The position numbers and the translations under genes were made by a program. Shown here one piece after another: positions 1 to 64,000 of a stretch of 64,000 bases of DNA. The notes under the pieces were generated by a model, which was not told the origin of the DNA, made no database searches, and saw nothing but the letters and a program-made list of their open reading frames with translations. Location: positions 26,558 through 90,557 of the forward strand of contig SHUF01000003.1 of the NCBI GenBank assembly GCA_009694745.1. The letters run 5' to 3'. The DNA is from Acidobacteriota bacterium (GTDB taxonomy: Bacteria; Acidobacteriota; Vicinamibacteria; Vicinamibacterales; SCN-69-37). Each line of letters opens with the position of its first letter. Positions within the stretch are counted from its first letter, which is position 1.

Positions 1-2836
1 GGCCGGATCCGCGCACGTCGCCGATGAGATCCACGGACGCCTGCAGGCGGCGCAATTCGGTCAGCAGATGCCCTCCCACCGCCATGGCGTGGGCCTGCAG
101 CCCCTCGTCGATCGTGGCGCGCAGCGTGGCGAGTCCGGCCGCACATGCGGCCGTGCTGCCACCGAACGTGCTGAAAAACTCCATGCCGTTGTCGAAACTG
201 TCCGCGATCGCCCGCGTGGTGACGACAGCGCCCATCGGATACCCATTGGCCATCGGCTTGCCCAGCACAACGATGTCCGGCATGACGTGGTGGGCGTCGA
301 ACGCCCAGAAGTGCGTGCCCAGCCGGCCGAATCCGGTCTGGACTTCGTCGGCGATGCACACGCCGCCCGCGGCGCGCACACGACGATAGACCTCGGACAA
401 AAACCCGGGCGGCATCATGATCTGCCCGCCCACGCTCGGGCAGGTCTCGGCGATGTAGCCGCAGAGGCCACGGCCGCGCGCGAGGACCGCATCAATCACC
501 GAGCCGACCGCGCCCGCGTACCGGTGCCCGGCCTGCGGATCGTCCGATCGGTACGCTCCGCGATACACGTCGGGAATCGGCGAGGCGTGCACCCAGTCCG
601 GCGCGCCGGCGCCGCCGGGCCCCGCGTATTTGTACGGGCTGATGTCCACAAGCGTGGTGGTGTGCCCGTGATACGCGGCGTCCATCACGACCAGGTCGCG
701 ATGCCCGGTGTGCGCGCGCGCCAGGCGGATCGCGAGCTCGTTTGCCTCGCTGCCGGATGCTGTGAAGAAACAGACATCAAGCGGCTGCGGGAATCGCGCC
801 GTCAGTTCGGCGGCGTACTCCAGCGCCACCTCCTGCAGATACCGGGTGTTTGTGTTGAGCGTGGCCAATTGCGCGGCCACGGCCGTCGTCACCGTCGGAT
901 GGGCATGGCCCACATGCGGCACATTGTTGTAGGCATCGATATACGTGCGGCCGGTCTCATCGAACAGGTACTGCTTCCACCCGCGCACGATCTGCAGGGG
1001 ATCTGCCCCGTACGACAGACGCACGTTGCTACCGAAGTGCCGGCGGCGCAGCGTCAGCAAGTCGGCCGGGCTCGGATGGTGCACGAACCGACCGGGCGGA
1101 ATGCCGAGGAGCAGGTTGGGATCGGGCGAGAGGCTGAGCCACGTGGCGCGCTGGCTGGCCGGCGCCACGCCGTTGACGTTGCACGGCACGTCGAGCATGT
1201 CGGTGATGATCTGCAGGTGCGCGTGCGGCCACCAGTCGCCGTTGTCCGGCGGCGCGCCCACCGAGGCGAACCGCTCGCCGGCTTTGATCGGCCTGCCGAC
1301 GCAGAGCCCCTCCAGCGACTGACGATCGAGGTGGCCGTAGAGCGTGTAGAACGTCAGCGGGTCGCCCCCGGCGTCGGCCACGTCGTGCCGCAGAACGATC
1401 ACCGGCCCGTAGTCGAGCCGCGCCGTCGCGTCCTCAAATTCGTGGACGACGCCGTCGATCGGCGCGTAGATCGGTGACCCCGCGGGCATCGTCAGATCGA
1501 GGCCGATGTGGATCGTGCGGCGCTCATCCTTCACCGCGCCGGTGGCGCCCTCGGCAAACGCTCCGGTCGCGTAGATGAGCCGCGCTTCGTCGTAGCCGCC
1601 CACGCCGATCGCCGCGCCGGCGGCGCGCATGGCGGCGTGCACGCGACGGTCGAACAGCCCGGCGGCATTGTCTGCCGGGTCACTCGCGACGAGCGTGCTC
1701 CCGGCGCTCAGATCCAGGCCACACACCGGCGTCGTGCGCAGGTCGTGACCCGTGATGGGGGCGATGCGGTCGGCATGATCGCGCAGCCACTGCACAACGC
1801 GAGGGGCGTGCGGCACGGGCGGCAGACCGCACGCGTCGCGCAAGCGATAGTGCGCCAGGCGCGGGTGGATGGCGGTCAGCGCCGGCAGTGTTCGACGAAT
1901 CGGCGCCTGACTGATGCCGAGATAGTCCAGGTCGGGACGCAGGGCCTGCTGGGAGGCGGCCACACACACGCTCAGGCACAGGCGCAGACTCATCAGGCCG
2001 TAGAGCGCGGCGATTTCGTCGTCGGTGAGCGGGTGTACGGCATGGTAGCCACGCGCCACCGCGGCGGCGGCCCCCAGCGGATCGGGCTTGTCCAGCGTCG
2101 CGTAGGCCATCGCCACGGCGAGATCGTTCACCGTGTCGCCGTAGACCATGTCGCCGAAGTCGAGGATGCCGGTCACCCGCTGCGTGCGCGGATCAACGAG
2201 CACGTTGTAGTTGTTGGCATCACCATGGATCACGCTCTGGCGGAAGGCCGTCCCGCGGCGCGCCGCGGCGTCCTGGTGGACGGCAACCAGCGTCGCGATC
2301 ATCCCGTGCAACTGCGGGTCCTGCACCCGCGGCAAGTGCTGCGCAATGATCGAGGGCGCCAGGGCCAGGTCCCAGTAGAACTCACGGTGGAGCGCGGGGT
2401 GATCGAAGGAGGCGAGCGCGCGATCCATCAGTCCCACGGCCCGCCCGACATCGGCGAGGAGCGCATCGGTCTGGCGCGGGGTGTCGCCGATGGGCCGGCC
2501 GTCGAGCCATGTGATGAGCCGCACGAAATGACGGCCGACGCGCGCGATGTCGTCGCCCGTCTTCGAAGGAAGCGGCACCGAAGTCGTGCCCCCGGCCGCC
2601 AGGTGGCGCATTGTCGCGTTCTCGGCGTCGAGCATGCGCCGGTCTTCACCGGCGTTGGCGATCTTGAGCACGAACCAGGTGCCGTCGGCGGCGTGCAGGC
2701 GGAAGTTCTGGTCGCGCTCGCTGGGCAGCGCCGTGGCTCGCGCGGTCAGGCCGAACACGTCGCTGGCGATGCCTTCAGCGGCGTCGAGGGTCAAGCGAGG
2801 CGCATCGGCAACCGAGGTCCTGCCCCCTCTTGTCAT
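1..2836 (-). CDS. Tri-domain protein: APH-like phosphotransferase / peptidase M23 / class-III PLP aminotransferase (3' end outside window)
   Basis: Absent from the ORF track because it has no stop in the window. Reverse translation from ATG at 2836 (MTRGGRTSVADAPRLTLDAAEGI) stays open to position 1. APH motif: VTGILDFGDMVYGD. M23 motifs: HIGLDLTMPAGSPIYAP, LYGHL, WWPHAHLQ. Aminotransferase-III blocks: FFTASGSEANELAIRLAR, ADEVQTGFGRLG, VLGKPMANGYPMG. Plus-strand ORFs 68..1477 and 1508..3073 are its antisense shadows. Confidence 0.85.
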   Translation of the reverse strand, partial: MTRGGRTSVADAPRLTLDAAEGIASDVFGLTARATALPSERDQNFRLHAADGTWFVLKIANAGEDRRMLDAENATMRHLAAGGTTSVPLPSKTGDDIARVGRHFVRLITWLDGRPIGDTPRQTDALLADVGRAVGLMDRALASFDHPALHREFYWDLALAPSIIAQHLPRVQDPQLHGMIATLVAVHQDAAARRGTAFRQSVIHGDANNYNVLVDPRTQRVTGILDFGDMVYGDTVNDLAVAMAYATLDKPDPLGAAAAVARGYHAVHPLTDDEIAALYGLMSLRLCLSVCVAASQQALRPDLDYLGISQAPIRRTLPALTAIHPRLAHYRLRDACGLPPVPHAPRVVQWLRDHADRIAPITGHDLRTTPVCGLDLSAGSTLVASDPADNAAGLFDRRVHAAMRAAGAAIGVGGYDEARLIYATGAFAEGATGAVKDERRTIHIGLDLTMPAGSPIYAPIDGVVHEFEDATARLDYGPVIVLRHDVADAGGDPLTFYTLYGHLDRQSLEGLCVGRPIKAGERFASVGAPPDNGDWWPHAHLQIITDMLDVPCNVNGVAPASQRATWLSLSPDPNLLLGIPPGRFVHHPSPADLLTLRRRHFGSNVRLSYGADPLQIVRGWKQYLFDETGRTYIDAYNNVPHVGHAHPTVTTAVAAQLATLNTNTRYLQEVALEYAAELTARFPQPLDVCFFTASGSEANELAIRLARAHTGHRDLVVMDAAYHGHTTTLVDISPYKYAGPGGAGAPDWVHASPIPDVYRGAYRSDDPQAGHRYAGAVGSVIDAVLARGRGLCGYIAETCPSVGGQIMMPPGFLSEVYRRVRAAGGVCIADEVQTGFGRLGTHFWAFDAHHVMPDIVVLGKPMANGYPMGAVVTTRAIADSFDNGMEFFSTFGGSTAACAAGLATLRATIDEGLQAHAMAVGGHLLTELRRLQASVDLIGDVRGSG

Positions 2837-2852
2837 CCTCGCTCAGGGCTGG

Positions 2853-4430
2853 TCATTTGGGCCACGGTGTTCCGATCCAGAACGACTGAAGCGTCGTCCA
2901 CCGTTCACGAGAGCGATCGGGTTGGCCGGCGGCGGCATAGGCGGCGGCTGCGCCGTGCAGGGAGCGTGCGCGGTTGGGCATGCGTTCGAGGCCCGCGTCA
3001 AAGGCGGCCGCCGCGTTGGCGTGCTGACCTGCGCGCGCGAGTACTTCGCCCAGAAGTTCGTGCGACGGCTTGATGGGGTCGGCCGCGCCGATGGGTGGCC
3101 GCATGCTTTCTTCGATTGTGACGGCTTCGCGCAGCATCTTGATGGCCTTCTCGCGATCACCCTTGGACTCGGCGATGCGCGCGCCCAGTTCCAGCGCCAT
3201 GACGCGCGCGCCTTTGTCGCCTTCTGACAGTGCTGAAGTCGCCGCGGCAGGCGCGGGTGCCGCGCCATGGTCCGCGTGTGCGCCACCGGCCTCCTGGACC
3301 CCCATCTTGGCGCTGACGGCGAGCCGCGCAAGCATCCTGTCTGCGACCGCCGCATCACCTGTGGCGACGGCGCTCAATCCGTTCGCGAACACCGTCGCGA
3401 TCGAAGCGGAGTCCGCGATGTCCTGCACCATCCATTCCTCGGTTTCAATGATGTAGCGGGCGCGGACGAGGGCAAGACCTGAGATGGCGCGGGCGTGCTT
3501 GGTGGTGGCGGCCATTTCTTCAAAGGCCTGAATGCGGCCACGGGCGCCACTGTAATCGCCCAGTTGCAGGAATCCGTACTGGCCCCAGTCGCCCGAGTGG
3601 GCCATGTCGCCGGGCGAATCGCCCGGCTGCCACAGCTCCTTCGCGATGGTGAACGCGCGAATGTTCTGGCGCGCCACCTCCTGCCACATGCCGTGCTGAA
3701 TGAAGATGTGGGTGGGCATGTGGACGGCGTGGGAGACGGCCGGAACGACCTTCGCGTAGAGGAACGCCGATTCGAGCGCGAGCGGCGCGTGCACCGGGTC
3801 GTCGAACGCGTGAATGATGTAGTGCGTGGCTCCGGGATGGTTCGGGTTGCGGCGGACCACGTCCATGGCTAGGGCGCCGGCTTTCACCTCCGGACGGAAC
3901 GTGCTGTCGTTTTGTGCCCGAGCCGCGCTCAAGAGCGACAATGCATAAAACGTCGTGACTTCGTCATCAGCCGGGAACGCCGCATGCAGGCGCTCCATGG
4001 CGCGCATGTAGGCGACGCGCCGCGCACGCCAGTCGCCTTCGGCCCAGAGCGCCTCGACGGCCTGCAGGAAACCCTGTTCGCGTGGCGTGGGCGCTTTGGC
4101 GACCCGGGCGGCCGGAGTCGATCCGAGACGTCCGAGCACAGCGCGCGGGTTGGCAGGGTCGGACTCGGCATTGAGTGGATGGTTGTAACAGAGCGTCTCA
4201 CCCCAGTAGGCGAGCGCGAAGTCCGGGTCGGCCTTCTGCGCGAGCTTGAACTCGGCGATCGCCTGTTTCCACCCAAAACTGTGGAGGATGGCGACGCCAC
4301 GCAGGAAGTGGCGCTGGGCCTCGGGATTCGCCGACGTCGGAAACGACAGGGACCCGACGTTTTCAAGCTGCGCCGACACAGGCGCGGAAAGACTCAGCAA
4401 CACCGCGAACACGATCATCCGGCAACGCAT
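2853..4430 (-). CDS. Secreted TPR-like helical-repeat protein, function unknown
   Basis: ORF 2853..4505. Preferred start is ATG 4430 (MRCRMIVFAVLLSLSAPVSAQ, signal peptide) with GGAGG 5 nt upstream. Helical-repeat-like sequence throughout. Confidence 0.7.
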   Translation of the reverse strand: MRCRMIVFAVLLSLSAPVSAQLENVGSLSFPTSANPEAQRHFLRGVAILHSFGWKQAIAEFKLAQKADPDFALAYWGETLCYNHPLNAESDPANPRAVLGRLGSTPAARVAKAPTPREQGFLQAVEALWAEGDWRARRVAYMRAMERLHAAFPADDEVTTFYALSLLSAARAQNDSTFRPEVKAGALAMDVVRRNPNHPGATHYIIHAFDDPVHAPLALESAFLYAKVVPAVSHAVHMPTHIFIQHGMWQEVARQNIRAFTIAKELWQPGDSPGDMAHSGDWGQYGFLQLGDYSGARGRIQAFEEMAATTKHARAISGLALVRARYIIETEEWMVQDIADSASIATVFANGLSAVATGDAAVADRMLARLAVSAKMGVQEAGGAHADHGAAPAPAAATSALSEGDKGARVMALELGARIAESKGDREKAIKMLREAVTIEESMRPPIGAADPIKPSHELLGEVLARAGQHANAAAAFDAGLERMPNRARSLHGAAAAYAAAGQPDRSRERWTTLQSFWIGTPWPK

Positions 4431-4523
4431 TGATACCTCCATCAGAGCAGTTGGAGGGATTGTAGAACTATTCGCGTCCTCACGACGACAGCAGGCAGCC
4501 TCCACGCGAGTAGGAGGTAGACG

Positions 4524-4910
4524 ATGAGCTGGGGAGACACCATCGGCGCCAGGCTCTTTGGGGATGTTGAAAACGGTGTCGGACCCTGCCGCGTGCTTCA
4601 GTGGAGTCTCGTGTGCGTCGGAGTGGCGTTGGCCGGTTGTGGCGGATCCCCCAAGTCTCCGACGGCTCCGCCCCCGACGCCCGTTTCCAGTGTGCCGGTG
4701 TTATCGGTGGCCGTCGTTGACCTGAGCCTGCTCGTTGACTTTCAGCCATTCGGCTTCGCGCTCGTCAACCCCACCTACAAGCTGGCAACTGACCGCCGGC
4801 GCGTGGGTCTTCTCAATATCGGAACCCGATGGAGAAGTAGACGCTCCGCGCCGACTGGTAGTCACCGGCCGACAACGCGCGTCCGAAATCCGGACCGAGC
4901 TGGTAGTTGA
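4524..4910 (+). CDS. Putative small lipoprotein (hypothetical)
   Basis: ATG 4524 is preceded by AGGAGG at about -7. Lipobox LAGC in SLVCVGVALAGCGGSPKSP. The Arg-rich last ~30 codons overlap the convergent OMP gene by 98 nt and look like antisense read-out, so the native 3' end is uncertain. Confidence 0.45.
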   Translation: MSWGDTIGARLFGDVENGVGPCRVLQWSLVCVGVALAGCGGSPKSPTAPPPTPVSSVPVLSVAVVDLSLLVDFQPFGFALVNPTYKLATDRRRVGLLNIGTRWRSRRSAPTGSHRPTTRVRNPDRAGS

Positions 4911-7815
4911 GGCCTTCCACCGGAACCGTCGTGAACGGGTTAAACGCCTGCATCGTACCCGCGGGATTCTGACTGGCCGCGCTGAAGACGGTCTGGTTGC
5001 CCGACGAGGTCTGGGCCGACTGATTGAACAGGTTGTCGACGATCACCCTGACGAAGAACTCACCCGACTTCACGAAACGCGCCGGCACGTAATAGTTCAC
5101 GGAGAGGTCGGTGGCCGAGACCGTGTCCGTCTTGAAGATCCCTCGGCCGCCGCCGTAGTAGTAGGTGACTGTGGCAGGCGGCGTCAGGTATCCCGGATTG
5201 GTGACATACGGCCGGCCGTCCACTGAACCGGCGGCACTGTAGGGCTGGCCGGAACTGACTCGCTCCAACAGCCCGATGTTCACCCGGCCGGCGCCCGAGA
5301 ACCTCTTCTCGTAGTTGGCCCACACCCGCAGCTTGTGTCGCTGGTCGATGCTGAGGTCGCCGGTCGGCGTGTTCCAGCGCTCCTGCTTGTATTCGACGTA
5401 GGCGAGGAAATCGTCCTGCACCGGGCCACTGGCCGTCGTCTCCGCGTTGAAATTCCCGGAGGATTTCGACAGTGTGTAATTGCCACCCAGTGTCATCTGA
5501 CTGCTGACCCGGTACTGCATCTGACCCTGCAGGGCCCGGTATGTTCGATCGAGCGTGTTTGTATTCACGACCGTCGCGAGATCGAACAGCCGGCCCGTGG
5601 GGTCTGCCGCGGTCACGCCCGGCACCACCTGGTCCGTGAACAGGTTGTCAAAATCGCGATAGATGGCATCGACGCGATAGCTGCCTTTGGATCCCAGCGT
5701 GCCGCCAACCCCGAGGCTGTACTCCATGGTGCTCGGCGTCCTGAGTCCGTCAGCCAGCTTGCGATTCACGCCGGGATATGTCGGATTCGAGCGCAGCGGG
5801 CGGGTGGTGCCGCCATTGGCATAGAACCAATTGAAGATGGTGGTGAGCGCCTGATCGACCGGCACAGGGTTCGGGGTGTCCAAGTCTGTGTTGATGGCCG
5901 GGCCTCGATAGACAAACGCAAAATTGCCATTCCGGCCCGCCCCTGACCCGAGGTCGGCAATGCCGCTGGTGACCGGCATCACGTAGCGCGCCAGCCCCGC
6001 GTGCATGGTCCACTTGCCCTTGCCCGTGGGATCAAACGCGGCCGACAGCCTGGGGCTCCACGCCTGGTCCTTCGAGACGACGTTGCCGCCCTGGTCTGTC
6101 TCGTCGGCACGATCGTACCGGCCACCCAGGTTGAAGCTCCAGTGGCGATTGAGATTCCACTGGTCGTTGAGAAAGACGGAGTACGTGCGGAGACGGCTGC
6201 CCTGGGAGTCCTCGAGGACGGGCCTCCACTCAAGATAGGCCGCAGCCGAACTGGTGTTGGACGTACCTGGCACGACCACGGGATAGAGCACGCCGTTCCG
6301 GATGATCGTGTTGTTGGCCCGAAGGCGGAACTCACTGCCGGACTGATAGTTGTTGTTCTCGCGCGAGTCTTCAAACGCATCCACACCGAAGACGAGGCTA
6401 TGGGATCCGAGGGCCGACGTCGACAGGAAGTACGAGCCCTTGAAAATGACGTTCCGGTTGTTGCGCATTTCTTCGTTAAACTTCCCGGCGGCCACGTCGG
6501 CTTCGCTCAACCCGCAGACTGCGCAGAAGGTCGGCGAATTCCACCGGGCATCGCCACGCGATCGGTCCCAGATGGGTGTCCCGCGCACGACGTCGGTGAA
6601 CCGGGCCCCCGACCCGACGATGGAATAGCGCCGCTCTGAGTACTGGCCTTCCACGAAGAACTTCGGCGACAGGACCCCTGTGTAGTTGGCCGAAAGAAGT
6701 GTTTCCGGCGCCCAGGAATCGTAGAAGCTGGCCCGGTCCATCACGTCGCCGAACGTGTTATTGGATTCAAACCGGCGCTTGTCGGTGTACCCCACCTTGA
6801 CGGTGTGGCCCGGGGACACGGCGTACGTCAGTTTGCCTTCGAAGCGTTTGTCGTTCACGCCGTTGTCGTACACGATGTTGGTGAATCGCGTGGTCTGTCC
6901 CGTTTTGTTGTCGGCGTACCGGGCGGCACCGAAGAACCACAGCTTGTCTTTGGCGATGGGGCCACCGAACGTCCCTTCGAACGTCGGCACCAGGGCGTCA
7001 CGGCGGGGGTCTTCGGCCAGTGCCGCTTCAAACGGCGTCAGCGCCCGCCAGTTGTCATTGTTGAAGGTCACGCGACCTGACCCGCTGAACGTGTTACCAC
7101 CCGACCTGGTGATCACGTTCGCCACGCCGCCGGTAAAACGGCCGTATTCCGCGGAAATGGCCGCGGTCGAGGTCTTGGTTTCTTCGATCGCGTCTTCGAT
7201 GAATAGCAGACGCTCCTGGTTGCGCAGCGTCTCATTCAGCACCACGCCGTTGAGCAGGAAGAGCCCCTCGTAGGAGGCCGCGCCGGAAAACGTCACGTTG
7301 CCGCCGGGCCCCGTGCCCGTGGTGCCCGGCGCGAGCAGGACGGCGCCGCGGATGGCCCGACTGACAGGCAGGGTGTCGATCTGCTCGGCCTTGTAGCTTG
7401 CGGCCACCGTGGGGGTCATGGTGAAGTCGGCGCGTGAGCCCGCAGTCACCACCACCGTCTCGGTGACGCTTGCAAGAACCAGCGTGGCGTTGAGCGGCGC
7501 GGTCTCCGCCACTTGGAGGCGCAGGGTCACGGTCTTGACGGCAAACCCCTGGAGTTCAAACTTCACCGTGTATTCGCCGGCCGGCAGAAACGGCAGGATG
7601 TAGTCCCCATTCGCAGACGTCACAGCCAGCCGGGTCCCCTGCAGCGCCGGAGATGACACCGTGACGGTGACTCCGGACAGCACGCCACCCTGCGCGTCCG
7701 CCACCTGGCCCTTGATGGTCCCGGTGGGATTCGTCTGGGCGAGCGCGGCGCCACCCGACAGGAACACCAGGCTCAGCGCCAAGACACCATCAATCCACGC
7801 GTTTCGAGTGCTCAT
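4813..7815 (-). CDS. TonB-dependent-receptor-like outer-membrane protein with N-terminal carboxypeptidase-regulatory-like domain
   Basis: 1000-aa ORF. Signal peptide ends ...GGAALAQ. CarboxypepD_reg-like GTIKGQVADAQGGVLSGVTVTV...GDYILPFLPAGEYTV. Beta-barrel-like C terminus ...VYFSIGFRY. GAGGAG RBS upstream. Confidence 0.85.
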   Translation of the reverse strand: MSTRNAWIDGVLALSLVFLSGGAALAQTNPTGTIKGQVADAQGGVLSGVTVTVSSPALQGTRLAVTSANGDYILPFLPAGEYTVKFELQGFAVKTVTLRLQVAETAPLNATLVLASVTETVVVTAGSRADFTMTPTVAASYKAEQIDTLPVSRAIRGAVLLAPGTTGTGPGGNVTFSGAASYEGLFLLNGVVLNETLRNQERLLFIEDAIEETKTSTAAISAEYGRFTGGVANVITRSGGNTFSGSGRVTFNNDNWRALTPFEAALAEDPRRDALVPTFEGTFGGPIAKDKLWFFGAARYADNKTGQTTRFTNIVYDNGVNDKRFEGKLTYAVSPGHTVKVGYTDKRRFESNNTFGDVMDRASFYDSWAPETLLSANYTGVLSPKFFVEGQYSERRYSIVGSGARFTDVVRGTPIWDRSRGDARWNSPTFCAVCGLSEADVAAGKFNEEMRNNRNVIFKGSYFLSTSALGSHSLVFGVDAFEDSRENNNYQSGSEFRLRANNTIIRNGVLYPVVVPGTSNTSSAAAYLEWRPVLEDSQGSRLRTYSVFLNDQWNLNRHWSFNLGGRYDRADETDQGGNVVSKDQAWSPRLSAAFDPTGKGKWTMHAGLARYVMPVTSGIADLGSGAGRNGNFAFVYRGPAINTDLDTPNPVPVDQALTTIFNWFYANGGTTRPLRSNPTYPGVNRKLADGLRTPSTMEYSLGVGGTLGSKGSYRVDAIYRDFDNLFTDQVVPGVTAADPTGRLFDLATVVNTNTLDRTYRALQGQMQYRVSSQMTLGGNYTLSKSSGNFNAETTASGPVQDDFLAYVEYKQERWNTPTGDLSIDQRHKLRVWANYEKRFSGAGRVNIGLLERVSSGQPYSAAGSVDGRPYVTNPGYLTPPATVTYYYGGGRGIFKTDTVSATDLSVNYYVPARFVKSGEFFVRVIVDNLFNQSAQTSSGNQTVFSAASQNPAGTMQAFNPFTTVPVEGLNYQLGPDFGRALSAGDYQSARSVYFSIGFRY

Positions 7816-7991
7816 GCCATCTCCTCAATCAACAAAGACACCGTGGGTCGTTCGGCAGACCTGACGACGTTGGGCATCGCCACGGGGGTGTCAACGCTGA
7901 GAATTATACGACGGAGAAGATCATTGCGCGACGGCCCTTGCCCAGGCGGTTCCCTGTCGGGGACAATCGGAGGCCATAACCAAGAGCCGAC

Positions 7992-8426
7992 GTGCTGCTG
8001 CCGCTCATCCCGGTGTTCCTGAGCTACGTGCTGAGCTTCGTGTATGTCGGCATCTACTGGAACAACCACCACCTGCTCCATGCCTCTCACCGGGTGACGA
8101 GGCCCATCCTGTGGGCCAACCTTCACCTGTTGTTCTGGCTCTCGCTACTGCCGTTCGCGACCGGCTGGATGGGTGAAAACCACTTCGGCGCGGCGCCGTC
8201 GGCGCTGTACGGCGTGGTGCTGCTGATGGCCGCCATCGCGTACTGGATTCTGCAGCAGTGCATCATCGCCTCTCAGGGCCCCGACTCGCTCTTGAAGAGA
8301 GCCGTGGGAAGTGACTGGAAGGGCAAGCTCTCACCGGTGCTGTACGTCCTGGTGGCACTCCTCTGGCTGGTACCGGATCGGCGGATCGAGAAGGCGCTGA
8401 CCGAAAGGAACAACCATCACGGCTAG
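7992..8426 (+). pseudogene. TMEM175/DUF1211-type K+ channel remnant (N-terminally truncated, probable internal deletion)
   Basis: LIPVFLSYVLSFVYVGIYWNNHHLLH, ILWANLHLLFWLSLLPFATGWMGENHF and LWLVPDRRIEK match the family. The N-terminal helix with the RLEAFSDG signature is missing: stop TAA at 7977 in frame, and no homology in any upstream frame. About 20 aa seem absent between GKLSP and VLYVLVALLW. Confidence 0.5.
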
Positions 8427-9676
8427 ATCAGTTCGGCTAGCCGCCGCTCGAGGAAACGCCGTTCGGGCCCTTGACGCGTGAGCGCGAGGGCGCGGGCGTA
8501 GGACGCTCTCGCGTCGGCCGTTCGTCCAAGGCGCCGGCACACGTCAGCGCGCGCCGAGTGTGCCAGGTGGTAGTCATCCAGCTCTCCGGCAGCGAGCAGG
8601 GTTTCGATCAACACCAGCCCCTCGGCCGGACCGTCACGCATCGAGACCGCGGCGGCGCGATTGAGTTGCATCACCGGCGACGCGTCAAGGCGCAGCATGA
8701 TGTCGTAGAGGGCGACGATCGTCTGCCAGTCTGTGGCCTCGGCAGTGTCGGCATGTGCGTGGGCTGCGCCGATGGCCGCTTGCAGCGTGTACGGACCGAT
8801 GCGGCGCGACGCCAGCGCCTGCTCGAGCCGTGTGGCGCCTTCGGCGATGAGCGCGCGGTCCCAACGCGATCGGTCCTGGTCGGCCAGCAGAATCAACACG
8901 CCATCCTCCGACGTGCGAGCTGCGCGCCGCGATTCCTGCAGCAGCATCAACGCCAGCAGGCCCGACGCCTCGGGCTCGGCCAGTAGTTCCACCAGCAACC
9001 GGCCGAGGCGGATCGCCTCTCCCGACAGGCCCTGCCGCGTCAGCGCCTCACCCGACGACGCGGAATAGCCCTCGTTGAAGACCAGGTAGATCACGCGCAG
9101 CACGGTGTCGAGCCTGTCTGGCAGTTCCGTGCGCGACGGCATCTGATACGGAATGCGCGCATCCCGAATCTTCCCCTTGGCGCGCACGATGCGCTGGGCG
9201 ATGGTCCGGGGATCGGTGAGGAAGGCGTGGCCGATCTCCTCGGTGGTGAGACCGCAGACTTCGCGCAGGGTCAGCGCCAGTTGGGCATCGCCTGAGAGGG
9301 CCGGGTGGCAACACGTGAAGATCAGGCGCAGACGGTCGTCTTCGACCTCCTCGGCATCCACATCGGCCTCGGCCGATGACGCCGTGACATCGAGGCTCTT
9401 GGCCAGGGCCGCCGCGGCGCGGTCGAAACGCGCGCGACGCCGCAGCACATCGATCGCTTTGAAACGACCGGTGGACACCAGCTAGGCGCGAGGATTGCCT
9501 GGAACGCCGTCCACGGGCCAGCGCTCGAGCGCCGCGGTGAACGCGTCGTGGAGCGCCTCCTCGGCGAGATCAAAATCGCCGAGGAGGCGTATCAGAGTGG
9601 CCAAAACTCGCCGCGATTCGGCCCTGTAGGTGGCGGCTACGATTTCATGCATCGGCGCCGCCTGAAAATGAGCCAA
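8423..9676 (-). pseudogene. ECF-type RNA polymerase sigma factor (long C-terminal domain type) interrupted by an in-frame TAG
   Basis: ORFs 9482..9676 and 8423..9478 are in one frame. The minus strand reads ...GNPRA-TAG-LVSTGRFKAIDVLRRR. The amber codon (9482..9484) sits where sigma region 2 has its conserved Trp (WL..I..N..D). Without the stop the product is 417 aa. Confidence 0.8.
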
Positions 9677-9696
9677 CTAGCCAATGGGGCAATGGC

Positions 9697-10056
9697 TCAG
9701 GCCGGCATGTCGAATTCGACGATGGGCCGGATTTCCACGGCGCCGGTGCGCGCCGACGGGGTCTTGGCGGCCACCTGGATGGCGTCGTTGAGGTCCCGCG
9801 CGTTAATAAGGTAGTAGCCCCCCAATTGTTCCTTGGTTTCCGCAAACGGGCCGGCGGTGGTGGACAGCTTCCCGTTTCGGATCCGGACGGACGTGGCCGT
9901 GGCCACCGGCTGCAGGGCCTCACCGCCAATGTAGTGGCCGCTCTTCTTGATGCCATCGGTAAAGGCAAAATACTCCCCCATGAAAGCCTCGCCCTCCTCC
10001 TTCGACATTCCCGCCATCGTCTGCTCACCGTCATAAATCACGCACAAGTAACGCAT
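9697..10056 (-). CDS. YCII-related (DGPF) domain protein
   Basis: MRYLCVIY start at 10056 with GGGAGGG RBS. Motif AGPFAETKEQLGGYYLI. Typical partner gene upstream of this sigma-factor type. Confidence 0.85.
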   Translation of the reverse strand: MRYLCVIYDGEQTMAGMSKEEGEAFMGEYFAFTDGIKKSGHYIGGEALQPVATATSVRIRNGKLSTTAGPFAETKEQLGGYYLINARDLNDAIQVAAKTPSARTGAVEIRPIVEFDMPA

Positions 10057-10126
10057 CAGTGTTCCCTCCCTTGGGTTGGACGTTCGCATCTAGTCGTTTG
10101 GGCCACCCAAAGATCGACATCATCCC

Positions 10127-10198
10127 ATCGCCCCATCGCCCCATCGCCCTATTGCCCCATTGCCTCATTGCCTCATTGCCTCATTCCCAAATAGACTG
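10127..10198 (+). repeat. Degenerate 8-bp-period tandem array (9 units) ending in a TAGACT box
   Basis: ATCGCCCC ATCGCCCC ATCGCCCT ATTGCCCC ATTGCCTC ATTGCCTC ATTGCCTC ATTCCCAA ATAGACTG, read directly. Lies in the divergent intergenic region 10057..10204. Confidence 0.9.
10192..10197 (+). promoter_or_regulatory. -10-like box TAGACT, 7 nt upstream of ATG 10205 (leaderless geometry)
   Basis: TAGACT-gccccgc-ATG. No Shine-Dalgarno between the box and the start. Confidence 0.4.
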
Positions 10199-10204
10199 CC
10201 CCGC

Positions 10205-11524
10205 ATGAGCGAATCCATCGGTTCCAGCGGCACCGGCATGAAGTTGCACACCAAGATCCTGTTGGGCCTGTCCGTTGGCCTTATTCTGGGCGTCGCGACC
10301 AACCTCACGGTCGGCGTCAACAATCCAACTGTGGAGTGGGTCAACAAGTATGTGGCCGGCCCGGTCGGGCAGGTCTTCCTCCGTATGTTGTTCATGGTGG
10401 TGATGCCACTGGTCTTTGCGTCCATTTCACTGGGTGTGGCCGGATTGGGTGACATTCGCAAGGTCGGCCGTGTCGGCGGCAAAGCCATCGGTTATTTCTT
10501 CATCACCACGTGCCTGGCTGCCACGCTTGGCCTGGTGGTCGTGAACGTCATGAAGCCGTGGAATCGTGTGACGCCTGAGACGCGCGTGGCGCTGATGGAA
10601 CGCTTCGCCGGCGACGCCTCGACGCGTGTGGAAGCTGCCGCCACGACCGGGCAGTTCGGGCCTGAGACGTTCGTCAATATCGTGCCGCGTAACCCGATCG
10701 ACGCCGCGGCGAAGACCGACATGCTCGCCATCATCTTCTTCGGCCTGATGTTCGGCGCGGCCCTCACCCTCATCCCTTCCGAAAAATCCAAACCGATGCT
10801 GGACTGGCTGGAAGCCCTGAATGAAATCGTCATCAAGATCATTCATTTCGCGATGTTGCTGGCGCCCTACGGTGTGGCCTGCCTCATTTTCGCCGTGGCG
10901 TCGCGCTTCGGCTTCGACCTGATGGTCGCAGTGGCTGCGTTCGTGGTCACCGTTCTGCTCGCCCTGATCCTGCACGTCCTGATCACGCTCTGCAGCATCC
11001 TGAAGTTCGGCCTCGGCCTGTCGCCCATCCTGTTTGTGTCACGCGTCAAGGCCGCACTCATCACGGCGTTTTCCACCAGCTCCTCAAGCGCCACGCTCCC
11101 GACAGGGCTGGAGGTGTCTGAACATCAGCTCGGCATTCCGCGCGGCATCGCCGGGTTCGTGTTGCCAATCGGCTCCACCATGTGCATGAACGGCACGGCG
11201 ATCTTCGAGGGCATCACCGTCATCTTCCTGGCGGAAATCTTCGGCATCGATTTGACCATCCCGCAGATGGCGATCGTCATGATCATGTCGGTCATCACCG
11301 CCATCGGCGCCGCAGGAGTTCCCGGCGGGTCTATCCCACTCCTCGTCGGCATCCTGGTGATGTTCGGTGTACCTGGCGAAGGCATCGCCATTGTGCTTGG
11401 CGTGGACCGCATCCTGGACATGTCGAGGACGACCGTGAATGTGTTTGGCGACCTGACCGCGGCGGTCTATGTGGCCAAGAGTGAAGGTGTCTGGACTCCC
11501 AAGGATGTGCCGGCAGCCTCGTAG
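10205..11524 (+). CDS. Dicarboxylate/amino acid:cation symporter (SDF/DAACS family, GltP/DctA-like)
   Basis: ORF 10160..11524. ATG 10205 chosen (MSESIGSSGTGMKLHTKILLGLSVG). Family-typical multi-TM sequence, e.g. FFITTCLAATLG and GAAGVPGGSIPLLVGIL. Confidence 0.85.
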   Translation: MSESIGSSGTGMKLHTKILLGLSVGLILGVATNLTVGVNNPTVEWVNKYVAGPVGQVFLRMLFMVVMPLVFASISLGVAGLGDIRKVGRVGGKAIGYFFITTCLAATLGLVVVNVMKPWNRVTPETRVALMERFAGDASTRVEAAATTGQFGPETFVNIVPRNPIDAAAKTDMLAIIFFGLMFGAALTLIPSEKSKPMLDWLEALNEIVIKIIHFAMLLAPYGVACLIFAVASRFGFDLMVAVAAFVVTVLLALILHVLITLCSILKFGLGLSPILFVSRVKAALITAFSTSSSSATLPTGLEVSEHQLGIPRGIAGFVLPIGSTMCMNGTAIFEGITVIFLAEIFGIDLTIPQMAIVMIMSVITAIGAAGVPGGSIPLLVGILVMFGVPGEGIAIVLGVDRILDMSRTTVNVFGDLTAAVYVAKSEGVWTPKDVPAAS

Positions 11525-11528
11525 GCAC

Positions 11529-11534
11529 TAGAAT
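11529..11534 (+). promoter_or_regulatory. -10-like box TAGAAT upstream of the MATE gene
   Basis: cacTAGAATactcagaccttccacgATG. Lies 16 nt before ATG 11551 and directly after the stop of the preceding gene. Confidence 0.3.
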
Positions 11535-11550
11535 ACTCAGACCTTCCACG

Positions 11551-12984
11551 ATGGCCGGTGAGTCCCAACCGTTACCAAAACCCGGGCAGAAGAAGTTCGA
11601 TCGCCGCATCATTGATGGCCCGCTGCCGCAGGCCGTCTGGATGCTGGCGTGGCCGACGATGCTGCAGAACATCATCGGCGGGCTGCAAGGCGTCATCGAC
11701 CACGCGCTGGTTGGACATTACGTCGGGCTGAACGCCAACGCCGCGATCGGCGTCAGCCTCCAGTTGTTCATCCTTGTCATCGTATTTGTTGCGTCGGTGT
11801 TTTCCGGCATGGGCGTGCTTGTGGCTCGGTTTGCCGGCGCTGGTGACGTGGAGGCAGTGAATCGCACGGTCTATCAGGCGTTCCTCACAGCGGTCTTCAT
11901 GGCCGTCGGCGTGCTGGCGCCCATCGGGTATTTCGCGGCGCCGTGGCTGCTGACCATGATCAACGCCGCCCCCGGCGTACAAGAGGAAGCGCTGCCGTTT
12001 CTGAGAACGATGTTCGTGTCGAGCATCGGGATGCTGACGTTTTTCATGATGAGCGGCGCGTTGCGCGCCGCAGGCGACGTCAAGACCACACTGCGGATGG
12101 GCGTGGCCATGACCATCATGAACATCGTGTTCAATATCGTGCTCATCACCGGTTGGGGACCGTTTCCGGCGTTGGGCACCTTTGGTGCAGGGCTGGGCAC
12201 AGCGGCGGCGGGCCTCATTACCGCGTTTGGATTTGTCTGGCTGCTGTTTTCCGGAAGGCTCGTGGTGCGGTTCACCCGCACGATGTCGTTCAAGCCCGAT
12301 TGGCCGATTATCCGGGAGCTGTTCCGGTTCGGGTTGCCCACCGGCATTCAGGGCATCGCGATGAATCTGGCCGGGTTGCTGATGCTGCGCTTCATCGGGT
12401 CGCTGCAGTACAGCGCCGAAGCGCAGGCCGCGTATGCGGTGGGCTACACCGAGTTGTTTTCGCTGATCACGTGGACGTCGGTGGGGCTGATGGGCGCGAC
12501 GGCCGCCGTGGCCGGACAGAACCTGGGCGCCGGCCATCCGGACCGCGCCGCGCAGTCAGTCGCGGTGGCCGGGCGGATTGGTCTGGCCGTGGCCGCAGTC
12601 GTGGGGTTGTCGTTTGTCCTGTTCCCGCGCGTGCTGCTCGGCGCGTTTGCGCTCGGGGATGGCGTGGGCTATGAAATCGGGAGCCAGTTGCTCCGCTACC
12701 TCGCAATCTCGGGCTTCTTTGTCACGGTGGCGCTCTGTTACACCGGCGGGCTCCAGGGCACCGGTGACACGAAAGGCCCGCTCTACATCTCGATCGTGTC
12801 CCAGGTGATCGTGCCTGTGGGCTGGTGCTCGATTCGTTCGGCCACCGGCACCCTGACTGCGGCCGATATCTGGCTGGCCATCGTTCTGGGTCATGCCACA
12901 CGCGCCATGCTGAGCGTCCTGCGATTTCGGCAGGGAAAATGGCGGAACATCCGGGTGGCCGTCCCCAAGTCGGCCACCCCGTAG
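11551..12984 (+). CDS. MATE family efflux transporter
   Basis: 477 aa, about 12 TM. N-terminal LPQAVWMLAWPTMLQNIIGGLQGVIDHALVGHYVG is typical of MATE/NorM-like proteins. Confidence 0.85.
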   Translation: MAGESQPLPKPGQKKFDRRIIDGPLPQAVWMLAWPTMLQNIIGGLQGVIDHALVGHYVGLNANAAIGVSLQLFILVIVFVASVFSGMGVLVARFAGAGDVEAVNRTVYQAFLTAVFMAVGVLAPIGYFAAPWLLTMINAAPGVQEEALPFLRTMFVSSIGMLTFFMMSGALRAAGDVKTTLRMGVAMTIMNIVFNIVLITGWGPFPALGTFGAGLGTAAAGLITAFGFVWLLFSGRLVVRFTRTMSFKPDWPIIRELFRFGLPTGIQGIAMNLAGLLMLRFIGSLQYSAEAQAAYAVGYTELFSLITWTSVGLMGATAAVAGQNLGAGHPDRAAQSVAVAGRIGLAVAAVVGLSFVLFPRVLLGAFALGDGVGYEIGSQLLRYLAISGFFVTVALCYTGGLQGTGDTKGPLYISIVSQVIVPVGWCSIRSATGTLTAADIWLAIVLGHATRAMLSVLRFRQGKWRNIRVAVPKSATP

Positions 12985-13064
12985 CCAACGGTGGCGTCGG
13001 GCCTGTTTGTGGCTGACAATCCCGCCGCCGATGTGTATCGTTTCGGAGATACTCCAGGGAGTTC

Positions 13065-15482
13065 ATGAAGAAGACTGCATTGACCGCGTTTGTAACCGTG
13101 CTGTTTGGCACGGCCTTCACCTTACGGGCGGGCACGGCCGCGAGCCCGGTTCGCACCGACGCGCCCCTTGGCTTCTCCGTGATGTCTGCGGCGGCGCAGA
13201 ACGACGCCCTGCAAAAGTTCTGCGGCGACTGTCACAACGACATTGACCTGAAGGGCGAGATGTCGCTCGATGGGTTCGACGCGAGACGCGCGGCCGACAA
13301 GGCGGTGTTGGCTGAAAAGGTGGTCAGCAAGTTGCGGACCGGCATGATGCCGCCCAAGGCGCATCCGCAACCGGACGCGGCCACACGAATCGCGCTTGTC
13401 GCCGGGCTCGAGGCCACCCTTGACGCCGCGGCGGTGGCCAACCCCAATCCGGGGCGCCGGCCGTTTCAACGGCTCAATCGCGCGGAGTACGCGGCAGCCG
13501 TGCGCGCGCTGTTCGGGCTGGACCTGGACGTGAGCGCCTACCTGCCGGCCGACACCATCAGCGCCGGCTTCGACAACATCGCTGATGTGCAGATGCCGTC
13601 GGCCACCGTGATGCAGGGGTATCTGCGGGCCGCGGCGCACGTGAGCCGCGTGGCCGTGGGTGACCCGGCCGCGGACCCCACATCAGCCACCTACGACGTC
13701 CCGCGCACCCGGTCGCAGAAGGAACGGCTCGACGGCGCGCCGTTCGGCACACGCGGCGGCACGGTGGTGACCCACAACTTTCCGGCGGACGGCAAATACA
13801 AGTTTCAACTCCTGCTGCATGGGGAGCCGACCGGCGCGCTCTTCGGGCGCACCGTTCGCGCCATCCGGATGGAAGTGGCGATCGACGGTGAACGTGCCGG
13901 CGTGGTGACCGTGGATCGGTGGATTTCGGAATCCGACCCGACCGGCCTGACGGTCTCGACTGAACCCATCTACGTGCGCGCAGGGGCGCGCCGGGTGGCC
14001 GCCACGTTCATTCAGGAGTTCGAAGGTTCGGAAGACGACCTCATCCGGCCGATTGACCACACCCTGGCAGATACCCAGATCGGCGTCGGCTACGGCGTCA
14101 CCACACTGCCCCACCTTCGCAACCTCGCCATCGTCGGCCCGTCGGAAGTGTCGGGTGTTTCCGACAATGCGACGCGGCGGAAGATCTTCTCCTGCCGCCC
14201 GACGGCGCCCAAGGAAGATGTGGCGTGCGCGCGCCGGATTGTTGATCGGCTTGGGACTGAAGCGTATCGCCGGCCATTGACCACAGCTGATGTGGACGAG
14301 CTCATGGCCTTTTATCGCCACGGCGCGGCCACCGACGGGTTTGAGGGCGGGATGCGCACGACGTTGCAAGCGATGCTCGCGAGCCTGCATTTCCTTTTCC
14401 GCGTTGAGGAGGTGCCTGCAGGCGTGGCGTCGGGCGGCATCTACCCGATTGGCGCAGTGGACATGGCCTCACGCCTGTCGTTCTTCCTGTGGGGCACCAT
14501 TCCCGATCGTCCGTTGATCGATGTGGCCCGCACCGGAGCGCTCACGCAGCCCGAGGTGTTCGCCCGTCAAGTGCGTCGCATGCTTGCCGACCCGAAAGCC
14601 GAGGCGCTCGCCACGCGGTTTGCCTCGCAGTACGTCAGGCTGCAGGACCTCGACAAGATCGAGCCCGATGCGCTGGACTACCCCTACTACGACGACACGC
14701 TCGCCGCCGCGATGCATCGCGAAACGGAACTGCTGTTCAACCATCTCGTGCGCGAAGACCGGCCGGTGATGGAAATGCTCACGGCCGACTACACGTTCGT
14801 CAACGAGCGCCTGGCGCGGCACTACGGATTTGGCGGGGTGAGCGGGCCGGAGTTCCGCAAGGTGTTGTATCCCGACGACCTGCGGCGCGGACTGCTGGGC
14901 CATGCGAGCATCCTGACGCTGACATCGCATGGCAACCGGACGTCGCCGGTGCTGCGGGGCAAGTGGGTCATGGAGGTGCTGCTGGGCAGTCCGCCGCCGC
15001 CGCCGCCGCCGAACATCCCTGACCTGGACGAGACGGGTGATGCGGTGGATGGCCGCTTCCTGTCGGTGGCCGAACAACTCGCCATGCATCGGAAGAACCC
15101 GGCGTGCAGTTCGTGCCACAACGTGATCGATCCAATCGGTCTCGCGCTCGACGGTTTTGACGTCACCGGATCATGGCGCATCAAGGACCGCGGCGTGCCG
15201 GTGAACACTGCGGGCGAACTGTATGACGGCACGCCCCTCAAGGGCGTCGCCGATCTGCGCGCAGCGCTCACGGCCCGCTCGGAGGTCGTGGTCACCCATT
15301 TCACCTCAATGCTGATGTCGTACGCGCTGGCTCGCCGCGTGGAGTACTACGACATGCCCGCCGTGCGGCGCATCGTGCGAGACGCCAGGGCTACGGACTA
15401 TCGGTTGTCGTCGCTGATTCTCGGCGTGGCGCGGAGTTCCGCGTTTCGCTCGGCTCGCAAGGAAGCGGTTGTCACGAAGTGA
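13065..15482 (+). CDS. DUF1592/DUF1588/DUF1585-type (PSD/PSCyt) multidomain protein with two CxxCH motifs
   Basis: Signal peptide. CGDCHN near the N terminus and CSSCHNVIDPIGLALDGFD near the C terminus. PPPPPPP linker. Architecture is typical of the Planctomycete/Acidobacteria family that pairs with DUF1552. Confidence 0.75.
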   Translation: MKKTALTAFVTVLFGTAFTLRAGTAASPVRTDAPLGFSVMSAAAQNDALQKFCGDCHNDIDLKGEMSLDGFDARRAADKAVLAEKVVSKLRTGMMPPKAHPQPDAATRIALVAGLEATLDAAAVANPNPGRRPFQRLNRAEYAAAVRALFGLDLDVSAYLPADTISAGFDNIADVQMPSATVMQGYLRAAAHVSRVAVGDPAADPTSATYDVPRTRSQKERLDGAPFGTRGGTVVTHNFPADGKYKFQLLLHGEPTGALFGRTVRAIRMEVAIDGERAGVVTVDRWISESDPTGLTVSTEPIYVRAGARRVAATFIQEFEGSEDDLIRPIDHTLADTQIGVGYGVTTLPHLRNLAIVGPSEVSGVSDNATRRKIFSCRPTAPKEDVACARRIVDRLGTEAYRRPLTTADVDELMAFYRHGAATDGFEGGMRTTLQAMLASLHFLFRVEEVPAGVASGGIYPIGAVDMASRLSFFLWGTIPDRPLIDVARTGALTQPEVFARQVRRMLADPKAEALATRFASQYVRLQDLDKIEPDALDYPYYDDTLAAAMHRETELLFNHLVREDRPVMEMLTADYTFVNERLARHYGFGGVSGPEFRKVLYPDDLRRGLLGHASILTLTSHGNRTSPVLRGKWVMEVLLGSPPPPPPPNIPDLDETGDAVDGRFLSVAEQLAMHRKNPACSSCHNVIDPIGLALDGFDVTGSWRIKDRGVPVNTAGELYDGTPLKGVADLRAALTARSEVVVTHFTSMLMSYALARRVEYYDMPAVRRIVRDARATDYRLSSLILGVARSSAFRSARKEAVVTK

Positions 15483-15492
15483 GGGTTCTGCC

Positions 15493-16902
15493 ATGTATCT
15501 GACCGGAAAACACATCTCGCGCCGCACGGCGTTGCGGGGCCTGGGCGCCACCATCGCGCTGCCGTTGCTCGACTCCATGATCCCCGCGCGCACCGTCTTC
15601 GCCCGCACGGAGGCGGGGCGCCTGGCCGACCGCATGCGACTGGTGTGCATCGAGCAGGTGCATGGGGCCGCTGGTTGCAGCGAAATTGGCGCCGCACAGT
15701 ACTTGTGGAATCCGGCCGAGGTCGGTCGCAAGTTTGACCTGAGCAAAGGCAGCCTGAGTCCGCTTGAGCCGTACCGCGATTACCTGACCATCGTGAGCAA
15801 CACCGACACGCGAATGGCCGAGGCGTTTGCGCCGGCCGAGGTCGGCGGCGATCACTTCAGGTCAAGCGCCGTGATGTTCACCCACGTGCGTCCGAAGCTG
15901 ACCGAAGGGTCGGATGTGCGAGTCGGCACGTCGATGGACCAGCTCTACGTGCAGAAGTTCGGCCAGGACACACCGATCCCGTCGATGCAGCTCAGCATTG
16001 AGCCGGTGGACCAATCCGGCGGCTGCGCCTACGGCTACGCGTGCGTCTACACCGACACCATCAGCTGGGCCGGGCCGGAAGAGCCGCTGCCGATGGTGCG
16101 CGACCCGCGCATGGTGTTTGAGCTGTTGTTCGGCGCCGGCGGCACACCCGAACAGCGCACCATGCGGCGCGCGACGGATCGGAGCATCCTGGATATGCTC
16201 GTGTCGCAGATGGCGGGCCTTCGGCGTGACTTGGGCCCGGCCGACAAGGCGCGGCTCGATCAGTACGCCAGTAATATTCGAGAGATCGAACAGCGCATCC
16301 AGCGCGTCGAAGCGCGCAATGCCAGCGGCGAGACGCGCGAGTTGCCCGGCGCTCCGGCCGGCGTGCCCGACGCGTTTGATGAACACGTCAAGCTGATGTT
16401 CGACCTGCAGCTGCTGGCGTTTACCTCAGACACCACGCGGGTGTTCTCGTTCAAGCTCGGCCGCGACGGTTCAGGCCGCGTGTACCCAGGCAGCGGCATT
16501 GAAACCGGCTTCCACAATGCGTCGCACCACGGCGTGGCCGAGGAACGCATCCGTCAGTTCGCCGAGATCAATAAACACCACGTCTCGATGCTGCCGTACT
16601 TCCTGGAGCGGTTGAAGACCACCATGGAAGGCGACGCGTCGCTGCTCGACAAGACGCTGATCGTGTACGGCTCACCGATGGCGAATGCCAATGTGCACAA
16701 TCACCGGAACTGTCCGCTGATCCTGCTGGGGCGCGGCGGCGGCATCCTCGAAGGCGGCGTGCACCTCAAAGCCGACAGCGGCACGCCCATGGCCAACGTG
16801 ATGCTGGGCCTCATGCACAAGGTGGGACTGGACATGAAGACATTCGGCGATAGCAGCGGCGACTTCTCGTTCACGGCGCCAGGCGCGGTGTCACATGCGT
16901 AG
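15493..16902 (+). CDS. DUF1552 (HXXSHH) family protein with Tat-like signal
   Basis: ATG 15493 with GAGGG RBS. N terminus SRRTALRGLGATIALPLLDSM. Signature FHNASHHG. Confidence 0.75.
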   Translation: MYLTGKHISRRTALRGLGATIALPLLDSMIPARTVFARTEAGRLADRMRLVCIEQVHGAAGCSEIGAAQYLWNPAEVGRKFDLSKGSLSPLEPYRDYLTIVSNTDTRMAEAFAPAEVGGDHFRSSAVMFTHVRPKLTEGSDVRVGTSMDQLYVQKFGQDTPIPSMQLSIEPVDQSGGCAYGYACVYTDTISWAGPEEPLPMVRDPRMVFELLFGAGGTPEQRTMRRATDRSILDMLVSQMAGLRRDLGPADKARLDQYASNIREIEQRIQRVEARNASGETRELPGAPAGVPDAFDEHVKLMFDLQLLAFTSDTTRVFSFKLGRDGSGRVYPGSGIETGFHNASHHGVAEERIRQFAEINKHHVSMLPYFLERLKTTMEGDASLLDKTLIVYGSPMANANVHNHRNCPLILLGRGGGILEGGVHLKADSGTPMANVMLGLMHKVGLDMKTFGDSSGDFSFTAPGAVSHA

Positions 16903-18646
16903 GCTGCGGGTGCTCGCGCTCGTCGGCGCGTTGTCACTGATGCTGGTGGCGGCTGCGCCGGCGCCGGAATCCAGAGTCGCTGACGCGGCGATGAAGGGCG
17001 ACGTGACCACGGTGCGGACGTTGCTCCGCGACGGCGCCGACGTCAACGCGGCCCAGGGCGATGGCATGACCGCGCTCCATTGGGCGGCGCTCAACGGCGA
17101 TATCAAAACGATGGACCTGTTGCTGATTGGCGGGGCCGTCGTGGAGCCACTGACCCGCGTCGGCGGATACACGCCGCTGCATCTGGCGAGTTCGCGCGGA
17201 CATGCGCCGATCGTGGCTCGACTGCTTGAAGCAGGAAGCAAACCGAAGGCGGTCACCGAGACCGGCGTACAGCCCATCCACCTTGCGGCGCAGGCCGGCA
17301 GCGCAGACGCGGTGCGGTTCCTGCTCGATCGCGGAGCCGACGTGAATGCCGTTGACGCGACGCATGGCCGCACGCCTCTGGTGTTTGCGGCCTCGCAAAA
17401 TCGCATCGAGGCCATGCGGATGCTGATCGAGAGGGGCGCGAACAGCGTGTTGACCACGACGGTCATCGATTACGGTCAGCGGTCCCGGGCCGACAGCACC
17501 GCCCGCATGACCCGCGACCGCGTGATCACGGCGACCACGGGACGAACGCCGATGGCGCCGCCACAATTTGACCCGCCGCAGACCGGCAGGGCCGCCACCG
17601 TGGGGCCCGATGGCCAGCTGGCCGCCGACCCTGCGCCAGGACGAGGCGGGCGCGCCGGAGGAGTCGCAGGCGGGCCACGACCCGCCTCCGACATCCAGCA
17701 GATTGGCCGGCAGGGCGGACTCTCGGCGCTGCACTATGCGGCGCGCGACGGGTTTGCCGCCGCAGCGACGATGCTGCTTGATTCGGGTGTGGACGTAAAC
17801 CTGCCGACCGACGGGGACAAGTCAACGCCGATGCTGGTGGCGATCATCAACGGCCACTACGACCTCGCGATGACGTTGCTCAAGCGCGGTGCAAATCCGA
17901 ACCTGGTGAGCGATGACGGCGCGGCGCCACTCTTCGCTCTGGTCAATCACGAGTGGGCGTTGCGCACGTGGTACCCCCAGCCAACGGCCGCGGCCCAGCA
18001 GCGGGCCTCTCACCTCCAGTTGATGGAAGCATTGCTGCAGGCGGGCGCCGATCCCAACGCGCGCACGGGGTCGCACATCTGGTACGCGGCCTACAATGCC
18101 GGGCGCATGGGCGTGGATTACACCGGAGCCACGACCTTCTGGCGCGCGGCGTATTCACTGGACGTGGAAGCGATGCGCTTGCTCGTGCGGCACGGCGCCG
18201 ACCCGAACATCGCGACGATGTCGTACGGCGCCACCGCGCGACAGGGCCTGCCTGCGATGCCGTCAGGCGGCCCGCACGTGCCGCCGTTCCATGCCGCCAG
18301 CGGCGTGGGTTACGGCACCTCGCGCGTAGCCCAGCAGCACCAGCATGTGCCGGATGGCTGGATGCCCGCGGCCAAGTACTTCCTTGAGGAGTTGGGCGTG
18401 GACATCAACGTCCGTGACGCCGACGGATTCACGGCGCTCCACCACGCTGCGGCGCGCGGCGACAACGCGATGATTCTGTACCTCGTGAAGCGGGGCGCGA
18501 ACGTCATGGCCGTGAACCGCAATGGCCAGACCACCGTGGACATGGCCAACAGCCCCGAGCAGCGCACGCAACCCTTCCCCGAGACCATCAAGCTCCTCGA
18601 GGGCATGGGCGCGAAAAACAACAACAACTGCCAGGCCTGCAAGTAG
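16895..18646 (+). CDS. Secreted ankyrin-repeat protein
   Basis: Start overlaps the DUF1552 stop by 8 nt. Signal peptide MRRLRVLALVGALSLMLVAAAPA. Repeated G.TALHWAA..G....LL..GADVNA ankyrin units. Pro/Gly-rich insertion. C-terminal CQACK. Confidence 0.85.
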   Translation: MRRLRVLALVGALSLMLVAAAPAPESRVADAAMKGDVTTVRTLLRDGADVNAAQGDGMTALHWAALNGDIKTMDLLLIGGAVVEPLTRVGGYTPLHLASSRGHAPIVARLLEAGSKPKAVTETGVQPIHLAAQAGSADAVRFLLDRGADVNAVDATHGRTPLVFAASQNRIEAMRMLIERGANSVLTTTVIDYGQRSRADSTARMTRDRVITATTGRTPMAPPQFDPPQTGRAATVGPDGQLAADPAPGRGGRAGGVAGGPRPASDIQQIGRQGGLSALHYAARDGFAAAATMLLDSGVDVNLPTDGDKSTPMLVAIINGHYDLAMTLLKRGANPNLVSDDGAAPLFALVNHEWALRTWYPQPTAAAQQRASHLQLMEALLQAGADPNARTGSHIWYAAYNAGRMGVDYTGATTFWRAAYSLDVEAMRLLVRHGADPNIATMSYGATARQGLPAMPSGGPHVPPFHAASGVGYGTSRVAQQHQHVPDGWMPAAKYFLEELGVDINVRDADGFTALHHAAARGDNAMILYLVKRGANVMAVNRNGQTTVDMANSPEQRTQPFPETIKLLEGMGAKNNNNCQACK

Positions 18647-18665
18647 CCGTCAGACGTTTAGCAAG

Positions 18666-18932
18666 ATGCCGCTCTTTGATTTTCGCTGCCGGTCCTGCGC
18701 CCACGAATTCGAGACGTTGATTCGGCCGGCTTCTCACGGCGACCCTGCGCCCTCGTGCCCCGAGTGCGGAGCCGACGCGCCCATACGGCTCCTCTCGACC
18801 TTTGCGCTCAGCTCACGTGAGAAGACACAAGCCGCCGCTGCCGCCAAGAACAAGAAAGCGGCCACCATCGCCCGCGCCGACACGGCCGCGATGGACCGCG
18901 AAATCGATCACCATCGGCACGAAGATCATTGA
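18666..18932 (+). CDS. FmdB-family putative zinc-ribbon regulatory protein
   Basis: MPLFDFRCRSCAHEFE...CPECGA (CxxC...CxxC zinc ribbon). 88 aa. Confidence 0.75.
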   Translation: MPLFDFRCRSCAHEFETLIRPASHGDPAPSCPECGADAPIRLLSTFALSSREKTQAAAAAKNKKAATIARADTAAMDREIDHHRHEDH

Positions 18933-18976
18933 CACGCCTCTTATAGCGCGCGCTGGGTCTCAAGCGCGCGGACGGC

Positions 18977-19077
18977 CTCGGCCTTGAAACCCAGGCCGAG
19001 CTACGTTCGGAAGGGGCGGGCCAGGCACGAGCGGATATCGATCCGGAACGTAGCTCGGGCTGATTCTCAAGCCCGAG
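18977..19077. repeat. Composite palindromic (BIME/REP-like) element, copy A
   Basis: Hairpin CTCGGCCT-N8-AGGCCGAG (18977..19000). Long CTACGTTCGG...CCGGAACGTAG palindromic linker. Hairpin CTCGGGCT-N8-AGCCCGAG (19054..19077). Confidence 0.85.
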
Positions 19078-19266
19078 TGTGCCAGCCTGCATGGCCACGT
19101 TGGCACGATCGTTGGACTCGCCCGCCAGTGATGGCACCCCGACCGAGGGGCGGCGTGCGGCAGCGCAGCTATCCAGGTACGGATTGGGCCAGCGCTTCGC
19201 CAGTGTTCGCGCCGATCTCAATGCCGCGTATGATGCGGCGATCGGTCTGTCACAGGAGAAGGCACC

Positions 19267-19709
19267 ATGATTCGCCCCGCCACCGCTGTCATCCTCGGCT
19301 ACCTCACCATGGCCATCGCCGTCATGGTGGCCTTTGCCGCGACGTATCCCGTGCTTGGCATCGATCGCCTGTTCGCGCCAGGCACATACGAAGCCGCCGG
19401 GGGTGGATTGCGCTGAGCTTCATGCTGGGCCTGTTCAGCGCGGCGGCCGGGGGATGGGTGTGCGCCCGTATCGCACCCGGCACACCCGCGCCGCAATGGC
19501 TGGCGGCGATCGTGATCGTGCTTGGTGCACTGATGGCGGTGCCGGCGGTCATGCCCACGGATCCGGCGCGGGGAGGCGCACGGCCGGCCGACGCCACCAT
19601 GTCTGACGCGATGAACCACGCGCGGCAACCCACCTGGGTGGCGCTCCTTAATCCACTCGTCGGCGCCGCAGGTGTTCTGTTGGGCGCAGGTTTGCGACGC
19701 AAGGGGTGA
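19267..19709 (+). pseudogene. Small integral-membrane protein with probable frameshift in a G5 run
   Basis: ATG 19267 (GGAGAAGG RBS) gives MIRPATAVILGYLTMAIAVMVAFAATYPVLGIDRLFAPGTYEAAGGG then a stop at 19414. Adding one G to GGGGG (19399..19403) joins it to WIALSFMLGLFSAAAGGWVCARIA...GAGLRRKG, ending at 19709. Confidence 0.35.
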
Positions 19710-20212
19710 AGGCACCACTTATCGCCGCAGTGGCGCTTGTGGCCATTGCGGCGCATCTCCTTCTGCGTGTGATGTGGCCCGGCCTCGCCTGGGCCGGGCT
19801 GCCTGCTCAACAGTGGCCCTTGTTTGCCGCGCTGGCCATCGGCGGCGTACCACTGGTGTACGGGCTGGCGCGCAAACTGATCGCAGGTGACTTCAGTTCG
19901 GATCTGCTTGCGGGCATTTCGATCGCCACGGCAGTGCTGCTGGGGGAATACCTGGCCGGCACCCTCGTGGTGCTGATGCTGTCTGGTGGCCAGACCATCG
20001 AGGCGTATGCCGTGGGCCGCGCGTCTTCGGCCCTCTCGGCGCTGGCCCGCCGTATCCCCACCGTCGCGCACAAGAAGACCGGCGACACGATGGCGGACGT
20101 GCCGCTCGAAGCCATCGAGCTAGGCGATACCGTGGTCGTTTTTCCGCATGAGGCGTGTCCGGTGGACGGCGTCGTGGTGAAGGCCGCAGCACGACTGAGC
20201 GGACAACGCTGA
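19706..20212 (+). pseudogene. Heavy-metal P-type ATPase, 5' fragment only
   Basis: GTG 19706 overlaps the preceding stop (GTGA). TM helices plus the start of the actuator domain ([19 protein letters not shown]). Homology stops at 20179 and the frame then reads antisense of the next stump until TGA 20212. Confidence 0.75.
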
Positions 20213-20318
20213 AAATGGCCGTGTTGGCGCCGATGCAGAGCGCCAGAGTCAGGAGCGCCGTGATCGTGAAGCTGCGGTCCTTCAGGAGGAGGCGAACGGT
20301 GTGGCGCAGGCTGGACAT
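20181..20318 (-). pseudogene. ADOP/MacB-like permease, 5' fragment only (46 codons)
   Basis: ATG 20318: [46 protein letters not shown] is the canonical ADOP N terminus. Homology ends at 20181, one base from the ATPase stump. Confidence 0.75.
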
Positions 20319-20355
20319 GCAAGCGGGGGACGGATTGCCCAGGCCTGGTGTTCCC

Positions 20356-21438
20356 TTATTTCGACAGGGGCCGGCCTGTGCCGTGATACCGGATCTGGGT
20401 GATCTCGGCCAGCACCGACAGGGCAATTTCGGCAGGGGTCCGGCCGCCCAGATCCAGCCCCACAGGAGCGTGAATCGCCCGCAGACGTTCCTCCGGGATG
20501 CCCTCGGCTCGCAGCATTTCGTTGATCAACACAGTCTTGCGGCGGCTGCCGAGCAGCCCGATGTATCTGGCCGGCGTCGTGACCGCCGCCAGCATGCAAT
20601 CGGCGTCGAGCTTGTGTCCGCGCGTGGCGATCACAATGAAACTGTTCCAGCTGTAGTCGATGCCGGCGAGAGTGGCGGGCACGTCCCCCTGCAGGATTGT
20701 CGCGTTCGGAAATCGGGCCGGGTCGGCGAACTCGGGCCGGTCCTCAACCACGGTCACATCAAAATCGAGCATCGCCGCCTGACGGGCGATGGCGAGTGCG
20801 ACGTGGCCGCCGCCGGCGATCACGATGCGCGGCCGGCTGGCGATGGCTTCGATGAGCAGATCTTCGGTCTCCGACTTCACGGTGCGCGCCGTGCCGTGGG
20901 GTATCTGCGCCAGCGCCTCAGCAGTGGCGCGCTGGTCGGCCTCGGCATCGCCGAGCGAACCCAGCCGCCGGCCATCGGCCCGCACCGCAATTCGCCCCAG
21001 GAGTGTCAGGGCGCCCTGCTCTTTGCCGAGCCGTGTCACGAGCGCAACGGGCGCGCCCCCGGCTGCTGCGCCCACCATCTCGGGCAGCAGGTCGATGCCA
21101 TCAAATGCGAGTGCCTGATCGTCGCGCTGCACCAGGATCCACATCGTACCGCCACACACGAGTCCGGTGTTCCATGCCAGGTCTTCAGTCAGCTCGTACG
21201 CACGCAGCGAGTGACCGCCGGACTGGAGAATCCCCTGGGCCGTTTCGATTGCATCAGCCTCGACGCACCCACCGCCGAGAGTGCCTACGGCGGCGCGCAG
21301 GGGCTCGCCGTCACCAAGCACCAGCGTGGCGCCGGCCACCTGCGGCGTGCTGCCGCTTGTGCGCACAACGGTGGCCACCGCAAAACGTCGTCCGGCGGCC
21401 CGGCGCTCCGCCATGCGGCCATAGAGAGAATCCTGCAC
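20356..21438 (-). CDS. XdhC/CoxI family maturation factor
   Basis: FAVATVVRTSGSTPQ N-domain and Rossmann-like IVIAGGGHVALAIA C-domain. GTG 21438 start fits the family N terminus. Alternative start ATG 21414. Confidence 0.8.
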   Translation of the reverse strand: MQDSLYGRMAERRAAGRRFAVATVVRTSGSTPQVAGATLVLGDGEPLRAAVGTLGGGCVEADAIETAQGILQSGGHSLRAYELTEDLAWNTGLVCGGTMWILVQRDDQALAFDGIDLLPEMVGAAAGGAPVALVTRLGKEQGALTLLGRIAVRADGRRLGSLGDAEADQRATAEALAQIPHGTARTVKSETEDLLIEAIASRPRIVIAGGGHVALAIARQAAMLDFDVTVVEDRPEFADPARFPNATILQGDVPATLAGIDYSWNSFIVIATRGHKLDADCMLAAVTTPARYIGLLGSRRKTVLINEMLRAEGIPEERLRAIHAPVGLDLGGRTPAEIALSVLAEITQIRYHGTGRPLSK

Positions 21439-21444
21439 ATCAGG

Positions 21445-21450
21445 ATTCTA
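21445..21450 (-). promoter_or_regulatory. -10-like box TAGAAT, 6 nt upstream of GTG 21438 (leaderless geometry)
   Basis: Minus strand reads gTAGAATcctgatGTGcag. Confidence 0.35.
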
Positions 21451-21541
21451 CTTGCTGCGACCCACGTCCACCTTGGCTGGGATTTCACCCCGTCCATCTC
21501 GGCGAAAGGGGGCTCTGCGGGTTCACAATGGACGTATTGGC

Positions 21542-23107
21542 ATGACCTCTCGGCGTGGCGTTCGGCACCTCCGCGCCCTGGCCGGACTTCCGGCCGCAGT
21601 CACCGCGCTCGTGCTCGTCTACTCGACCATTTTCCACATCCTGATGGCCGCAGAGGAGCGCGCCTACAGCTGGTTTACCGGCGTGTACTGGACGGCTCAG
21701 ACGATGCCGACGCTGGGGTACGGCGACCTCACGTTCACGCGCGATACGGGGCTGGCATTTTCGCTGGTGGTCCTGCTGAGCGGTCTGGTCCTGCTCTTTG
21801 TCCTGCTGCCCTACACGCTCATTCAGTTTTTTTATTCGCCGTGGCTCGAACGGCAGAATGCCGCCCGTACGCCAACGACCATTCCGCACGACATCAGCAA
21901 TCACGTCATCCTCACGGCGTATGGACCCGTCGAAGCCATCCTGATCCAGCGCTTTGATCAGTACGCCATGCCCTATACGGTCATCGTCCCGGACATCGCA
22001 CGCGCCGCATTGGTTGCGACCACGCTGGGCGACGCCGTCAATGCCAACGTCGCGCTCACGGTGCGTGAGTGCTCCAGCACCGTCCCGATCGTGACGACGG
22101 CGGCATTTGAGATGTCGGGCGACCTGCTCAAACAGGCCGGCTGCCAGAACGTGATTCAGCTGGGAGAGTTGCTGGGACGCGCGATAGCCCGCCGGATCAC
22201 GAGCCATGGTGGGCGGCCTCATGTCATCGGCCGGCTGGATGGCCTGGTCATCGCCGAGGCGGCGGTGGCCGGCACCACTCTGGCGGGGCAGACGATTGGC
22301 AATGCCCGAGTGGGCGAGCGCCTGCACGTGAATATCGTCGGTGTCTGGGACAAGGGCGCGTACTCGCCGGGGTTGGCCGGCCTCCTCCTCACTCACGACA
22401 TGACCTTGTTGCTGTCAGGAACCCAGGATGATGTGGACGCGTAAGCCCGCGAATACAGTCTCTCGGCCCCACAGCCGGTCGCCGCCCTCATCGTCGGCGG
22501 CGGACGCGTGGGGCGTGCGACGTCGCGCGCCTTGTCGGCGGATGGCATCGAGCATCAGGTGGTGGAACGGGAACACGTGAAGGTGCCCGACGGGGCGCAC
22601 TGGGTGTTTGGTGATGCCACGGACCCAGAGGTGCTCAACTCGGCGGGCCTCGACACCGCGTCGAGCGTGGCCATCACCACACACGATGACGACCTGAACG
22701 TGTATCTGACGCTCTACTGCCGAGCGAAGCGTCCGGACATCAAGATCTTGAGCCGTTCCACGCACGAGCAGAACGTGGCCACGCTGCGCCTGGCGGGCGC
22801 CAACTTCGTGATGTCGTACGTGCCGATGGAAGCCAACGCCATCTTTGATGTCGTGCGCCACGGCAGCGTGTTGTCGCTCGTGGAGGGGCTGGAGGTGTTC
22901 ACGGTGCGCGTGCCGCGGGAGCTGGCGGGCAGGTCGATCGCCGACTGCAACCTGCGACGCGAGACGGGATGTAACGTGCTGGCAGTCAGGGCGGCCGGCG
23001 GGGCTGCGGCGCCGCCCGACATCCGTGCGTCACTTCGTGCGGACTCCGAACTGGTGCTGATCGGCGACCGCGAAGACGAGCGGCGCTTCTTCGCGCGCTA
23101 CCGCTAG
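21542..23107 (+). pseudogene. K+ channel (TLGYGD pore) with tandem RCK/TrkA domains, split by an in-frame TAA
   Basis: ORFs 21452..22444 and 22508..23107 share one frame. TAA is at 22442..22444. The second Rossmann motif (AALIVGGGRVGRA, 22481..22519) begins upstream of the first possible start (GTG 22508), so the second ORF cannot encode an intact RCK on its own. The first RCK also seems to lack about 30 aa (VIVPDIARAALVATT). Confidence 0.7.
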
Positions 23108-23114
23108 CCTGAGT

Positions 23115-23184
23115 CTCGGGCTTGAGGAACAGCCCGAGCTACGTACCCGCCCGTACGTAGCTCGGCCTGCTCGTCAAGGCCGAG
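23115..23184. repeat. Composite palindromic (BIME/REP-like) element, copy B (inverted relative to copy A)
   Basis: CTCGGGCTTGAGGAACAGCCCGAG + CTACGTACCCGCCCGTACGTAG + CTCGGCCTGCTCGTCAAGGCCGAG. Three consecutive hairpins between convergent genes. Confidence 0.9.
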
Positions 23185-23186
23185 AT

Positions 23187-23762
23187 CTACACGAGGTCCG
23201 CCGGGCGATCGACGTCGCGGTGTACGCCGGGATCAGGAACATCGATCGTCAGGCACTGCTGGCGGGACCGCTCGTCACTGAGCGTGGACTCCACGGACGC
23301 GAGAAGGATTCGGGCGCGCAGCGCCGTTGAACACACGATCGGGTGCCCGCGGCGGCCGCTGAAGCTGGCGCAGGCCGTCAGGCCGGTACGTCCGGCCGCC
23401 GCGATCACGGCAGCCACGGTGGCTGGCTGCACGTACGGCATATCGCCCGGCAGCAGGACGCAGGCGTCACCCTCCCCGGTCTCGGCGATGCCCGCCTGGA
23501 TGGATGAGAACATACCGCGCGACGGATCGGGATTCACGACCACCGAGATCGGCAGGCCGGCCAGGGCCGCGCGCACAGCCGCTTCCCCATCCGCTGACAC
23601 CACCACCACACAGCGATCGGCGCCGCCCGCCAGCAACGAAGCTACGGTCTGCCGCACCATCGGCTCGCCGTCAACCAACGTCAGGAGCTTGTGCGGCCGC
23701 CCGGGAGCCTCCGCGGCAAATCTGGAACCCGCGCCGGCCGCGGGCACCACCCCAATCGTCAC
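23187..23762 (-). CDS. MocA-like nucleotidyltransferase (NTP_transf_3 family)
   Basis: GTG 23762 overlaps the upstream stop (GTGA). VTIGVVPAAGAGSRF P-loop-like motif, then LLPGDMPYV. The long ORF 23187..24359 is an artificial 5' extension. Confidence 0.75.
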   Translation of the reverse strand: MTIGVVPAAGAGSRFAAEAPGRPHKLLTLVDGEPMVRQTVASLLAGGADRCVVVVSADGEAAVRAALAGLPISVVVNPDPSRGMFSSIQAGIAETGEGDACVLLPGDMPYVQPATVAAVIAAAGRTGLTACASFSGRRGHPIVCSTALRARILLASVESTLSDERSRQQCLTIDVPDPGVHRDVDRPADLV

Positions 23763-24508
23763 AGGTCGTTCTGCCGCGCGAGTGTGCGGGCAATCGAGAC
23801 CGTCCGGTAGATCGCGGTGCCCATCGCGCCGAGGGCAATCAGGGCCACCGCGGCTGTGAGCACACTGCCGGCGGGCCATCCCCATCGCGTCGTCACCGCC
23901 GCATCCGCGAGCGCGGCGAGAGCGAGCAGCACAAGCCGTTCGGCGCGTTGCATGACGCCGCCGGTGCCACTGACGCTGACCGCTTCGCCACGCGCGCGCG
24001 TGTAGCTGACGAGCAGCGAACCGCTGATGGCCAGCACAGAGATCGCAGCGCCCCATGGGGTACTCGAAAGATACCAGGTCACACCCACAAACGAAAATGC
24101 CTCGGCGAACCGGTCGAGCGTGGAGTCCATGAACGCGCCGTAACGGCTGGCCATGCCACGGGCCCGGGCGATGCGGCCATCGAACACGTCTGCCACGCCG
24201 CCAAACAGGATCGCCCAACCCGCAAGCGACAGGGCGCCCTGAGCAAACGCGGCACCAGCGCCTATGCCGAAGGCCACGCCTAGGTAGTTGAAAATGTCTG
24301 GCGAGACCCTGGCGCGAATCATCGCCCGCTCGACGGGGCCAATCACCCACATCAGCCAATCACGGGCCCAGAACCCCAGGAGCACCGTGGACGATCGTCG
24401 CGCCACGTCCGGGTCCCGGGGACGATTCCGGCCGACGATCGCGAACACCGGCATCGTGGCGACCACAACAGCGACAAGCGTCAACGCGAGGGTATCAATC
24501 AGAGTCAC
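23759..24508 (-). CDS. CDP-alcohol phosphatidyltransferase family protein
   Basis: Signature DVFDGRIARARGMASRYGAFMDSTLDRFAE (D-G-x2-A-R...G-x3-D-x3-D). Multiple TM helices. Confidence 0.85.
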   Translation of the reverse strand: MTLIDTLALTLVAVVVATMPVFAIVGRNRPRDPDVARRSSTVLLGFWARDWLMWVIGPVERAMIRARVSPDIFNYLGVAFGIGAGAAFAQGALSLAGWAILFGGVADVFDGRIARARGMASRYGAFMDSTLDRFAEAFSFVGVTWYLSSTPWGAAISVLAISGSLLVSYTRARGEAVSVSGTGGVMQRAERLVLLALAALADAAVTTRWGWPAGSVLTAAVALIALGAMGTAIYRTVSIARTLARQNDL

Positions 24509-25493
24509 GTGGCCTTTGTCGCTGAGGACGATCGCGCAGATAACGGAAGACCCGCGGCCACAGGAAGATGAGCGGCCATCGTTGCTCGCGGGAAGTCAGG
24601 ACCATCTTAGTGCCGCCACTCCGTTCAATCTTCCGCACAATGTAGTCCAGCCAACCCTCGTAGAGTATGACGTGTTTGAGCAGGCGCACCGTGGCGCGCA
24701 CCTTGCTGAGGCGAAAGTACGATCGCACACGCAGGCGATCGACCGCTGAGGCGCGGCCCTGCTGCCGGTAGATGACCGAGGCCCTCGCAAGCGCCCCCTG
24801 GGCCACCAGGTGGTCAAGCAGCGGCGTGTAGATGGCGCACAGGGCGTCTCGCTGGGCGGCCACCAGGGTGCGGGCGTGATCACCGGACTCCGGCCGGGTC
24901 TCACCAGCGAGAGAACGCGACAGCGCGGCCTGGAGAAACTCATCCACAGTGAACGTCTCGGGCAGCGACGGCCGGCTCCAGGCGTAGGTGGCCGCACGGG
25001 CTTCGGCAATGGCATCGCCGATCGCCCGCGCGCTCGCGGCATCCCGCGTCCAGGACAGCAGAACGAACTGGCACAAGCGTCCCTGGACAAAATGGTCGCG
25101 ACGACGGGGCGAACAGGCGCGACGGAAGTCGGCAAGCGAAATCACACAACACTTGGCGCGGGCCGCGCGATCGGTCACTGAAATCACGTTGGGCGCAAGT
25201 ACATGGGCCAGCGCGGTCGCGACCTTCGGCGAATACGACGTGCCGACGGTGGCCGAGAGCGATCGGTAGGCGTCGCCATAACGGTCAACGACCACGAAGA
25301 AGTCGAAGGCGCTGTCGGCTCGTGGCTTGCGGCCCTGGGCCCGGGAGCCGTAGTGAATGATGCCCAGGCTGGAAGGCCCGAACGCCTGGGCCAGAAATGC
25401 GGAAAGCGCCAGGGCGTCGGCCTCGACAGCCTGATCCAGGCCCCACGCGAGCGCGGCGGCCAGGTCCCGGGCGGGCGCGGTTTCAGACGACAT
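24495..25493 (-). CDS. Tam41/Mmp37-like putative phosphatidate cytidylyltransferase
   Basis: From memory of yeast Tam41: IIHYGSRAQG resembles FGYGSGVFEQ; FDFFVVVD resembles IDIILGV; AKCCVISLADF...FVQGRLCQFV resembles VKYGVVSMETL...YLAGRLQKPV; ALSRSLAGETR resembles ALSYAGDIR. Overlaps both neighbours (11 and 14 nt). Confidence 0.5.
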   Translation of the reverse strand: MSSETAPARDLAAALAWGLDQAVEADALALSAFLAQAFGPSSLGIIHYGSRAQGRKPRADSAFDFFVVVDRYGDAYRSLSATVGTSYSPKVATALAHVLAPNVISVTDRAARAKCCVISLADFRRACSPRRRDHFVQGRLCQFVLLSWTRDAASARAIGDAIAEARAATYAWSRPSLPETFTVDEFLQAALSRSLAGETRPESGDHARTLVAAQRDALCAIYTPLLDHLVAQGALARASVIYRQQGRASAVDRLRVRSYFRLSKVRATVRLLKHVILYEGWLDYIVRKIERSGGTKMVLTSREQRWPLIFLWPRVFRYLRDRPQRQRPRDSD

Positions 25494-26328
25494 TGTGAAA
25501 GGGCCGTCCGGCGCGCATGTCTTCCAAGGTCTCGATCATTCGGTTGCGAAGCGATGCCGCGAAATCAGGGATCTCGGATTCCTCCATCGGCGGCTGGAAC
25601 GGCCCGATGATCCGGATGCGAATGCGGGTGCCGGCGGCTTTGGTGAACATGTCGGCCACGGTGCGCATGTGCCACATCCCGTCACCGACGATGCAATAAA
25701 CCGGTAACGGGGCGCGGCCTAGCACCAGGCTGAGGCCTCGAATCATGAACGGGAGAATTGAACCGTCCTTGCTTCGATGGCCCTCGGGGAAGATGAAGAA
25801 TGAAGCCTCCCCGCGTTTGCAACGATCGGCCGCGGCGGCAATCGCCGCGAGGTCGGACCTGAGACTCTGGCGGGTCTGGGCGATCAGGGGAAACCCCGCC
25901 ATCCGGATGAACGGCGAGACACCGGGGAGGCCCCAGGCGTAGCGGCTCCGGGTGGGAATCAGCATCAGGTAGCCCGTGCTGACCCTGTATGCAATAAGGG
26001 CGTCGAGTACCGACTGGTGGTTCATGATGACCACGCGGTTTTCCGGACCGATCGCGCCTTCAATGGAGATGCGGACCCCGGCAATGATTCGGAGCAGGAC
26101 CAGGGGCGCTGCGGCAGAAAAGCGGCTCCAGGGGACCAGAAAACGGGTGGTCTGGACTGGAAATAACCACGCCAGAGGAATTAGGATAAACCTTTGCACA
26201 AATCCCATGAAGAGAATGAGATACGCCAAATAGACCAACACGAAGACCGCGCTCCTCGTCACACGCCAGATACCGCGTGGCACACTGAGTAGCGGGGATT
26301 CGTTCAGGGTCATTCGGGGAAGAGACAT
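25483..26328 (-). CDS. PlsC-like (lyso)lipid acyltransferase
   Basis: Motifs MNHQSVLD and FPEGHRS. N-terminal TM. Start is uncertain: ATG 26328, ATG 26313 or GTG 26382. Confidence 0.8.
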   Translation of the reverse strand: MSLPRMTLNESPLLSVPRGIWRVTRSAVFVLVYLAYLILFMGFVQRFILIPLAWLFPVQTTRFLVPWSRFSAAAPLVLLRIIAGVRISIEGAIGPENRVVIMNHQSVLDALIAYRVSTGYLMLIPTRSRYAWGLPGVSPFIRMAGFPLIAQTRQSLRSDLAAIAAAADRCKRGEASFFIFPEGHRSKDGSILPFMIRGLSLVLGRAPLPVYCIVGDGMWHMRTVADMFTKAAGTRIRIRIIGPFQPPMEESEIPDFAASLRNRMIETLEDMRAGRPFHNVV

Positions 26329-27643
26329 GGCAAACCAATCGGGCGAGGAAAGCGAGACAGCGGACCAACGAGGTGGCGACACCCCGCAGGCCGTTGCGAC
26401 GACAGAGTACGACTACAGCAATTTTTACTATTCATCCAGCGACGACTTGTTCGCCATTTTTGGCCCCTACGACGACTGGTGGTACGGCAGCGCACGCAAC
26501 AGCGGCTATTACCTGTTCTCGCAGCCGATGTCGACGCCCCCTGGCCCCCGCATCAACCTGGAAGAGCAGCTGCACCACGAGACGCTCAAGCTGTTCAACC
26601 TGGCATCGTACAACTACCTCGGCTTGTCCACCCACCCCGAAGTCATCGCGGCGGCCCACGCGGCGCTGGACAAGTACGGGCTAGGCGCGGCAGGCTCGCC
26701 GATTCTCAGTGGCACGATGGACGTCCACCTGACCCTTGAGAAGGAACTGGCGGCCTTCAAGCACAAAGAAGCGGCGATGGTCTTCCCGACCGGGTACAGC
26801 ACGAACGTCGGCCTCCTGTCGGCGCTCATGCGTCCGGGTGACTGGGTGATTCTGGATCAGAACGTCCACGCCAGTATTGTGGACGGCGCGATCCTCGCCA
26901 AGGCCCAGGTGAAGTTCTTCCGGCACAACCAGCCGGCCGACCTCGAGAAGAAGCTGAAGGGCACCACGGGCAAGCGCCTGGTCGTGGTGGAAGGCGTGTA
27001 TTCGATGGACGGCGACATCGCCCGCCTGCCGGAAATGGTCGAAATCTCCAAGCGCGCGGGCGCGCGTATCCTGATCGACGAAGCGCACTCGAGCTTCGTC
27101 TACGGCGCGGAAGGCCGCGGCGTGGTTGAACACTTCGGCCTCGAAGATGAAGTGGACATCCACGTGGGCACCTTCTCAAAGGCGCTCGGTGGCCAGGGTG
27201 GCTACGTCGCGGGCTCGCAGAGCCTCTACAACTACCTGATGGGCTTTGCGCGGTCGCGGGTGTTTTCGTGCGCGTTGTCACCGGCGGTCACCGCCGGCGT
27301 GCTGGCGGCGCTCCGGATTGTGCAACGTGAGCCCCAGTTGCGCCAGCGGCTCTGGGAAAACGTGGCGCACTTCCGCGGGTTGCTGGCCACGGCCGGCGTC
27401 GATGTGGCGGAATCCACGTCGCAGATCATCCCGATCATGATTCGCAACGATCGGAAGATCCTGGGTATCGCGCAGACACTACAGAAGGAAGGGCTGTATC
27501 TGCAGCCCATCATTTTCCCGGCGGTCGCCAAACACCGGTCACGGTTCCGGGTGTCGATTTCGGCAAGCCATTCGACGGCGGATCTCGACCGTGCCGCCGC
27601 CATCCTGATTAAGGTTCTTCGTGAAGAGGAGATCATCAAGTGA
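26327..27643 (+). CDS. Alpha-oxoamine synthase family PLP enzyme (serine palmitoyltransferase / KBL / BioF-like)
   Basis: SYNYLGL, DEAHS, PLP-lysine motif GTFSKALGG. About 90 aa N-terminal region with GYYLFSQP, reminiscent of the YPYF substrate-lid region of Spt-like enzymes. Confidence 0.85.
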   Translation: MANQSGEESETADQRGGDTPQAVATTEYDYSNFYYSSSDDLFAIFGPYDDWWYGSARNSGYYLFSQPMSTPPGPRINLEEQLHHETLKLFNLASYNYLGLSTHPEVIAAAHAALDKYGLGAAGSPILSGTMDVHLTLEKELAAFKHKEAAMVFPTGYSTNVGLLSALMRPGDWVILDQNVHASIVDGAILAKAQVKFFRHNQPADLEKKLKGTTGKRLVVVEGVYSMDGDIARLPEMVEISKRAGARILIDEAHSSFVYGAEGRGVVEHFGLEDEVDIHVGTFSKALGGQGGYVAGSQSLYNYLMGFARSRVFSCALSPAVTAGVLAALRIVQREPQLRQRLWENVAHFRGLLATAGVDVAESTSQIIPIMIRNDRKILGIAQTLQKEGLYLQPIIFPAVAKHRSRFRVSISASHSTADLDRAAAILIKVLREEEIIK

Positions 27644-28332
27644 GCGAGCTGAAGCCCGGACAGGTGCGGTACCTCTACCGCCATGCGATCGGTGGGTTCT
27701 TCGAATTCCCCACTGAGAACGCGCGCAAATTGATCCCGACTTTCATGTCGCCGGTCGAGCCTCATCACGGCCAGAGCGTGTTGTCGGTCATGGCCTTCGA
27801 CTTCAGCGGCAGCTCGGTGGGCGAATACGGCGAACTCGTGTTGTCAGTACCCGTGGCGCCGCGGATTACGCGCGACCAGCCGATGCCGCGCGCGGCGTTT
27901 TTTCCGTTCCTCGTCGGCACCACAACCAAGGCCTCACGTGAACACGCCATCAAGTTGTGGCACCTGCCGCACTTCATGGACGACATCCAGATTGAGTTCG
28001 AAGTCGGCGCGCGCGAAATCACCGTGGCCGCGGCGCACGGCGGCAGCAAGATCCTGGACATGCGGATCACCGACTACGAATGGGAACCGGTGGAGCATTA
28101 CTACCAGGCGTTTGAACACGACGCCACCGGCACCTACATGGCCACGATGGCGATGAACGCGCAGTTCAGCGAAAACGAGGAAGAGCGCGGGTCAATCGAG
28201 ATCTATCCGCACGCCTTCACCGCCGGCCTCAACCCGGATGGCGTCAACGGCACCCCATTTCGCGAATTGTGGATGCGCGACGGCCGCCAGACCTTCGACC
28301 CGCTCGAGACCATCGGCCCAGGCGGGGCGTGA
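27640..28332 (+). CDS. Acetoacetate-decarboxylase-fold (ADC-like) protein, function unknown
   Basis: GTG 27640 overlaps the AOS stop (GTGA). The pattern ARKLIPTFMSPVEPHHGQSVLSVMAFDFSGSSVGEYGELVLSVPV resembles the ADC-family N-terminal block. Confidence 0.45.
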   Translation: MSELKPGQVRYLYRHAIGGFFEFPTENARKLIPTFMSPVEPHHGQSVLSVMAFDFSGSSVGEYGELVLSVPVAPRITRDQPMPRAAFFPFLVGTTTKASREHAIKLWHLPHFMDDIQIEFEVGAREITVAAAHGGSKILDMRITDYEWEPVEHYYQAFEHDATGTYMATMAMNAQFSENEEERGSIEIYPHAFTAGLNPDGVNGTPFRELWMRDGRQTFDPLETIGPGGA

Positions 28333-29231
28333 TGTCCGAACGAGTCTGCGTCATCGTCAATCCGGCCGCCGGCCGGGGGCGAGGCGCCCGGGAACTGCCC
28401 GGCGTTACAGCCGCATTTGCCGCGGTGGGCATCACCGACATTCGCACCACGCAGAAGCGCGAGGACGAACAGGCGATCGCCCGTCGCGCCATCGACGAAG
28501 GCGCCACCACGCTGGTGGCGGTCGGCGGTGACGGCACATGGGGCAACGTGGCCAACGCCATCCTCGGCTCGGGTGCGGGCAGTCAGGTGCGACTGGCGCT
28601 GGTTGCGGCCGGGACGGGCAACGACTTTGCGAAGACGGCCGGCTGCCCGGCCACGGACGCCGCGGCCACGGCCCGGTTCGTGGCCGAAGGCGTCGAGACC
28701 CGCGTGGATGTGGGCCGCATCGAAGATCACTTCTTCCTGAACATCACAGGCTTCGGGTTCGACGTGGCGGTGCTCGAAGACATTCTCAAGATCAAGTGGG
28801 TGAAGGGCGAGGCGCTGTATCTCTACTCGGCGCTGCGCCAGTTAACGTCCTACCCGGGCGTGGAGATCGACGTGGCGTCTGCGGCGAAGCAGCGCGGCTC
28901 GTCGCGGCACCTGATGCTGGTGATCGCGAACGCAAAGATTTTCGGCGGCAAGTTCCGCATCGCCCCTGAGGCATCGCTCACCGACGGTTGCCTCGACGCA
29001 GTGGCCATCCTCGACGCGTCCACGTGGCGCCGCGTGAACCTGTTTGGCGCGGTCGCGCGCGGCACCCATCACGCGCTCAGTGAAGTCATCATCGAACAGG
29101 CGCCGTCGTTTACGGTCCAGTTCTCGGGGCCCCCGGCGTATGAGACCGACGGGGAATACCGCCAGGCGAAAACGGCCGAACTGGAGATCGTGTGCGTACC
29201 TGGCGCACTGCGGCTGGTTGCGCCTGCATGA
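28332..29231 (+). CDS. DAG-kinase-catalytic-domain lipid kinase (YegS/BmrU/sphingosine-kinase-like)
   Basis: ATG shares one base with the upstream TGA. VCVIVNPAAGRGRG, VAVGGDGTWGNV, AAGTGNDFAK. Confidence 0.85.
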   Translation: MSERVCVIVNPAAGRGRGARELPGVTAAFAAVGITDIRTTQKREDEQAIARRAIDEGATTLVAVGGDGTWGNVANAILGSGAGSQVRLALVAAGTGNDFAKTAGCPATDAAATARFVAEGVETRVDVGRIEDHFFLNITGFGFDVAVLEDILKIKWVKGEALYLYSALRQLTSYPGVEIDVASAAKQRGSSRHLMLVIANAKIFGGKFRIAPEASLTDGCLDAVAILDASTWRRVNLFGAVARGTHHALSEVIIEQAPSFTVQFSGPPAYETDGEYRQAKTAELEIVCVPGALRLVAPA

Positions 29232-30445
29232 AAGCCATCAGTTTCGCCGCGCCGATTCCGACGTATCTCGCCACACAGGTCGCCGGAAGACTCTCGGAGC
29301 GCTGGCTCGTCGGACCTCACGCCTGCACACGCTACGCCGACGTCGCCACTCCTGACTTGCCCGGCCAGGATTGGGTGCGCATTCGCACCGTACTCGGCGG
29401 CATCTGCGGCAGCGACCTCGGCATCGTCGCCCTCGAGGCCAGTCCGTCCGCGTCGCCGTTTTCGAGTTTCCCGTTTGTCATCGGACACGAAAACGTCGGA
29501 GTGATCGAAGCCTGCGGCACAGGGGTGCTGGCGTTCGGCGTTGGCGATCGCGTCACAGTGAATCCGCTGCTGTGTTGCGAGCCGAGAGCCGTCACGCCGC
29601 CGTGTGATGCGTGTGCCACGGGCCACCACTCGCGCTGCGCCCACTTCACTGACGGGGCCCTGGCACCGGGGATGTTCATCGGCACCACGCGCGCGCTGGG
29701 CGGCAGCTGGGGCGAGCAATTCGTGGCACACCAGTCGCAGTTGCTTCGCGTGCCCAACGCGGTCAGCGACACCGCTGCCGTCATGACCGAACCTTTTGCG
29801 TGTTGTGTGCATGCGGTCCGCGGCGCCATCCCTGAAGCTGGGCAACACGTGCTGGTGATTGGCGCCGGCACCATGGGCTTGCTGATGGTGGCCGCGCTCA
29901 AGGCGCTGGCGCCCGGCTGCCGGGTTACGGCGCTGGCGCGACATCCCTTTCAAGCGCGTCATGCCGAACAGCTCGGCGCGACCCGAACGGTGATGGCGGG
30001 GGGCGACTACCTCGGCGAACTCGCCGAAGTGGCCGGCACGCGGCTCCTGAAGCCCATCCTGGGCCGGCCCATCGGCATCGGCGGGTTTGATGCCGTGTTT
30101 GTGTGCATCAGCAGCGCCCGCGGCGTGGAAGACGCGATGCGCTTCGCGCGCGCCGGCGCAACGATCGTTCTGCTTGGCAACGCGACCACACTGCGCGGCC
30201 TCGACTGGACGCCCCTATGGATCAAGGAACTGACGTTCCGCGGCACGCTGGCGTACGGCAGTCACGGACACGGCGGCGCCAGCGTCAATGCGTTCAACGA
30301 AGCCGCCGCGCTCATCGCCGAAGGCCGGGCGCCCATTGGCGGCCTGGTCACTCACCAGTTTCCGCTCGCGAAGTACCAGGACGCGCTTCAAATGGCGCGC
30401 GCCAAAGGCTCCGGCGAAAGCGTCAAAGTCGCGTTCCGGTTTTAG
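29228..30445 (+). CDS. Zn-dependent medium-chain dehydrogenase/reductase
   Basis: ATGA overlap with the kinase gene. [14 protein letters not shown], Cys-rich structural-Zn loop [12 protein letters not shown], Rossmann [11 protein letters not shown]. Confidence 0.85.
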
Positions 30446-32112
30446 CCGCGCCAGGTGTCTTTGAGCGTCACGGTGCGATTGAAGACCGGGCGAGCGACGG
30501 TGCTGTCTTTGTCGGCGCAAAAATAGCCGAGGCGCTCAAACTGAAATCGCGCGCCTGCTACAGGCGAGGCCAGGGACGGCTCCAGCTTGCAACCCGTGAG
30601 CACTTCGCGTGCGTTCGGATTGATCTGGGTGAGGAAGTCTGCGTCGCCAGTTCCGGGCGTTTCGTGGGTGAACAGCCTGTCGTACAGCCGCACGTCGGCA
30701 TCCACCGCGTGCGCGGCCGACACCCAGTGCAGCGTGCCCTTCACCTTGCGCCCATCGGGCACATCACCCCCGCGCGTGGCAGGGTCGTAGGTGCAGCGTA
30801 GTTCCACGACATTGCCGTCCACGTCCTTAACCGCCTCGCGGCACGTGATGAGATACGCCCCACGCAGCCGCGCTTCCCGGCCCGGCGCCAGGCGGAAGAA
30901 CTTCTTCGCCGGTTCTTCCATGAAGTCATCGCGCTCGATGTAGATCTCGCGCCCGAACGGCACATGCCTGGTGCCCATCGCCGGATTGTCGGGATGGCTG
31001 GCCACTTCGAACGTGTCGGTCTGCCCTTCGGGGTAATTCTCGATGACGACCTTCAGTGGCCGCAGGACCGCCATCGCACGGGGCGCGCGCGTGTTCAGAT
31101 CTTCGCGGACGCAAAACTCCAGCAGCCCAACGTCGATCATGTTTTCGCGTTTGGCGACGCCGATCTCCTCGCAGAACCGGCGGATCGCCTCGGGCGTGAA
31201 GCCTCGGCGTCGCAAGCCCGAGATCGTCGGCATGCGTGGGTCATCCCACCCGTCCACGTGCCCTTCAGTCACCAGTTGCATCAGCTTGCGCTTGCTCATG
31301 ACGGTGTAGGTCAGGTTCAGCCGCGCGAACTCAATCTGCCGCGGCTGTGCCTCCAGCCCGGTGACGTTGGCGATCAACCAGTCGTAGAGAGGGCGATGGT
31401 CTTCAAACTCCAGCGTGCACAGTGAGTGCGTGATGCGCTCGAGCGCATCCGAGAGCGGATGCGCGTAGTCGTACATCGGATACAGGCACCACGCATCGCC
31501 CGTCCGGTGATGATGGGCGCGACGCACACGATACAAGATCGGATCGCGCATGGTGATGTTGGGCGACGCCATGTCGATCTTCGCGCGAAGGACGAGCGCC
31601 CCGTCGGCAAACTCCCTCGCCCGCATGCGCGCAAACAGGTCCAGGCTCTCAGCCACCGGCCTGTGGCGATGCGGACTCTCGCGACCCGGTTCCCGCAATG
31701 TGCCCCGATACTCGCGAATTTCGTCAGCAGTCAGGCCGTCCACATAGGCCTTGCCGTCCTGAATCAACTGCACCGCGCACGCGTACAGGCGCTCGAAGTA
31801 ATCGGACGCGTAGAAGAGGCGGTCCTGCCAGTCGAAGCCCAGCCACCGGACATCCGCCTGGATGGAGTCAACATATTCGGTCTCTTCCGTCTCGGGATTG
31901 GTGTCGTCAAACCTGAGGTTGCAGGCACCTTCGAAGTCGCGGGCGACGCCGAAATTGAGGCAGATGGACTTGGCATGCCCGATGTGCAGGTAGCCGTTGG
32001 GCTCCGGAGGGAACCTGGTGGCCACGCGGCCGCCATTGGTGCCGGCCGCGTTGTCGGCAGAGACGATGTCGCGAATAAAGTCGAGGCGCGCTGCCTCGGC
32101 GGGAACGGTCAT
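30442..32112 (-). CDS. glnS: Glutaminyl-tRNA synthetase
   Basis: [24 protein letters not shown] (HIGH), VMSKRKL (KMSKS). ATG 32112 aligns with the E. coli GlnRS N terminus. The stop overlaps the convergent dehydrogenase stop by 4 nt. Confidence 0.95.
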
Positions 32113-32118
32113 GTCGTC

Positions 32119-32124
32119 ATTGTA
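32119..32124 (-). promoter_or_regulatory. -10-like box TACAAT, 6 nt upstream of glnS ATG (leaderless geometry)
   Basis: Minus strand reads gcaatcTACAATgacgacATGacc. Confidence 0.4.
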
Positions 32125-32162
32125 GATTGCGCATGGCAAGATAGGGCAACAGTCCGCCGCCT

Positions 32163-35100
32163 ATGCCCGTCCGCTCCCACCAACTGCTCCGCCGCATCGT
32201 CGTCATTCGCCCGGGCGAAGGGGTGACGGCGTGGCTGATGTTCACGTACTCCTTCCTGGTCATGACGGCCTACAACATCGTCAAGCCGATCACCTGATCG
32301 AAGGCCATCAGCGCGCTGGGCGCCGACAACCTGCCGTACGTCTTGATGGGCGCCGCCATCATCATCGGCACGCTGATGCACCTGTACGGGCGCAGCACCG
32401 CCCGGCTGCCGAGGCGCATGGTGGCTCCGGCCACGCAGGCCGGGCTGGCCGTGTTGCTCGTCGCGTTCTAGGTGCTGTTCCGCACCAGAGCGGCATGGGT
32501 CTCTGCGGCGTTTTTGGTGTTTGGCCTCATCTTCGGCTTGCTGCTGGTGAGCCAGTTCTGGACCCTGGCCAACGAGATCTACGACTCGCGTCAGGCCCGG
32601 CGGCTCTTCGGGTTCATTGGTGGCAGCGTGAGCCTGGGCGGCATCACCGGGGCGGCCGTCACGATATTCGCGGTCAGTTCGCTTGGCTCCGACTATCTGG
32701 CGCTGCTCAGCGCCGTCGTGCTGCTGCTCTGCGCGGCCATCGTGGTGGTGATTGGTCGGCGACAACCGGCGGTGGACGACACGCCACTCGTGACCGGCGA
32801 ACCTGAGCCCGACAGGCACGACGCGTAACGGTTGTTACTCGGATTGCGCCACCTCCAACTCATCGCGCTCGTCGTCGGCGTCGCCGCGCTCGGTGCCGTC
32901 TTCGTCGAACAGTAGCTCAACATAGCCGTGGCTGAAAGCGGGGCCACAACCGCCGACATCACCCGCTACCTCGGCCGGGTCACGATGTTCCTGTCGATGG
33001 CCGGACTAGTGGTGCAGGTCGGGCTGACGAGCCGATTGCACCGGACGTACGGTCTGGCCGCGTCTCTGCTCTTGCTGCCGATCGTCCTGGGCGCCAGCAC
33101 TGTGGTCATCTTGGCCACAGGAGCCGTGTGGGCGGCGGCTCTGGCGCGGGTGCTCGATACGTCGTTGCGATACACGGTGGACCGCACCACTCGTGAAGTG
33201 TTGTTCCTGCCGCTTCCAGTGGACCTCACCCAACGGGCCAAACCGTTTGTTGATGTCACCGTCGATCGCATTGCGAAGGGCATCGGCGCGGTGCTGCTGC
33301 TGGTGCTCATCAAGCCGTGGGGTCTCGGTCTGGCCTGGCACCAACTGGGTTACGCCAACCTGATCATCGTGGCAGCGTAAATCGGCCTTGCACTCGCGGC
33401 ACACCGCGAATACCTCAATATGTTCCGGCGCAAAATGCACACAGGCGCCATCCAGCCCGCGGCAGTGAGGTTCGACATCGCCGACAGTCGCACCATTGCC
33501 CTGCTTGTCAGTGAATTGTGGTCGGCGAAAGATGCGTCGGTGGTGTACGCCATCGACATGCTCGAGACGGTGGGCCGCCCCGACGTGCTGCCAGCGTCTC
33601 TGTTATCGCATCAGTCGGGCAACGTACGGGCACGAGCGCTCCTCGCACTGGAACGGAGCGAGTCCGCCGACACCGAGTCGATGCTGCCGATCGTGCGACG
33701 GCTCATGACCGATTCCGAAGCCGACGTGCGCGCCGCTGCGGTGCGAGCCCTGGCCGCGTTGCAACAGGACTCCGAGCGGTCATCGCTTCGTCCCCACCTG
33801 GCCGATCCGTCACCGGCCGTGGCCGCAGCCGCCGCGGTGGAGCTCGCCGACGCGGGCGTGGCAGACGATGAGTCGGCGGCTGAGGCAGCGCTGGCGCGAA
33901 TCATCGCGGATCCGGATGATCCCGCGGGCCGCCGCCACGCTGCCGCGGCCCTGGCGCGCATCCGCAATCCGGCGTTCCGCATCCTGCTCGTGCCGCTCAT
34001 TCATGACCCTGACGAGTCGGTGGCGCGCGAGGCGATCAAAAGCGCGGGCGCGCGAGGCAGTGTGGACGCGCTACTGGTGCCGGCGCTGGTGTCGCGACTG
34101 GGGCATCGCACGCTCAAGCAGCCGGCGCGTGAAGCGTTGGCGGCGTCGGGCGAAGCGGTCGTGGGCGTGCTGACGCATGTGATGGCCGATCCGCACGAGC
34201 ACGTATGGGTGCGGCGCCATGTGCCGGCCACACTGCAGGCCATCCCCTGCCAGCAGTCGGTGGACGCGCTGGTGACGGCGCTTGATGACCCCGACAGCTT
34301 TCTACGGTTCAAGAGCGTGATGGCAATCGAGCGGCTGCAGCGGGCGCACCCCGAGTTGCAGGTGCCATCGGGCGTGATCGAGGCGCGACTGCTGCGCGAG
34401 GCGGCGCACTACTGCGATCGGCTCACCCTGAGGCAAAACTTGATAGAGCGCGATACCGAAAGCGCCGGCACACTGCTGGTGCGTGCACTCGACGACAAGC
34501 TCACCTGCAGCCTAGACCGCATCTTCCGGCTGCTGGGCCTGCGCTACTCGGCCACCGAGCCCGCAGCGCTGGCGTTTGAAGAGGTACTGGAAGGGTCGCC
34601 GATGGCCACGACGATCACGGCCACGAGCCGGATCGCCACGCTGTCGATGACACCGAACGAATTCCTGGCGTTGCTTTCCGAGAATGTCGGCCTGGCGGGT
34701 GGCCTGTTCCGACAGGCGATCAGTTCCCGGGGCCTGGGCGCAGGGCGAACCCTGGTTCGCGGACAGCGGCCCTCGCGTGAGGGCGCCGCAACCGGCGAAC
34801 TCGGTGCGGTGGATCGCCTGCTCGTGCTGCAGTCGAGTCCGCTTCTGGCGCACGCCACGACGGCCCAGTTGTGGAGCCTGTCGCAGATCGCCAGGCAAGT
34901 GACCCTTGCGGCCGGTGCAGAACCCGTCAAGTCCGACACCGGGCCGTCGATGCTGTTTGTGCTGACCGGCACCCTGCGGGTGGACCAGGGCGGCGCCTCC
35001 GCCATGGCTGCAGCCGGCGACGTGATCGGCGTCCATGAGACACTGGCCGGCACCCGGATCGAGGCGACCGTGACGGTCGTGGAGCCGGCCACGCTGCTGA

Positions 35101-35189
35101 AGCTCGACCGGGACGAGCTGTTTGAACTGCTGGCCGACCACACGGACTTGCTGCAAGGGCTGTTTTCGAAACTGGTTCGTCAGTCGTAA
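32163..35189 (+). pseudogene. TLC (ATP/ADP-translocase-like) transporter fused to HEAT repeats and a cyclic-nucleotide-binding domain, with five in-frame stops
   Basis: A single frame runs from ATG 32163 to 35189. Stops: TGA 32295 (KPIT*SK, family has R), TAG 32469 (VAF*VLF, family has W), TAA 32826, TAG 32913 (VEQ*LN, family has Q) and TAA 33378. The flanking sequence stays family-like throughout (SQFWTLANEIYD..AKRLFGFIGG-like block, HEAT repeats, cNMP-like C terminus). Confidence 0.8.
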
Positions 35190-35219
35190 TACGGGGCGCT
35201 GCCTCCTGGAGGAAGTGTT

Positions 35220-36040
35220 ATGAGAGCGATCGTTGCGCGTATAGGTGTCATCGTTGTCTTGAGCGCGACGGCGTTGATGGCCCAGGCTGCACCGCAGAGT
35301 GCGGCCGTCTACCAGGGTCAGGCTGCGGAGGACTTCCTCACGAATGCTCGAATCGTTTCGACGCGACCGATTGGGGAAGGTGTGACTCGCCCGTTCCGTG
35401 TCACGCTCGATCTGAACGGGGTGCCTGGCCAGGGTATCTTCAAGTCGATTGACGAGCGCAAGGCTGGTGTCACAACTTTGGCCGATGGGTCATCGGAGAT
35501 TGATTTTCAGGATAGCTGGCAGACTGAGGTCGCCGGCTATCTTCTTGACCGCATGATCGGGCTCGAGATGGTGCCCGCGACCGTCAAACGCCGCGTGGAT
35601 GGCAAGGTCGGATCGCTGCAATGGTTTGTTCCGGGGATGATCCCGGAGGCGGAGCGGCTTGAGAAGAAGATGTCGCCGCCCAACCTGGACGACTGGAACG
35701 AGAGGTCTTCAAGGTTCGCCTGTTTGACGAACTCCTCTTCAACGCCGACCGTCACCTCAAGAACATTCAGGTCACCGGTGACTTCAACATCCGCCTGATC
35801 GATCATTCCCGCACATTCAGGATCAATCGTGCGCTGAAAAAGCCAGATACCCTGCAGAAGTTCTCGCGCTCCCTGCTCGACCGAATCGCAAAGCTGGAGA
35901 AGAAGAGGCTGCAGGCTCGCTTGGGCGAGTACCTGACCGGAGGCCAGATTGAACGGGTGCTTCAGCGCCGCGACGCGATCCTTGCGCTCGCAAAAAAGCG
36001 CGTGGCGGAGCAGGGCGAGGCGGCGGTCCTTTACAGGTAG
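35220..36040 (+). pseudogene. Secreted PI3/PI4-kinase-like (DRHxxN) protein with a 1-nt frameshift
   Basis: GGAGGAAG RBS and signal peptide. Frame 0 reads ...PPNLDDWNE then nonsense. From about 35703, the frame offset by one base reads VFKVRLFDELLFNADRHLKNIQV...LIDHSRTF... to TAG 36038..36040. Restoring one base (gag-Cag-gtc) joins the two parts. Confidence 0.65.
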
Positions 36041-36045
36041 GGTCC

Positions 36046-36172
36046 AGAGTCCAGGGTCCAGGGTCCGGAAAAAGAAACGGGGGTGGCAGTGTGAACTGCC
36101 ACCCCCGATGTGTGTACGGCTCGGACTTCAGGACTAGGGGACCAGAACTCTGGACCCTGGACCCTGGACTCT
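36046..36172. repeat. Perfect 21-bp inverted repeat built from GGGTCCA-type heptamers, flanking a terminator hairpin
   Basis: AGAGTCCAGGGTCCAGGGTCC (36046..36066) is the exact reverse complement of 36152..36172. The right arm overlaps the stop codon of the OMP gene. Confidence 0.9.
36079..36106 (-). terminator. Rho-independent terminator hairpin (11-bp GC stem, U-run on the minus strand)
   Basis: GGGGGTGGCAG-tgtgaa-CTGCCACCCCC, preceded on the plus strand by AAAAAGAAA (a T-run for the minus-strand transcript). Confidence 0.75.
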
Positions 36173-38888
36173 AGAAGCTCCAGCGTCCCCCGAAGGTGAA
36201 CTGTCGCGGTTGATTGAGGGCCGTGACGCCACCCAGGAACACGGCCGTCCCAGCGATGGATGCCGACGGATTGCGCGCCTGCACACCCGTCTGGAACCCG
36301 GTGTTGAGGAGGTTTTCGGCATCCACATACAGGCCGAAGCGATTCGCGCCCACGTTGAACACCTTCTCCAGCCGCAGATCGAGCAACTGCTGTTTTTCGA
36401 GACGGCGGTTGCCCCGCGGTTCGAGCAACAGATCGATGCTCCCGGTCCAGTTAAACGTGCTGGCGGAAACGCGCTGGAACGGCGTCCATGGCACGCCGCT
36501 CAAGACGATGTAGTAGACATTGGCCGAGACCTCGATCACAGGAATCTGATAGCCGGCAAAGGCCTTGAATTCATGTGTCCGGTCGAAGCCCACCAGGCCG
36601 TCGGTGTTGACGTGCACCGTGTTCGGCGTCTGGAACTGGCCGCTCGAAATGCCGGACGTCGCGCTATTCGTGACAGTGCCATTCGTCTCGGAGTAGACGT
36701 AGGAAATCTGCGCCTGCCACCGGTTCGAATACGCACGTGTCAGCACAAACATGCCGCCGTTGTACTCTCGGTAGGCATTCGCTGTGGGCGCGCCGCTGTA
36801 CGCGAAGTTGTCCACGTTCCCGATCTGGAAACGCTGATCGGACGTGCGGTTCGCCCACCGGTAAATGGTCTCGACCTTCCCATTCAACGGATTCGTGTAG
36901 TTGGCTGATGTCCACTGGGCACCAACCACCGTGGCGTTGATGAAGTTCTTCGCGTCGCGCCGGATGTACGTGGCCGTCGCCTTCAGGCCCCGACCCAACT
37001 CGCGCTCAAAGGCCACACTGATTTCATCCGTCCGGGGATGGTCCAGATCCTTGAGCACGGTGTACTTGCTGGCGCCCGAGATGCGGTCGATCTCTTTCAC
37101 CTTGGTGTTGGCAATGGTTCCGGTCGCTTCATAGATGATGTAGTCGCCGATGCCTGGCAGGGCATTGGACCACGACGCAAACACCGCGCCGTCGTAGAGC
37201 TGCCCGTAATACGCGCGCAGCACCGACTTGCCATCGCCCCCGACGTCAAACGCCAGACCCAGGCGGGGCGCGATCGGCGCCACGTCGTAGTAGGTCTTGT
37301 TGTCCGAGGTCCCGACACCCTTGATCCGGTCCATCCGCGCACCAATGTTGGCGGTGAGCCGGCCCAGTTGCCACTGGTCCTGCGCGAAGAAGGACATGCG
37401 GTCGTTACGGCCCTTGACGTCGTACTGGTACGCATACGCCAGATACGGCGCGCCGCCGTAGTCGTAGAAAAACAGGCCGTCCGTATACGCGAACCGGTTA
37501 CGGATGTTGCTGCGCTCAATTTCCACGCCAAACTTGAACGCGTGGGTGCCCTTCGCTTCCACATACTTCGCCAGCGACGCGTTGAGCTGATTGCGCGTGC
37601 GGTCGTACTGCGCGCTGTATCCCGCGCCACCGCTGTACGCACCTGAATCGCCGTCCAGACGCGCCGACGTCGGCGTCAGAGGATCGAGGTCAAAGTAACC
37701 CCAGTACCCAAGCAGCTTCACCTCGAAGAGCCCGCTGTTGCCCAGCACCCGGCGGTACTGGCCGTTCCAGGTCCATTCGGGAGAATCCTGCTGCACCACG
37801 CGCGCGTCGGTGGTGCCGTTGACACCACCCAGGCCGGTTCGTCCACCCTGGTTGTACTGGTCGTACTGGAAGGACGCGACAAGGTTGTCAGACACCGTCG
37901 GCTGCAACGTAAGCTTGCCATTAAAGCGCGGGCTGACTTCCGTCCGCAGCGTCCGCGGGCCATCCGGGTCCTGCTTAATCGCGTACCGCTGAACGCTGGC
38001 GAAGAAAAACGCCTTGTTCTGGCGCAGCGGGCCACCCAGCTGCACGGTGTAGTCCTTGAGGCTGTCCACACCAGTGGCCTTGATCGACGGATTGACCTTC
38101 GTCACCGCCGCAGACACGTTGTTGCCACGGAATTTCTTGCCCGTGTACCGCTGCTCGAACAGGCCCGTAAACCGGTTGCCGCCCGACTTGGTCACCGTGT
38201 TGATCACCGCGCCCGTGAAGCCGCCGTACTCGGCCGACTGGCCCAACGACCCGATGTGCACCTGGTCGATGATGTTGTAGTTGAAGAACACCCACGCCGT
38301 GCCGGCTTCAGGGTCACGCACGTCGACGCCGTCAACCATGAGCGAGTTGGCCGAGCCGGACGCGCCGCCGAACGCCGAGCTGCTGTTGATGCCCGGCGCA
38401 TAGTTCAACATGCTCACGGCCGGATTGGCGCGCGAAATTGGCATGTTGAACAGCAGGTCCTGCGAGATGGTCGTATCAGTGGCCGTGGTCGTGGTGTCCA
38501 CCTTGGTCGTCGACCCGACGACGGTGATCGCCTCAGTCACGCCGCCCAGTTCCAGCGTGAGCTTGAGATCGACCGTCTTGCCGATGGTGATGTCCAGATT
38601 AGACTGAATTCTCGGCTTGAAACCGTTCAGCATCGTCCGCACTTCATAGGTGCCGGTATTGAGGCCCAGGAAGCGGAACGAACCCAGCGCATCCGTGGTC
38701 TGGTTCGCCTGGCCGAATCGGCTGCTCAAGGTAACCACAACGCCGGGAAGCGCGCCCCCCTGCCCGTCGGTCACTTGGCCGGCAATGGTGCCGGTCATCG
38801 TCTGCGCCGACACACTCGTCGCCGAGAGCGCCAGCAACAACGCTGCTGCGCTGATGCCCAATCGTGAAAATAGTCTCTGGATTGTCAT
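36171..38888 (-). CDS. TonB-dependent-receptor-like outer-membrane protein with carboxypeptidase-regulatory-like domain
   Basis: 905 aa. Signal peptide ...SATSVSAQ. GTIAGQVTDGQGGALPGVVVTL...GTYEV. C terminus ...FTFGGRWSF. Confidence 0.85.
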   Translation of the reverse strand: MTIQRLFSRLGISAAALLLALSATSVSAQTMTGTIAGQVTDGQGGALPGVVVTLSSRFGQANQTTDALGSFRFLGLNTGTYEVRTMLNGFKPRIQSNLDITIGKTVDLKLTLELGGVTEAITVVGSTTKVDTTTTATDTTISQDLLFNMPISRANPAVSMLNYAPGINSSSAFGGASGSANSLMVDGVDVRDPEAGTAWVFFNYNIIDQVHIGSLGQSAEYGGFTGAVINTVTKSGGNRFTGLFEQRYTGKKFRGNNVSAAVTKVNPSIKATGVDSLKDYTVQLGGPLRQNKAFFFASVQRYAIKQDPDGPRTLRTEVSPRFNGKLTLQPTVSDNLVASFQYDQYNQGGRTGLGGVNGTTDARVVQQDSPEWTWNGQYRRVLGNSGLFEVKLLGYWGYFDLDPLTPTSARLDGDSGAYSGGAGYSAQYDRTRNQLNASLAKYVEAKGTHAFKFGVEIERSNIRNRFAYTDGLFFYDYGGAPYLAYAYQYDVKGRNDRMSFFAQDQWQLGRLTANIGARMDRIKGVGTSDNKTYYDVAPIAPRLGLAFDVGGDGKSVLRAYYGQLYDGAVFASWSNALPGIGDYIIYEATGTIANTKVKEIDRISGASKYTVLKDLDHPRTDEISVAFERELGRGLKATATYIRRDAKNFINATVVGAQWTSANYTNPLNGKVETIYRWANRTSDQRFQIGNVDNFAYSGAPTANAYREYNGGMFVLTRAYSNRWQAQISYVYSETNGTVTNSATSGISSGQFQTPNTVHVNTDGLVGFDRTHEFKAFAGYQIPVIEVSANVYYIVLSGVPWTPFQRVSASTFNWTGSIDLLLEPRGNRRLEKQQLLDLRLEKVFNVGANRFGLYVDAENLLNTGFQTGVQARNPSASIAGTAVFLGGVTALNQPRQFTFGGRWSF

Positions 38889-38898
38889 GTGGCAGCTC

Positions 38899-39222
38899 CT
38901 AGCGGATCGAACCGCGGATGCGGTCCTCTTTGGCGGAATACAAGGCGTACCCCGTGCCCGCAGCCATCACGGCGATCACCAGCATGCCGGTTTTCGTCTT
39001 GAAGAACGAGCGGTCGCTGGGCTGTTTTGGCGCGGTCGTGACAGCGTCAGCGGCCGTCTTTGTGGAAACCACCTTCGCAATCGACCGGGTCGAAAACGAG
39101 GGTGACGCGGGGGGGCCCTGTGATGCGGCCATCGCAGGGGAAACCGCCGTCGCAAGCAGGGCTGTCATCAGGCCCACACCCGCAAAACGGAGCACGTACT
39201 CGTGACGTCGTCGATTGTCCAT
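38899..39222 (-). CDS. Small secreted hypothetical protein upstream of the OMP gene
   Basis: ATG 39222 (MDNRRRHEYVLRFAGVGLMTALLATAVSPAMA, signal-like). C-terminal TM-like MLVIAVMAAGTGYALY. 10 nt from the OMP start. Confidence 0.5.
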   Translation of the reverse strand: MDNRRRHEYVLRFAGVGLMTALLATAVSPAMAASQGPPASPSFSTRSIAKVVSTKTAADAVTTAPKQPSDRSFFKTKTGMLVIAVMAAGTGYALYSAKEDRIRGSIR

Positions 39223-39320
39223 CGGCACTTGTCCTCTCTTATAGAACTTCGATGCCAGAAATATACCCCCCAGCCCCGCCAGACGCCATAGGAAATTTAC
39301 ATGTGCGCTACCATTCGGCC

Positions 39321-41711
39321 ATGCCAGCCCTGCCGCCGACACCCGCCCGGCGCCTCCCGTTCCTGCCGCTGTTCGTTGCCGGACTGGTCTTGGCGGCTGG
39401 CGCAACCGCCTGGTGGCTGTGGCCCCGGACCCAGGAAGCGGGGGGCGGCGTGGACCTGGGCTCGCTGGCCCGGGGGGTCTCCAGATCGGATCTGAACGTC
39501 GTCCTCCTGACCCTGGATACCTTGCGCGCCGACCATCTTGGCGCCTACGGGTCCACCGATGTCAGCACCCCAAATCTGGACCAGCTCGCCCGGGAGGGCG
39601 TGGTCTTCGAACAGGCCATGACCACCGCGCCTCTCACGCTACCGGCCCACAGCAGCATCTTCACCGGGCAGTTTCCTCCCCGGCACGGCGTTCGCGACAA
39701 CGGCGGGTTCTTCCTGGGACCTGAACAGGTAACAATGGCCGAAGTCCTCTCTTCGCAAGGGTTTAAGACAGGTGCAACGGTCGGCGCCTTTGTCCTGGAC
39801 AGCAAGTGGGGGCTCGACCAGGGCTTTGCCACCTACCAGGACGACTTCGACCTCACCAACGTCAAAGCCATGTCGCTCGCCAGCGTCAAACGGCCGGGGA
39901 ACGAGGTGGTGGACCTCGCCCTCAAGTGGATGGACGGCGTGGCCGACCAGCGGTTTTTTTCGTGGCTGCACCTCTACGACCCACACGCACCGTATGAGTC
40001 GCCCGAGCCGTTCCGCAGCCAGAACAAGGGCCACCCCTACCGCGGCGCGATCGCATTTACCGACGCCCAGGTCGGCCGGGTGCTGACCTACCTCAAGGAC
40101 CGCGGCCTGGCTGACCGCACCATCGTGATAGTGGTGGCGGACCACGGCGAGGGGTTGGGCGAACACGGGGAGGAAACGCACGGCTTTTTTGTCTACGAAA
40201 GCTCGATGCACGTGCCGCTCATCGTCCGCACACCGTTCAGCAAGGCGGGTGGCCGGCGAGTGGCGCAGCCGGTGCGCACGGTGGACATCCTGCCGACCGT
40301 GCTGGACCTGTTGCAGATCCCCTCGACGGAATCGATGGCGGGCGTCAGCCTCGCCGCGCTGCTGGCCGGGCAGCCGGACGCGATGCCCGACACGGGGCGC
40401 GAGGGGTATGCCGAGGCGATGTATCCGCTGCACCACTACGGATGGAGCGAACTCACCGCCATGCGGTCCGATCGCTACAAGCTGATCGACGCGCCGCGAT
40501 CGGAACTCTACGACCTGGAGCGGGACCCGAAGGAACTGACCAACATCTTCGAGGAACGTCGGTCGGTGGGTGACGCGATGTTGCGCAACCTTCGCGATCA
40601 AAAGCGGGCCATGGCCGACAACGCGCCTGCGCAACCGAAAAATGAAGATGTCGATCCTGAAACGCGCGCGAGGCTCGCGGCATTGGGTTACGTCGGCTCA
40701 TTTGTCGCCACTGCTGAAGGGCCGGCCAGCGACCGCGCCGACCCCAAGGACAAGATTGGCCTCTTCAACCTCATGACGACCGCGCGCGACGTGGCCAAGG
40801 GCCAGGATGCCGGCGCGGAAGCCATCGCCATGTTGCGGCGTGTGGTGCAGGAAGACCCGGCTGTCATCGACGCGTGGTTTATGCTCGGCAACGAATACTT
40901 CAAGACTGGGAAGTTTCCAGAAGCCATTCAGCATTTCACGCGCTCGCTCAAACTCAAGCCTGACTACGACCTGGCCATCATCAACATGGCCAACGCCTAT
41001 CGGCGCATGGGCAAGGATGACGCCGCGCTCGCCGGCTACGAACGCTACATCACGGTGGATCCGAAAAACGCGTTTGTCCGATACCAGATCGGCGAGATCT
41101 ATCTGGACCGGGGCGACCGCGCGCGCGCGGAGACGGAATTTGCGCAGGCGCTCGCGATTGACCCAAAGCTGGCCTCGGCGCAGGTCGCGACCGCGGTCAT
41201 TGCGTTTGAGCGCGGCCAGCTGCCGCAGGCCGAACAGCGGCTGAAGGAAGCGCTCACGCTCAAGTCCGATGTGCGGCTCGCGCACTTCAACCTCGCCCTC
41301 ATCGCTGAGGCGCGCGGCGACGATGCGGGAGCGGAGGCGGCGTATCGCACAGAGCTGGAGAAACATCCCACGGCCTACAAGGCGGCCTTTAACCTCGGGC
41401 GACTCAAGGCGCGTCTTGGACGCGGGCCGGAAGCGATCGAGTTCTACAAGAAGGCGGCGGAGGTCAATCCGGATTTTGCGGAAGGGTTCTTCTACCTCGC
41501 AAAAGCGCGGCTGGATGAAGGCCGTCTGCTTGACGAGGCCGAGTCGTATGCGCGCAAGGGGCTGTCGATCGAGCCCGAAGGACAGACGTCACCGCTCGGG
41601 CACTTTGTGCTGGGCAGCGTGATGATGCGACGCGGACAAGCCGCCGAAGCCGATCGGGAACTGGCGAAAGGCCTAGCGCTTGAGGCCAAACTCGCCAAGC
41701 GCAGACGATGA
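39321..41711 (+). CDS. Sulfatase-like hydrolase/transferase fused to C-terminal TPR repeats
   Basis: ATG 39321 (membrane anchor LPFLPLFVAGLVLAAGATAWWLW). LTLDTLRADHLGAYG, APLTLPAHSSIFTG, VVADHGEGLGEHGE. Several TPR units (AWFMLGNEYFKTGKFPEAIQHF...). Confidence 0.85.
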   Translation: MPALPPTPARRLPFLPLFVAGLVLAAGATAWWLWPRTQEAGGGVDLGSLARGVSRSDLNVVLLTLDTLRADHLGAYGSTDVSTPNLDQLAREGVVFEQAMTTAPLTLPAHSSIFTGQFPPRHGVRDNGGFFLGPEQVTMAEVLSSQGFKTGATVGAFVLDSKWGLDQGFATYQDDFDLTNVKAMSLASVKRPGNEVVDLALKWMDGVADQRFFSWLHLYDPHAPYESPEPFRSQNKGHPYRGAIAFTDAQVGRVLTYLKDRGLADRTIVIVVADHGEGLGEHGEETHGFFVYESSMHVPLIVRTPFSKAGGRRVAQPVRTVDILPTVLDLLQIPSTESMAGVSLAALLAGQPDAMPDTGREGYAEAMYPLHHYGWSELTAMRSDRYKLIDAPRSELYDLERDPKELTNIFEERRSVGDAMLRNLRDQKRAMADNAPAQPKNEDVDPETRARLAALGYVGSFVATAEGPASDRADPKDKIGLFNLMTTARDVAKGQDAGAEAIAMLRRVVQEDPAVIDAWFMLGNEYFKTGKFPEAIQHFTRSLKLKPDYDLAIINMANAYRRMGKDDAALAGYERYITVDPKNAFVRYQIGEIYLDRGDRARAETEFAQALAIDPKLASAQVATAVIAFERGQLPQAEQRLKEALTLKSDVRLAHFNLALIAEARGDDAGAEAAYRTELEKHPTAYKAAFNLGRLKARLGRGPEAIEFYKKAAEVNPDFAEGFFYLAKARLDEGRLLDEAESYARKGLSIEPEGQTSPLGHFVLGSVMMRRGQAAEADRELAKGLALEAKLAKRRR

Positions 41712-41717
41712 GCCGAG

Positions 41718-41776
41718 AAAAAGACGTCGGGTGTCTTTTTGGCGGCAGCAGGCAAAAAGACACCCGACGTCTTTTT
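41718..41776. terminator. Bidirectional terminator: perfect 23-bp inverted repeat with A/T runs on both sides
   Basis: AAAAAGACGTCGGGTGTCTTTTT-N13-AAAAAGACACCCGACGTCTTTTT, between convergent genes. Confidence 0.8.
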
Positions 41777-41791
41777 CTCCTATCGCGACAG

Positions 41792-42121
41792 CTAGAGTTC
41801 GGGCACGTGCTGAGTCAACGCGGCCGCGATTGAGCGTGCCGTGACTCTGAAGTGCGAGGCGTGCCAGAGGACGCGGCCGCCGCTGACGAGCAGCACCTGT
41901 GGTGATTCGTGCCTGATGCCGAGCCGATCGGTTATGGCGCGCGACACGTCGCGAGCCCCCTGAATCCTCACCATGAACAGGTCCACCGGAGGTGTGGAGT
42001 CGGCCAGCAGGTCGTCCACTTCTTCGTGCGCCATCGCACTCGTGCCGCACGTGGCGCTGTGCTTGAAGATCAGGATCGGCCGAAATACCGACCCGGCCAG
42101 CGCGGCGTCCAGGTCAGCCAT
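41792..42121 (-). CDS. ytxJ: Bacillithiol-system redox protein YtxJ (monothiol thioredoxin-like)
   Basis: PILIFKHSATCGTS...GIRHESPQVLLVSGGRVLWHASHFRVTA closely parallels B. subtilis YtxJ (FLKHSTTCPIS...GVKHESPQAFLIKNGKVVWHTSHWKIT). ATG 42121 chosen. Confidence 0.85.
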   Translation of the reverse strand: MADLDAALAGSVFRPILIFKHSATCGTSAMAHEEVDDLLADSTPPVDLFMVRIQGARDVSRAITDRLGIRHESPQVLLVSGGRVLWHASHFRVTARSIAAALTQHVPEL

Positions 42122-42171
42122 CGTTGCCAGTTCCGCCAGTGGATGATGCACATCCCATTGTAAGCCGCCCC

Positions 42172-42219
42172 ACTTCCTCACTTCCCAAGTTCCCCAGTTC
42201 CTAACTTCCTAAGTAGACT
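42172..42219 (+). repeat. Degenerate 8-bp-period tandem array (6 units) ending in a TAGACT box
   Basis: ACTTCCTC ACTTCCCA AGTTCCCC AGTTCCTA ACTTCCTA AGTAGACT. TAGACT (42214..42219) lies 10 nt before the prfC ATG. Confidence 0.85.
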
Positions 42220-42229
42220 TGAGTGGTTC

Positions 42230-43831
42230 ATGTCCACTGCTCAGCCGCTCGCAGAAGAACTGTCCGTTCAGGTCGCGCGGCGCCGAACGTTTGCCATCAT
42301 TTCCCACCCGGATGCGGGCAAGAGCACGCTGACCGAGAAGATCCTGCTGTATTCGGGCGCGATCGAGCTTGCCGGCGCCGTCCGAGGGCGCAAGAGCCGC
42401 CGCCATGTGGTGTCGGACTGGATGGAGATGGAACAGCAGCGAGGCATCTCGCTCACGTCCACGGCCCTTGAGTTTGACCTGCACGGGCACCGCATCTCGC
42501 TGCTCGACACGCCGGGCCACCAGGACTTCAGCGAAGACACGTATCGGGCACTGTTCGCGGCTGACTCGGTCGTCATGGTCATTGATGCAGCGAAGGGTAT
42601 TGAAGCGCAGACCCGCAAACTCTTCGAGGTGTGCAAACGCCACCAGTTGCCGATTCTCACGTTCGTGAACAAGCTCGATCAACCGGGCCGCGAACCACTG
42701 GAGCTGCTCGACGAGATCGAGACGGTACTGGGCATCAGCGCCGCACCGCTGAACTGGCCTGTGGGAGTCGGCGCAGACTTTCACGGCGTGTTCGACATGC
42801 GCATCGCGAAAGTGCTGCTGTATGAACGGGTGGGCAAAGGCGAGCGGCCCGCTCCGGCGGAAGTGGCCGATCATCACGACCCGCATTTTGCTGAACTGGC
42901 CGGCGAGCGAGTTGCCCGGGAATTCCAGGAGTCCGTAGACATCGTGATGTCGGCCGGGTCCACCTTCGACCAGGCGGAATACCTCGCCGGTCGTCAGACG
43001 GGTGTGTTCTTCGGATCGGCGCTCACGAACTTCGGCCTCGAGCCCTTTCTGGAGGCACTCACGGCCATTGCGCCCGCCCCTCGCGCGCGCCAGTCGGATG
43101 TCGGCCTGATCGATCCTGACGCCGAGGACTTCAGCGGATTCGTGTTCAAGATCCAGGCGAACATGGACCGTCGGCACCGCGACCGCGTGGCGTTCGTGCG
43201 CGTCTGTTCGGGCCGCCTCATGAAAGACATGCTGCTGGTGAACGGCCGCCTGGGCGAAACGGTGCGCGCGGCGCGAACCTACAAGATGTTCGGCCGCGAT
43301 CGGCAGACGTCCACCGAAGCTGTGGCCGGCGACATCGTCGGCCTCGTGAACCCGGGCCGGTTCGCCATTGGCGACTCGCTGTACGAAGGCCGCCCGGTGA
43401 AGTTCACCGCCATTCCCCGCTTCCCGGCCGAACACTTCGCGCGCCTGCGACTCAACGACTCTCGTCACAAGCAGTTTGACGACGGCATCCGGCAGCTCGA
43501 GGAAGAAGGCTCCGTGCAGGTGCTCTTTCCAAAGAGCGGCGGCCGCGATCCCGTGGTGGGAGTTGTGGGCAGCCTGCAGTTTGAGGTGATCGCCTCGCGC
43601 CTCACCAACGAGTACAACGTGGACAGCCGCGTTGAAGCGCTGGGCGTCCACTGCGCGCGCTGGATCTACGGCGACGCGGCGCTCATTGCCGACATCAAAG
43701 GGATTGACCACAGCGTGATGCAGGCCGCCGATCGGCAGGGGCGCCCCGTCCTGCTCTTCCCGTCTGCGTGGGCACTGCAATACGCCGAGCGTCAGAACCC
43801 CGGCGTCCAGTTCGCGGAAGTTCCGGTGTAG
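42230..43831 (+). CDS. prfC: Peptide chain release factor 3
   Basis: [52 protein letters not shown]. 533 aa. ORF 42209..43837 (minus) is its shadow. Confidence 0.95.
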
Positions 43832-43836
43832 AACCA

Positions 43837-44877
43837 ATGGCCAACCGGCGACTGTCTTTTCTCGATCAGTACCTCACACTGTGGATCTTCCTCGCCATGG
43901 GGCTGGGAGTACTGCTGGGCTACGCGGTGCCCGCGTTTAATCAGGCGCTCAACGCCTGGAACGTCGGCACCACGTCTGTGCCGCTGGCGGTGGGCCTCAT
44001 CCTGATGATGTATCCGCCGCTGGCGAAGGTGAGATACGAAGAACTGCACCTGGTCTTCCGCAATAAGCGCGTGCTCGGGTTGTCGCTGCTGCAAAACTGG
44101 GTGGTTGGCCCGTTCCTCATGTTTGGCCTCGCAGTGTTGTTCCTGTCCGACAAGCCCGAGTACATGATCGGGCTGATTCTGATTGGCCTCGCACGCTGCA
44201 TCGCCATGGTGATCGTCTGGAACGACCTTGCCAAGGGCGACCCTGAGTACTGCGCGGGCCTGGTGGCCTTCAACTCGATCTTTCAGGTGCTGTTTTTCAG
44301 CGTCTACACCTGGTTCTTCATCACGGTGCTGCCCGCCGCGCTCGGCCTGCAAGGCGCGGTGGTGGAGATCACCATTCTCGAGATCGCTCAGAGCGTGGGC
44401 CTCTACCTCGGCGTGCCCTTTGCCGCCGGCTTCCTGACGCGACTGGTACTCGGCCGGATCAAAAGCCTGGACTGGTATCACCGCGTGTTTGTCCCGAAGA
44501 TCAGCCCCATCACCCTCATCGCCCTGCTCTTCACCATCATCGTCATGTTCAGCCTGAAGGGCGACACCATCGTCATGCTTCCGCTGGACGCATTGCGAAT
44601 TGCGGTGCCGCTACTGATCTACTTCGTCGCCATGTTCGCGGTGAGTTTTTTCCTCAGCTACAAGGCCAAAGCCTCGTACCCGCACAGCGCGTCGCTGTCT
44701 TTTACGGCGGCGTCAAATAACTTCGAATTGGCGATTGCCGTGGCGGTCGCCACATTCGGAATCACCCACGGCGCCGCGTTCGCGGCCGTCATCGGACCGT
44801 TGGTGGAAGTGCCGGCCTTGATCGGCCTCGTCAGTGTGTCGCTCTGGATACGACAACGGTGGTACACCAATGCCTGA
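43837..44877 (+). CDS. acr3: Arsenite efflux transporter, ACR3 family
   Basis: [28 protein letters not shown]...[17 protein letters not shown]...[10 protein letters not shown]. Starts 5 nt after the prfC stop. Confidence 0.9.
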
Positions 44878-45286
44878 CACCCGTCCGAAGACCGTCATCT
44901 TCGCCTGCGTGCACAGCGCTGGTCGATCACAAATGGCAGCGGCCTTCTTCAACGCGCTGGCTGATCCTGACAAGGCGCGCGCAGTCTCGGCGGGCACACA
45001 GCCGGGCCCGCGCGTGCACGACGTGGTGGTCGAGGCGATGGACGAAGCCGGCATCAACCTGCGATCGGCCGTGCCACGGCTGTTGACGACGGAACTGGCC
45101 CAGGATGCCGCGTGGCTTGTGACGATGGGCTGCGGCGATGAGTGCCCAGTGGTCCCCGGAGTCAAGCGAGACGACTGGCCTCTTGAAGATCCGAAGGGCA
45201 GGCCAATCGAACACGTCCGCCTGATTCGCGACGACGTTCGGCGACGGGTTGAGGCGTTCCTCGCCGACATCGGATTCGGGTTCTAG
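44870..45286 (+). CDS. arsC: Arsenate reductase, LMW-PTPase type
   Basis: [19 protein letters not shown] (CX5R P-loop). TMGCGDECP. 8-nt overlap with acr3. Confidence 0.85.
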
Positions 45287-45323
45287 AGCGTTTCTGACCT
45301 CGACTGGCCGATGCGGATGTGGT

Positions 45324-45329
45324 GATACT
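45324..45329 (+). promoter_or_regulatory. -10-like box GATACT, 6 nt upstream of the antitoxin ATG (leaderless geometry)
   Basis: gtgGATACTtttagtATGaag. Confidence 0.35.
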
Positions 45330-45335
45330 TTTAGT

Positions 45336-45575
45336 ATGAAGACGGCCATTTCGCTGCCGGACAGCGTTTTTCGCGACGCCGAACGTCATGCCAAGCGAAC
45401 GCGCAAGTCGCGAAGCCAACTCTACGCGGAGGCCCTGTCTGAGTACTTGGCTCGACACGCCCCCGACGAAGTCACCCAGAACATGAACACGGTGATCGCG
45501 CAACTTGATGGCAGCGGCCGCGACCGCTTCGTGTCGGGAGCGGCACAGCGGATTCTGGCGAGCACCGAGTGGTAG
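45336..45575 (+). CDS. Ribbon-helix-helix (CopG/MazE-like) antitoxin
   Basis: MKTAISLPDSVFRDAERHAKRTRKSRSQLYAEALSEYL. 79 aa. The stop overlaps the toxin start. Confidence 0.75.
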   Translation: MKTAISLPDSVFRDAERHAKRTRKSRSQLYAEALSEYLARHAPDEVTQNMNTVIAQLDGSGRDRFVSGAAQRILASTEW

Positions 45576-45908
45576 AGGTCACGCAAGGTGACCTCTGGTG
45601 GGCGGAAGCCCACTGGGTCTGGGCCCTGCTTCCGGCGGCCGGTCGTGGTCATCCAGGGGAACTCCCTGAATCGCAGTCGCATCGCTATGGTTGTCTGCGT
45701 TCCGCTCACCAGCAATCTGGTGTGAGCCGACGCCCCCGGCAATGTACCCCTCGTCGGAAAGGCGACAGGCTTGCCCAAGGACTCGGTCGCGAATGTGTCG
45801 CAGCTCATCACACTCGATCGCTCTCTACTCACCGAGCGTGTGGGCCGGCTGGGACCGAAGGTGATCGCACAAGTTCTTCATGGCGTCGATATCGTGCTGG
45901 GGCGATGA
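45569..45908 (+). pseudogene. MazF/PemK-family toxin, inactivated by a frameshift and an in-frame TGA
   Basis: GTG 45569 gives VEVTQGDLWWAEA. The family sequence then continues in another frame from about 45609: PTGSGPCFRRPVVVIQGNSLNRSRIAMVVCVPLTSNLV-TGA(45723..45725)-ADAPGNVPLVGKATGLPKDSVANVSQLITLDRSLL...VLGR, with the stop at 45906. Confidence 0.75.
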
Positions 45909-46016
45909 ACCGGCTACGTCGGCTTGCAGCCGACGCCGGCGGGTTCAAGCACTGACCAGTTCAGGCTCGGGAACACTCAGAAATTCCCGCATTCGATCAT
46001 TGCAGACATTTCGCCA

Positions 46017-46487
46017 TTACTGGCTCTGAAGCGCCGCGAGCACCTCGTCGGCGTGCCCCTCGACTTTGACTTTGTCCCAGCGCCTTGCGACTTTGCCGGC
46101 GCCATCAATCAGGTACGTAGTGCGCACGATGCCCATGTACTTGCGGCCGTAGCGCATTTTTTCCTGCCACACGCCGTAGGCCTCTGCCGCAGCGTGATCC
46201 GCGTCGGCCAGCAGCGGGAAGGTCAGGCCATGCTTCTTCGCGAACTTGGCCTTGCTCTTTTCGTCGAGGATGCTCATGCCAAGCACGACGGCGTCCCCGA
46301 GTTTCGCCAACTGGGGTAGACGCGCTTGGAAGTCGCAGGACTCGGTCGTGCAACCCGGTGTGTCGTCCTTTGGATAGAAGTAGAGAACGACCGGGCGACC
46401 AGCGTGCTGCGACAGCTTGTGCGTCACTCCTGCCTGGTCTTTCAGTGTAAAGGCAGGTGCTTTCTTACCGGGTTCTATCAGGGCCAT
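46017..46487 (-). CDS. bcp: Thiol peroxidase Bcp (peroxiredoxin)
   Basis: GKKAPAFTLKDQ...VVLYFYPKDDTPGCTTE... ATG 46487 is preferred over GTG 46493 because of the TAGAAT box position. Confidence 0.9.
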   Translation of the reverse strand: MALIEPGKKAPAFTLKDQAGVTHKLSQHAGRPVVLYFYPKDDTPGCTTESCDFQARLPQLAKLGDAVVLGMSILDEKSKAKFAKKHGLTFPLLADADHAAAEAYGVWQEKMRYGRKYMGIVRTTYLIDGAGKVARRWDKVKVEGHADEVLAALQSQ

Positions 46488-46493
46488 TGGCAC

Positions 46494-46499
46494 ATTCTA
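46494..46499 (-). promoter_or_regulatory. -10-like box TAGAAT, 6 nt upstream of bcp ATG (leaderless geometry)
   Basis: Minus strand reads ggGTAGAATgtgccaATGgcc. Confidence 0.4.
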
Positions 46500-46565
46500 C
46501 CCAACACCCGCATGAACGCGGGTCGCCGGGTCTGGAACGAACCTTGATTACGTACCTGGAAGATC

Positions 46566-47456
46566 ATGCGAAGTTACCTGGTTGCGTTCGGACAGCGGGT
46601 GCGGATCACGCATCACCGGCTAGGCCGTTGGGCGTGGCCGGTCTGGGTCTCCTCTAGTGCCGTCGCAGTGGTGCTCTTTAACCTGTTGCTCGTGGTTCCC
46701 GGGCCAGGCGGCATTCGTTCGGCCGCGAACATGCCCGTCTCGACGCTGGTCTACGACATGCGGGACCGGCCGGTGTTCAACATCTTCCGGGAGCACCGCA
46801 CCCTTGTCGGCCTCAACCAGATTTCCCCGCACATGCTCCGTGCCGTGCTGGCCGTTGAGGACGAGCGCTTCTACCGGCACCAGGGCATCGATCTCTGGCG
46901 AATGGGCGGAGCGGCAGTCGCCAATTTCAAGCAAGGGGCGATCGTGCACGGCGGCTCCACGATCACACAACAGCTGGCGCGCAAGACGTTCCTGAACGAC
47001 AACAAGACGTTCTGGCGAAAGGCCCGCGAGATTGTGCTGGCCGTGCGACTGGAGTGGGCGTTCTCGAAGGATGAGATCCTCGAGATGTACCTCAACCGGA
47101 TCTACTTCGGCCGCGGCTGCTACGGCATCGAGGCCGCCGCGCAGGGCTACTTCGGGAAAGCGGCGCTGGCGCTCACCGTGGATGAAGCGGCACTCCTGGC
47201 CGGCCTGATTCAGGCGCCGTCGGCATACGCGCCGCCGTCGAACCTTGACCGCGCGATCGCGCGGCGAACCGTGGTGCTGCGCCGCATGCAGGCGGTCGGC
47301 GCAATGACGGAAGCCGAAGCCGCGAGTGCCATCAAGGCCAAGGTGCAGCTGCGCCGCGAACCCGCGCAACCGCGCTTCGGCGAATATTTCCGCAATCGCG
47401 TGGCCCAGGAACTGGTGGACGGCGCAGGCCCTGAAATTACTTGGACCGAGCCGTGA
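46566..47456 (+). CDS. GT51 peptidoglycan glycosyltransferase domain protein (probably a truncated class-A PBP)
   Basis: N-terminal TM. AVEDERFYRHQGID, GGSTITQQLAR, RKAREIVLAVRLE, LEMYLNRIYFG. It ends in the linker (YFRNRVAQEL) where PBP1A proteins continue into the transpeptidase domain. Confidence 0.75.
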   Translation: MRSYLVAFGQRVRITHHRLGRWAWPVWVSSSAVAVVLFNLLLVVPGPGGIRSAANMPVSTLVYDMRDRPVFNIFREHRTLVGLNQISPHMLRAVLAVEDERFYRHQGIDLWRMGGAAVANFKQGAIVHGGSTITQQLARKTFLNDNKTFWRKAREIVLAVRLEWAFSKDEILEMYLNRIYFGRGCYGIEAAAQGYFGKAALALTVDEAALLAGLIQAPSAYAPPSNLDRAIARRTVVLRRMQAVGAMTEAEAASAIKAKVQLRREPAQPRFGEYFRNRVAQELVDGAGPEITWTEP

Positions 47457-47630
47457 GGTCATGGGCGCCCGGCTTGCGCTCGCGCTGCTCCTCAAGCAGA
47501 ACGGCGACACGGTCGGCGCCGGCCAACTCTTCGACACACTCGCAAAACAGTGGGCCAACGCCGACGCGGACTTCAAGCCGCTCAAGACGCTTCAGAAGAA
47601 TCGATAAGGCCGCGCGACGTACGGCAGCCG

Positions 47631-49436
<1,806 letters not shown>

Positions 49437-49443
49437 GCGGCAG

Positions 49444-49449
49444 ATTCTA
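49444..49449 (-). promoter_or_regulatory. -10-like box TAGAAT, 7 nt upstream of cstA ATG (leaderless geometry)
   Basis: Minus strand reads gaggtTAGAATctgccgcATGcac. Confidence 0.4.
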
Positions 49450-49493
49450 ACCTCAATTGCGCCGGGCCTCGACAGAACCTGTGCCTTCGGGCG

Positions 49494-52034
49494 ATGATGT
49501 TCGACGCGACAGGCCTCTGCCTGCGCGACAGGGAGACAGGTTTGAAGATTACAACTCGACGTATTCGCCTGGCGGTCACCGCCGGTCTGGTCGCGATCGC
49601 GGCCCTGACCATCAGCAACATCAATCACATCGACGCGCAGACGGCACCGGCCCTGCAGGCGCAGGATGCCCCGCAGGCGCCCGCGGCGCCCGTGCATACC
49701 GGCGGCGAAGCGAACCTCATCATGCCCGACCTGAGCCAGGTGTCGTTCTTGGGCGTCGATGGTCGCACGCTGCTGATGGTTGGCCTGCTGGTCTGTGCGC
49801 TGGGCCTGCTCTTCGGCCTGGTCATTTACACGCAGCTCAAGAACATGCCCGTGCATGCGTCGATGCTTGAGGTCTCAGAACTGATCTATGAGACCTGCAA
49901 GACCTACCTGATTCAGCAGGGGAAATTGCTGCTGATCCTGGAACTCTTCATCGGCACGATCATCTTCTACTACTACTTCTTCCTCCTGCACTTCTCGCTG
50001 ACCAGGGTCAGCATCATCCTGTTCTTCAGCCTGGTGGGCATCGCGGGCAGCTTCGGCGTGGCGTGGTTTGGCATTCGCGTCAACACGTTCGCCAATTCCC
50101 GCACCGCATTCGCCAGCCTCCGGGGCAAGCCCTATCCCTGCTACGCCATTCCGCTCAAGGCGGGCATGAGCATCGGCATGATGCTGATCAGCGTCGAACT
50201 CCTGCTGATGTTGTTCATCCTGCTGTTTGTCCCCGGTGACTACGCGGGCGCCTGCTTCATCGGATTCGCCATCGGCGAATCGCTCGGCGCGTCTGCCCTG
50301 CGAATCGCCGGCGGCATCTTCACGAAGATCGCCGACATCGGCGCCGACCTGATGAAGATTGTCTTCAAGATCAAGGAAGACGACGCGCGCAACCCGGGCG
50401 TCATTGCCGACTGCACGGGCGACAACGCCGGCGACTCGGTGGGCCCCAGCGCCGACGGCTTCGAGACCTACGGCGTCACGGGCGTGGCGCTCATCACGTT
50501 TATTCTGTTGGCCGTCGACAACGTCGGCCTCCAGGTGCAGTTGCTGGTCTGGATCTTCATGATGCGCATCATCATGGTGGTCGCGTCCGGCGTCTCCTAC
50601 CTCGTCAACGAAATGTGGGCGAAGGCGCAGTACGTCAAGGTGGACAAGATGAACTACGAGGCGCCACTGACCCGTCTGGTCTGGCTCACCTCCATCGTGT
50701 CGGTCGGCCTGACCTTCCTCGCGTCTTACCTCCTCATTCCGAACCTGTCGGGCGACATCACCATGTGGTGGAAACTGTCGCTGATCATCACCTGCGGCAC
50801 GCTGGCCGGCGCGATCATCCCGGAGTTGGTCAAGGTCTTCACCTCAACCGAATCCGCTCACGTCCGTGAAGTGGTCTCCTCGTCGCGCGAAGGCGGCGCA
50901 TCGCTCAACATCTTGTCGGGCCTAGTGGCCGGCAACTTCTCGGCGTACTGGCTCGGCCTCAGCATCATGTTGCTGATGGCGGCGGCCTACTACGTGAGCG
51001 GTTTCGGGCTGGAGCAGATCGGTATGATCGCCCCGGCGGTCTTCGCGTTCGGCCTTGTCGCGTTCGGCTTCCTGGGCATGGGCCCGGTGACCATTGCCGT
51101 GGACTCCTATGGACCGGTCACCGACAACGCGCAGTCGGTCTACGAACTGTCGCAGATCGAGGAGATCGCCGGCATCAAGGGATCGCTCAAGACCCAGTAC
51201 GGGTTTGACGCGAACTTCGAGAAAGCCAAACACAACCTCGAAGAGAACGACGGCGCCGGCAACACGTTCAAGGCCACGGCCAAGCCCGTGCTGATCGGCA
51301 CGGCCGTCGTCGGCGCAACGACCATGATTTTTGCGATTATCGTGATGCTGACCAGCGAGCTCACGGCCAATCTGGACAAGCTGTCGATTTTGCACCCGCC
51401 CTTCCTGCTGGGCCTGATTACCGGCGGCGCGATGATCTACTGGTTCACCGGCGCGTCGATTCAGGCTGTCACCACCGGGGCGTATCGCGCCGTGGAGTTC
51501 ATCAAGGCCAACATCAAGCTCGAAGGCGTCACCAAGGCGTCGGTCGAAGACTCAAAGAAGGTGGTCGAGATCTGCACGAAGTACGCGCAGAAGGGCATGT
51601 TCAACATCTTCCTCGGCGTCTTCTTCGGCACGCTGGCATTCGCCTTCGCCGAGCCGTTCTTCTTCATCGGCTATCTCATCTCCATCGCCCTGTTTGGTCT
51701 CTATCAGGCCATCTTCATGGCCAACGCGGGCGGCGCGTGGGACAACGCGAAGAAGATCGTCGAAGTGGAACTGAAGGCCAAGGGCACGCCGCTGCATGAC
51801 GCGTCGGTCGTGGGCGACACCGTCGGTGATCCGTTCAAGGACACGTCGTCGGTTGCCATGAACCCGGTGATCAAGTTCACCACGCTGTTCGGATTGCTCG
51901 CCGTGGAACTGGCCGTGCGGTTGACGCGCGAACAAGGCGCCGGGCTCACGCACACACTCGCGCTGGGCTTCTTCCTGATCTCGGTCTTCTTCGTGTGGCG
52001 CTCGTTCTACTCGATGCGGATCAAGTCGGAGTAA
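49494..52034 (+). CDS. hppA: Membrane-bound proton-translocating pyrophosphatase
   Basis: SELIYETCKTYL, DCTGDNAGDSVGPSADGFETYG, GNTFKATAKP, GDTVGDPFKDTSS. Start is ATG 49494, or TTG 49542 (GGGAGA RBS; MKITTRRIRLAV...). ORF 48615.. is over-extended antisense to cstA. Confidence 0.9.
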   Translation: MMFDATGLCLRDRETGLKITTRRIRLAVTAGLVAIAALTISNINHIDAQTAPALQAQDAPQAPAAPVHTGGEANLIMPDLSQVSFLGVDGRTLLMVGLLVCALGLLFGLVIYTQLKNMPVHASMLEVSELIYETCKTYLIQQGKLLLILELFIGTIIFYYYFFLLHFSLTRVSIILFFSLVGIAGSFGVAWFGIRVNTFANSRTAFASLRGKPYPCYAIPLKAGMSIGMMLISVELLLMLFILLFVPGDYAGACFIGFAIGESLGASALRIAGGIFTKIADIGADLMKIVFKIKEDDARNPGVIADCTGDNAGDSVGPSADGFETYGVTGVALITFILLAVDNVGLQVQLLVWIFMMRIIMVVASGVSYLVNEMWAKAQYVKVDKMNYEAPLTRLVWLTSIVSVGLTFLASYLLIPNLSGDITMWWKLSLIITCGTLAGAIIPELVKVFTSTESAHVREVVSSSREGGASLNILSGLVAGNFSAYWLGLSIMLLMAAAYYVSGFGLEQIGMIAPAVFAFGLVAFGFLGMGPVTIAVDSYGPVTDNAQSVYELSQIEEIAGIKGSLKTQYGFDANFEKAKHNLEENDGAGNTFKATAKPVLIGTAVVGATTMIFAIIVMLTSELTANLDKLSILHPPFLLGLITGGAMIYWFTGASIQAVTTGAYRAVEFIKANIKLEGVTKASVEDSKKVVEICTKYAQKGMFNIFLGVFFGTLAFAFAEPFFFIGYLISIALFGLYQAIFMANAGGAWDNAKKIVEVELKAKGTPLHDASVVGDTVGDPFKDTSSVAMNPVIKFTTLFGLLAVELAVRLTREQGAGLTHTLALGFFLISVFFVWRSFYSMRIKSE

Positions 52035-52043
52035 GGCCTGACG

Positions 52044-52496
52044 ATGCATTGGGTCGCGTTGGCGTTGGGTGCGGCCCTCTCATGGGGGCTCTACGGGCCG
52101 TCACTGCATCAGGGGCAGGTGAAGCTCGGCAGTCCGTTCAGGGCGCTGCTGTGCGTCGGAATCGCCTACTTCATCGTCGGCGTCATCGTGCCGGTGGTGG
52201 CGCTGGCGGCTCAAGGGGAACTGAACAAAGGCTGGTCCACTGACGGCGCGCTTGGCGCCACCGGAGCCGGTCTGCTTGGCGCCCTCGGCGCCGTGTTCAT
52301 CATCTACGCGTTCCGCGCCGGCGGCGTGCCCACCTACGTGATGCCGCTGGTCTTCGGCGGCGCCCCGGTCGTGAACGTGTTGTTCACGATGTACCTGCAT
52401 CCGCCGAAGGCGTCGCCTAATCCCCTGCTCTGGCTCGGTTTCGTTCTCGTGGCGGCTGGCGCTTCTCTCGTTCTGTACTACAAGCCGCAGAGCTGA
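52044..52496 (+). CDS. Small 4-TM membrane protein (EamA/DMT-half-like), hypothetical
   Basis: 150 aa, four hydrophobic helices, 9 nt after hppA. Confidence 0.5.
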   Translation: MHWVALALGAALSWGLYGPSLHQGQVKLGSPFRALLCVGIAYFIVGVIVPVVALAAQGELNKGWSTDGALGATGAGLLGALGAVFIIYAFRAGGVPTYVMPLVFGGAPVVNVLFTMYLHPPKASPNPLLWLGFVLVAAGASLVLYYKPQS

Positions 52497-52510
52497 GGTT
52501 CTCTGACCGT

Positions 52511-52559
52511 CCGTAGCTCGGCCTGCCGTCCGTAGCTCGGGCTGTTCCTCAAGCCCGAG
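52511..52559. repeat. Composite palindromic (BIME/REP-like) element, copy C (partial)
   Basis: CCGTAGCTCGGCCTG + CCGTCCGTAG + hairpin CTCGGGCTGTTCCTCAAGCCCGAG (52536..52559). The hairpin is the exact reverse complement of the first hairpin of copy B. Confidence 0.85.
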
Positions 52560-52587
52560 ATCGCTCGTGTCGGTGAGGTTTTCAGGT

Positions 52588-52770
52588 GAGCCGCGGTCGT
52601 CGTTGCCGCTCTCCGGCTCCCGCCGCGGAAAAAGCACCACTCCAGGGAGTTCGTCCATGATCTCGGGCGGGGGCCCCTATCCCCACCCGCTGTCGCCCCC
52701 TTCCATGGCGCTTTTTGTAGTGGCCCCTATCGCGTCGCTCGCAGTCGAGCGGCAGCGACGACCGCGACTC
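52588..52770. repeat. 24-bp imperfect inverted repeat (22/24) enclosing about 135 bp of non-coding DNA
   Basis: GAGCCGCGGTCGTCGTTGCCGCTC (52588..52611) versus GAGCGGCAGCGACGACCGCGACTC (52747..52770). Confidence 0.7.
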
Positions 52771-52896
52771 ACATGAAAACCGGCGTCACGGGTTCGGGCC
52801 AGCCTGCAACGTGCTCCCCCACTGCAGCCGAACGCCAGCCGTCAGCCGCGGCGGCGCGCTCATCATTGCACGCGCCGCCGTCGGCTGCACGGCGTG

Positions 52897-53637
52897 TTAG
52901 CCAGCTTGTTGTTCGGCGCTCCACAGGAACATTCGACGGTTCCCGGACTCGATGAACTCTGTAGCGGACTGCCGATACGCCAGATAACCCTCGAGGTCCT
53001 GCGGGACCGGTGATGTGCTGAAGTCCTTGAATGCGGAGAAGAATTTCACGAAGGAACAGTCTTCTGCAACGAGGTCCTGCAACAGGAAGAACTCAACGTA
53101 CCCCCGAAAGTCACTGAACAGCCCGAAGAAGGCGTCGTATCGCTGGAGCACTGCACCCAACGGACTTGGCTCCCGGCGGTAGTGTCGACGGATGCACTCG
53201 ACCGTGAGGCCGAACCGATCTTTGATCCGTGGATGGAAACCGCGTGCGCCGTTGATTGTCATCTTCCGGCCAACCCGTTCTGCCGTGAAAACCATCATTC
53301 CGCCGATCGTGTAACCAACGCGGAGAAACGACTCTTGCTCAGCCGCTGGGATTGCACCGAGGACCTGCGACAGACGCGATTCCTTTCTGAACGTGGGGAT
53401 CACCGCGTCGCTGCCGAGGAAAAACTCCCCCAATTCTGACTTGTGGTACAGGTAGTGCTGAGTGGTGTCATCCAGCGAGAACAACGCGCCGTTCGGTAGA
53501 CGTTTACTCCACAAGTGTCGATGATGTCGACGAAGCGCTGGGCTGCAAGAATCAGGGTCTTTCTTCGGATAGCTCGGTGTGTCCGACCTGAAATCGAACG
53601 TGACGTTAATCTGGCCTGGCGTTCGAATTTCAGTCAT
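52897..53637 (-). CDS. Conserved-looking hypothetical protein, orphan gene with lower GC than its surroundings
   Basis: 246-aa ORF with non-repetitive, globular-looking sequence (FDFRSDTP...LWSKRLPNG...TINGARGF...FRGYVEFFLLQDLV). Codon third positions are visibly richer in A/T than in neighbouring genes. No SD seen. Confidence 0.6.
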   Translation of the reverse strand: MTEIRTPGQINVTFDFRSDTPSYPKKDPDSCSPALRRHHRHLWSKRLPNGALFSLDDTTQHYLYHKSELGEFFLGSDAVIPTFRKESRLSQVLGAIPAAEQESFLRVGYTIGGMMVFTAERVGRKMTINGARGFHPRIKDRFGLTVECIRRHYRREPSPLGAVLQRYDAFFGLFSDFRGYVEFFLLQDLVAEDCSFVKFFSAFKDFSTSPVPQDLEGYLAYRQSATEFIESGNRRMFLWSAEQQAG

Positions 53638-53811
53638 GGTGTTTGTTCTGAAGGATCGGCCTTTCGGCCCGCACTTCTGTCTGGCTAACAGGTTTTGGAG
53701 TAGACCGCGTATTCGCGGCCGCAGCTATTGCGATTGTGGCGAACCCTGCCGCATCCTTCAAAGCTGCTGAACGGACGAATGTTAGCACCCGTTCTGCGGC
53801 ACTCGGACACA

Positions 53812-54030
53812 CCCTGGTCGCACGTGGGGGATCGACGGAGCGCCGACTCGGAGTGCCGCGACACGCGCCAGCATGAAACCGTCGCGCAGGGAGCGCGGGC
53901 TGCGAGGGCCATCTCCGCCGTTTGCGGAGTGGCCCGAGGGGCGACAGGTCGCAGCCAAGCGCACGAAGCGAACGGGTTCTCGCGGCAGCTCCGCGGAGGC
54001 GCTCCGTCGATCCCCCACGGGCGACCAGGG
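53812..54030. repeat. About 220-bp rod-like imperfect palindrome (32-bp terminal inverted repeat, 31/32)
   Basis: CCCTGGTCGCACGTGGGGGATCGACGGAGCGC (53812..53843) versus GCGCTCCGTCGATCCCCCACGGGCGACCAGGG (53999..54030). Further inner pairings (TGCCGCGA/TCGCGGCA, GGCTGCGA/TCGCAGCC) and an apical hairpin GGCCATCTCCGCC-gttt-GCGGAGTGGCC. Confidence 0.8.
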
Positions 54031-54046
54031 CTCGGCCCGCCGCTAC

Positions 54047-56614
54047 CTAATTGCGCTCTCTCCACCGGCAGGAGTCGAGACCCAGTAAATAGTCCAACCC
54101 GAAGTCGCCAATCGGCGCGCCGGGGGGCGGCGTGGGGATGGTGGCGGGACGCAGTTCGGTGTACGGGCGATCAAGAAAGCGCTTGATGTCGTCGGCCAGC
54201 AACTGGCGGTGAGCGCGCTCGACCCCAGCGGTGGTCACGGCCGTCATTGACGGACGCGTGGGGAGCGCGCGGAGCGCCTGCGTGGCGATGGCGCGCACCT
54301 GTGTGTTTGGCGCGCTCTCAGCCAACTCCATCAGCTGGCTCATGACGACGCGTTCCATGGTGCGGCTGATTTCCGATTCGTAGCCGTTGGCAGGCCGGGC
54401 GTCAAACACCGTGGCCGTCAGCCTGGCGATGACTTCGTCCAGACCGGGCAACGATGCGTCCACGGCTTTCTGCGCCACCATGCGCGCGGCCCGCGCAGGT
54501 GTCAGCAAACTGGCCACCACAATTTCGGTGGCCGCTGCGGCAGGCGCCACCGGATCAAAGGCGCCTCCAGTGGTGCGCGCAAACGACTCGCGCGTGAGGC
54601 CAAAGCCCGGCGGGCGCGGCGGAATCCCCTGCACCACAGCTGACGGCAGCACGAGATCGCCCAGGCGCAACGCGCTCATGAGAGCGTCCAGGGCGGCCTT
54701 CTGCCTGGCCGCGGGCACCCACTTCATCGGCGTTCGCCCATCGCCGCGAATGGCGTAGATGTACTCCTGGCCGCCCATGGCCGTCACGGCGGACTCGACG
54801 GCGTAGCGATGGTGCAGATACAGCGGCACGAGCGCCTCTTCCATCTGCGCCATCGGCCGGCCCACCTGGATCGCGCGTTCACCGAACCCTTCCATCGCCG
54901 CGCGCCGGAGCGCGAGCAGACGGGTCAACTCAGCGGCGACATCGGTGCCGTTGTTCCACTGATCGACATTCGGGTTCACGTCGGTGTCCTGGTTCGACAT
55001 GTAGCGCAGGTCCTGATCCCAGGCATCGTTGAGGATCTTCGCCAGCGCCGCTTTCTCGTCGGTGCCCGACGGGAACTGCGAGTAGCCGTACTGGATGGAT
55101 ACCTTGTCCCACGGACCAATCTCCGACTCGTAGGCCTTGGAAAAATCCATCGTGCCGTCGGACCGCAGGGTGATGAGCGGGTGCGGATAGTCGAGCACCG
55201 AAATGCGGCCCTTGGAACTGTTGTAGTAGTTGTGGCCGAGTCCGAGGGTGTGTCCCACCTCGTGGGCCGAGAGCTGACGGAGGCGCGCGAGCGCAGTCTG
55301 CTCAAGGACGGCGGGTTTTTCATTGCCGTTCACGTACGGCGACAGCAGGCTCTCGAAAATCATGTAGTCCTGCCGCCACCGCAGCGACCCGAGGATAACG
55401 TGACCCTTGATGATTTCACCGGTACGAGGATCGCTGATGGACCCGCCGGTGCTCCAGCCTCGCGTGGACCGGTGCACCCAGGTGATGGTGTTGTAACGCA
55501 CATCCATGGGACTTGCGCCCTCAGGCATGACCTGCACCTGGAACGCGTTGCGGAATCCGGCGGCCTCAAACGCCTGATTCCACCAGCGCGCGCCCTCGAG
55601 CAGCGCCGACAGCACCGGCTCAGGCGTACCGCGGTCCACGTAGTAGATGATCGGCTTCACGGGCTCGCTAATCGCAGCCGTGGGGTCCTTCTTCACAAGG
55701 CGATGGCGATTGACATAGCGGGTCCGCATGTCGGTGCCGATCGGCGCCGCATAATCAACATAACTGACGCCTCCGTATGCCGACCTGGGATCGGACATGC
55801 GCGGCGTGTAGTTGTTGTCGGGCAATTCGATGAACGACGTGTGCTGCCGAATCGTGACGGCTGATGCATTGGGCGCCACATCCGACACCCGCCCGCCCGG
55901 CAGGCCCGGCGCGCCGGCACCACCGCCCCGACCACCACCGCCGGCGGCGGCATCCGTCACGAACGTCGCGGTCAGATCGATTTCAGTGTTCTTGGGAAAT
56001 CCCTGGGTCTCAGCAAGATTGATCGCGCTGCGGGTGCGATCGAAGCGGTATCCGGCACCCAGACGTCCGGCGACGTTGTGGCTGTCGCGCATCAGAAAGT
56101 CCGACGCGTCCACCAGCACCCGGCCGCCGTTCTCGGCTGCCACCGTGAACCCCCAGTGGATCGACTTGGCGAAGGCATCTTCGACCGCCTTGCGTTCGGC
56201 CGGATTCGACGAGATGGCACGATAATCGTAGTTGGGTTCCACCATCAGGACGCGCGGGCCCACGCGCTGGAAACTGACGAGGGCTGTGCCGGAAAGGAGC
56301 GCGCGATCCAGTCCGATGTCGTTCGACCCCAGACCAGCCGACAATCCCTTGGACCACAGCACTTCCTTGCCGAGCTCCGGAATCTCAAGGAAGAGCGAGC
56401 CGGTGGCTTCTTCCCAGTACATCGGGAAGAACCCGTCGATCTTCAGCATCCCGTTTGTGCGGTCGGCAATCGTGCGCACGCCGCCAGCCCCCTGCCCGCG
56501 ACCGCCACCTCCCTGCCCTGCAGGGATGCCAGCACCCGCCTGGCCAGACAGGCCAGCAGGAACGGCGATGGAAAGCATCAGCACACAGCCCAGAACAATC
56601 GATACACGTCGCAT
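54047..56614 (-). CDS. Secreted zinc metalloprotease (DUF5117/DUF4953-like)
   Basis: ATG 56614 with AAGGGGG RBS. Signal peptide MRRVSIVLGCVLMLSIAVPAGLSG. Zn site AHEVGHTLGLGHN. Gly/Arg-rich linkers. Confidence 0.85.
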   Translation of the reverse strand: MRRVSIVLGCVLMLSIAVPAGLSGQAGAGIPAGQGGGGRGQGAGGVRTIADRTNGMLKIDGFFPMYWEEATGSLFLEIPELGKEVLWSKGLSAGLGSNDIGLDRALLSGTALVSFQRVGPRVLMVEPNYDYRAISSNPAERKAVEDAFAKSIHWGFTVAAENGGRVLVDASDFLMRDSHNVAGRLGAGYRFDRTRSAINLAETQGFPKNTEIDLTATFVTDAAAGGGGRGGGAGAPGLPGGRVSDVAPNASAVTIRQHTSFIELPDNNYTPRMSDPRSAYGGVSYVDYAAPIGTDMRTRYVNRHRLVKKDPTAAISEPVKPIIYYVDRGTPEPVLSALLEGARWWNQAFEAAGFRNAFQVQVMPEGASPMDVRYNTITWVHRSTRGWSTGGSISDPRTGEIIKGHVILGSLRWRQDYMIFESLLSPYVNGNEKPAVLEQTALARLRQLSAHEVGHTLGLGHNYYNSSKGRISVLDYPHPLITLRSDGTMDFSKAYESEIGPWDKVSIQYGYSQFPSGTDEKAALAKILNDAWDQDLRYMSNQDTDVNPNVDQWNNGTDVAAELTRLLALRRAAMEGFGERAIQVGRPMAQMEEALVPLYLHHRYAVESAVTAMGGQEYIYAIRGDGRTPMKWVPAARQKAALDALMSALRLGDLVLPSAVVQGIPPRPPGFGLTRESFARTTGGAFDPVAPAAAATEIVVASLLTPARAARMVAQKAVDASLPGLDEVIARLTATVFDARPANGYESEISRTMERVVMSQLMELAESAPNTQVRAIATQALRALPTRPSMTAVTTAGVERAHRQLLADDIKRFLDRPYTELRPATIPTPPPGAPIGDFGLDYLLGLDSCRWRERN

Positions 56615-56702
56615 ACCCAGCCCCCTTGTACTTTTCCGTTGTCCGGCCAGATTGTATCGCCAGATCCTGAACTTCAGTCGCATCGAACCCGTCTGACAGC
56701 CC

Positions 56703-59150
56703 ATGACGACCCTGCTGCAGGACCTCCGCCTCGCCCTCCGCCTCTTTCGGCGGCAACCTGGATTTGCACTCGTCGCCGTGCTGGTCCTTGGACTGGGTAT
56801 CGGGGCCAATGCCACCATCTTCAGCCTCGTGAACGCGCTGGTGCTCAAACCGCGCCTCGGGGCCGGCGAGCAACTGGTCTCGGTCTACTCCAAGAATCGC
56901 GCTGAGCCCGACACCTTTCGCGCGTTCTCCTACGACAATTTCTCCGACCTGCGCAGCCGCACGAAGATCTTCGCGTCACTGACGGCGCACAACCCGGCGA
57001 TGGTCGGCATCTCCGAAGGCGATGCCACGCGACGCTCCTTCATCGACATCACCACCGGCGATCTGTTCGAGACGTTCAAGGCGCCGCTGCGCATGGGCCG
57101 GTCGTTCACCCGCGCCGAGGAACGGCCCGGCGCCGACATCCCGGTCACCATCCTCAGCCATGTCGCGTGGACCCATATGGGCGCGCCGGCAGACGTCGTG
57201 GGCCGCACCATCAAGATCAACCAGCGCGATTTCACGATCATCGGCGTGGCCCCGGCCGGGTTCGGCGGAACGATGTCGATGGTGACACCCGAGTTGTGGG
57301 TACCCACCGGCGTCTACGGGTCCGTGGTCAACGACTTCGACAGCGAAACGCGCACAGGCACGCTCGCCGACCGGCGCCACCATTCGTTGATGCCCTTCGG
57401 TCGCCTGCGCGAGGGGGTCACCATGGAGTCCGCCGCGCCGCTGCTGGCCGCTGCCGGCGCCTAGATGGAGTCGTCGTTCCCGGTCGAGAACAAGAACCAG
57501 GACCTGGTCCTTGGTGCCCTGTCGCGGCTGTCGGTGAGCACCAGCCCGTCCGACGACAGTCAGGTGTCCATCGTGGCGATGAGCCTGCTCGTGATGTCGG
57601 GCATCGTGTTGCTGGTGGCCTCGCTCAATCTGGCGAACATGCAACTGGTCCGTGCCGGCTCGCGCAGCAAGGAGTTCGCGATTCGGCTGGCCATCGGCGG
57701 CAGCCGCACCCGCTTGGTGCGCCAGTTAGTCACTGAAGGACTCCTGCTGGCGCTGGCCGGTGGGGCCGTCGCCCTGTTCATCTCATAGGCGGCAATGTGG
57801 GCCCTTTTGAACGGCATGAGCGGACTGCTTCCCATTCTCATGAGCCTGGGGCCCGCTCTTGCGTCGGCACGGACATCCGTATTGCCTGAATTGAAGGAGC
57901 ACGCGGGCGAACTGAAAGTCACACGCCGCGCGCGGTTCGCGCCACGCAACCTGCTGGTCATGGGGCAACTGGCCCTGAGCCTGACGCTGCTCACCACCGC
58001 CGGCGCGTTCATCCGCGGCGCCGTGGTGGCGGCCCGTGTCGATCCTGGTTTCTCGTTCGACCGCGGCATCCTCGCCAACCTCGACGCGAGCCTGGCCAAC
58101 TACGATGACGTGCGGGCCACGGCGCTCTACGGGCAGGTCCTCGAACGCGTTCGGCAGGTGCCGGGCATCACGCACGCCGGCCTCGCCACCCAGATGCCCT
58201 TCGGCGACATTCAGGAATCAGGGCGGGTGCAGAAGGCCGGCACCATCATCACGCCGGCCGACCCAAATTACTCGATCGCCACCGTCGCGGCCGTGACCAT
58301 GGGCATCTCGCCCAACTACTTCACGGCGCTGGGGCTGACGATGCAGCGGGGCCGTGACTTTACGGAATCCGAGTGGCACACACCGGGCCGCGCCCCCATC
58401 GGCATTATCGACCAGGCGCTGGCGAAGCGTCTGTTTGGCCAGGAGGATCCCATCGGTCGGCAGATCCAGACTCGCCCACGTGGCGATGGGTCCGTTGAAG
58501 TGATTGAGGTCGTCGGTCTGGCCCCAGACATCCGGCACCAGATGGAAGATTCGGAAGCGGGCCCTCACCTGTATCGCCCGCTCGCCCAGAATTTTCGATC
58601 GGGCGTCTACCTCCACGTCAGCACCGCCAGCGGAGAAGGCGAAGCGGCGATGCTGCCCGCCATGCGCGCGCTGCTGCGGGAGATCGATCCCACGCTGCCC
58701 GTGGTCACACTGGAGACCGGCCCGATGTTCCGCGAACGAAACGCGGTGCTGTGGATCGTCAGGACCGGCGCCACGCTCTTCGGCGTCTTCGGTGCCGTGG
58801 CGTTGTTCATGGCGGCGCTGGGCATCTATGGCGTGAAGTCGTATCTGGTGTCGCGCCGCACCCGGGAACTCGGCATCCAGATGGCGCTGGGGGCCACCCC
58901 CCGCGACGTGGTGGCCCTGGTCATGCGCGACGGCCTGTGGCAGACCGTGGCTGGCCTGGTCGTCGGATTGGGTCTGTCAGCACTGGCGGTCCGAGGCGTG
59001 GCCGGCCTGCTCTTCGACGGCGGCAGTTTTGATCTGCCGATCGTCGGCGCGGCGTTTGTGACGCTGGCGGCCGCCGCCATCGCGGCCACATGGATGCCCG
59101 CGCGGCGGGCCACCAGGATCGCGCCGTCAGTGGCCTTGCGGTCCGAGTAG
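56703..59150 (+). pseudogene. ADOP-type MacB/FtsX permease with two in-frame TAG codons
   Basis: One frame runs 56703..59150. TAG at 57462..57464 (LLAAAGA*MESSFPVENKNQ) and at 57786..57788 (ALFIS*AAMWALL). Canonical N terminus [47 protein letters not shown] and C terminus MPARRATRIAPSVALRSE. Confidence 0.8.
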
Positions 59151-59179
59151 CGTCAGACCTGCCGGAGGATAATCCCCGG

Positions 59180-59890
59180 GTGACATTTCCACTCGAGGCA
59201 GACCTTGCGGCCCTGACCACTCAGCTGCGCCGGCGGCTCCGCGAGCCTCTGCCCGGTGCTGAGGCGCAGCGCCGTTTCGCGCCTCAACCTCCGCGGCGAA
59301 GCTGGGACCCGGCCAGCCGCCCGCCAGGCGCGCGCGAGGCCGGCGCCCTGCTGTTGTTGTATCCCGGCGCCAACGGACCGTCCGTGGTCCTGACGCAGCG
59401 TCACGCGGACCTGCCCCACCACGGCGGCCAGATCAGCCTGCCCGGCGGCGGTCTGCACGGCGGCGAAACACCGGTCGACGGCGCGCTGCGTGAAGCCCAC
59501 GAGGAAATCGGACTCGACCCCTCGGACGTCCGTGTCGTCGGAGCCCTCTCAACGCTCTGGGTCATCGTCAGCCGGTTCGTGGTGCACCCGATCATCGCGG
59601 TGGCCGGGGACCGGCCGGCGTTTGCGCCCGCGCCGCGCGAGGTGGAGTTGTTGATCGAAGTGCCGTTGGCCGCGCTGCGGGATCCCGCCGGCCTGAAATG
59701 GGACCGGCGTCTGCGGCCCCAGCCCGCCGGCCAGGCGGACCTGCCGATCTGGGTCCCGTATTTTGACGTGGGCGGGCACCAGGTCTGGGGGGCCACGGCC
59801 ATGATTCTCGGGGAATTCGGGGCGCTACTGGATCCGACGTTTGGCCCGGGCCCGGTGCCCGAGCCGTCTGGATTACGCTATTCTAAGTAA
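59180..59890 (+). CDS. NUDIX hydrolase (CoA pyrophosphatase-like)
   Basis: GTG 59180 with GGAGGA about 10 nt upstream. Nudix box GGQISLPGGGLHGGETPVDGALREAHEEIGL. Confidence 0.8.
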   Translation: MTFPLEADLAALTTQLRRRLREPLPGAEAQRRFAPQPPRRSWDPASRPPGAREAGALLLLYPGANGPSVVLTQRHADLPHHGGQISLPGGGLHGGETPVDGALREAHEEIGLDPSDVRVVGALSTLWVIVSRFVVHPIIAVAGDRPAFAPAPREVELLIEVPLAALRDPAGLKWDRRLRPQPAGQADLPIWVPYFDVGGHQVWGATAMILGEFGALLDPTFGPGPVPEPSGLRYSK

Positions 59891-59910
59891 TCATTACGGA
59901 GTTCAGGGTA

Positions 59911-61059
59911 ATGGCAGACAACCCGTTTGTGTACGGCGAAATCGTGACGGCGGCGGCGTTTGCCGACCGGGAAATCGAGCGCGATCGACTGAGCCGGGAT
60001 CTGCTCGCCGGCCAGAAGGTGTTCCTGATTTCGCCGCGACGCTATGGCAAGTCGTCGCTGGTGCGCCACGTGCTGCGTGGCCTGGCAAAACAAGGCGTGC
60101 TGACCGTGGAAGTCACCGTGGCCAGTTCCAGCTCGTACGTCGGCTTCCTTGAAGCGTACGCCCGGGCGTTGCTGCTGGCGGACACGCCGGCCGGCCGGCT
60201 GCGGCAATGGACGTCGGACCTGCTGCGATCGGTCAGGCCCGAGGTGCGCTTCGAGGCCGCCCCCACCGGCGCGTCCCGATTCGCGATTGCTTTTCCGTCG
60301 GCACAAAGTGATCGCGACATCACGCGCCTGGCGAACGAAGTATTCGCCCTCCCCGGGCGCATCGCGGCGGCGCGCAAACGCCGAATGGCCGTGGCGCTCG
60401 ACGAGTTTCAGGCGATTGCTTCGTTCAACGGCGGCAGTATCGAACACGCCCTGCGCGCGGCCGTGCAGGATCAGCGGCAGGTCGGATATGTCTTCGCCGG
60501 ATCCGAGCCGTCGCTGATGGAGCGGATGCTCACCTCGAAGCGCCCGTTCTACAAAGCCGGCCCGGTGATGCGGCTGGAGAAGATTCACCAGGACGACTTC
60601 GCCTCATTCCTTGAAGGCCGGTTTGCCGGGAGCGGCATTCGCCCCGAGGCCGGCCTTGGAGCGGCCATTGTCGAGCTGGCCGGCAACGTGCCGTATGACG
60701 TGCAGCGGCTGGCGCACGAATTGTGGGACGACATGCGCGCCGCCGGCCGGAAGACCGCCACACTCGACGACCTGCACGCCACCTTGTCGCGGCTGCTGCA
60801 GGAACACGGCCCCATGTTTGAAGAGGCCTGGCAGCGGCTGACGCTCGCGCAGCGCGCCACGCTGCGCGCGCTGGTACTCGAGCAGGGGCGCGAGGTGCTG
60901 TCAGCCGATGTTCGGGCGCGACACCGGCTGGCAGGGGCATCAAGCGTCCAGTCGTCGCTCGCGGGTCTCGTGAAGGCCGACCTCGTCACCAAAGACGGCC
61001 CACGCTACACCATGGTGGATTCGCTGCTCCGCGAATGGGTCGCGCGCCAGACGTATTAG
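59911..61059 (+). CDS. AAA-type ATPase of the archaeal-ATPase (PF01637-like) family
   Basis: MADNPFVYGEIVTAAAFADRE, Walker A SPRRYGKSSL, Walker B AVALDEFQ, C-terminal wHTH-like region. Confidence 0.7.
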   Translation: MADNPFVYGEIVTAAAFADREIERDRLSRDLLAGQKVFLISPRRYGKSSLVRHVLRGLAKQGVLTVEVTVASSSSYVGFLEAYARALLLADTPAGRLRQWTSDLLRSVRPEVRFEAAPTGASRFAIAFPSAQSDRDITRLANEVFALPGRIAAARKRRMAVALDEFQAIASFNGGSIEHALRAAVQDQRQVGYVFAGSEPSLMERMLTSKRPFYKAGPVMRLEKIHQDDFASFLEGRFAGSGIRPEAGLGAAIVELAGNVPYDVQRLAHELWDDMRAAGRKTATLDDLHATLSRLLQEHGPMFEEAWQRLTLAQRATLRALVLEQGREVLSADVRARHRLAGASSVQSSLAGLVKADLVTKDGPRYTMVDSLLREWVARQTY

Positions 61060-61104
61060 AAGAACCGGGAATCGGGTAAAGTTTTGTTCGAAGGTGAGAC
61101 CTCT

Positions 61105-64000
61105 ATGACCACTCGACAGTTGCGACTCCTTTCTCTGTGCGCGGGCGCGTTCGCGTTGTCTGCGGCCACATTCACTCCGCTGTTCGCCCGACAGGCGCCG
61201 CCGCCGGTGGTATCGGACCAGGCGATGTTCCAGGGCCTGAAGTACCGATCAATCGGGCCGTCGCGTGGCGGCCGTGTGACGGCGGTGACCGGCGTGCCCT
61301 CGCAGCCGACGACGTTCTACATGGGCGTGGCCAGCGGCGGGGTGTTCCGCACCACGAACAACGGTCAGAGCTGGGAACCCATCACTGACGGGCAGATGCC
61401 GGTGGGGTCGATCGGAGCCATTGCGGTCGCCGACTCGGACCCGAACATCATCTACGTCGGCACCGGGTCCGATGGTGCGCGCAGCAATGTGTCCACCGGG
61501 CGCGGGGTCTACAAGTCCACAGATGCCGGCAAGACGTGGGCGTTCGCGGGCCTGTACAACGCCGGCCAGATCGGCGCCGTGCGCATCCATCCCACCAACC
61601 CAGGCATCGTGTGGGTCTCAGCCACCGGCGACGTGTTCAAGCCCAATAACGAACGAGGCATCTTCAAGACCATTGACGGCGGCGGGACGTGGAAGAAGGT
61701 CCTGTATCTGTCGGACGAAGTGGGCGGCGCGGACGTGGAGATCCAGCCCGGCAACCCGAACGTGGTCTACGCGTGGATGGCGCGCCTCGAGCGAAAGCCG
61801 TGGACGATCATCAGCGGCGGCAAGGTGGGCGGCTTCTTCAAAAGCACCGACGCCGGTGAGACGTTCACCAAAATTGCCACAGGGCTTCCCCAAGAACTGG
61901 TTGGCAAGGGCAATCTGGCGGTCACCGCGGCCAACCCCAATCGCATTTATGCCCTGATCGAAGCCCTGCCCGGCGGCGGGTTCTACCGATCCGACGATGG
62001 CGGACAGACGTGGGCCAACACCGGCGCCCCGGCCAACATTCAGGCCGCGATGACGCAGCGCCCGTTCTACTACACGACGCTTGGCGCAGACCCGACAAAC
62101 GCGGACGTGGTGTACGGAGGCGCCGAAGGGTTCTACAAATCCACCGACGCTGGCAAAACCTTCCAGTCGATGCGCACGCCGCACGGCGACAACCACGACA
62201 TCTGGGTGAACCCGACCAACGGCCAGATCATGGTGCAGGCGAACGACGGGGGCGCGAATGTGTCCAGCGATGGCGGCCGAACGTGGTCGGCGCAGAACAA
62301 TCAGCCGACCGGCGAGTTCTACGGTGCGGCCGTGGACAACGAATTTCCGTACCGAGTTTATGGCGCGCAGCAGGACAACAGTACGCTGGTACTTGAAAGC
62401 GATCGCGACGTGTACGACACGAATCTGGCGGGCGGGCCGGGATGCGAGACCGGGCCAATCATTCCTCACCCGAGCAAGCCCGACATCATTTACGGATCCT
62501 GCAAGGGGCAGTACGCGGTGATGAGCCGAAAAACAGGCCAGTCCAAGAATTACTGGATCGGCGGCCAGTCGCTCTACGGCAATGACGGCGGCGATCTGAT
62601 TTTCCGGTTCCAGCGTGTGTCGCCGATGGCGCTGTCGCCCCACGACCCGCTGGTGCTCTACTACGGGTCGCAGCATGTGCATCGCACACGCGACCTTGGC
62701 GTCACGTGGGAAAAGATCTCGCCCGATCTGACCGCGTTCCCGCCGTGCTGCCAGGGCGGCAGCGGCGAGCCGATTACGCGCGACGTGACCGGCGAAGAGT
62801 TCTACAGCACGCTCTACGCGATTACCGAATCGCCACTCGAGGCCGGGGTCATCTGGACTGGCGCCAACGACGGACCATTCCACGTCACCCGCGACAACGG
62901 CAAGACGTGGAAGAACATCACGCCGAAGGACCTGCCGACCGGCGGGCGCGTGGCCTGGATTGATGCGTCTCAGCATCGCCGCGGCTCGGCGTACTTCGCC
63001 GTGTATCGGTACCTGCTCGGTGACTATCAGCCGTACATCTATCGCACCGACGACTACGGTACGACGTGGAAGCGGTTGACCGACGGCAAGAACGGCATTC
63101 CGGCGGACTGGCCGACGCGTGTCGTACGCGAAGATCGCACCCGTCAGGGACTGCTCTACGCCGGCACAGAATTCGGCATGTTCATCTCGTTTGACAACGG
63201 CGCCAGCTGGAAATCATTCCAGCTCAACATGCCGAATGTGCCGATCAATGAGATCACGCTCCACAAGGGCGACATGGTCATTGCCACGCAGGGCCGGGCG
63301 TTCTGGATTTTCGACAACCTCAGCCCGTTGCAGCAGATGGCGCCGTCCGCCGCACCGGTGGCCGCACCCTCCGCGCCGACATTGTTCAAGCCGCGCGACG
63401 GCTATCGGACGCGTAGCAGCCCGGAGACGCTGGGACCGACCGTGGACTACTTCCTGCCGGCGGCGCCTGAGGGCCACGTGACGATCGAAGTGCTCGATGG
63501 GAAAGGCCAGGTGGTCAACTCCTATAGCAGCGCCGCGGCCGCAGGTGGTGGCGGCGGCCGTGGAGGCCGCGGCGGGCGGGGCGGCGGCGCGCCGGCGGCA
63601 CAGGCCGACCCTGATGCGCCGATGATGGCAGGCCGCACGGCCCCTGCCAACGCGCAGCCCGTGGGACGCGTGACCCGCACCGCCGGTTTCAACCGCTTCG
63701 TGTGGGACGTGCGCCACCAGAACGGATTGACCATGGCGCCGGCGCAGTACCAGGTGCGCATGAAAGTGGGCGACGCCACCCTCACCGAGAACTTCACGGT
63801 GCTGATCGATCCTCGCGTCGCGGCCGACGGCGTCACCTCTGCCGACCTGCAGGAGCAGTTCGACCACGGCGTGAAGATGGCCGCGCTCGTGACCAGCGTC
63901 AATGAGACTGTGGCGCGTGTGCGCACGGCGCAGACACAGCTCGGCAGCGGGGCAACCGCTGACCCCGTGAAGCTGAAGCAGGTCACTGCCCTGGCCGACA
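61105..64000 (+). CDS. Secreted Sortilin/VPS10-like BNR (Asp-box) beta-propeller protein (3' end outside window)
   Basis: Absent from the ORF track (no stop in the window). ATG 61105, signal peptide MTTRQLRLLSLCAGAFALSAA. Repeated Asp-box motifs (TNNGQSW, STDAGKTW, TIDGGGTW, SDDGGQTW, SSDGGRTW, TRDNGKTW, TDDYGTTW). ORF 61618..62976 (minus) is a shadow. Confidence 0.85.
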   Translation, partial: MTTRQLRLLSLCAGAFALSAATFTPLFARQAPPPVVSDQAMFQGLKYRSIGPSRGGRVTAVTGVPSQPTTFYMGVASGGVFRTTNNGQSWEPITDGQMPVGSIGAIAVADSDPNIIYVGTGSDGARSNVSTGRGVYKSTDAGKTWAFAGLYNAGQIGAVRIHPTNPGIVWVSATGDVFKPNNERGIFKTIDGGGTWKKVLYLSDEVGGADVEIQPGNPNVVYAWMARLERKPWTIISGGKVGGFFKSTDAGETFTKIATGLPQELVGKGNLAVTAANPNRIYALIEALPGGGFYRSDDGGQTWANTGAPANIQAAMTQRPFYYTTLGADPTNADVVYGGAEGFYKSTDAGKTFQSMRTPHGDNHDIWVNPTNGQIMVQANDGGANVSSDGGRTWSAQNNQPTGEFYGAAVDNEFPYRVYGAQQDNSTLVLESDRDVYDTNLAGGPGCETGPIIPHPSKPDIIYGSCKGQYAVMSRKTGQSKNYWIGGQSLYGNDGGDLIFRFQRVSPMALSPHDPLVLYYGSQHVHRTRDLGVTWEKISPDLTAFPPCCQGGSGEPITRDVTGEEFYSTLYAITESPLEAGVIWTGANDGPFHVTRDNGKTWKNITPKDLPTGGRVAWIDASQHRRGSAYFAVYRYLLGDYQPYIYRTDDYGTTWKRLTDGKNGIPADWPTRVVREDRTRQGLLYAGTEFGMFISFDNGASWKSFQLNMPNVPINEITLHKGDMVIATQGRAFWIFDNLSPLQQMAPSAAPVAAPSAPTLFKPRDGYRTRSSPETLGPTVDYFLPAAPEGHVTIEVLDGKGQVVNSYSSAAAAGGGGGRGGRGGRGGGAPAAQADPDAPMMAGRTAPANAQPVGRVTRTAGFNRFVWDVRHQNGLTMAPAQYQVRMKVGDATLTENFTVLIDPRVAADGVTSADLQEQFDHGVKMAALVTSVNETVARVRTAQTQLGSGATADPVKLKQVTALAD

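What the first reader, a model, noticed from the sequence alone, without database searches (positions are those of the whole stretch)
7992..59150. Unusually dense gene decay: about 12 of about 50 genes are disrupted
Read directly from the sequence, grouped by lesion type. In-frame stops inside otherwise continuous family-like frames: ECF sigma (TAG), K+ channel (TAA), TLC-HEAT-cNMP transporter (5 stops), ADOP permease (2 TAG), MazF (TGA plus a frameshift). Single-base frameshifts: PI3/4K-like gene and a small membrane protein at a G5 run. Truncations or internal deletions: TMEM175 remnant, P-type ATPase stump, ADOP stump, GT51-only PBP. Where the ancestral residue can be inferred from family conservation, the change is a GC->AT transition: W/TGG->TAG twice, R/CGA->TGA, Q/CAG->TAG. 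Housekeeping genes (glnS, prfC, hppA, bcp) are intact. The decayed genes are mostly transporters, regulators and a toxin. This looks like ongoing relaxed selection or genome reduction in a lineage normally regarded as free-living. Alternatively it is an assembly or consensus problem.
Basis: partly seen in the sequence, partly recalled or inferred. Interest (0 to 1): 0.65.

Follow-up and report, generated by a model that had tools for sequence, protein, structure and literature searches.

The report
Real, ongoing gene decay in Acidobacterium
About one gene in four in this 51-kb stretch of an uncultured Vicinamibacterales (Acidobacteriota) genome is truly broken; at least 13 other assemblies of the same species carry the same breaks plus some of their own, so this is real, continuing gene loss and not a sequencing artefact.

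Summary
Ten of the eleven named lesions are real: ECF sigma, RCK K+ channel, TLC-HEAT-cNMP transporter, ADOP permease, MazF, PI3/4K-like gene, small membrane protein, TMEM175 remnant, P-type ATPase stump and ADOP stump. That is 10 of about 43 loci, or 21% of the bases. The GT51-only protein has no lesion in any conspecific genome, so I do not count it.

More distant relatives (78-90% nt identity) carry intact full-length orthologues. At least 13 other assemblies of the same species (98-99.5% nt) share the older lesions and show nested, strain-specific ones. ADOP runs from 840 aa, to a 75-nt deletion, to one TAG, to two TAG. The K+ channel has TAA in this strain and a 684-nt deletion in its sisters. 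This rules out assembly error, recoding and conserved split genes.

Within the species, intact genes have pN/pS of 0.14-0.22, whereas the TLC N-terminus has 0.92 and the ATPase stump 1.57.

New findings: the TLC gene is a chimera made by a 4.4-kb deletion between tandem paralogues, and small indels against a relative are almost all deletions.

One puzzle remains. The TLC gene gained four stop codons, three of them two-base changes, with almost no extra missense change (P about 1e-4, post hoc).

The genome-wide pseudogene load and the habitat could not be tested.

The parts
7992..8426 (+). TMEM175/DUF1211 K+ channel remnant. It is truncated at the 5' end and has internal deletions of 1 and 18 codons. 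These lesions are specific to this strain.
   Evidence: The Pfam match covers only profile positions 35-88 of 88. Homologues are 194-199 aa, and a 197-aa intact copy lies on a 127,264-nt contig, the same length as conspecific contig L192's. The alignment shows the missing FSDG helix and the 18-aa gap.
8423..9676 (-). ECF sigma factor pseudogene (Sigma70_r2, r4_2, DUF6596, TPR) with an in-frame TAG at 9482-9484.
   Evidence: Region 2 and region 4 lie in one frame on either side of the stop. The stop replaces a Trp found in 9 of 9 homologues. The same 351-aa truncated ORF, 99.4% identical, occurs in another assembly.
19267..19709 (+). Small membrane protein with a 1-nt deletion at 19403, just after a G5 run. 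The lesion is specific to this strain.
   Evidence: Sister genomes have GGGGGC where the window has GGGGG, and they call an intact 147-aa gene. A second assembly (ERZ1305449) whose gene calls match this strain's shows the same split into 49 and 95 aa.
19706..20212 (+). N-terminal stump of a heavy-metal P1B-type ATPase.
   Evidence: It matches residues 45-199 of the 682-aa Cd-ATPase 7qbz_A at E = 1.6e-16. There is a weak E1-E2_ATPase Pfam match. Within the species it has 2 synonymous and 8 missense polymorphisms, pN/pS 1.57.
20187..20321 (-). N-terminal stump (~45 aa) of an ADOP permease. It converges on the ATPase stump, so one deletion probably removed both 3' parts.
   Evidence: tblastn of the window's own ADOP matches here at E = 3.6e-5. 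Relative L169 has an 817-aa ADOP at this position next to XdhC, and homology stops at window position 20182.
21542..23107 (+). RCK-type K+ channel pseudogene (Ion_trans_2 plus two TrkA_N/TrkA_C pairs). It has TAA at 22442-22444 (from TAC), an 87-nt in-frame deletion at 21999, and a 378-nt deletion at 21504. The last removed an upstream 127-aa gene and the region 5' of the channel.
   Evidence: Pfam places the domains on both sides of the stop. Intact orthologues are 555 aa. Alignment to L169 locates the deletions and the TAC codon. Sister genomes instead carry a 684-nt deletion spanning 21771-22454.
32163..35189 (+). Chimeric TLC-HEAT-cNMP pseudogene. TLC1 residues 1 to ~797 are fused to TLC2 from residue ~1005 by a ~4.4-kb deletion. 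The junction is at 34554-34558, with about 4 nt of microhomology. Five in-frame stops lie at 32295, 32469, 32826, 32913 and 33378.
   Evidence: Relatives have two intact tandem genes of 1207-1228 aa. blastn and tblastn show the join. Four stops are shared species-wide and 32913 is found only in the window. Within-species pN/pS is 0.92.
35220..36040 (+). Pseudogene of a conserved 264-274-aa protein (weak PI3_PI4_kinase hit in relatives), with a 1-nt deletion at about 35703.
   Evidence: The three-way alignment shows GAG-AGG in the window against GAGCAG or GAACAG in relatives. tblastn splits the match between frames +3 and +2 at 35702-35705. The deletion is shared by all conspecifics.
45576..45908 (+). 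MazF/PemK toxin pseudogene with TGA at 45723-45725 (species-wide) and an 8-nt deletion at 45606 (in every genome except L176).
   Evidence: No gene is called here in any of 10 conspecific loci.
46566..47456 (+). GT51 (Transgly) protein of 296 aa.
   Evidence: The Transgly domain is complete, 10-178 of 178. The identical protein occurs on at least 16 contigs, and the full-length cluster members are 296-299 aa. The nearest 50%-identity representative is a 796-aa protein, and the best NCBIfam match is the N-terminal part of PBP_1a_fam. An old loss of the transpeptidase domain is therefore possible but unproven.
56703..59150 (+). ADOP duplicated permease pseudogene. It has a 75-nt in-frame deletion at about 57843 that removes a predicted membrane segment, then TAG at 57462-57464 and TAG at 57786-57788, both from Trp.
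   Evidence: Pfam finds MacB_PCD and FtsX twice, spread over three ORFs in one frame. The population shows a nested series: 840 aa, then 815 aa, then 253 + 561 aa, then 253 + 107 + 451 aa. The intact form scores 695 bits against TIGR03434 ADOP.

Best explanation
These are true pseudogenes and gene remnants in a natural population of an uncultured Vicinamibacterales species.

Shown:
- Genes for ion channels, transporters, a sigma factor, a toxin and a few proteins of unknown role were hit by ordinary spontaneous mutations. Most point changes are GC>AT, turning Trp, Gln and Arg codons into stops. The rest are 1-8-nt frameshifting deletions, in-frame deletions, and kilobase deletions with only microhomology at the junction.
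- Nothing removes the broken copies, so each goes on collecting lesions. Older lesions are shared by the whole species and younger ones differ between strains.
- Housekeeping and lipid-synthesis genes interspersed among them remain under strong purifying selection.

Inferred:
- These particular functions became dispensable, or costly, in this lineage's present niche.
- A mutational bias towards deletion is then slowly removing them.
For: - Intact full-length orthologues exist in relatives at 78-90% nt identity, in conserved synteny.
- Stops replace conserved residues. They are not at linkers.
- At least 13 other assemblies at 97.9-99.5% identity carry the same lesions.
- Lesions are nested or alternative between strains, for ADOP, MazF, TLC, the K+ channel, TMEM175 and the small membrane protein.
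- Within-species pN/pS is 0.14-0.22 for intact genes. It is 0.92 for the TLC N-terminus and 1.57 for the ATPase stump.
- Against L169 the window shows nine deletions (1-378 nt) and one 1-nt insertion.
- All three stop codons end intact genes: TGA 14, TAG 14, TAA 6.
- The substitution rate in the TLC pseudogene is no higher than in glnS, and GC>AT bias is seen in both lineages, so there is no hypermutation.
Against: - The TLC N-terminus has far more nonsense than neutral decay predicts. The stem branch has 4 stops against about 0.2 expected, and three of them are two-base changes.
- The K+ channel's dN/dS against L169 (0.11-0.15) is as low as its neighbours', so its inactivation is recent and its neutrality is not shown directly.
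- Only one window was seen, so the genome-wide pseudogene load is unknown.
- Two strain-specific 1-nt deletions (19403 next to G5, and 20177) are supported only by an assembly that is probably built from the same sample.
- Habitat and lifestyle could not be verified with the tools.
Confidence: 0.8

Rival explanations
1. The region is a chance or local cluster. The lesions are real, but the genome-wide pseudogene fraction is ordinary (1-5%) and this happens to be a patch of dispensable accessory genes.
For: - Only 64 kb was available.
- Several lesions sit at structurally variable spots. A 4.7-kb PQQ-PadR-ADOP block is present in L167-L171 and absent here. Two conspecifics lose synteny after hppA.
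- The window reached me because a reader flagged it, which is a selection effect.
Against: - The lesions are spread over 51 kb, between core genes (glnS, prfC, hppA) in synteny conserved down to 78% identity.
- Ten of about 43 loci, against about 2 expected at 5%, gives a hand Poisson estimate near 1e-4.
Confidence: 0.3
2. Inactivation was driven by selection, not only tolerated. Shutting down costly or harmful membrane transporters was favoured, so successive nonsense mutations and changes to the tight stop TAA were positively selected.
For: - On the TLC stem branch there are 25 synonymous, 8 missense and 4 nonsense changes, against 26 synonymous and 3 missense on the sister branch.
- P(nonsense | nonsynonymous) is 0.039.
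- Poisson P(4 or more) is 8e-5, or 0.003 with a generous bound.
- Three of 4 stop codons carry two changes, against 1 of 37 other changed codons (Fisher 0.0015).
- All stops lie in the membrane domain, upstream of a 601-codon stretch that stays open.
- The K+ channel was knocked out independently in two sublineages.
Against: - The test is post hoc, on the gene with the most stops.
- One early stop should be enough.
- The two recent stops (32913 in the window, 33033 in sisters) lie downstream of older ones and must be neutral.
- ADOP and MazF fit plain sequential decay.
- No expression or fitness data exist.
Confidence: 0.2
3. The interrupted genes still work, either by stop-codon read-through or reassignment or as split genes whose parts assemble.
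For: - Frames stay open and conserved between the stops.
- There is little missense change on the TLC stem.
- Some stops are followed directly by ATG or GTG, for example TAG-ATG in ADOP.
Against: - All three stop codons are involved, and TAG stands in for both Trp and Gln.
- All three also terminate intact genes.
- Within-species pN/pS is 0.92 in the TLC N-terminus, and further stops and a 25-nt frameshift have arisen in sisters.
- The same genes also carry frameshifts and domain-removing deletions.
Confidence: 0.04
4. The lesions are assembly, binning or consensus errors in one MAG.
For: - The source is a metagenome-assembled genome.
- One frameshift abuts a G5 run.
Against: - The shared lesions are identical in at least 13 other assemblies, including two other NCBI MAGs.
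- Most lesions are substitutions or long deletions, not homopolymer indels.
- The lesions form nested series between strains.
Confidence: 0.02

Closest known systems
Pseudogene accumulation after a recent ecological shift or bottleneck (Mycobacterium leprae, Sodalis/Symbiopectobacterium, Shigella, Salmonella Typhi). General statement in PMC9336565 and PMC11229322; the examples are from my own knowledge.
   Same: - A high local density of nonsense, frameshift and deletion lesions.
- Transporters, regulators and toxin-antitoxin genes are hit first, while translation and core metabolism are spared.
- Indels are biased towards deletion.
- Lesions are nested among strains.
   Different: - This clade is known from environmental metagenomes, with no evidence of a host.
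- No IS elements or transposases are in the window.
- Purifying selection on intact genes is still efficient, with pN/pS 0.14-0.22.
- GC content stays at 65%.
Genome streamlining in free-living aquatic bacteria, for example the freshwater Acidobacteriota genus UBA12189 'Acidiparvus' (PMC11561045)
   Same: - An Acidobacteriota lineage losing transporters and regulatory genes.
- The conspecific genomes were assembled from many metagenome samples.
   Different: - Streamlined genomes are described as small (<1.4 Mb), low in GC (44-49%) and densely coding (92-95%).
- Here GC is 65% and 21% of the region is dead sequence.
- If this is reduction, it is at an early, untidy stage.
- The order is also different: Vicinamibacterales rather than Holophagaceae.
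Deletion between tandem paralogues that yields a chimeric gene
   Same: The TLC1 and TLC2 tandem genes were joined in frame by a ~4.4-kb deletion.
   Different: The join is about 208 residues out of register and rests on about 4 nt of microhomology. It is therefore illegitimate recombination, not unequal homologous crossing-over, and the product carries stop codons.

Membership tests
Bacterial pseudogene | Clear homology to a family whose members are full-length elsewhere | tested here: met
   There are Pfam, NCBIfam or PDB matches for every locus except the small membrane protein. The PI3/4K-like protein has only weak hits, to TIGR03843 and to PF00454 in relatives. Intact orthologues measure 1207-1228, 555, 840, 817, 264-274, 197 and 147 aa.
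Bacterial pseudogene | A disrupting lesion relative to the closest intact orthologue, at a conserved position | tested here: met
Bacterial pseudogene | The lesion is reproducible in independent data | tested here: met
   At least 13 other assemblies at 98-99.5% identity carry the shared lesions. The strain-specific lesions recur only in ERZ1305449, which is probably built from the same sample.
Bacterial pseudogene | Loss of purifying selection (pN/pS near 1) | tested here: inconclusive
   The test is met for the TLC N-terminus (0.92; 5 synonymous, 12 missense, 2 nonsense) and the ATPase stump (1.57). The HEAT-cNMP part is intermediate at 0.42. Counts are too small for MazF and PI3/4K. ADOP is confounded by a divergent intact allele.
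Bacterial pseudogene | No protein product | not testable with these tools
   This needs metaproteomics or ribosome profiling.
Stop-codon reassignment or programmed recoding | One stop codon consistently stands for one amino acid and is avoided as a terminator | tested here: not met
   TAG stands in for Trp and Gln, TAA for Trp and Tyr, and TGA for Arg. Intact genes end in TGA 14, TAG 14 and TAA 6 times.
Conserved split gene or programmed frameshift | The same break is present in orthologues of related species | tested here: not met
   L081, L082-L085 and L167-L171 have uninterrupted genes.
Hypermutation by a deaminase or UV-type process | An elevated, context-specific C>T rate or CC>TT tandems in the affected region | tested here: not met
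   The window-lineage rate is 4.4% in the TLC N-terminus and 4.6% in glnS. CCA context shows no enrichment, 0.027 against a 0.04 mean. None of 25 tandem polymorphisms is CC>TT.
Monofunctional peptidoglycan glycosyltransferase (MtgA), for the 296-aa GT51 protein | A score above the TIGR02070 equivalog cut-off | tested here: not met
   The score is 157.5 bits against a cut-off of 182.65. The best match is the N-terminal 213 of 535 positions of PBP_1a_fam. The protein works like a GT51-only enzyme but is not a member of the MtgA equivalog.
Genome-wide reductive evolution | A raised pseudogene fraction and reduced genome size across the whole genome | not testable with these tools
   Only the 64-kb window and ±10-kb pieces of relatives were available.

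The most novel reading that the evidence does not exclude
The stop codons in the TLC transporter, and perhaps in other membrane proteins here, were positively selected rather than arising as passive decay. Under this reading a large environmental population shut down a costly or harmful transporter step by step. The trace it left is a large excess of nonsense over missense change and repeated TGG>TAA two-base conversions to the tightest stop codon. If general, it would be a recognisable genomic signature of adaptive gene silencing in free-living bacteria.
Probability: 0.15. Interest if true: 0.65.

Novelty: new member of a known kind. Interest (0 to 1): 0.45.

Why it matters
Dense pseudogenes are textbook for bacteria newly confined to hosts, and they are described as rare in other prokaryotic chromosomes (PMC9336565, PMC11229322).

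Here an environmental Acidobacteriota species shows a quarter of the genes in a core, syntenic region in various stages of loss. More than a dozen conspecific genomes record the order of events.

If the whole genome looks like this, the species would be a natural time series of genome reduction outside symbiosis. It could be used to measure deletion bias, pseudogene half-life and which functions go first.

The nonsense excess in one gene is also a concrete hypothesis that can be tested genome-wide.

Tried and rejected
- **Hypermutation or deaminase signature.** Rejected. Substitution rates match glnS, there is no CCA hotspot, and there are no CC>TT tandems.
- **A shared methylation-type motif at the stops** (GCG before TAA, GCGCC before TAG). 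Dropped. The K+ channel TAA derives from TAC, and the contexts are otherwise forced by the codons involved.
- **EamA (150 aa) as a half-gene.** Rejected. It is the same length in relative L087 and in all conspecifics.
- **The 107-aa gene upstream of the TonB receptor as the 'G5' frameshift.** Rejected. It is intact.
- **Nearest relative from the genome-contig scan with glnS.** This gave only the taxon (83% identity to a Vicinamibacterales genome) and no synteny.
- **Exact look-ups of the 589-aa ORF and of YCII.** Both found nothing.
- **MazF homologues.** They were crowded out of the third protein search by TMEM175 hits.
- **Rfam and tRNA scans.** Nothing was found, so there is no suppressor tRNA in the window.
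- **Literature look-ups by accession.** Nothing was found.
- **Habitat of the samples.** It could not be established.


Full report
**What the window is.** The sequence has 65% GC and no tRNA or Rfam hits. I mapped genes with a codon-usage frame plot and Pfam. Exact protein look-ups identify it as an NCBI MAG labelled 'Acidobacteria bacterium' (proteins MSO48550-MSO48593, locus tags EXQ49_*, contig 112,190 nt). The deposited annotation already contains the truncated ORFs. The nearest named relatives are Vicinamibacterales.

**Checking the lesions.** Ten of the eleven named lesions are real.
- The ECF sigma factor has TAG at 9482-9484 in place of a Trp invariant in 9 of 9 homologues.
- The RCK K+ channel has TAA at 22442-22444.
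- The TLC-HEAT-cNMP gene has five stops in one continuous frame.
- The ADOP permease has two TAG codons.
- MazF has an 8-nt deletion and a TGA. Once repaired, it matches PemK_toxin at 1e-23.
- The PI3/4K-like gene has a 1-nt deletion at about 35703.
- A small membrane protein has a 1-nt deletion after GGGGG at 19403.
- TMEM175 lacks its first ~32 residues, including the FSDG helix, and also has an 18-codon internal deletion.
- The ATPase stump covers only residues 45-199 of a 682-aa Cd-ATPase.
- An ADOP N-terminal stump of ~45 aa lies at 20187-20321 on the minus strand, where relative L169 has an 817-aa gene.

The GT51-only protein is different. It has a complete domain and no internal lesion. 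It is 296-299 aa in the full-length members of its 90% cluster, and the identical protein is on at least 16 contigs. Its nearest distant homologue is a 796-aa protein and its best NCBIfam match is the PBP1A N-terminus. An old loss of the transpeptidase domain is therefore possible, but it is not current decay. The tally is 10 of about 43 loci and 21.4% of bases.

**Outgroups show the intact state.**
- A wastewater contig (L081, ~90% nt) and contigs L082-L085 (78-84%) are syntenic from the lipid cluster through glnS to the sulfatase gene. They carry two intact tandem TLC-HEAT-cNMP genes (1207-1228 aa) and an intact 264-274-aa PI3/4K-like gene.
- The window's TLC gene is therefore a chimera. TLC1 up to residue ~797 is joined in frame to TLC2 from residue ~1005 by a ~4.4-kb deletion, with about 4 nt of microhomology at the junction.
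- The ancestral codons at the five stops were CGG/AGG, TGG, TGG, CAG and TGG.
- Contigs L167-L171 (86-88%) carry an intact 555-aa K+ channel, a 127-aa gene upstream of it and an 817-aa ADOP beside XdhC.
- Against L169 the window shows nine deletions (1-378 nt) and one 1-nt insertion. The K+ channel stop derives from TAC, which is a transversion.

**Conspecific genomes rule out artefact and show the order of events.** Look-ups returned loci at 97.9-99.5% identity from at least 13 other assemblies, including two other NCBI MAGs.
- Shared by all of them: four TLC stops, the TLC1-TLC2 fusion, the PI3/4K frameshift, the MazF TGA, the ATPase and ADOP stumps, and the 378-nt deletion.
- Polymorphic or nested:
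  - ADOP runs from 840 aa intact, to 815 aa with a 75-nt deletion, to one TAG, to two TAG in the window. Both TAG codons derive from Trp.
  - The MazF 8-nt deletion is absent from L176.
  - TLC TAG 32913 is found only in the window. Sisters have TGA at 33033 and a 25-nt deletion at 34022.
  - The K+ channel has TAA here and a 684-nt deletion in sisters.
  - TMEM175 and the small membrane protein are intact in sisters.
- ERZ1305449, probably built from the same sample, reproduces this strain's ORF pattern.

**Selection.** Within the species, intact genes have pN/pS of 0.14-0.22. The TLC N-terminus has 0.92 (5 synonymous, 12 missense, 2 nonsense) and the ATPase stump 1.57. All three stop codons terminate intact genes. 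These results exclude recoding and conserved split genes. They show relaxed selection on specific genes, not general relaxation. The K+ channel's dN/dS against L169 (0.11-0.15) equals that of its neighbours, so its loss is recent.

**What does not fit.** On the branch from the L081 split to the species ancestor, the TLC N-terminus has 25 synonymous, 8 missense and 4 nonsense changes. The L081 branch has 26 synonymous and 3 missense. Given P(nonsense | nonsynonymous) of 0.039, about 0.2 stops are expected. Poisson P is 8e-5, or 0.003 with a generous bound. Three of the four stops are two-base changes, against 1 of 37 other changed codons (Fisher 0.0015). I found no hypermutation, no context hotspot and no CC>TT tandems. 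The test is post hoc, on the gene with the most stops. Selection for earlier or tighter termination of a dead membrane protein is a possible reading, and I rate it at about 0.15-0.2.

**Verdict.** This is real, ongoing, gene-specific decay with a deletion bias, in a species of a clade known from environmental samples. The mechanism is ordinary. The instance is uncommon outside host-restricted bacteria (context: PMC9336565, PMC11229322). It also differs from the tidy streamlining described for freshwater Acidobacteriota (PMC11561045). The genome-wide extent and the habitat remain untested.

Noticed in passing
window 23190-30442: An intact gene cluster is syntenic in all relatives. It comprises NTP_transf_3, CDP-alcohol phosphatidyltransferase, a 332-aa unknown, an acyltransferase, a class I/II aminotransferase resembling serine palmitoyltransferase, an ADC-like protein, a DAGK/YegS lipid kinase and a Zn-ADH. 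It looks like a sphingolipid or inositol-phospholipid pathway.
   Followed up: no
window 23759/23760; L167 3458-8150: Relatives L167-L171 carry a 4.7-kb block (PQQ_2 beta-propeller, PadR, 893-aa ADOP) between NTP_transf_3 and CDP-OH_P_transf. The block is cleanly absent from the window. Whether this is a deletion here or an insertion there could not be decided.
   Followed up: partly
window 45336-45575: The RHH antitoxin left orphaned by the MazF loss shows 0 synonymous, 3 missense and 1 nonsense polymorphisms among conspecifics. L176 has 66 aa instead of 79, so the antitoxin may be starting to decay too.
   Followed up: partly
window 32913-32915: The same Gln codon was changed independently in two sublineages within about 2% divergence: CAG>TAG in the window and CAG>CAA in L184-L187.
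   Followed up: partly
window ~51905 onward; L179, L181: Two conspecific genomes lose all similarity to the window directly after hppA. This is a structural variant that replaces the EamA-DUF6994-metzincin-ADOP segment.
   Followed up: no
L082-L084 7244-8153: Relatives carry a HepT/MNT toxin-antitoxin pair, and L083 and L084 also an integrase fragment, inserted between the Zn-ADH gene and glnS. The window lacks this insertion.
   Followed up: no
window 20359-21438, 52900-53637, 44870-45283: XdhC, DUF6994 and the LMW phosphatase are intact but show within-species pN/pS of 1 or more, on very small counts (2 synonymous/6 missense, 1/5 and 1/3). They may be next in line or it may be noise.
   Followed up: no
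window 47631-49874(-) and 48561-52034(+): Two very long open frames overlap on opposite strands. Only the CstA part (minus strand, to about 49436) and the hppA part (plus strand, from about 49494) are real. The 5' extension of the hppA frame is a GC-rich artefact.
   Followed up: yes
window 16895-18646: A 583-aa protein consists almost entirely of ankyrin repeats. It is conserved and intact in conspecifics. Such proteins are often linked to host interaction, which bears on the unverified 'free-living' assumption.
   Followed up: no

Follow-up and report, generated by a model that had tools for sequence, protein, structure and literature searches.

A seven-gene, two-operon cluster, most likely of the sphingolipid type, in uncultured soil Acidobacteria and Gemmatimonadota

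In Caulobacter crescentus, the phosphosphingolipid region spans CC_1152-CC_1168, and its product is ceramide (di)phosphoglycerate. The spt-cpgABCD genes of this bacterium encode Spt, a lipid kinase, a Tam41-domain protein and a CDP-alcohol transferase, and an NDP-activated ceramide has been proposed (PMC11324152). [quoted passage not shown] The canonical bacterial ceramide pathway consists of Spt, bCerS and CerR (PMC10331486; PMC11324152). An earlier sequence-only reading of the acidobacterial locus analyzed here knew of no described system with its gene combination; since spt-cpgABCD holds the core combination and has a proposed NDP-ceramide, a related described system does exist (PMC11324152), and the present cluster is related to this only partly understood system but clearly distinct from it.

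The window, a 64-kb stretch of DNA (64,000 nucleotides), carries the following features, which most likely represent a seven-gene sphingolipid-type phospholipid cluster in two back-to-back operons, plus one neighboring gene.

23187-23762, minus strand: MobA/MocA-like NTP transferase (NTP_transf_3, PF12804; 191 aa)
23759-24508, minus strand: CDP-alcohol phosphatidyltransferase (CDP-OH_P_transf, PF01066; 249 aa), PIP-synthase-like
24495-25493, minus strand: Tam41-fold, CpgC-family nucleotidyltransferase (fold search; 332 aa)
25483-26262, minus strand: PlsC/AGPAT-family acyltransferase (PF01553; about 259 aa; reading frame open to 26382)
26263-26326, no strand: divergent intergenic region (start-codon survey; 64 bp from the gene calls of a relative)
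26327-27643, plus strand: alpha-oxoamine synthase (AOS), serine-palmitoyltransferase (SPT)-like (PF00155; 438 aa)
27640-28332, plus strand: ADC-fold protein (PF06314 below threshold, and Foldseek; 230 aa)
28332-29231, plus strand: YegS/BmrU/DgkB-type lipid kinase (DAGK; PF00781 and PF19279, YegS_C; 299 aa)
29228-30445, plus strand: Zn-dependent medium-chain dehydrogenase (PF08240 and PF00107; 405 aa)

The survey of open reading frames and start codons reproduced the eight genes, start codons and overlaps of the sequence-only reading, with overlaps of 11, 14 and 4 nt on the minus strand (PlsC/Tam41-like, Tam41-like/CDP-alcohol transferase and CDP-alcohol transferase/MocA-like) and of 4, 1 and 4 nt on the plus strand (AOS/ADC-fold, ADC-fold/kinase and kinase/dehydrogenase). 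Its family assignments all held, through Pfam for PF00155, PF00781, PF08240/PF00107, PF01553, PF01066 and PF12804 and through fold searches for the Tam41-like and ADC-fold proteins. The divergent starts are 64 bp apart if PlsC begins at GTG 26262, the start called in a relative, and no more than 13 bp apart if upstream ATGs are used; at one related locus, 10 bp separate them. Both promoters must lie in the short region 26263-26326, in which no sigma-70 consensus was found.

The organisms in which the genome scan found the cluster are uncultured soil Acidobacteria and Gemmatimonadota, nearly all of them represented by metagenome-assembled genomes. At 38 species loci anchored on the Tam41-like gene, the CDP-alcohol transferase gene adjoined it in every case (38/38), PlsC, AOS, ADC-fold and kinase genes were present in 30/38, and the dehydrogenase gene was present in 26/38. 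Metagenome loci anchored on the ADC-fold gene gave 23/23 for AOS, 20/23 for PlsC, Tam41-like and CDP-alcohol transferase genes, 44/44 for the kinase and 41/44 for the dehydrogenase. An arrangement met with in dozens of species-level genomes and metagenome contigs goes far beyond what chance would produce. Whichever operon served as the anchor, its linkage to the other was 80-87%, in two phyla and at identities as low as 40%, which bears out the supposed co-conservation of the two. The conserved unit, across Vicinamibacterales and Gemmatimonadota, is seven genes without the MocA-like gene, and the eight-gene unit originally described does not stand: the MocA-like gene was adjacent at only 4 of the 38 species loci, all from the closest relatives, and at one locus (L006) it was set off by two genes.

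By position, the MocA-like gene is cotranscribed with the lipid genes, but it probably lies outside their unit. We consider it doubtful that in this lineage it belongs to the pathway and supplies the precursor of the head group in CDP- or NDP-activated form, which is the task of CpgD and CC_1153 in Caulobacter. The 4-nt overlap with the CDP-alcohol transferase gene, the need of the Caulobacter head group for IMPCT-like CpgD and MobA-like CC_1153, and a known fusion of NTP_transf_3 with a Tam41-like domain (P0189) speak for such a role. Besides its poor conservation, the following speak against it: the protein best matched the DVU_1551 and MocA models of NCBIfam and, in the PDB, the nucleotidyl transferase 6plj and MocA-related proteins; it did not resemble the nucleotidyltransferases encoded in the proteobacterial clusters and matched P0189 over 27 residues only; and an XdhC gene (20356-21447) lies 1.7 kb away. 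XdhC is the usual partner of MocA.

The plus and minus modules can be separated. The pair of Tam41-like and CDP-alcohol transferase genes occurred without the AOS operon at 8 of 41 loci, three of which (L033, L038 and L051) had an OleD-like reductase gene and/or a second PlsC gene beside it, and the plus operon stood by itself at three others (L092, L096 and L112). Both observations favor a reading, which we judge rather unlikely, of two separate units side by side: a plus operon for an unrelated amino-lipid or metabolite, with an ordinary diacylglycerol kinase, and a minus operon for an alternative glycerolipid route from LPA to PA (PlsC), from PA to CDP-DAG (Tam41-type synthase) and, with inositol phosphate, to PIP. 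PlsC, Tam41 and PIP synthase belong to the classic enzyme families of glycerolipid synthesis, which counts against a sphingolipid pathway, and the minus operon alone could direct phosphatidylinositol phosphate synthesis; PIP synthases are the nearest match of the CDP-alcohol transferase, and PatA-like (Lip_A_acyltrans) and PimA-like (GT4) genes lie near the cluster at one related locus, as in the mycobacterial PIM operon. Two independent units are hard to reconcile, however, with the strong reciprocal linkage, with the single co-directional operon AOS-ADC-DAGK-PlsC-Tam41-CDP-alcohol transferase at two loci (L058 and L060), or with the Tam41-like relatives in proteobacterial sphingolipid clusters, whose Caulobacter member acts on ceramide phosphate and not on PA. 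What appear to be dedicated PlsC and CdsA paralogues likewise suggest a nonstandard substrate.

The AOS matched PF00155 at 197 bits and carries about 40 additional aa, rich in aromatic residues, at its N terminus. Its best PDB match was the SPT of Sphingobacterium multivorum (3a2b, 300 bits), compared with 258 bits for ThAOS, 221-237 bits for KBLs and 188 bits for BioF, and it shared 40% identity with the Spt from a Caulobacter-type cluster. In a tree built by neighbor joining only and with few references, it clustered with S. multivorum SPT at a bootstrap of 100, apart from KBL. These results indicated, in line with the sequence-only reading, that the enzyme is SPT-like and not a KBL; it is most likely a serine-palmitoyltransferase-like enzyme, with predicted amino-acid and acyl substrates. 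The protein scored below all NCBIfam equivalog cut-offs, SPT included, with similar scores for the BioF, KBL and SPT models.

The dehydrogenase, in which the Zn motifs (Cys/His/Glu and Cys-rich) are readable, reached 103 bits against the tdh equivalog (cut-off, 458) and was 26% identical to Escherichia coli Tdh, in line with the expectation that it is not Tdh; we regard it as a putative 3-keto reductase. The AOS reached 352 and 304 bits against the KBL equivalogs (cut-offs, 460 and 493, respectively). These scores effectively refute simple threonine catabolism by Tdh and Kbl placed beside phospholipid genes by chance, a reading to which the family-level resemblance of the pair had lent some color and which we now hold to be extremely improbable, given also the tree, the ADC-fold and kinase genes always found between the two and the strong linkage to the lipid operon.

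The ADC-fold protein scored 27.8 bits against PF06314 (gathering score, 29.8). Foldseek with its AF2 model (pLDDT 93) retrieved only the ADC superfamily (ADC, MppR, Sbi00515 and Swit_4259; TM 0.60-0.67). No column of the family alignment held an invariant Lys, while a WHLPH motif and H42, H43, H153, E22, E40, D54, E65, R100, E178, R208 and E209 were invariant. The gene directly follows AOS in 23/23 loci, and an auxiliary or catalytic role in the cluster is proposed. A beta-keto-acid decarboxylase fold immediately after AOS would also suit the formation of a small amino-alcohol head group, in which glycine and acetyl-CoA would give, after a KBL-like condensation and decarboxylation by the ADC-fold protein, aminoacetone and then, upon reduction, 1-amino-2-propanol, to be joined to CDP-DAG by the CDP-alcohol transferase. 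The outline of a KBL-TDH pair and the even AOS scores across BioF, KBL and SPT models fit this scheme as well. We nevertheless consider it very unlikely, because the AOS groups with SPT away from KBL, both equivalog cut-offs were missed by wide margins, the family lacks a conserved lysine for Schiff-base decarboxylation, and the kinase comes from a lipid-kinase family. Moreover, 2-amino-3-ketobutyrate decarboxylates spontaneously.

The kinase exceeded the TIGR00147 cut-off (127.2 versus 118.65), conserves the GGDG motif and had DgkB (2qv7) as its best PDB match, and its likeness to kinases in the CpgB position was limited to the first third of the protein or the surroundings of GGDG. Judged by these matches, it is of the YegS/DgkB type and not CpgB-like.

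On the minus strand, the PlsC motifs NHQSxxD and FPEGxR were invariant among 39 homologues; in AGPATs, FPEGxR binds the phosphate of lyso-lipid acceptors. The Tam41-like protein had no sequence-level match in Pfam, NCBIfam or the PDB, and the assignment was upheld by the fold search, in which its AlphaFold model matched the Tam41 structures 6ig4 and 7ecd at the top (E, 4e-8 to 1e-7; TM 0.52-0.66, compared with <0.36 for the next fold). Relatives within the family match PF09139 (P0132, 29 bits; gathering score, 24), and the protein carries a YGS...D strand motif, which Tam41 also has. By hhalign, it matched the CpgC-position protein of a Roseomonas plasmid cluster, encoded between a lipid kinase and Spt, with a probability of 99.2% (E, 1.6e-19), such proteins being equated with Caulobacter CCNA_01219 by gene order and annotation; another homologue, in Arhodomonas, stands beside Spt, ACP, CerR-like and AasR-like genes. 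This sequence comparison makes the Tam41-fold protein distantly homologous to the CpgC-position proteins of Caulobacter-type sphingolipid clusters. Elsewhere, the family is fused with PlsC (five cluster representatives, P0122, P0128, P0131, P0132 and P0137, the first residing in an otherwise identical cluster), with the CDP-alcohol transferase (P0159) and with NTP_transf_3. We regard it as a putative CTP:lipid-phosphate cytidylyltransferase. The CDP-alcohol transferase contains the complete Dx2DGx2ARx8Gx3Dx3D motif; archaetidylinositol-phosphate and PIP synthases were its best NCBIfam models (109-121 bits, below the cut-offs), and Mycobacterium tuberculosis PgsA1 (6h53) was its best PDB match. 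Neither an inositol-phosphate synthase gene nor a head-group phosphatase gene was found within the 64-kb window.

We estimate a probability of about 55% that the cluster makes a phosphosphingolipid, or else a phospholipid much like it that is built on a long-chain amino-alcohol, by two modules. In the first, a fatty acyl thioester and an amino acid, most probably serine, would be condensed by the SPT-like synthase into a 3-keto long-chain base, whose ketone the dehydrogenase would reduce, and the kinase would phosphorylate the C1 hydroxyl. In the second, the PlsC-type enzyme would add the second chain to a lyso-lipid phosphate by N-acylating the 1-phosphate of the base, a step analogous to the conversion of LPA into PA; the Tam41-fold enzyme would use CTP as the CMP donor and so form a CDP-ceramide-type intermediate; and the CDP-alcohol transferase would pass ceramide-phosphate onto a polar alcohol, possibly inositol phosphate. 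The minus operon would, on this reading, reproduce the Kennedy CDP-diacylglycerol route. The substrates are all predicted, as are the head group, the CDP-lipid intermediate and whether the kinase acts before the acyltransferase. The chemistry sketched in the sequence-only reading (amino-ketone to amino-alcohol, acylation, phosphorylation, CMP activation and head-group transfer) agrees with all the evidence found, and stands as a proposal.

Like Caulobacter, the cluster combines Spt, a DAGK-superfamily kinase (CpgB, the ceramide kinase, in Caulobacter), a Tam41-domain protein (CpgC/CC_1161) and a CDP-alcohol phosphatidyltransferase (CpgA). Unlike it, it lacks bCerS (GNAT), CerR (SDR), AcpR, AasR and the Lpt paralogues, has a Zn-MDR dehydrogenase, a PlsC-type acyltransferase and the lysine-less ADC-fold protein, and uses a kinase of YegS/DgkB type instead of CpgB type. 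Its CDP-alcohol transferase is short, PIP-synthase-like and translationally coupled to the Tam41-like gene, and shares only the superfamily core with CpgA-position proteins. The carrier phyla differ as well, and neither Acidobacteria nor Gemmatimonadota are known to make sphingolipids.

The one convincing structural match of the Tam41-like protein, and its best, is the mitochondrial CDP-diacylglycerol synthase Tam41/TAMM41 (PF09139; 6ig4 and 7ecd), whereas sequence identity is 12-15% and the C terminus is different, highly conserved, basic and hydrophobic; judging from its context, the protein probably acts on a lipid other than phosphatidic acid. The CDP-alcohol transferase, which has the full motif, comes nearest to the models and structures of actinobacterial and archaeal PIP synthases (PgsA1), and the Lip_A_acyltrans and GT4 genes at one related locus recall the mycobacterial pgsA1-patA-pimA operon; the sub-cut-off scores and the missing neighboring inositol-phosphate synthase gene set it apart, and its donor lipid probably differs. 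With Kbl-Tdh threonine degradation the plus operon shares an AOS-family enzyme and a Zn-dependent MDR dehydrogenase, yet its enzymes fell short of both equivalog models, the tree set the AOS apart from KBL, two genes separate the pair, and membrane-lipid enzymes are linked to it. Spt, bCerS and CerR reportedly form the bacterial ceramide pathway of Stankeviciute et al. (2022). As in that pathway, Spt-type condensation would come first and one reduction and one N-acylation would be needed, in contrast to which a Zn-MDR replaces the SDR and a PlsC-type enzyme the GNAT, the reductase and acyltransferase families being unrelated. If confirmed, the cluster would represent a further independent solution to ceramide-type synthesis besides Spt/bCerS/CerR.

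The eight open reading frames proposed by the sequence-only reading were all present, with a high third-position GC as in real genes, and are listed here with their strand and the evidence for each call.

25483-26262, minus strand: PlsC-like acyltransferase (start-codon survey, Pfam)
24495-25493, minus strand: Tam41-like protein, 332 aa (start-codon survey, fold search)
23759-24508, minus strand: CDP-alcohol transferase (start-codon survey, Pfam)
23187-23762, minus strand: NTP transferase, MocA-like (start-codon survey, Pfam)
26327-27643, plus strand: alpha-oxoamine synthase, AOS (start-codon survey, Pfam)
27640-28332, plus strand: ADC-fold protein, 230 aa (start-codon survey, fold search)
28332-29231, plus strand: DAGK lipid kinase (start-codon survey, Pfam)
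29228-30445, plus strand: Zn-dehydrogenase (start-codon survey, Pfam)

The overlaps claimed for these genes were reproduced exactly by the start-codon survey (11, 14 and 4 nt on the minus strand; 4, 1 and 4 nt on the plus strand). Gene calls were concordant in an 81%-identical relative, with divergent starts 64 bp apart, and in another relative the divergent starts are only 10 bp apart. The window derives from an uncultured Acidobacteria genome of Vicinamibacterales type, and the protein encoded at 24495-25493 is identical to EXQ49_01475, a hypothetical protein of an Acidobacteria bacterium MAG at NCBI. Pfam directly yielded six of the eight families, while the ADC-fold protein scored just under the threshold (27.8 bits against a gathering score of 29.8 for the ADC model) and the Tam41-like protein had no match; structure prediction settled these two, and thus every family call of the sequence-only reading proved correct. 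Rfam, promoter and terminator scans of the window returned nothing informative. Elsewhere in the window, 13017-18646 (+) encodes three proteins whose synteny is kept in the 81%-identical relative: a DUF1592/DUF1588/DUF1585/DUF1595/DUF1587 'PSD/PSCyt' protein, a DUF1552 (HXXSHH) protein and, after these, one of 600 aa with ankyrin repeats over almost its whole length.

Neither the Tam41-like protein itself nor its profile of 22 sequences had a match among Pfam, NCBIfam or PDB sequences. The five best PDB matches of its predicted model (pLDDT 87.7) were all Tam41 structures (Foldseek: 6ig4, 7ecd, 6ig2; E 4e-8 to 9e-7; TM 0.51-0.66), among them a bacterial Tam41 in complex with CTP-Mg, and every other nucleotidyltransferase had a TM below 0.36. 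On this model, the protein is predicted to have the Tam41 fold, a nucleotidyltransferase domain plus a helical domain. Among its relatives, the Tam41 family PF09139 was scored at 29 bits in representative P0132 (gathering score, 24) and 20 bits in P0159, and was flagged as weak in the homologue from Arhodomonas aquaeolei. Searching 1.84 billion representatives with the family profile yielded 1108 matches at E<=1e-3, a large superfamily.

Co-conservation was evaluated from two anchors. In one-genome-per-species collections, the Tam41-like family profile matched 64 loci. Almost all of these are labelled as MAGs (one record is not) and none is from a named cultured species; most carry a Vicinamibacterales/Acidobacteriota or Gemmatimonadota label, and a few are labelled Acidimicrobiia or Solibacteraceae. 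As counted by tblastn of the window proteins in the 38 loci with enough flank on both sides, the CDP-alcohol transferase gene adjoined the Tam41-like gene in 38/38, the PlsC, AOS, ADC and DAGK genes in 30/38 each, the dehydrogenase gene in 26/38 and the NTP transferase gene in 4/38. Anchored on the ADC-fold gene in metagenome contigs, where at least 459 confirmed relatives were found by scanning, the AOS gene adjoined the anchor in 23/23 loci, always preceding it, and the PlsC, Tam41-like and CDP-alcohol transferase genes did so in 20/23 each; the corresponding values for DAGK and the dehydrogenase were 44/44 and 41/44. Furthermore, two Acidobacteriota loci (L058 and L060) carry a single co-directional operon, AOS-ADC-DAGK-PlsC-Tam41-CDP-alcohol transferase. 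These results indicated that the two operons are co-conserved, from both anchors and across two phyla, with the Tam41-like protein down to about 40% identity. The proposed eight-gene extent did not hold, since the NTP transferase gene adjoins the Tam41-like gene in its nearest relatives alone, and we treat the conserved unit as seven genes.

In the main rival explanation, the minus operon would simply turn glycerolipids into phosphatidylinositol phosphate, and the plus operon would serve another purpose. It is supported by the canonical enzyme families of the minus operon and the separability of the modules, as eight loci have the Tam41-like and CDP-alcohol transferase genes without the AOS operon, but it is weakened by the two-way linkage of the operons, by the single-operon variants and by the sphingolipid role of the relatives of CpgC, the Caulobacter Tam41-domain protein (CCNA_01219/CC_1161) from the spt-cpgABCD phosphosphingolipid region.

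Several variant loci were also observed. Three Gemmatimonadaceae loci without the AOS operon (L033, L038, L051) carry an OleD-like reductase and/or a second PlsC gene; in this arrangement, the Tam41-like and CDP-alcohol transferase genes are followed by a 3beta-HSD-family reductase of the OleD-like (2-alkyl-3-oxoalkanoate reductase) type and a convergent PlsC-type acyltransferase gene, beside the housekeeping genes ruvB, queA, tgt, yajC, def and fmt. This may represent the same head-group module on a different lipid backbone. An aminotransferase next to this second Gemmatimonadaceae arrangement was considered as a hidden AOS and rejected, being of the methionine/aspartate type. Conversely, JGI metagenome contigs L092, L096 and L112 have the AOS-ADC-DAGK(-dehydrogenase) operon without the PlsC-Tam41-CDP-alcohol transferase operon, and in their neighbourhood are genes for a DegT aminotransferase, a UDP-sugar dehydrogenase and an epimerase, a BamD-like gene (L092) or a GT4 glycosyltransferase gene (L096). 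Near-identical clusters occur in MAGs labelled Acidimicrobiia or 'Solibacteraceae' (L010, L016, L063; L005, L009, L012, L014, L017); their Tam41-like proteins are about 57-77% identical to that of the window and the ranking neighbours are Vicinamibacterales, and these labels probably reflect mis-binning or loose taxonomy rather than horizontal transfer.

The NTP transferase missed the MocA cut-off of TIGR03310 (89.9 versus 186), and it resembles the MocA and DVU_1551 models and MocA-related structures, with the MocA-related 2we9 as its second-best PDB match after a nucleotidyl transferase. XdhC is the usual partner of MocA, and an XdhC/CoxI-family gene lies nearby at 20356-21447 (-), parted from the NTP transferase gene by an opposite-strand potassium-channel/TrkA pair (21425-23107, +). 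The two look like a split MocA-XdhC molybdoenzyme-maturation pair, the MocA half of which overlaps the lipid operon by 4 nt; at locus L006, the NTP transferase gene is displaced by two genes. A contribution of the enzyme to the lipid pathway in this lineage is a minority possibility: IMPCT-like and MobA-like nucleotidyltransferases are in use for the Caulobacter head group and an NTP_transf_3-Tam41 fusion exists, but the restriction to the nearest relatives, the MocA-like character and the neighbouring XdhC gene count against it. In the region L075:5579-10115 (JGI 3300022562 contig), that fusion (P0189, 594 aa) lies beside genes for a ketoacyl synthase, a polyketide cyclase/START protein, a methyltransferase, a flavin reductase and an FAD monooxygenase, a polyketide- or lipid-like context unlike that of the window.

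The AOS has a PLP fold-type I AOS domain (PF00155, 197 bits), and its catalytic Lys and His/Asp motifs (TFSK, HAS and DEAHS) line up with the serine palmitoyltransferase (SPT) structure 3a2b. Its bit scores were highest to the Sphingobacterium multivorum SPT (300), followed by ThAOS, the promiscuous Thermus AOS (258), the KBLs (221-237) and BioF (about 188), and it shares 40% identity with the Spt encoded in a Caulobacter-type cluster. The AOS fell under every curated SPT equivalog cut-off (NF047600, 365 versus 640; NF047599, 346 versus 500; NF047603, 279 versus 670) as well as the KBL cut-offs (352 versus 460; 304 versus 493). A neighbour-joining tree was built from 16 cluster AOS sequences and a small reference set comprising three SPTs (two read from PDB alignments), the Arhodomonas cluster SPT, ThAOS, and E. 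coli KBL and BioF. With these few references, the cluster AOS clade joined S. multivorum SPT at a bootstrap of 100, the SPT super-clade had 63, and KBL and ThAOS stood apart at 86. The Zn-dehydrogenase likewise missed the TDH equivalog cut-offs (103 versus 458; 98 versus 380) and is 26% identical to E. coli Tdh. Because the AOS scores and tree lie on the SPT side, albeit with few references and SPT cut-offs missed, and the dehydrogenase is far under the tdh cut-off, Kbl-Tdh threonine catabolism, which the sequence-only reading had named as the simple alternative, was rejected. Within residues 1-85 of the AOS (window 26327-26580) is an N-terminal extension with unusually many Tyr, Phe and Trp residues (YDYSNFYYSSSDDLFAIFGPYDDWWYGSARNSGYYLF), upstream of the region alignable to SPT, KBL and BioF. 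This segment may serve at the membrane interface or in partner binding.

For the ADC-fold protein, all 24 matches of the predicted model (pLDDT 93.4) at E <= 0.001 were ADC-superfamily structures, in line with the ADC double-barrel fold, and the family profile had no match among PDB sequences. ADC, MppR and Sbi00515 use a Schiff-base lysine. Among 21 homologues of the window protein, no lysine is invariant or nearly so, while a WHLPH motif and several His, Glu and Asp residues are invariant. A role as a classical Schiff-base decarboxylase was rejected on this ground, and the protein therefore cannot work as known ADC-superfamily enzymes do. It may act as an accessory enzyme on the amino-ketone, as an acyltransferase or as a lipid chaperone, and is the least understood part of the cluster.

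The PlsC-like protein matched PF01553 at 44 bits, with HX4D and (F)PEGxR motifs that are invariant in 39 homologues, and missed the TIGR00530 cut-off (30 versus 103). The lipid kinase exceeded the cut-off of TIGR00147, the YegS/Rv2252/BmrU lipid-kinase model (127.2 versus 118.65), and contains both DAGK_cat and YegS_C domains. A second rival, in which the plus operon is a head-group (aminopropanol) pathway, runs counter to this lipid-kinase family, to the SPT-like placement of the AOS and to the lysine-less ADC fold. The CDP-alcohol transferase matched PF01066 at 47 bits and has the complete Dx2DGx2ARx8Gx3Dx3D motif, reading ADVFDGRIARARGMASRYGAFMDSTLDR; it is closest to phosphatidylinositol phosphate (PIP) synthases, and it missed the PIP/AIP synthase equivalog cut-offs (121 versus 180; 117 versus 350; 109 versus 170), a score above which would have pointed to inositol phosphate as acceptor. 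No inositol-phosphate synthase gene was found nearby or elsewhere among the window ORFs scanned, a few large and distant ones excepted. In the mycobacterial PIM operon, PatA and PimA (Lip_A_acyltrans and GT4 families) come after PIP synthase. At L074:761-2793 (JGI 3300031965 contig), a Lip_A_acyltrans acyltransferase and a GT4 glycosyltransferase lie beyond the dehydrogenase end of a cluster otherwise identical to that of the window, with PlsC and Tam41 fused. By analogy, this one locus hints at an inositol head group that would be further glycosylated.

Natural fusions were found between a PlsC-type acyltransferase and the Tam41-like domain (five representatives, one of them in an otherwise identical seven-gene cluster), between the Tam41-like domain and CDP-OH_P_transf (P0159), and between the Tam41-like domain and a cytochrome P450. 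Fusions to both flanking enzymes would be expected of a Tam41-like enzyme that takes its substrate from the acyltransferase and hands its product on to the CDP-alcohol transferase. The region L157:195-9031 (Logan SRR20069371 contig) encodes a 1152-aa protein with a Tam41-like domain and a cytochrome P450. Around it are genes for two B12-binding radical-SAM enzymes, a short CDP-alcohol transferase, a PEMT-type methyltransferase and a YegS-type kinase, which makes this another unusual-lipid cluster around a kinase, a Tam41-like enzyme and a CDP-alcohol transferase. This trio recurs with other backbone genes and may be a general module placing phospho-head groups on unusual lipid alcohols.

A tblastn search of the Tam41-like protein against plasmids gave weak matches on Pseudomonas and Roseomonas plasmids. 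The neighbours of the Roseomonas homologue are a diacylglycerol-kinase-family gene on one side and, on the other, a PLP 'aminotransferase' gene followed by one for an acyl carrier protein (ACP). Genes for a CDP-alcohol phosphatidyltransferase, a metallophosphoesterase and LptF/G paralogues are close by, and hhalign of the window family against this protein (L068) gave a probability of 99.2% (E 1.6e-19, 263 columns). In the cultured gammaproteobacterium A. aquaeolei, the homologue comes after AMP-binding, epimerase, ACP and Spt genes. Thus, by profile comparison, the window protein is homologous to the protein beside spt and a lipid kinase in proteobacterial sphingolipid clusters. The gene order in both organisms is that published for Caulobacter CC_1158-CC_1165, namely, phosphoesterase, CpgA, CpgB, CpgC, Spt, AcpR, CerR and AasR (PMC11324152). 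By analogy, this order together with the annotation of CpgC with the InterPro Tam41 domain (IPR015222, S1 Text; PMC11324152) would tie the proteins at the CpgC position to Caulobacter CpgC itself; Caulobacter was absent from the best 120 homologues of the Roseomonas protein, which were all from Acetobacteraceae or Azospirillum. CpgB is a proven ceramide kinase in Caulobacter (PMC10331486), and CpgC is required there for the conversion of ceramide-1-phosphate to ceramide phosphoglycerate (PMC9393093), with an NDP-activated ceramide proposed as its product (PMC11324152); papers of 2025-2026 still call the step after ceramide-1-phosphate 'unidentified'. By sequence, the window kinase is not of the CpgB type: its alignment with the Roseomonas kinase covered the GGDG region only (E 0.016), and about 105 N-terminal residues aligned with the Pseudomonas plasmid kinase at the CpgB position (E 5e-7).

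Based on these data, we propose that the plus operon, which has no acyltransferase and can occur alone, would make a phosphorylated long-chain base through Spt-like condensation by the AOS, ketoreduction by the Zn-dehydrogenase and phosphorylation by the kinase, which scores above the YegS/BmrU lipid-kinase cut-off. In structure, long-chain base 1-phosphate is the counterpart of lysophosphatidic acid. From there, the minus operon would parallel PlsC, CdsA and PgsA: the PlsC-type enzyme, with its invariant HX4D and FPEGxR motifs, would N-acylate the phosphorylated base, as a PlsC paralogue, to ceramide-1-phosphate; the Tam41-fold enzyme would transfer CMP to yield CDP-ceramide; and the PIP-synthase-like CDP-alcohol transferase, with its complete catalytic motif, would join CDP-ceramide to a head group, for example inositol phosphate. 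Alternatively, ceramide might be formed first, with a ceramide kinase step after. We put at roughly 0.3 the probability that the cluster is a complete sphingolipid version of the Kennedy-type CDP-diacylglycerol pathway and an independent invention of ceramide synthesis, with Vicinamibacterales and Gemmatimonadota as producers and the mechanism of CpgC assigned.

To our knowledge, CDP-ceramide has never been demonstrated in nature, bacterial sphingolipids are known from few lineages, and Spt, bCerS and CerR are the sole characterised enzyme set. If the proposed pathway is true, a further independent bacterial ceramide synthesis would consist of a Zn-dehydrogenase, a PlsC-type N-acyltransferase and a lysine-less ADC-fold enzyme, the abundant soil lineages Vicinamibacterales and Gemmatimonadota would be sphingolipid producers, and the mechanism of Caulobacter CpgC would be assigned. 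The cluster suggests a different sphingolipid enzyme set in two soil-abundant, mostly uncultured phyla. Translational coupling joins its CpgC-family gene to a PlsC-type acyltransferase gene upstream and a CDP-alcohol transferase gene downstream, and this coupling, together with the fusions, is the genomic signature that would be expected for the maker of a CDP-activated lipid; for tests of CDP-ceramide formation, the fused proteins offer ready-made constructs.

Literature searches returned no paper with the term 'CDP-ceramide', none describing this gene combination and no report of sphingolipids in the cluster-carrying phyla. The sequence-only reading knew of no described system with this combination; since homologues of the Tam41-like protein occupy the CpgC position in Caulobacter-order clusters, a described relative does exist. 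The Roseomonas and Arhodomonas clusters have their own GNAT/SDR/ACP/acyl-ACP synthetase set, whereas the eight genes and those around them showed none of the bCerS (GNAT), CerR (SDR/epimerase), AcpR (ACP) and AasR (acyl-ACP synthetase) domains. Compared with Caulobacter-type clusters, the window has a reductase, an acyltransferase and a kinase of different types, adds the ADC-fold component and has a tightly coupled head-group transferase. Thus, as far as the sequences indicate, a bacterial phosphosphingolipid cluster with Tam41-type activation is known, and what is new is this enzyme set, in these phyla.

Follow-up and report, generated by a model that had tools for sequence, protein, structure and literature searches.

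P0001, a bacterial protein of the Tam41 superfamily with a divergent sequence, is encoded between an acyltransferase and a CDP-alcohol transferase in the 64,000-nucleotide stretch of DNA analysed here (the window), next to a divergent operon that includes a serine-palmitoyltransferase-like (SPT-like) enzyme and a lipid kinase. We propose, with belief and doubt in about equal measure, that P0001 is a peripheral-membrane CTP:lipid-phosphate cytidylyltransferase acting in a dedicated phosphosphingolipid pathway and not in bulk phospholipid synthesis. Its predicted substrate is the product of the lipid kinase, probably ceramide-1-phosphate, with phosphatidate as the main rival.

P0001 is a divergent member of the Tam41 superfamily

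A reading of the DNA made before this analysis (the sequence-only reading) had proposed a bacterial Tam41/Mmp37-like cytidylyltransferase on the basis of four blocks resembling yeast Tam41. The open reading frame is genuine (Table 1), and all four blocks are found in its translation: IIHYGSRAQG (residues 46-54), SAFDFFVVVD (residues 61-70), KCCVISLADF...VQGRLCQ (residues 114-142) and LSRSLAGETR (residues 191-200). It is a conserved gene, with 454 relatives at E≤1e-3 in a 90%-identity collection and a family of 1104 cluster representatives in a 50%-identity library.

The proposal holds, by a route other than the Pfam family PF09139 (gathering threshold 24 bits), to which P0001 does not belong. 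The PF09139 profile gave no match to P0001 at E≤0.1, Pfam and NCBIfam scans of the protein returned no match at the same threshold, and the complete genome, searched in six frames, contains no PF09139 match at E≤10. The AF2 model of P0001 (pLDDT 89.9, pTM 0.88) consists of an NTase domain, a winged-helix domain and a basic C-terminal helical tail, the first two in the order by which the Tam41 superfamily is defined structurally. When the model was compared with known structures, two Tam41 chains were far ahead of all others: the CTP-Mg-bound Firmicutes Tam41 (7ecd_A; Z 21.1, rmsd 2.8, 242 aligned residues) and Schizosaccharomyces pombe Tam41 (6ig2_A; Z 17.2, rmsd 3.6, 226 residues), the third-best chain reaching only Z 6.8. 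Foldseek likewise linked P0001 to Tam41 (E 1e-7, probability 1.00). Identity in the structural alignments is 12-15%.

Homology is also detected at the sequence level with a sufficiently wide profile. Profile A2, built from 88 family rows with P0001 first, matched the sequences of 6ig2_A (E 1.4e-11) and 7ecd_A (E 9.5e-8). Profile A1, restricted to 41 close relatives, found no Tam41 among PDB sequences at E≤10, only chance matches with E>1. It does pick up PF09139-positive proteins; one of these, P0233 (E 3.4e-36), reaches 47.7 bits with the PF09139 model. That model was also run on 89 full-length relatives from further out in the family, where it matched 45 at E≤0.01 and gave 39 of these a score of 24 bits or higher. 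The likeness of P0001 to Tam41 exceeds chance. In a quick tree, P0001 falls in a clade of 25 of the 88 rows (SH-aLRT 97), two of which match PF09139; in the largest group, 38 of 41 rows do so.

The nucleotidyltransferase signature residues are present. In the A2 alignment the motifs YGS, D-F, K-x-x-V-x-S, GR-x-Q and S-x-x-G-x-x-R are in register with Tam41, so that Y48-G49-S50, D64, K114, G138-R139 and R200 of P0001 align with Tam41 YGS, ID(F/L), KYG, GRFQKP and D(I/T)RM. Seven residues are invariant in the 88 sequences (G49, S50, D64, P101, K114, R139 and K288), R200 is kept in at least 90% of them, and D64 is the sole invariant acidic residue. Tam41 is described as retaining one of the three NTase acidic residues, with CTP held by basic residues (PMC11646218).

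No 19-residue window of P0001 has a mean Kyte-Doolittle value above 1.6, and the tail (residues 250-332) carries a net charge of +13, with 21 Lys and Arg against 8 Asp and Glu. The helical hydrophobic moment peaks at residues 308-325, and the last helix is amphipathic. Judged by composition alone, P0001 has the basic amphipathic C-terminal segment, without a transmembrane helix, of a peripheral-membrane protein of the Tam41 kind; in Tam41, a C-terminal helix of amphipathic, positively charged character is reported to mediate membrane binding (PMC7018664).

Gene organization of the cluster

The position between an acyltransferase and a CDP-alcohol transferase, given by the sequence-only reading, was confirmed by the PF01553 match upstream and the PF01066 match downstream (Table 1). 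The PlsC and P0001 reading frames overlap by 11 nt (25483-25493), and those of P0001 and the CDP-alcohol transferase by 14 nt (24495-24508), which is consistent with translational coupling. The spt, DAGK_cat kinase and PF01066 transferase genes are all encoded within 5 kb of the window.

Table 1. Genes of the cluster, with positions counted from the first nucleotide of the window.
Feature	Position	Strand	Evidence and remarks
MobA-like NTP transferase	23187..23762	-	191 aa; PF12804 107.5 bits
CDP-alcohol phosphatidyltransferase, (archaetidyl/phosphatidyl)inositol-phosphate synthase type	23759..24508	-	PF01066 47.4 bits; downstream of P0001
Candidate Tam41-fold lipid-phosphate cytidylyltransferase (P0001)	24495..25493	-	332 aa, ATG start; ORF, translation, fold, profile
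PlsC-family acyltransferase	25483..26382	-	PF01553 43.6 bits; upstream of P0001 gene
Serine-palmitoyltransferase-like alpha-oxoamine synthase	26327..27643	+	PF00155 196.8 bits; first gene of divergent operon
Acetoacetate-decarboxylase-fold (ADC-fold) protein	27640..28332	+	PF06314 27.8 bits, below 29.8-bit cut-off
YegS/BmrU-type lipid kinase (DAGK_cat + YegS_C)	28332..29231	+	PF00781 93.5 bits, PF19279 86.8 bits
Zn-dependent medium-chain dehydrogenase, nearest to threonine 3-dehydrogenase type	29192..30445	+	PF08240 70.7 bits, PF00107 56.0 bits

The coordinates of the PlsC gene are those of the longest ORF, and an ATG 18 codons further in may be the true start. The protein has an N-terminal hydrophobic segment (windows at residues 40-58) and contains NHQSVLD and FPEGHRS, which we take to be PlsC motifs I and III. 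In NCBIfam, the CDP-alcohol transferase is closest to archaetidylinositol phosphate synthase (121.3 bits), BT1523-type PIP synthase (117.4 bits) and PIP synthase (109.0 bits), all below the respective cut-offs; it scores just 19.9 bits against the PgsA model and 48.2 bits against the CDP-inositol-using domain of DIPP synthase. Its translation contains DX2DGX2AR...GX3DX3D, quoted as the catalytic motif in PMC9246714.

The CDP-alcohol transferase gene ends in a TGA that overlaps the GTG start of the MobA-like gene. Found in just 5 of 65 assessable loci, the gene was ruled out as a core member of the cluster, and it is retained as an accessory one because of this overlap, one fusion and the parallel with Caulobacter CC_1153. 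An XdhC gene lies 1.7 kb beyond it, and the MobA-like gene may therefore have a role in molybdenum cofactor.

In NCBIfam, the first protein of the divergent operon is matched equally well by BioF/Kbl and SPT models (BioF/Kbl family 376, BioF 375.3, CFB-type SPT 364.9 bits, all below cut-offs), which counts against a sphingolipid pathway. The ADC-fold protein has a confident AF2 model (pLDDT 94.1) that confirms the fold (Z 22.5 to 3bh2_A). The catalytic residue of acetoacetate decarboxylase is a Schiff-base lysine. No invariant or nearly invariant column of 23 orthologues of the ADC-fold protein holds a lysine, so it was rejected as a working decarboxylase or aldolase and is assigned no reaction. 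The lipid kinase scores 127.2 bits against TIGR00147, above the 118.65 cut-off, and contains a GGDG motif; its longest ORF begins at 28269, and the ATG at 28332 overlaps the stop codon of the preceding gene by 1 nt. The Zn-dependent dehydrogenase, which scores 103 bits against NCBIfam Tdh, below cut-off, is a candidate 3-ketosphinganine reductase. The cluster contains neither an inositol-phosphate head-group phosphatase nor an AUR1/BT_1522-type head-group transferase.

Conservation of the cluster and gene fusions

Gene context was counted over 80 genome loci, each gene being scored over its assessable loci. The full set of seven genes was found in 43 of 51 loci, which come from Vicinamibacterales, Gemmatimonadota and Eisenbacteria. 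The CDP-alcohol transferase gene follows the Tam41-like gene without exception (71/71), the PlsC gene lies upstream of it in 72 of 77 loci, and the SPT-like gene is present in 65 of 67; the ADC-fold and lipid kinase genes were each found in 61 of 63 loci and the Zn-dehydrogenase gene in 50 of 57. The Tam41-like family occurs in just 3 of 301 sampled genomes of the phylum to which the window belongs; the host of the gene described here is a soil bacterium. Gemmatimonas aurantiaca, a cultured species, is the label of the metagenome-assembled genome that holds one of the cluster loci.

Gene fusions join the Tam41-like domain to PlsC (P0126, P0132, P0137, P0141, P0134), to the CDP-alcohol transferase (P0162), to NTP_transf_3 (P0192) and to P450 (P0145, P0156). 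The sequence-only reading had suggested a dedicated CMP-activation step feeding the CDP-alcohol transferase, and the context supports it, in that the transferase follows in every assessable locus and a fused form exists.

Two loci without the usual kinase, L043 and L044, have another DAGK_cat gene just downstream of the transferase gene. They have no SPT gene, yet the trio of Tam41-like, transferase and DAGK_cat kinase genes is kept, together with P450, phosphopantetheinyl transferase and Mla lipid-transport genes. Fifteen loci of a second clade (clade II) were scanned; in 11 the Tam41-like gene has a DAGK_cat gene immediately upstream, and the other 4 could not be called. The lipid kinase is thus the constant partner of the Tam41-like gene in both clades whose loci were examined. 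NTP_transf_3 genes are near the Tam41-like gene in 4 of the 15 clade II loci, and some of these loci have NTP_transf_3, Metallophos, PF01066, SPT-like and epimerase genes nearby. The named members of clade II are labelled Deltaproteobacteria or Myxococcota, and a homologue search with a clade II member returned names from these two groups only, with none from Caulobacter.

Proposed pathway

In the pathway we propose, the SPT-like enzyme would join an acyl thioester and serine to form 3-ketosphinganine, the ketone of which would be reduced by the Tdh-like Zn-dehydrogenase. The YegS-type kinase and PlsC-type acyltransferase would then produce ceramide-1-phosphate, either by phosphorylation of ceramide or by N-acylation of sphinganine-1-phosphate in the manner of lysophosphatidate. 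P0001 would move CMP from CTP onto the phosphate, giving CDP-activated ceramide and pyrophosphate, and the coupled transferase would exchange CMP for an alcohol, for which its nearest families suggest myo-inositol-1-phosphate. A kinase product as the substrate of P0001, a possibility raised by the sequence-only reading, would fit both the comparative data and the Caulobacter genetics described below.

A more complete version, which we hold tentatively, takes the seven genes to encode an entire route that parallels the CDP-diacylglycerol pathway of bacteria, with sphingolipids as products and CDP-ceramide as an intermediate. The long-chain base made by the SPT-like enzyme would be reduced by the threonine-dehydrogenase-like Zn enzyme in place of CerR or an SDR-type reductase, phosphorylated by the sphingosine-kinase-like YegS enzyme, and only then N-acylated, as sphinganine-1-phosphate, by the PlsC-type enzyme acting as it would on lysophosphatidate. 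The Tam41-type enzyme would convert the product into CDP-ceramide, and the PIP-synthase-like enzyme would form inositol-phosphate phosphoceramide. If this is correct, the PlsC-type enzyme would add an independent third type to the ceramide synthases of bacteria, the kinase-to-Tam41 chemistry would account for the CpgC step in Caulobacter, and unreported inositol phosphosphingolipids would be predicted in Gemmatimonadota and Vicinamibacterales.

Alternative substrates for P0001

A canonical cdsA gene, for which the sequence-only reading had advised a search, is present on another contig (G000:C48:97600-98382, 190 bits), so P0001 is an extra enzyme, as had been suspected. The presence of cdsA, like the rarity of the Tam41-like family in the phylum, speaks against a housekeeping role for P0001. 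P0001 itself is not of the CdsA type (PF01148), having no Pfam match and no hydrophobic segments. The genome also encodes PgsA-type enzymes, a second PIP/AIP-synthase-like gene (134.9 bits) and a myo-inositol-1-phosphate synthase (113.7 bits). The gene for the last of these does not lie in a lipid cluster: none of its neighbours, which encode an acetyl-CoA synthetase, an SDR, an ABC ATPase and a TonB-domain protein, is a lipid gene.

If P0001 were an ordinary Tam41-type CDP-diacylglycerol synthase, the transferase would make phosphatidylinositol phosphate, phosphatidate being supplied by the PlsC enzyme or from diacylglycerol recycled by the kinase, and this private supply of PI could donate its head group to ceramide from the divergent operon. 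PlsC enzymes classically make phosphatidate, and five representatives have PlsC fused to the Tam41-like domain; the transferase is nearest to the PIP/AIP synthases, users of CDP-diacylglycerol or CDP-archaeol, and the inositol-1-phosphate synthase would fit with it. All characterised Tam41 enzymes, including the bacterial one that is the best structural match to P0001, use phosphatidate according to PMC11646218 and PMC7018664. In Bacteroides, CdsA-derived CDP-diacylglycerol is described as the precursor of PI, from which the head group passes to ceramide to form inositol phosphoceramide (PMC9246714). DAGK_cat kinases can phosphorylate diacylglycerol, as reported in vitro for CpgB of Caulobacter (PMC10331486), so that a kinase neighbour is compatible with phosphatidate too. 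Against this, a private CDP-diacylglycerol route would be redundant with cdsA, the PgsA-type enzymes and the second PIP/AIP-synthase-like gene. An AUR1/BT_1522-type transferase is moreover absent from the cluster; the broad family PF14378, which matches 11 of 14 control genomes as well, is above cut-off in 2 of 5 cluster-bearing genomes searched and reaches at best 23.7 bits in this one. The phosphatidate model would leave the cluster without a ceramide-forming N-acyltransferase, and offers no reason why SPT, reductase and kinase genes should accompany the trio across phyla. We consider phosphatidate rather unlikely as the substrate.

It is improbable, in our judgement, that P0001 activates some other phosphorylated lipid or intermediate, such as sphinganine-1-phosphate that is yet to be N-acylated, or the kinase product of a hydroxylated or different lipid alcohol, with a sphingoid backbone that may derive from an amino acid other than serine. 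The SPT-less trio of L043 and L044, with its P450, phosphopantetheinyl transferase and Mla genes, and the P450 fusions are consistent with such a role, the scores of the SPT-like enzyme do not assign serine, and a conserved ADC-fold protein without an assigned role is part of the cluster. The SPT-containing context is nevertheless by far the commonest, and Caulobacter genetics, as published, puts the homologous type of protein after ceramide-1-phosphate.

To our knowledge, the Tam41 fold is known with a lipid substrate only, and this, with the strongly basic amphipathic tail kept in P0001, the other folds of known soluble head-group cytidylyltransferases and the separate MobA-like enzyme of that general kind in the window, makes it very improbable that P0001 forms a soluble CDP-head group (CDP-inositol or CDP-glycerate) for transfer to ceramide or diacylglycerol by the CDP-alcohol transferase, as proposed for CpgD and CpgA of Caulobacter and as the DIPP synthase similarity might suggest, just as the invariant G49, S50, D64, K114 and R139 speak against the other form of this idea, a non-catalytic scaffold.

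Implications for bacterial sphingolipid synthesis

Phosphosphingolipids are known to acquire their head groups in two ways, with either a glycerophospholipid as the head-group donor or a CDP-activated head group that is passed to ceramide. CMP activation of ceramide itself, as proposed for P0001, would be a third, raised in the literature as no more than a possibility, for Caulobacter CpgC (PMC11324152). A full-text literature search for "CDP-ceramide" gave no match. A search combining Tam41, sphingolipid and bacteria gave nothing on topic as judged by titles and the openings of abstracts, and one combining Tam41, ceramide and Caulobacter from 2022 on gave, among the matches listed, no main text with both Tam41 and ceramide. 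Gemmatimonas with ceramide returned unrelated work only, and the literature searches yielded no report of a sphingolipid from Vicinamibacterales or Gemmatimonadota.

The cluster supplies a piece missing in Caulobacter, a Tam41-type gene that is coupled to a CDP-alcohol transferase gene and has been joined to it by fusion in certain organisms, which makes the idea of CMP-activated ceramide directly testable. It points to unrecognised sphingolipid production in two abundant soil phyla, Gemmatimonadota and Vicinamibacterales, and offers candidate enzymes for forming ceramide and reducing ketosphinganine in non-canonical ways. Were plain phosphatidate the substrate, the cluster would provide CDP-diacylglycerol specifically for inositol lipid synthesis by a second route that bypasses CdsA, still unusual for bacteria.

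Comparison with known systems

P0001 shares the NTase and winged-helix architecture of Tam41/Mmp37 (TAMM41) and its Firmicutes homologue (6IG2, 6IG4, 7ECD; PF09139), the signature motifs by profile alignment, a single conserved Asp (D64) in place of the three acidic residues of classical NTases, and a basic C-terminal tail instead of transmembrane helices. It differs in forming a clade of its own, in having no PF09139 match and in its low structural-alignment identity. The context also differs, being cardiolipin synthesis for Tam41 and SPT, lipid kinase and CDP-alcohol transferase for P0001. The integral-membrane CdsA (PF01148) carries out the same kind of reaction as proposed for P0001, transfer of CMP from CTP to a lipid phosphate. 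Its fold is described as unrelated to that of Tam41, and yeast Tam41 is reported to partly rescue E. coli cdsA depletion (PMC7018664).

The inositol lipid pathway of Bacteroides thetaiotaomicron comprises MIPS (BT_1526), PIP synthase (BT_1523), PIP phosphatase (BT_1525) and PI-DHC synthase (BT_1522). Like the P0001 cluster, it is linked to sphingolipid production, and BT_1523 is related to the CDP-alcohol transferase of the cluster, with which it shares the catalytic motif (NF052561, 117.4 bits, below the 350-bit cut-off). The P0001 cluster differs in lacking BT_1522-like and BT_1525-like genes, and in that a Tam41-type enzyme precedes the transferase.

The closest parallel is the CpgC/CpgB/CpgA system of Caulobacter crescentus, CpgC being likened to P0001 through its published description. 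CpgC (CC_1161 / CCNA_01219) is stated to carry the Tam41 InterPro domain IPR015222, which is also listed for CC_1161 homologues of alpha- to delta-proteobacteria (PMC11324152, S1 Text); our PF09139 search of the Caulobacter control genome gave no match. As with P0001, CpgC is encoded beside spt, a DAGK_cat lipid kinase and a CDP-alcohol transferase. CpgB is reported to be a ceramide kinase (PMC10331486), and on loss of CpgC the ceramide phosphate remains and CPG is gone (PMC9393093), which places the genetic requirement for CpgC downstream of ceramide-1-phosphate in the ceramide (di)phosphoglycerate pathway. CpgA (PF01066) was reported to be dispensable for the CpgC-dependent step (PMC9393093), which leaves a relay from a Tam41-like enzyme to a CDP-alcohol transferase without genetic precedent; CpgA is thought instead to use CDP-glycerate from CpgD, described as a soluble cytidylyltransferase that resembles IMPCT. 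The head group is phosphoglycerate in Caulobacter, whereas the transferase here is of the inositol-phosphate-synthase type, and ceramide synthesis there involves bCerS, CerR, AcpR and AasR, the candidates here being the PlsC-type acyltransferase and the Zn-dehydrogenase. Both systems have a MobA-like NTP transferase: CC_1153, reported as needed for CPG2 (PMC11324152), and the gene coupled to the P0001 operon. The mechanism of CpgC was still called unidentified in May 2026 (PMC13228409). The authors of PMC11324152 suggest that CpgC may form NDP-activated ceramide, which is the same chemistry as that proposed here for P0001.

Sequence and predicted fold of P0001

The sequence-only reading had picked out four Tam41-like blocks in an ORF of the window, which has a G+C content of approximately 65%. 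All four blocks (HYGSRAQG, FDFFVVVD, CCVISLADF...GRL, and LSRSLAGETR) are found in the translation of the ORF, here termed P0001, and its third-position G+C of 0.76 is usual for real genes in the window. A collection clustered at 90% identity contains 454 relatives at E ≤ 1e-3, of which the few that are named are hypothetical proteins from Vicinamibacterales or Acidobacteria, and a 50%-identity library contains 1104 representatives. The ORF is confirmed as a conserved gene.

The profile match to PF09139 that was expected of a Tam41 homolog did not materialize. Pfam and NCBIfam scans of P0001 gave no match at E ≤ 0.1, PF09139 gave none at E ≤ 10 across the whole genome, and profile A1, built from 41 close relatives, found no solved Tam41 sequence. 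An AlphaFold2 model built on A1 (pLDDT 89.9, pTM 0.88) was compared with known structures in an all-against-representatives search. The top match was Firmicutes Tam41 with CTP-Mg (7ecd_A; Z 21.1, rmsd 2.8 Å, 242 residues), followed by Schizosaccharomyces pombe Tam41 (6ig2_A; Z 17.2), whereas the third-ranked chain, an aminoglycoside nucleotidyltransferase, reached only Z 6.8. Foldseek matched the model to Tam41 with E 1e-7 and probability 1.00.

Of the full-length representatives recovered with profile A1, 89 were scanned with Pfam, and 45 of these match PF09139 at E ≤ 0.01 (39 at or above the 24-bit cut-off). A2, a wider profile built from 88 sequences headed by P0001, detected S. pombe Tam41 (E 1.4e-11) and Firmicutes Tam41 (E 9.5e-8). 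In the A2 alignment, Y48-G49-S50 correspond to the YGS of Tam41, D64 to the Asp of ID(F/L), K114 to the Lys of KYG, G138-R139 to GRFQKP, and S194...R200 to LSYxGDxRM; none of the 88 sequences departs from G49, S50, D64, K114, or R139. Passages of PMC11646218 describe Tam41 as having kept only one of the three nucleotidyltransferase-fold acidic residues and as binding CTP through basic ones, a scheme with which the conserved-residue pattern of P0001 agrees. P0001 lacks hydrophobic segments, and its C-terminal tail of 83 residues, with a net charge of +13 and an amphipathic last helix, resembles the membrane-binding tail described for Tam41 in passages of PMC7018664.

On a quick tree, the P0001 clade comprises 25 of the 88 rows (SH-aLRT 97), two of which match PF09139; in the largest group, 38 of 41 members do. 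Because of this placement and these counts, we regard P0001 as a Tam41 superfamily member that has diverged beyond the reach of the Pfam model. The predicted fold, the profile homology, and the aligned signature residues identify it as a new, Pfam-invisible branch of the superfamily and support the initial reading as a Tam41-like cytidylyltransferase. It is very probably a catalytically active lipid cytidylyltransferase of the Tam41 type.

Gene organization in the window and genome

The PlsC, Tam41-like, CDP-alcohol transferase, and MobA-like genes overlap end to end on the minus strand, and both neighbors originally reported for the Tam41-like gene are present. Judging by the overlapping frames, it is probably cotranscribed with the acyltransferase and CDP-alcohol transferase genes. 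The CDP-alcohol transferase is best matched by archaetidylinositol-phosphate and phosphatidylinositol-phosphate synthases (AIP/PIP synthases; 121, 117, and 109 bits, all under the cut-offs), with only 19.9 bits against PgsA, and has the catalytic motif quoted for BT_1523. The MobA-like protein has a MocA-type match of 86.9 bits; it could act in MocA-type cytidylylation of the molybdenum cofactor or belong functionally to the lipid operon, as a counterpart of Caulobacter CC_1153.

Features of the window, with the occurrence of the cluster genes at loci in other genomes (tblastn with the window proteins; only loci with sufficient flanking DNA counted)
Feature	Position	Strand	Assessable loci	Remarks
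PlsC-family acyltransferase	25483-26382	-	72/77	Frame overlaps Tam41-like gene
Tam41-like gene (P0001)	24495-25493	-		ATG start, 332 residues
CDP-alcohol phosphatidyltransferase	23759-24508	-	71/71	Frame overlaps Tam41-like gene
MobA-like NTP transferase	23187-23762	-	5/65	GTG start overlaps TGA stop of CDP-alcohol transferase gene
XdhC-family gene	20356-21438	-		Downstream of MobA-like gene, past two plus-strand K+ channel/TrkA genes
SPT-like alpha-oxoamine synthase		+	65/67	
ADC-fold protein	27640-28332	+	61/63	Between SPT-like and lipid kinase genes
YegS/BmrU-type lipid kinase		+	61/63	
Zn-dehydrogenase		+	50/57	
All seven core genes (above, less MobA-like and XdhC)			43/51	
Pair of adjoining short ORFs	32472-33380	+		118 and 150 aa
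DUF1592/DUF1588/DUF1585/DUF1595/DUF1587, DUF1552, and ankyrin-repeat proteins	13065-18646	+		In this order

The SPT-like, ADC-fold, lipid kinase, and Zn-dehydrogenase genes form a divergent plus-strand operon. The SPT-like protein scores no higher with SPT models than with BioF/Kbl models. The kinase scores above the TIGR00147 cut-off and contains the GGDG motif, and the Zn-dehydrogenase is closest to threonine dehydrogenase. The model of the ADC-fold protein (pLDDT 94.1) matches acetoacetate decarboxylase 3bh2_A with Z 22.5. Enzymes of the ADC family work through a Schiff-base lysine. Among 23 orthologs no lysine is conserved, although the alignment has invariant His, Glu, and Arg residues, and the protein is therefore probably not a classical decarboxylase.

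Elsewhere in the window, each of two adjoining short ORFs has a weak match to the family of TLC ATP/ADP transporters, and the first also has a weak MFS match; a single transporter gene, disrupted or miscalled, may account for the pair. A further plus-strand stretch encodes a Planctomycete-type multi-DUF protein, a DUF1552 protein, and a 583-aa ankyrin-repeat protein. Ankyrin-rich proteins are rare among free-living bacteria.

The genome assembly, which is 83% complete, also encodes a canonical CdsA, whose presence had been raised as a question, together with PgsA-type enzymes, inositol-1-phosphate synthase, and another CDP-alcohol transferase of the PIP/AIP-synthase kind, on account of which an inositol glycerolipid may be a further product of the organism. 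The second transferase (G000:C59:8065-8508; L086:1216-2286, minus strand) matches archaetidylinositol phosphate synthase with 134.9 bits, has an N-terminal extension of ~100 residues, and adjoins EF-P and thymidine kinase genes.

Conservation and variation of the cluster

A scan of species-representative genomes gave 80 loci from Vicinamibacterales, Gemmatimonadota (one labeled Gemmatimonas aurantiaca), Longimicrobiaceae, and Eisenbacteria. Across these phyla, the trio of Tam41-like, acyltransferase, and CDP-alcohol transferase genes accompanies SPT-like, reductase-like, and lipid kinase genes. In other organisms, the fusion partners of the Tam41-like domain are PlsC (five representatives), a CDP-alcohol transferase, NTP_transf_3, and P450s (P0145, P0156). 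Within the phylum the Tam41-like gene is a rare, accessory trait: at E ≤ 1e-10 it occurs in 3 of 301 sampled genomes, and the genomes listed for the same order include no carrier.

Two Gemmatimonadales genomes (L043:4841-10931 and L044:6051-15615) have no SPT-like or PlsC gene at the locus, where the Tam41-like and transferase genes persist together with a convergent DAGK_cat kinase gene. Nearby are genes for a cytochrome P450, a phosphopantetheinyl transferase, and an unannotated protein of ~347 aa; L044 additionally has MlaE/MlaF/MlaD lipid-transport genes and an SRPBCC protein. This context may point to another lipid alcohol as substrate. In the Gemmatimonadaceae loci L074:9250-9941, L076, and L080, a set that includes the locus labeled G. 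aurantiaca, no PlsC-type gene was detected in the stretch from the SPT-like to the Tam41-like gene, and so these genomes may either do without the acyltransferase or have its gene at another site.

The named members of a second group on the tree are labeled Deltaproteobacteria or Myxococcota. Of 80 metagenome loci sampled from this clade, 41 are at least 5 kb long; tblastn with the window proteins found an SPT-like gene in seven of these, and none of the remaining window proteins gave a match at the chosen thresholds. In a Pfam scan of 47 neighboring ORFs from 15 loci, a same-strand DAGK_cat kinase lies directly upstream in 11, its position in the remaining four being ambiguous by ORF choice. 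The same loci encode NTP_transf_3 (four loci), a fatty-acid desaturase (four), a calcineurin-type phosphoesterase (two), a PF01066 transferase (two), and an SPT-like and epimerase pair (one). Given these counts and loci L043 and L044, the lipid kinase is the steadiest partner of the Tam41-like gene in the clades examined. Two metagenome loci of this clade (L140 and L144; G+C 0.47-0.49) contain consecutive genes for NTP_transf_3, a calcineurin-type phosphoesterase, a DAGK_cat kinase, the Tam41-like protein, and a lipid A-type acyltransferase (PF03279), a row like the CC_1153/CC_1158/CC_1160/CC_1161 set of Caulobacter.

Proposed pathway and comparison with Caulobacter

We propose that the kinase and acyltransferase make a phosphorylated lipid, most probably ceramide-1-phosphate, to whose phosphate P0001 would transfer CMP from CTP, and that the CDP-alcohol transferase would exchange the CMP for an alcohol, probably inositol-1-phosphate. 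For a sphingolipid substrate as such, we consider the chances evenly balanced. On this proposal, the gene set would be chemically self-sufficient except for a final phosphatase, as neither a ceramide synthase nor a head-group donor from elsewhere would be needed; no phosphatase is found in the cluster, which counts against the proposal, as do the ambiguous scores of the SPT-like protein. Phosphatidate is a rather unlikely substrate, yet the following speaks for it and against the proposal: it is the classical PlsC product, PIP synthases use CDP-diacylglycerol, and the characterized Tam41 enzymes described in passages of PMC11646218 and PMC7018664 all use it. A phosphatidate model requires an AUR1-type head-group transferase; PF14378, a broad family, passed its cut-off in two of five genomes that carry the cluster. 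The cluster makes the hypothesis of a CMP-activated ceramide directly testable.

The sphingolipid region of Caulobacter has families in common with this cluster, the likeness being one of gene families and gene content. As passages of the respective papers report, CpgB (CC_1160) was shown by experiment to be a ceramide kinase, with diacylglycerol as a further substrate in vitro (PMC10331486), and loss of CpgC (CC_1161) abolishes ceramide phosphoglycerate and leaves ceramide phosphate (PMC9393093). CpgC was initially described without a conserved domain, and its homologs from alpha- to delta-proteobacteria have the Tam41 InterPro domain IPR015222 (S1 Text, PMC11324152). An NDP-activated ceramide is suggested as a possible CpgC product in the Conclusions of PMC11324152, and the mechanism is still called unidentified in passages of a May 2026 preprint. 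The term "CDP-ceramide" did not occur in a full-text literature search, and a search for lipid data of the present phyla found none. A difference that also weighs against the proposed pathway is that the Caulobacter PF01066 enzyme, CpgA (CC_1159), does not consume the CpgC product: in passages of PMC9393093, its PgsA-type domain is noted and it is required only for the second phosphoglycerate, its presumed donor being the CDP-glycerate made by CpgD (passages of PMC12275187). We interpret the cluster as a variant of the arrangement of kinase, Tam41-type protein, and CDP-alcohol transferase known genetically from Caulobacter.
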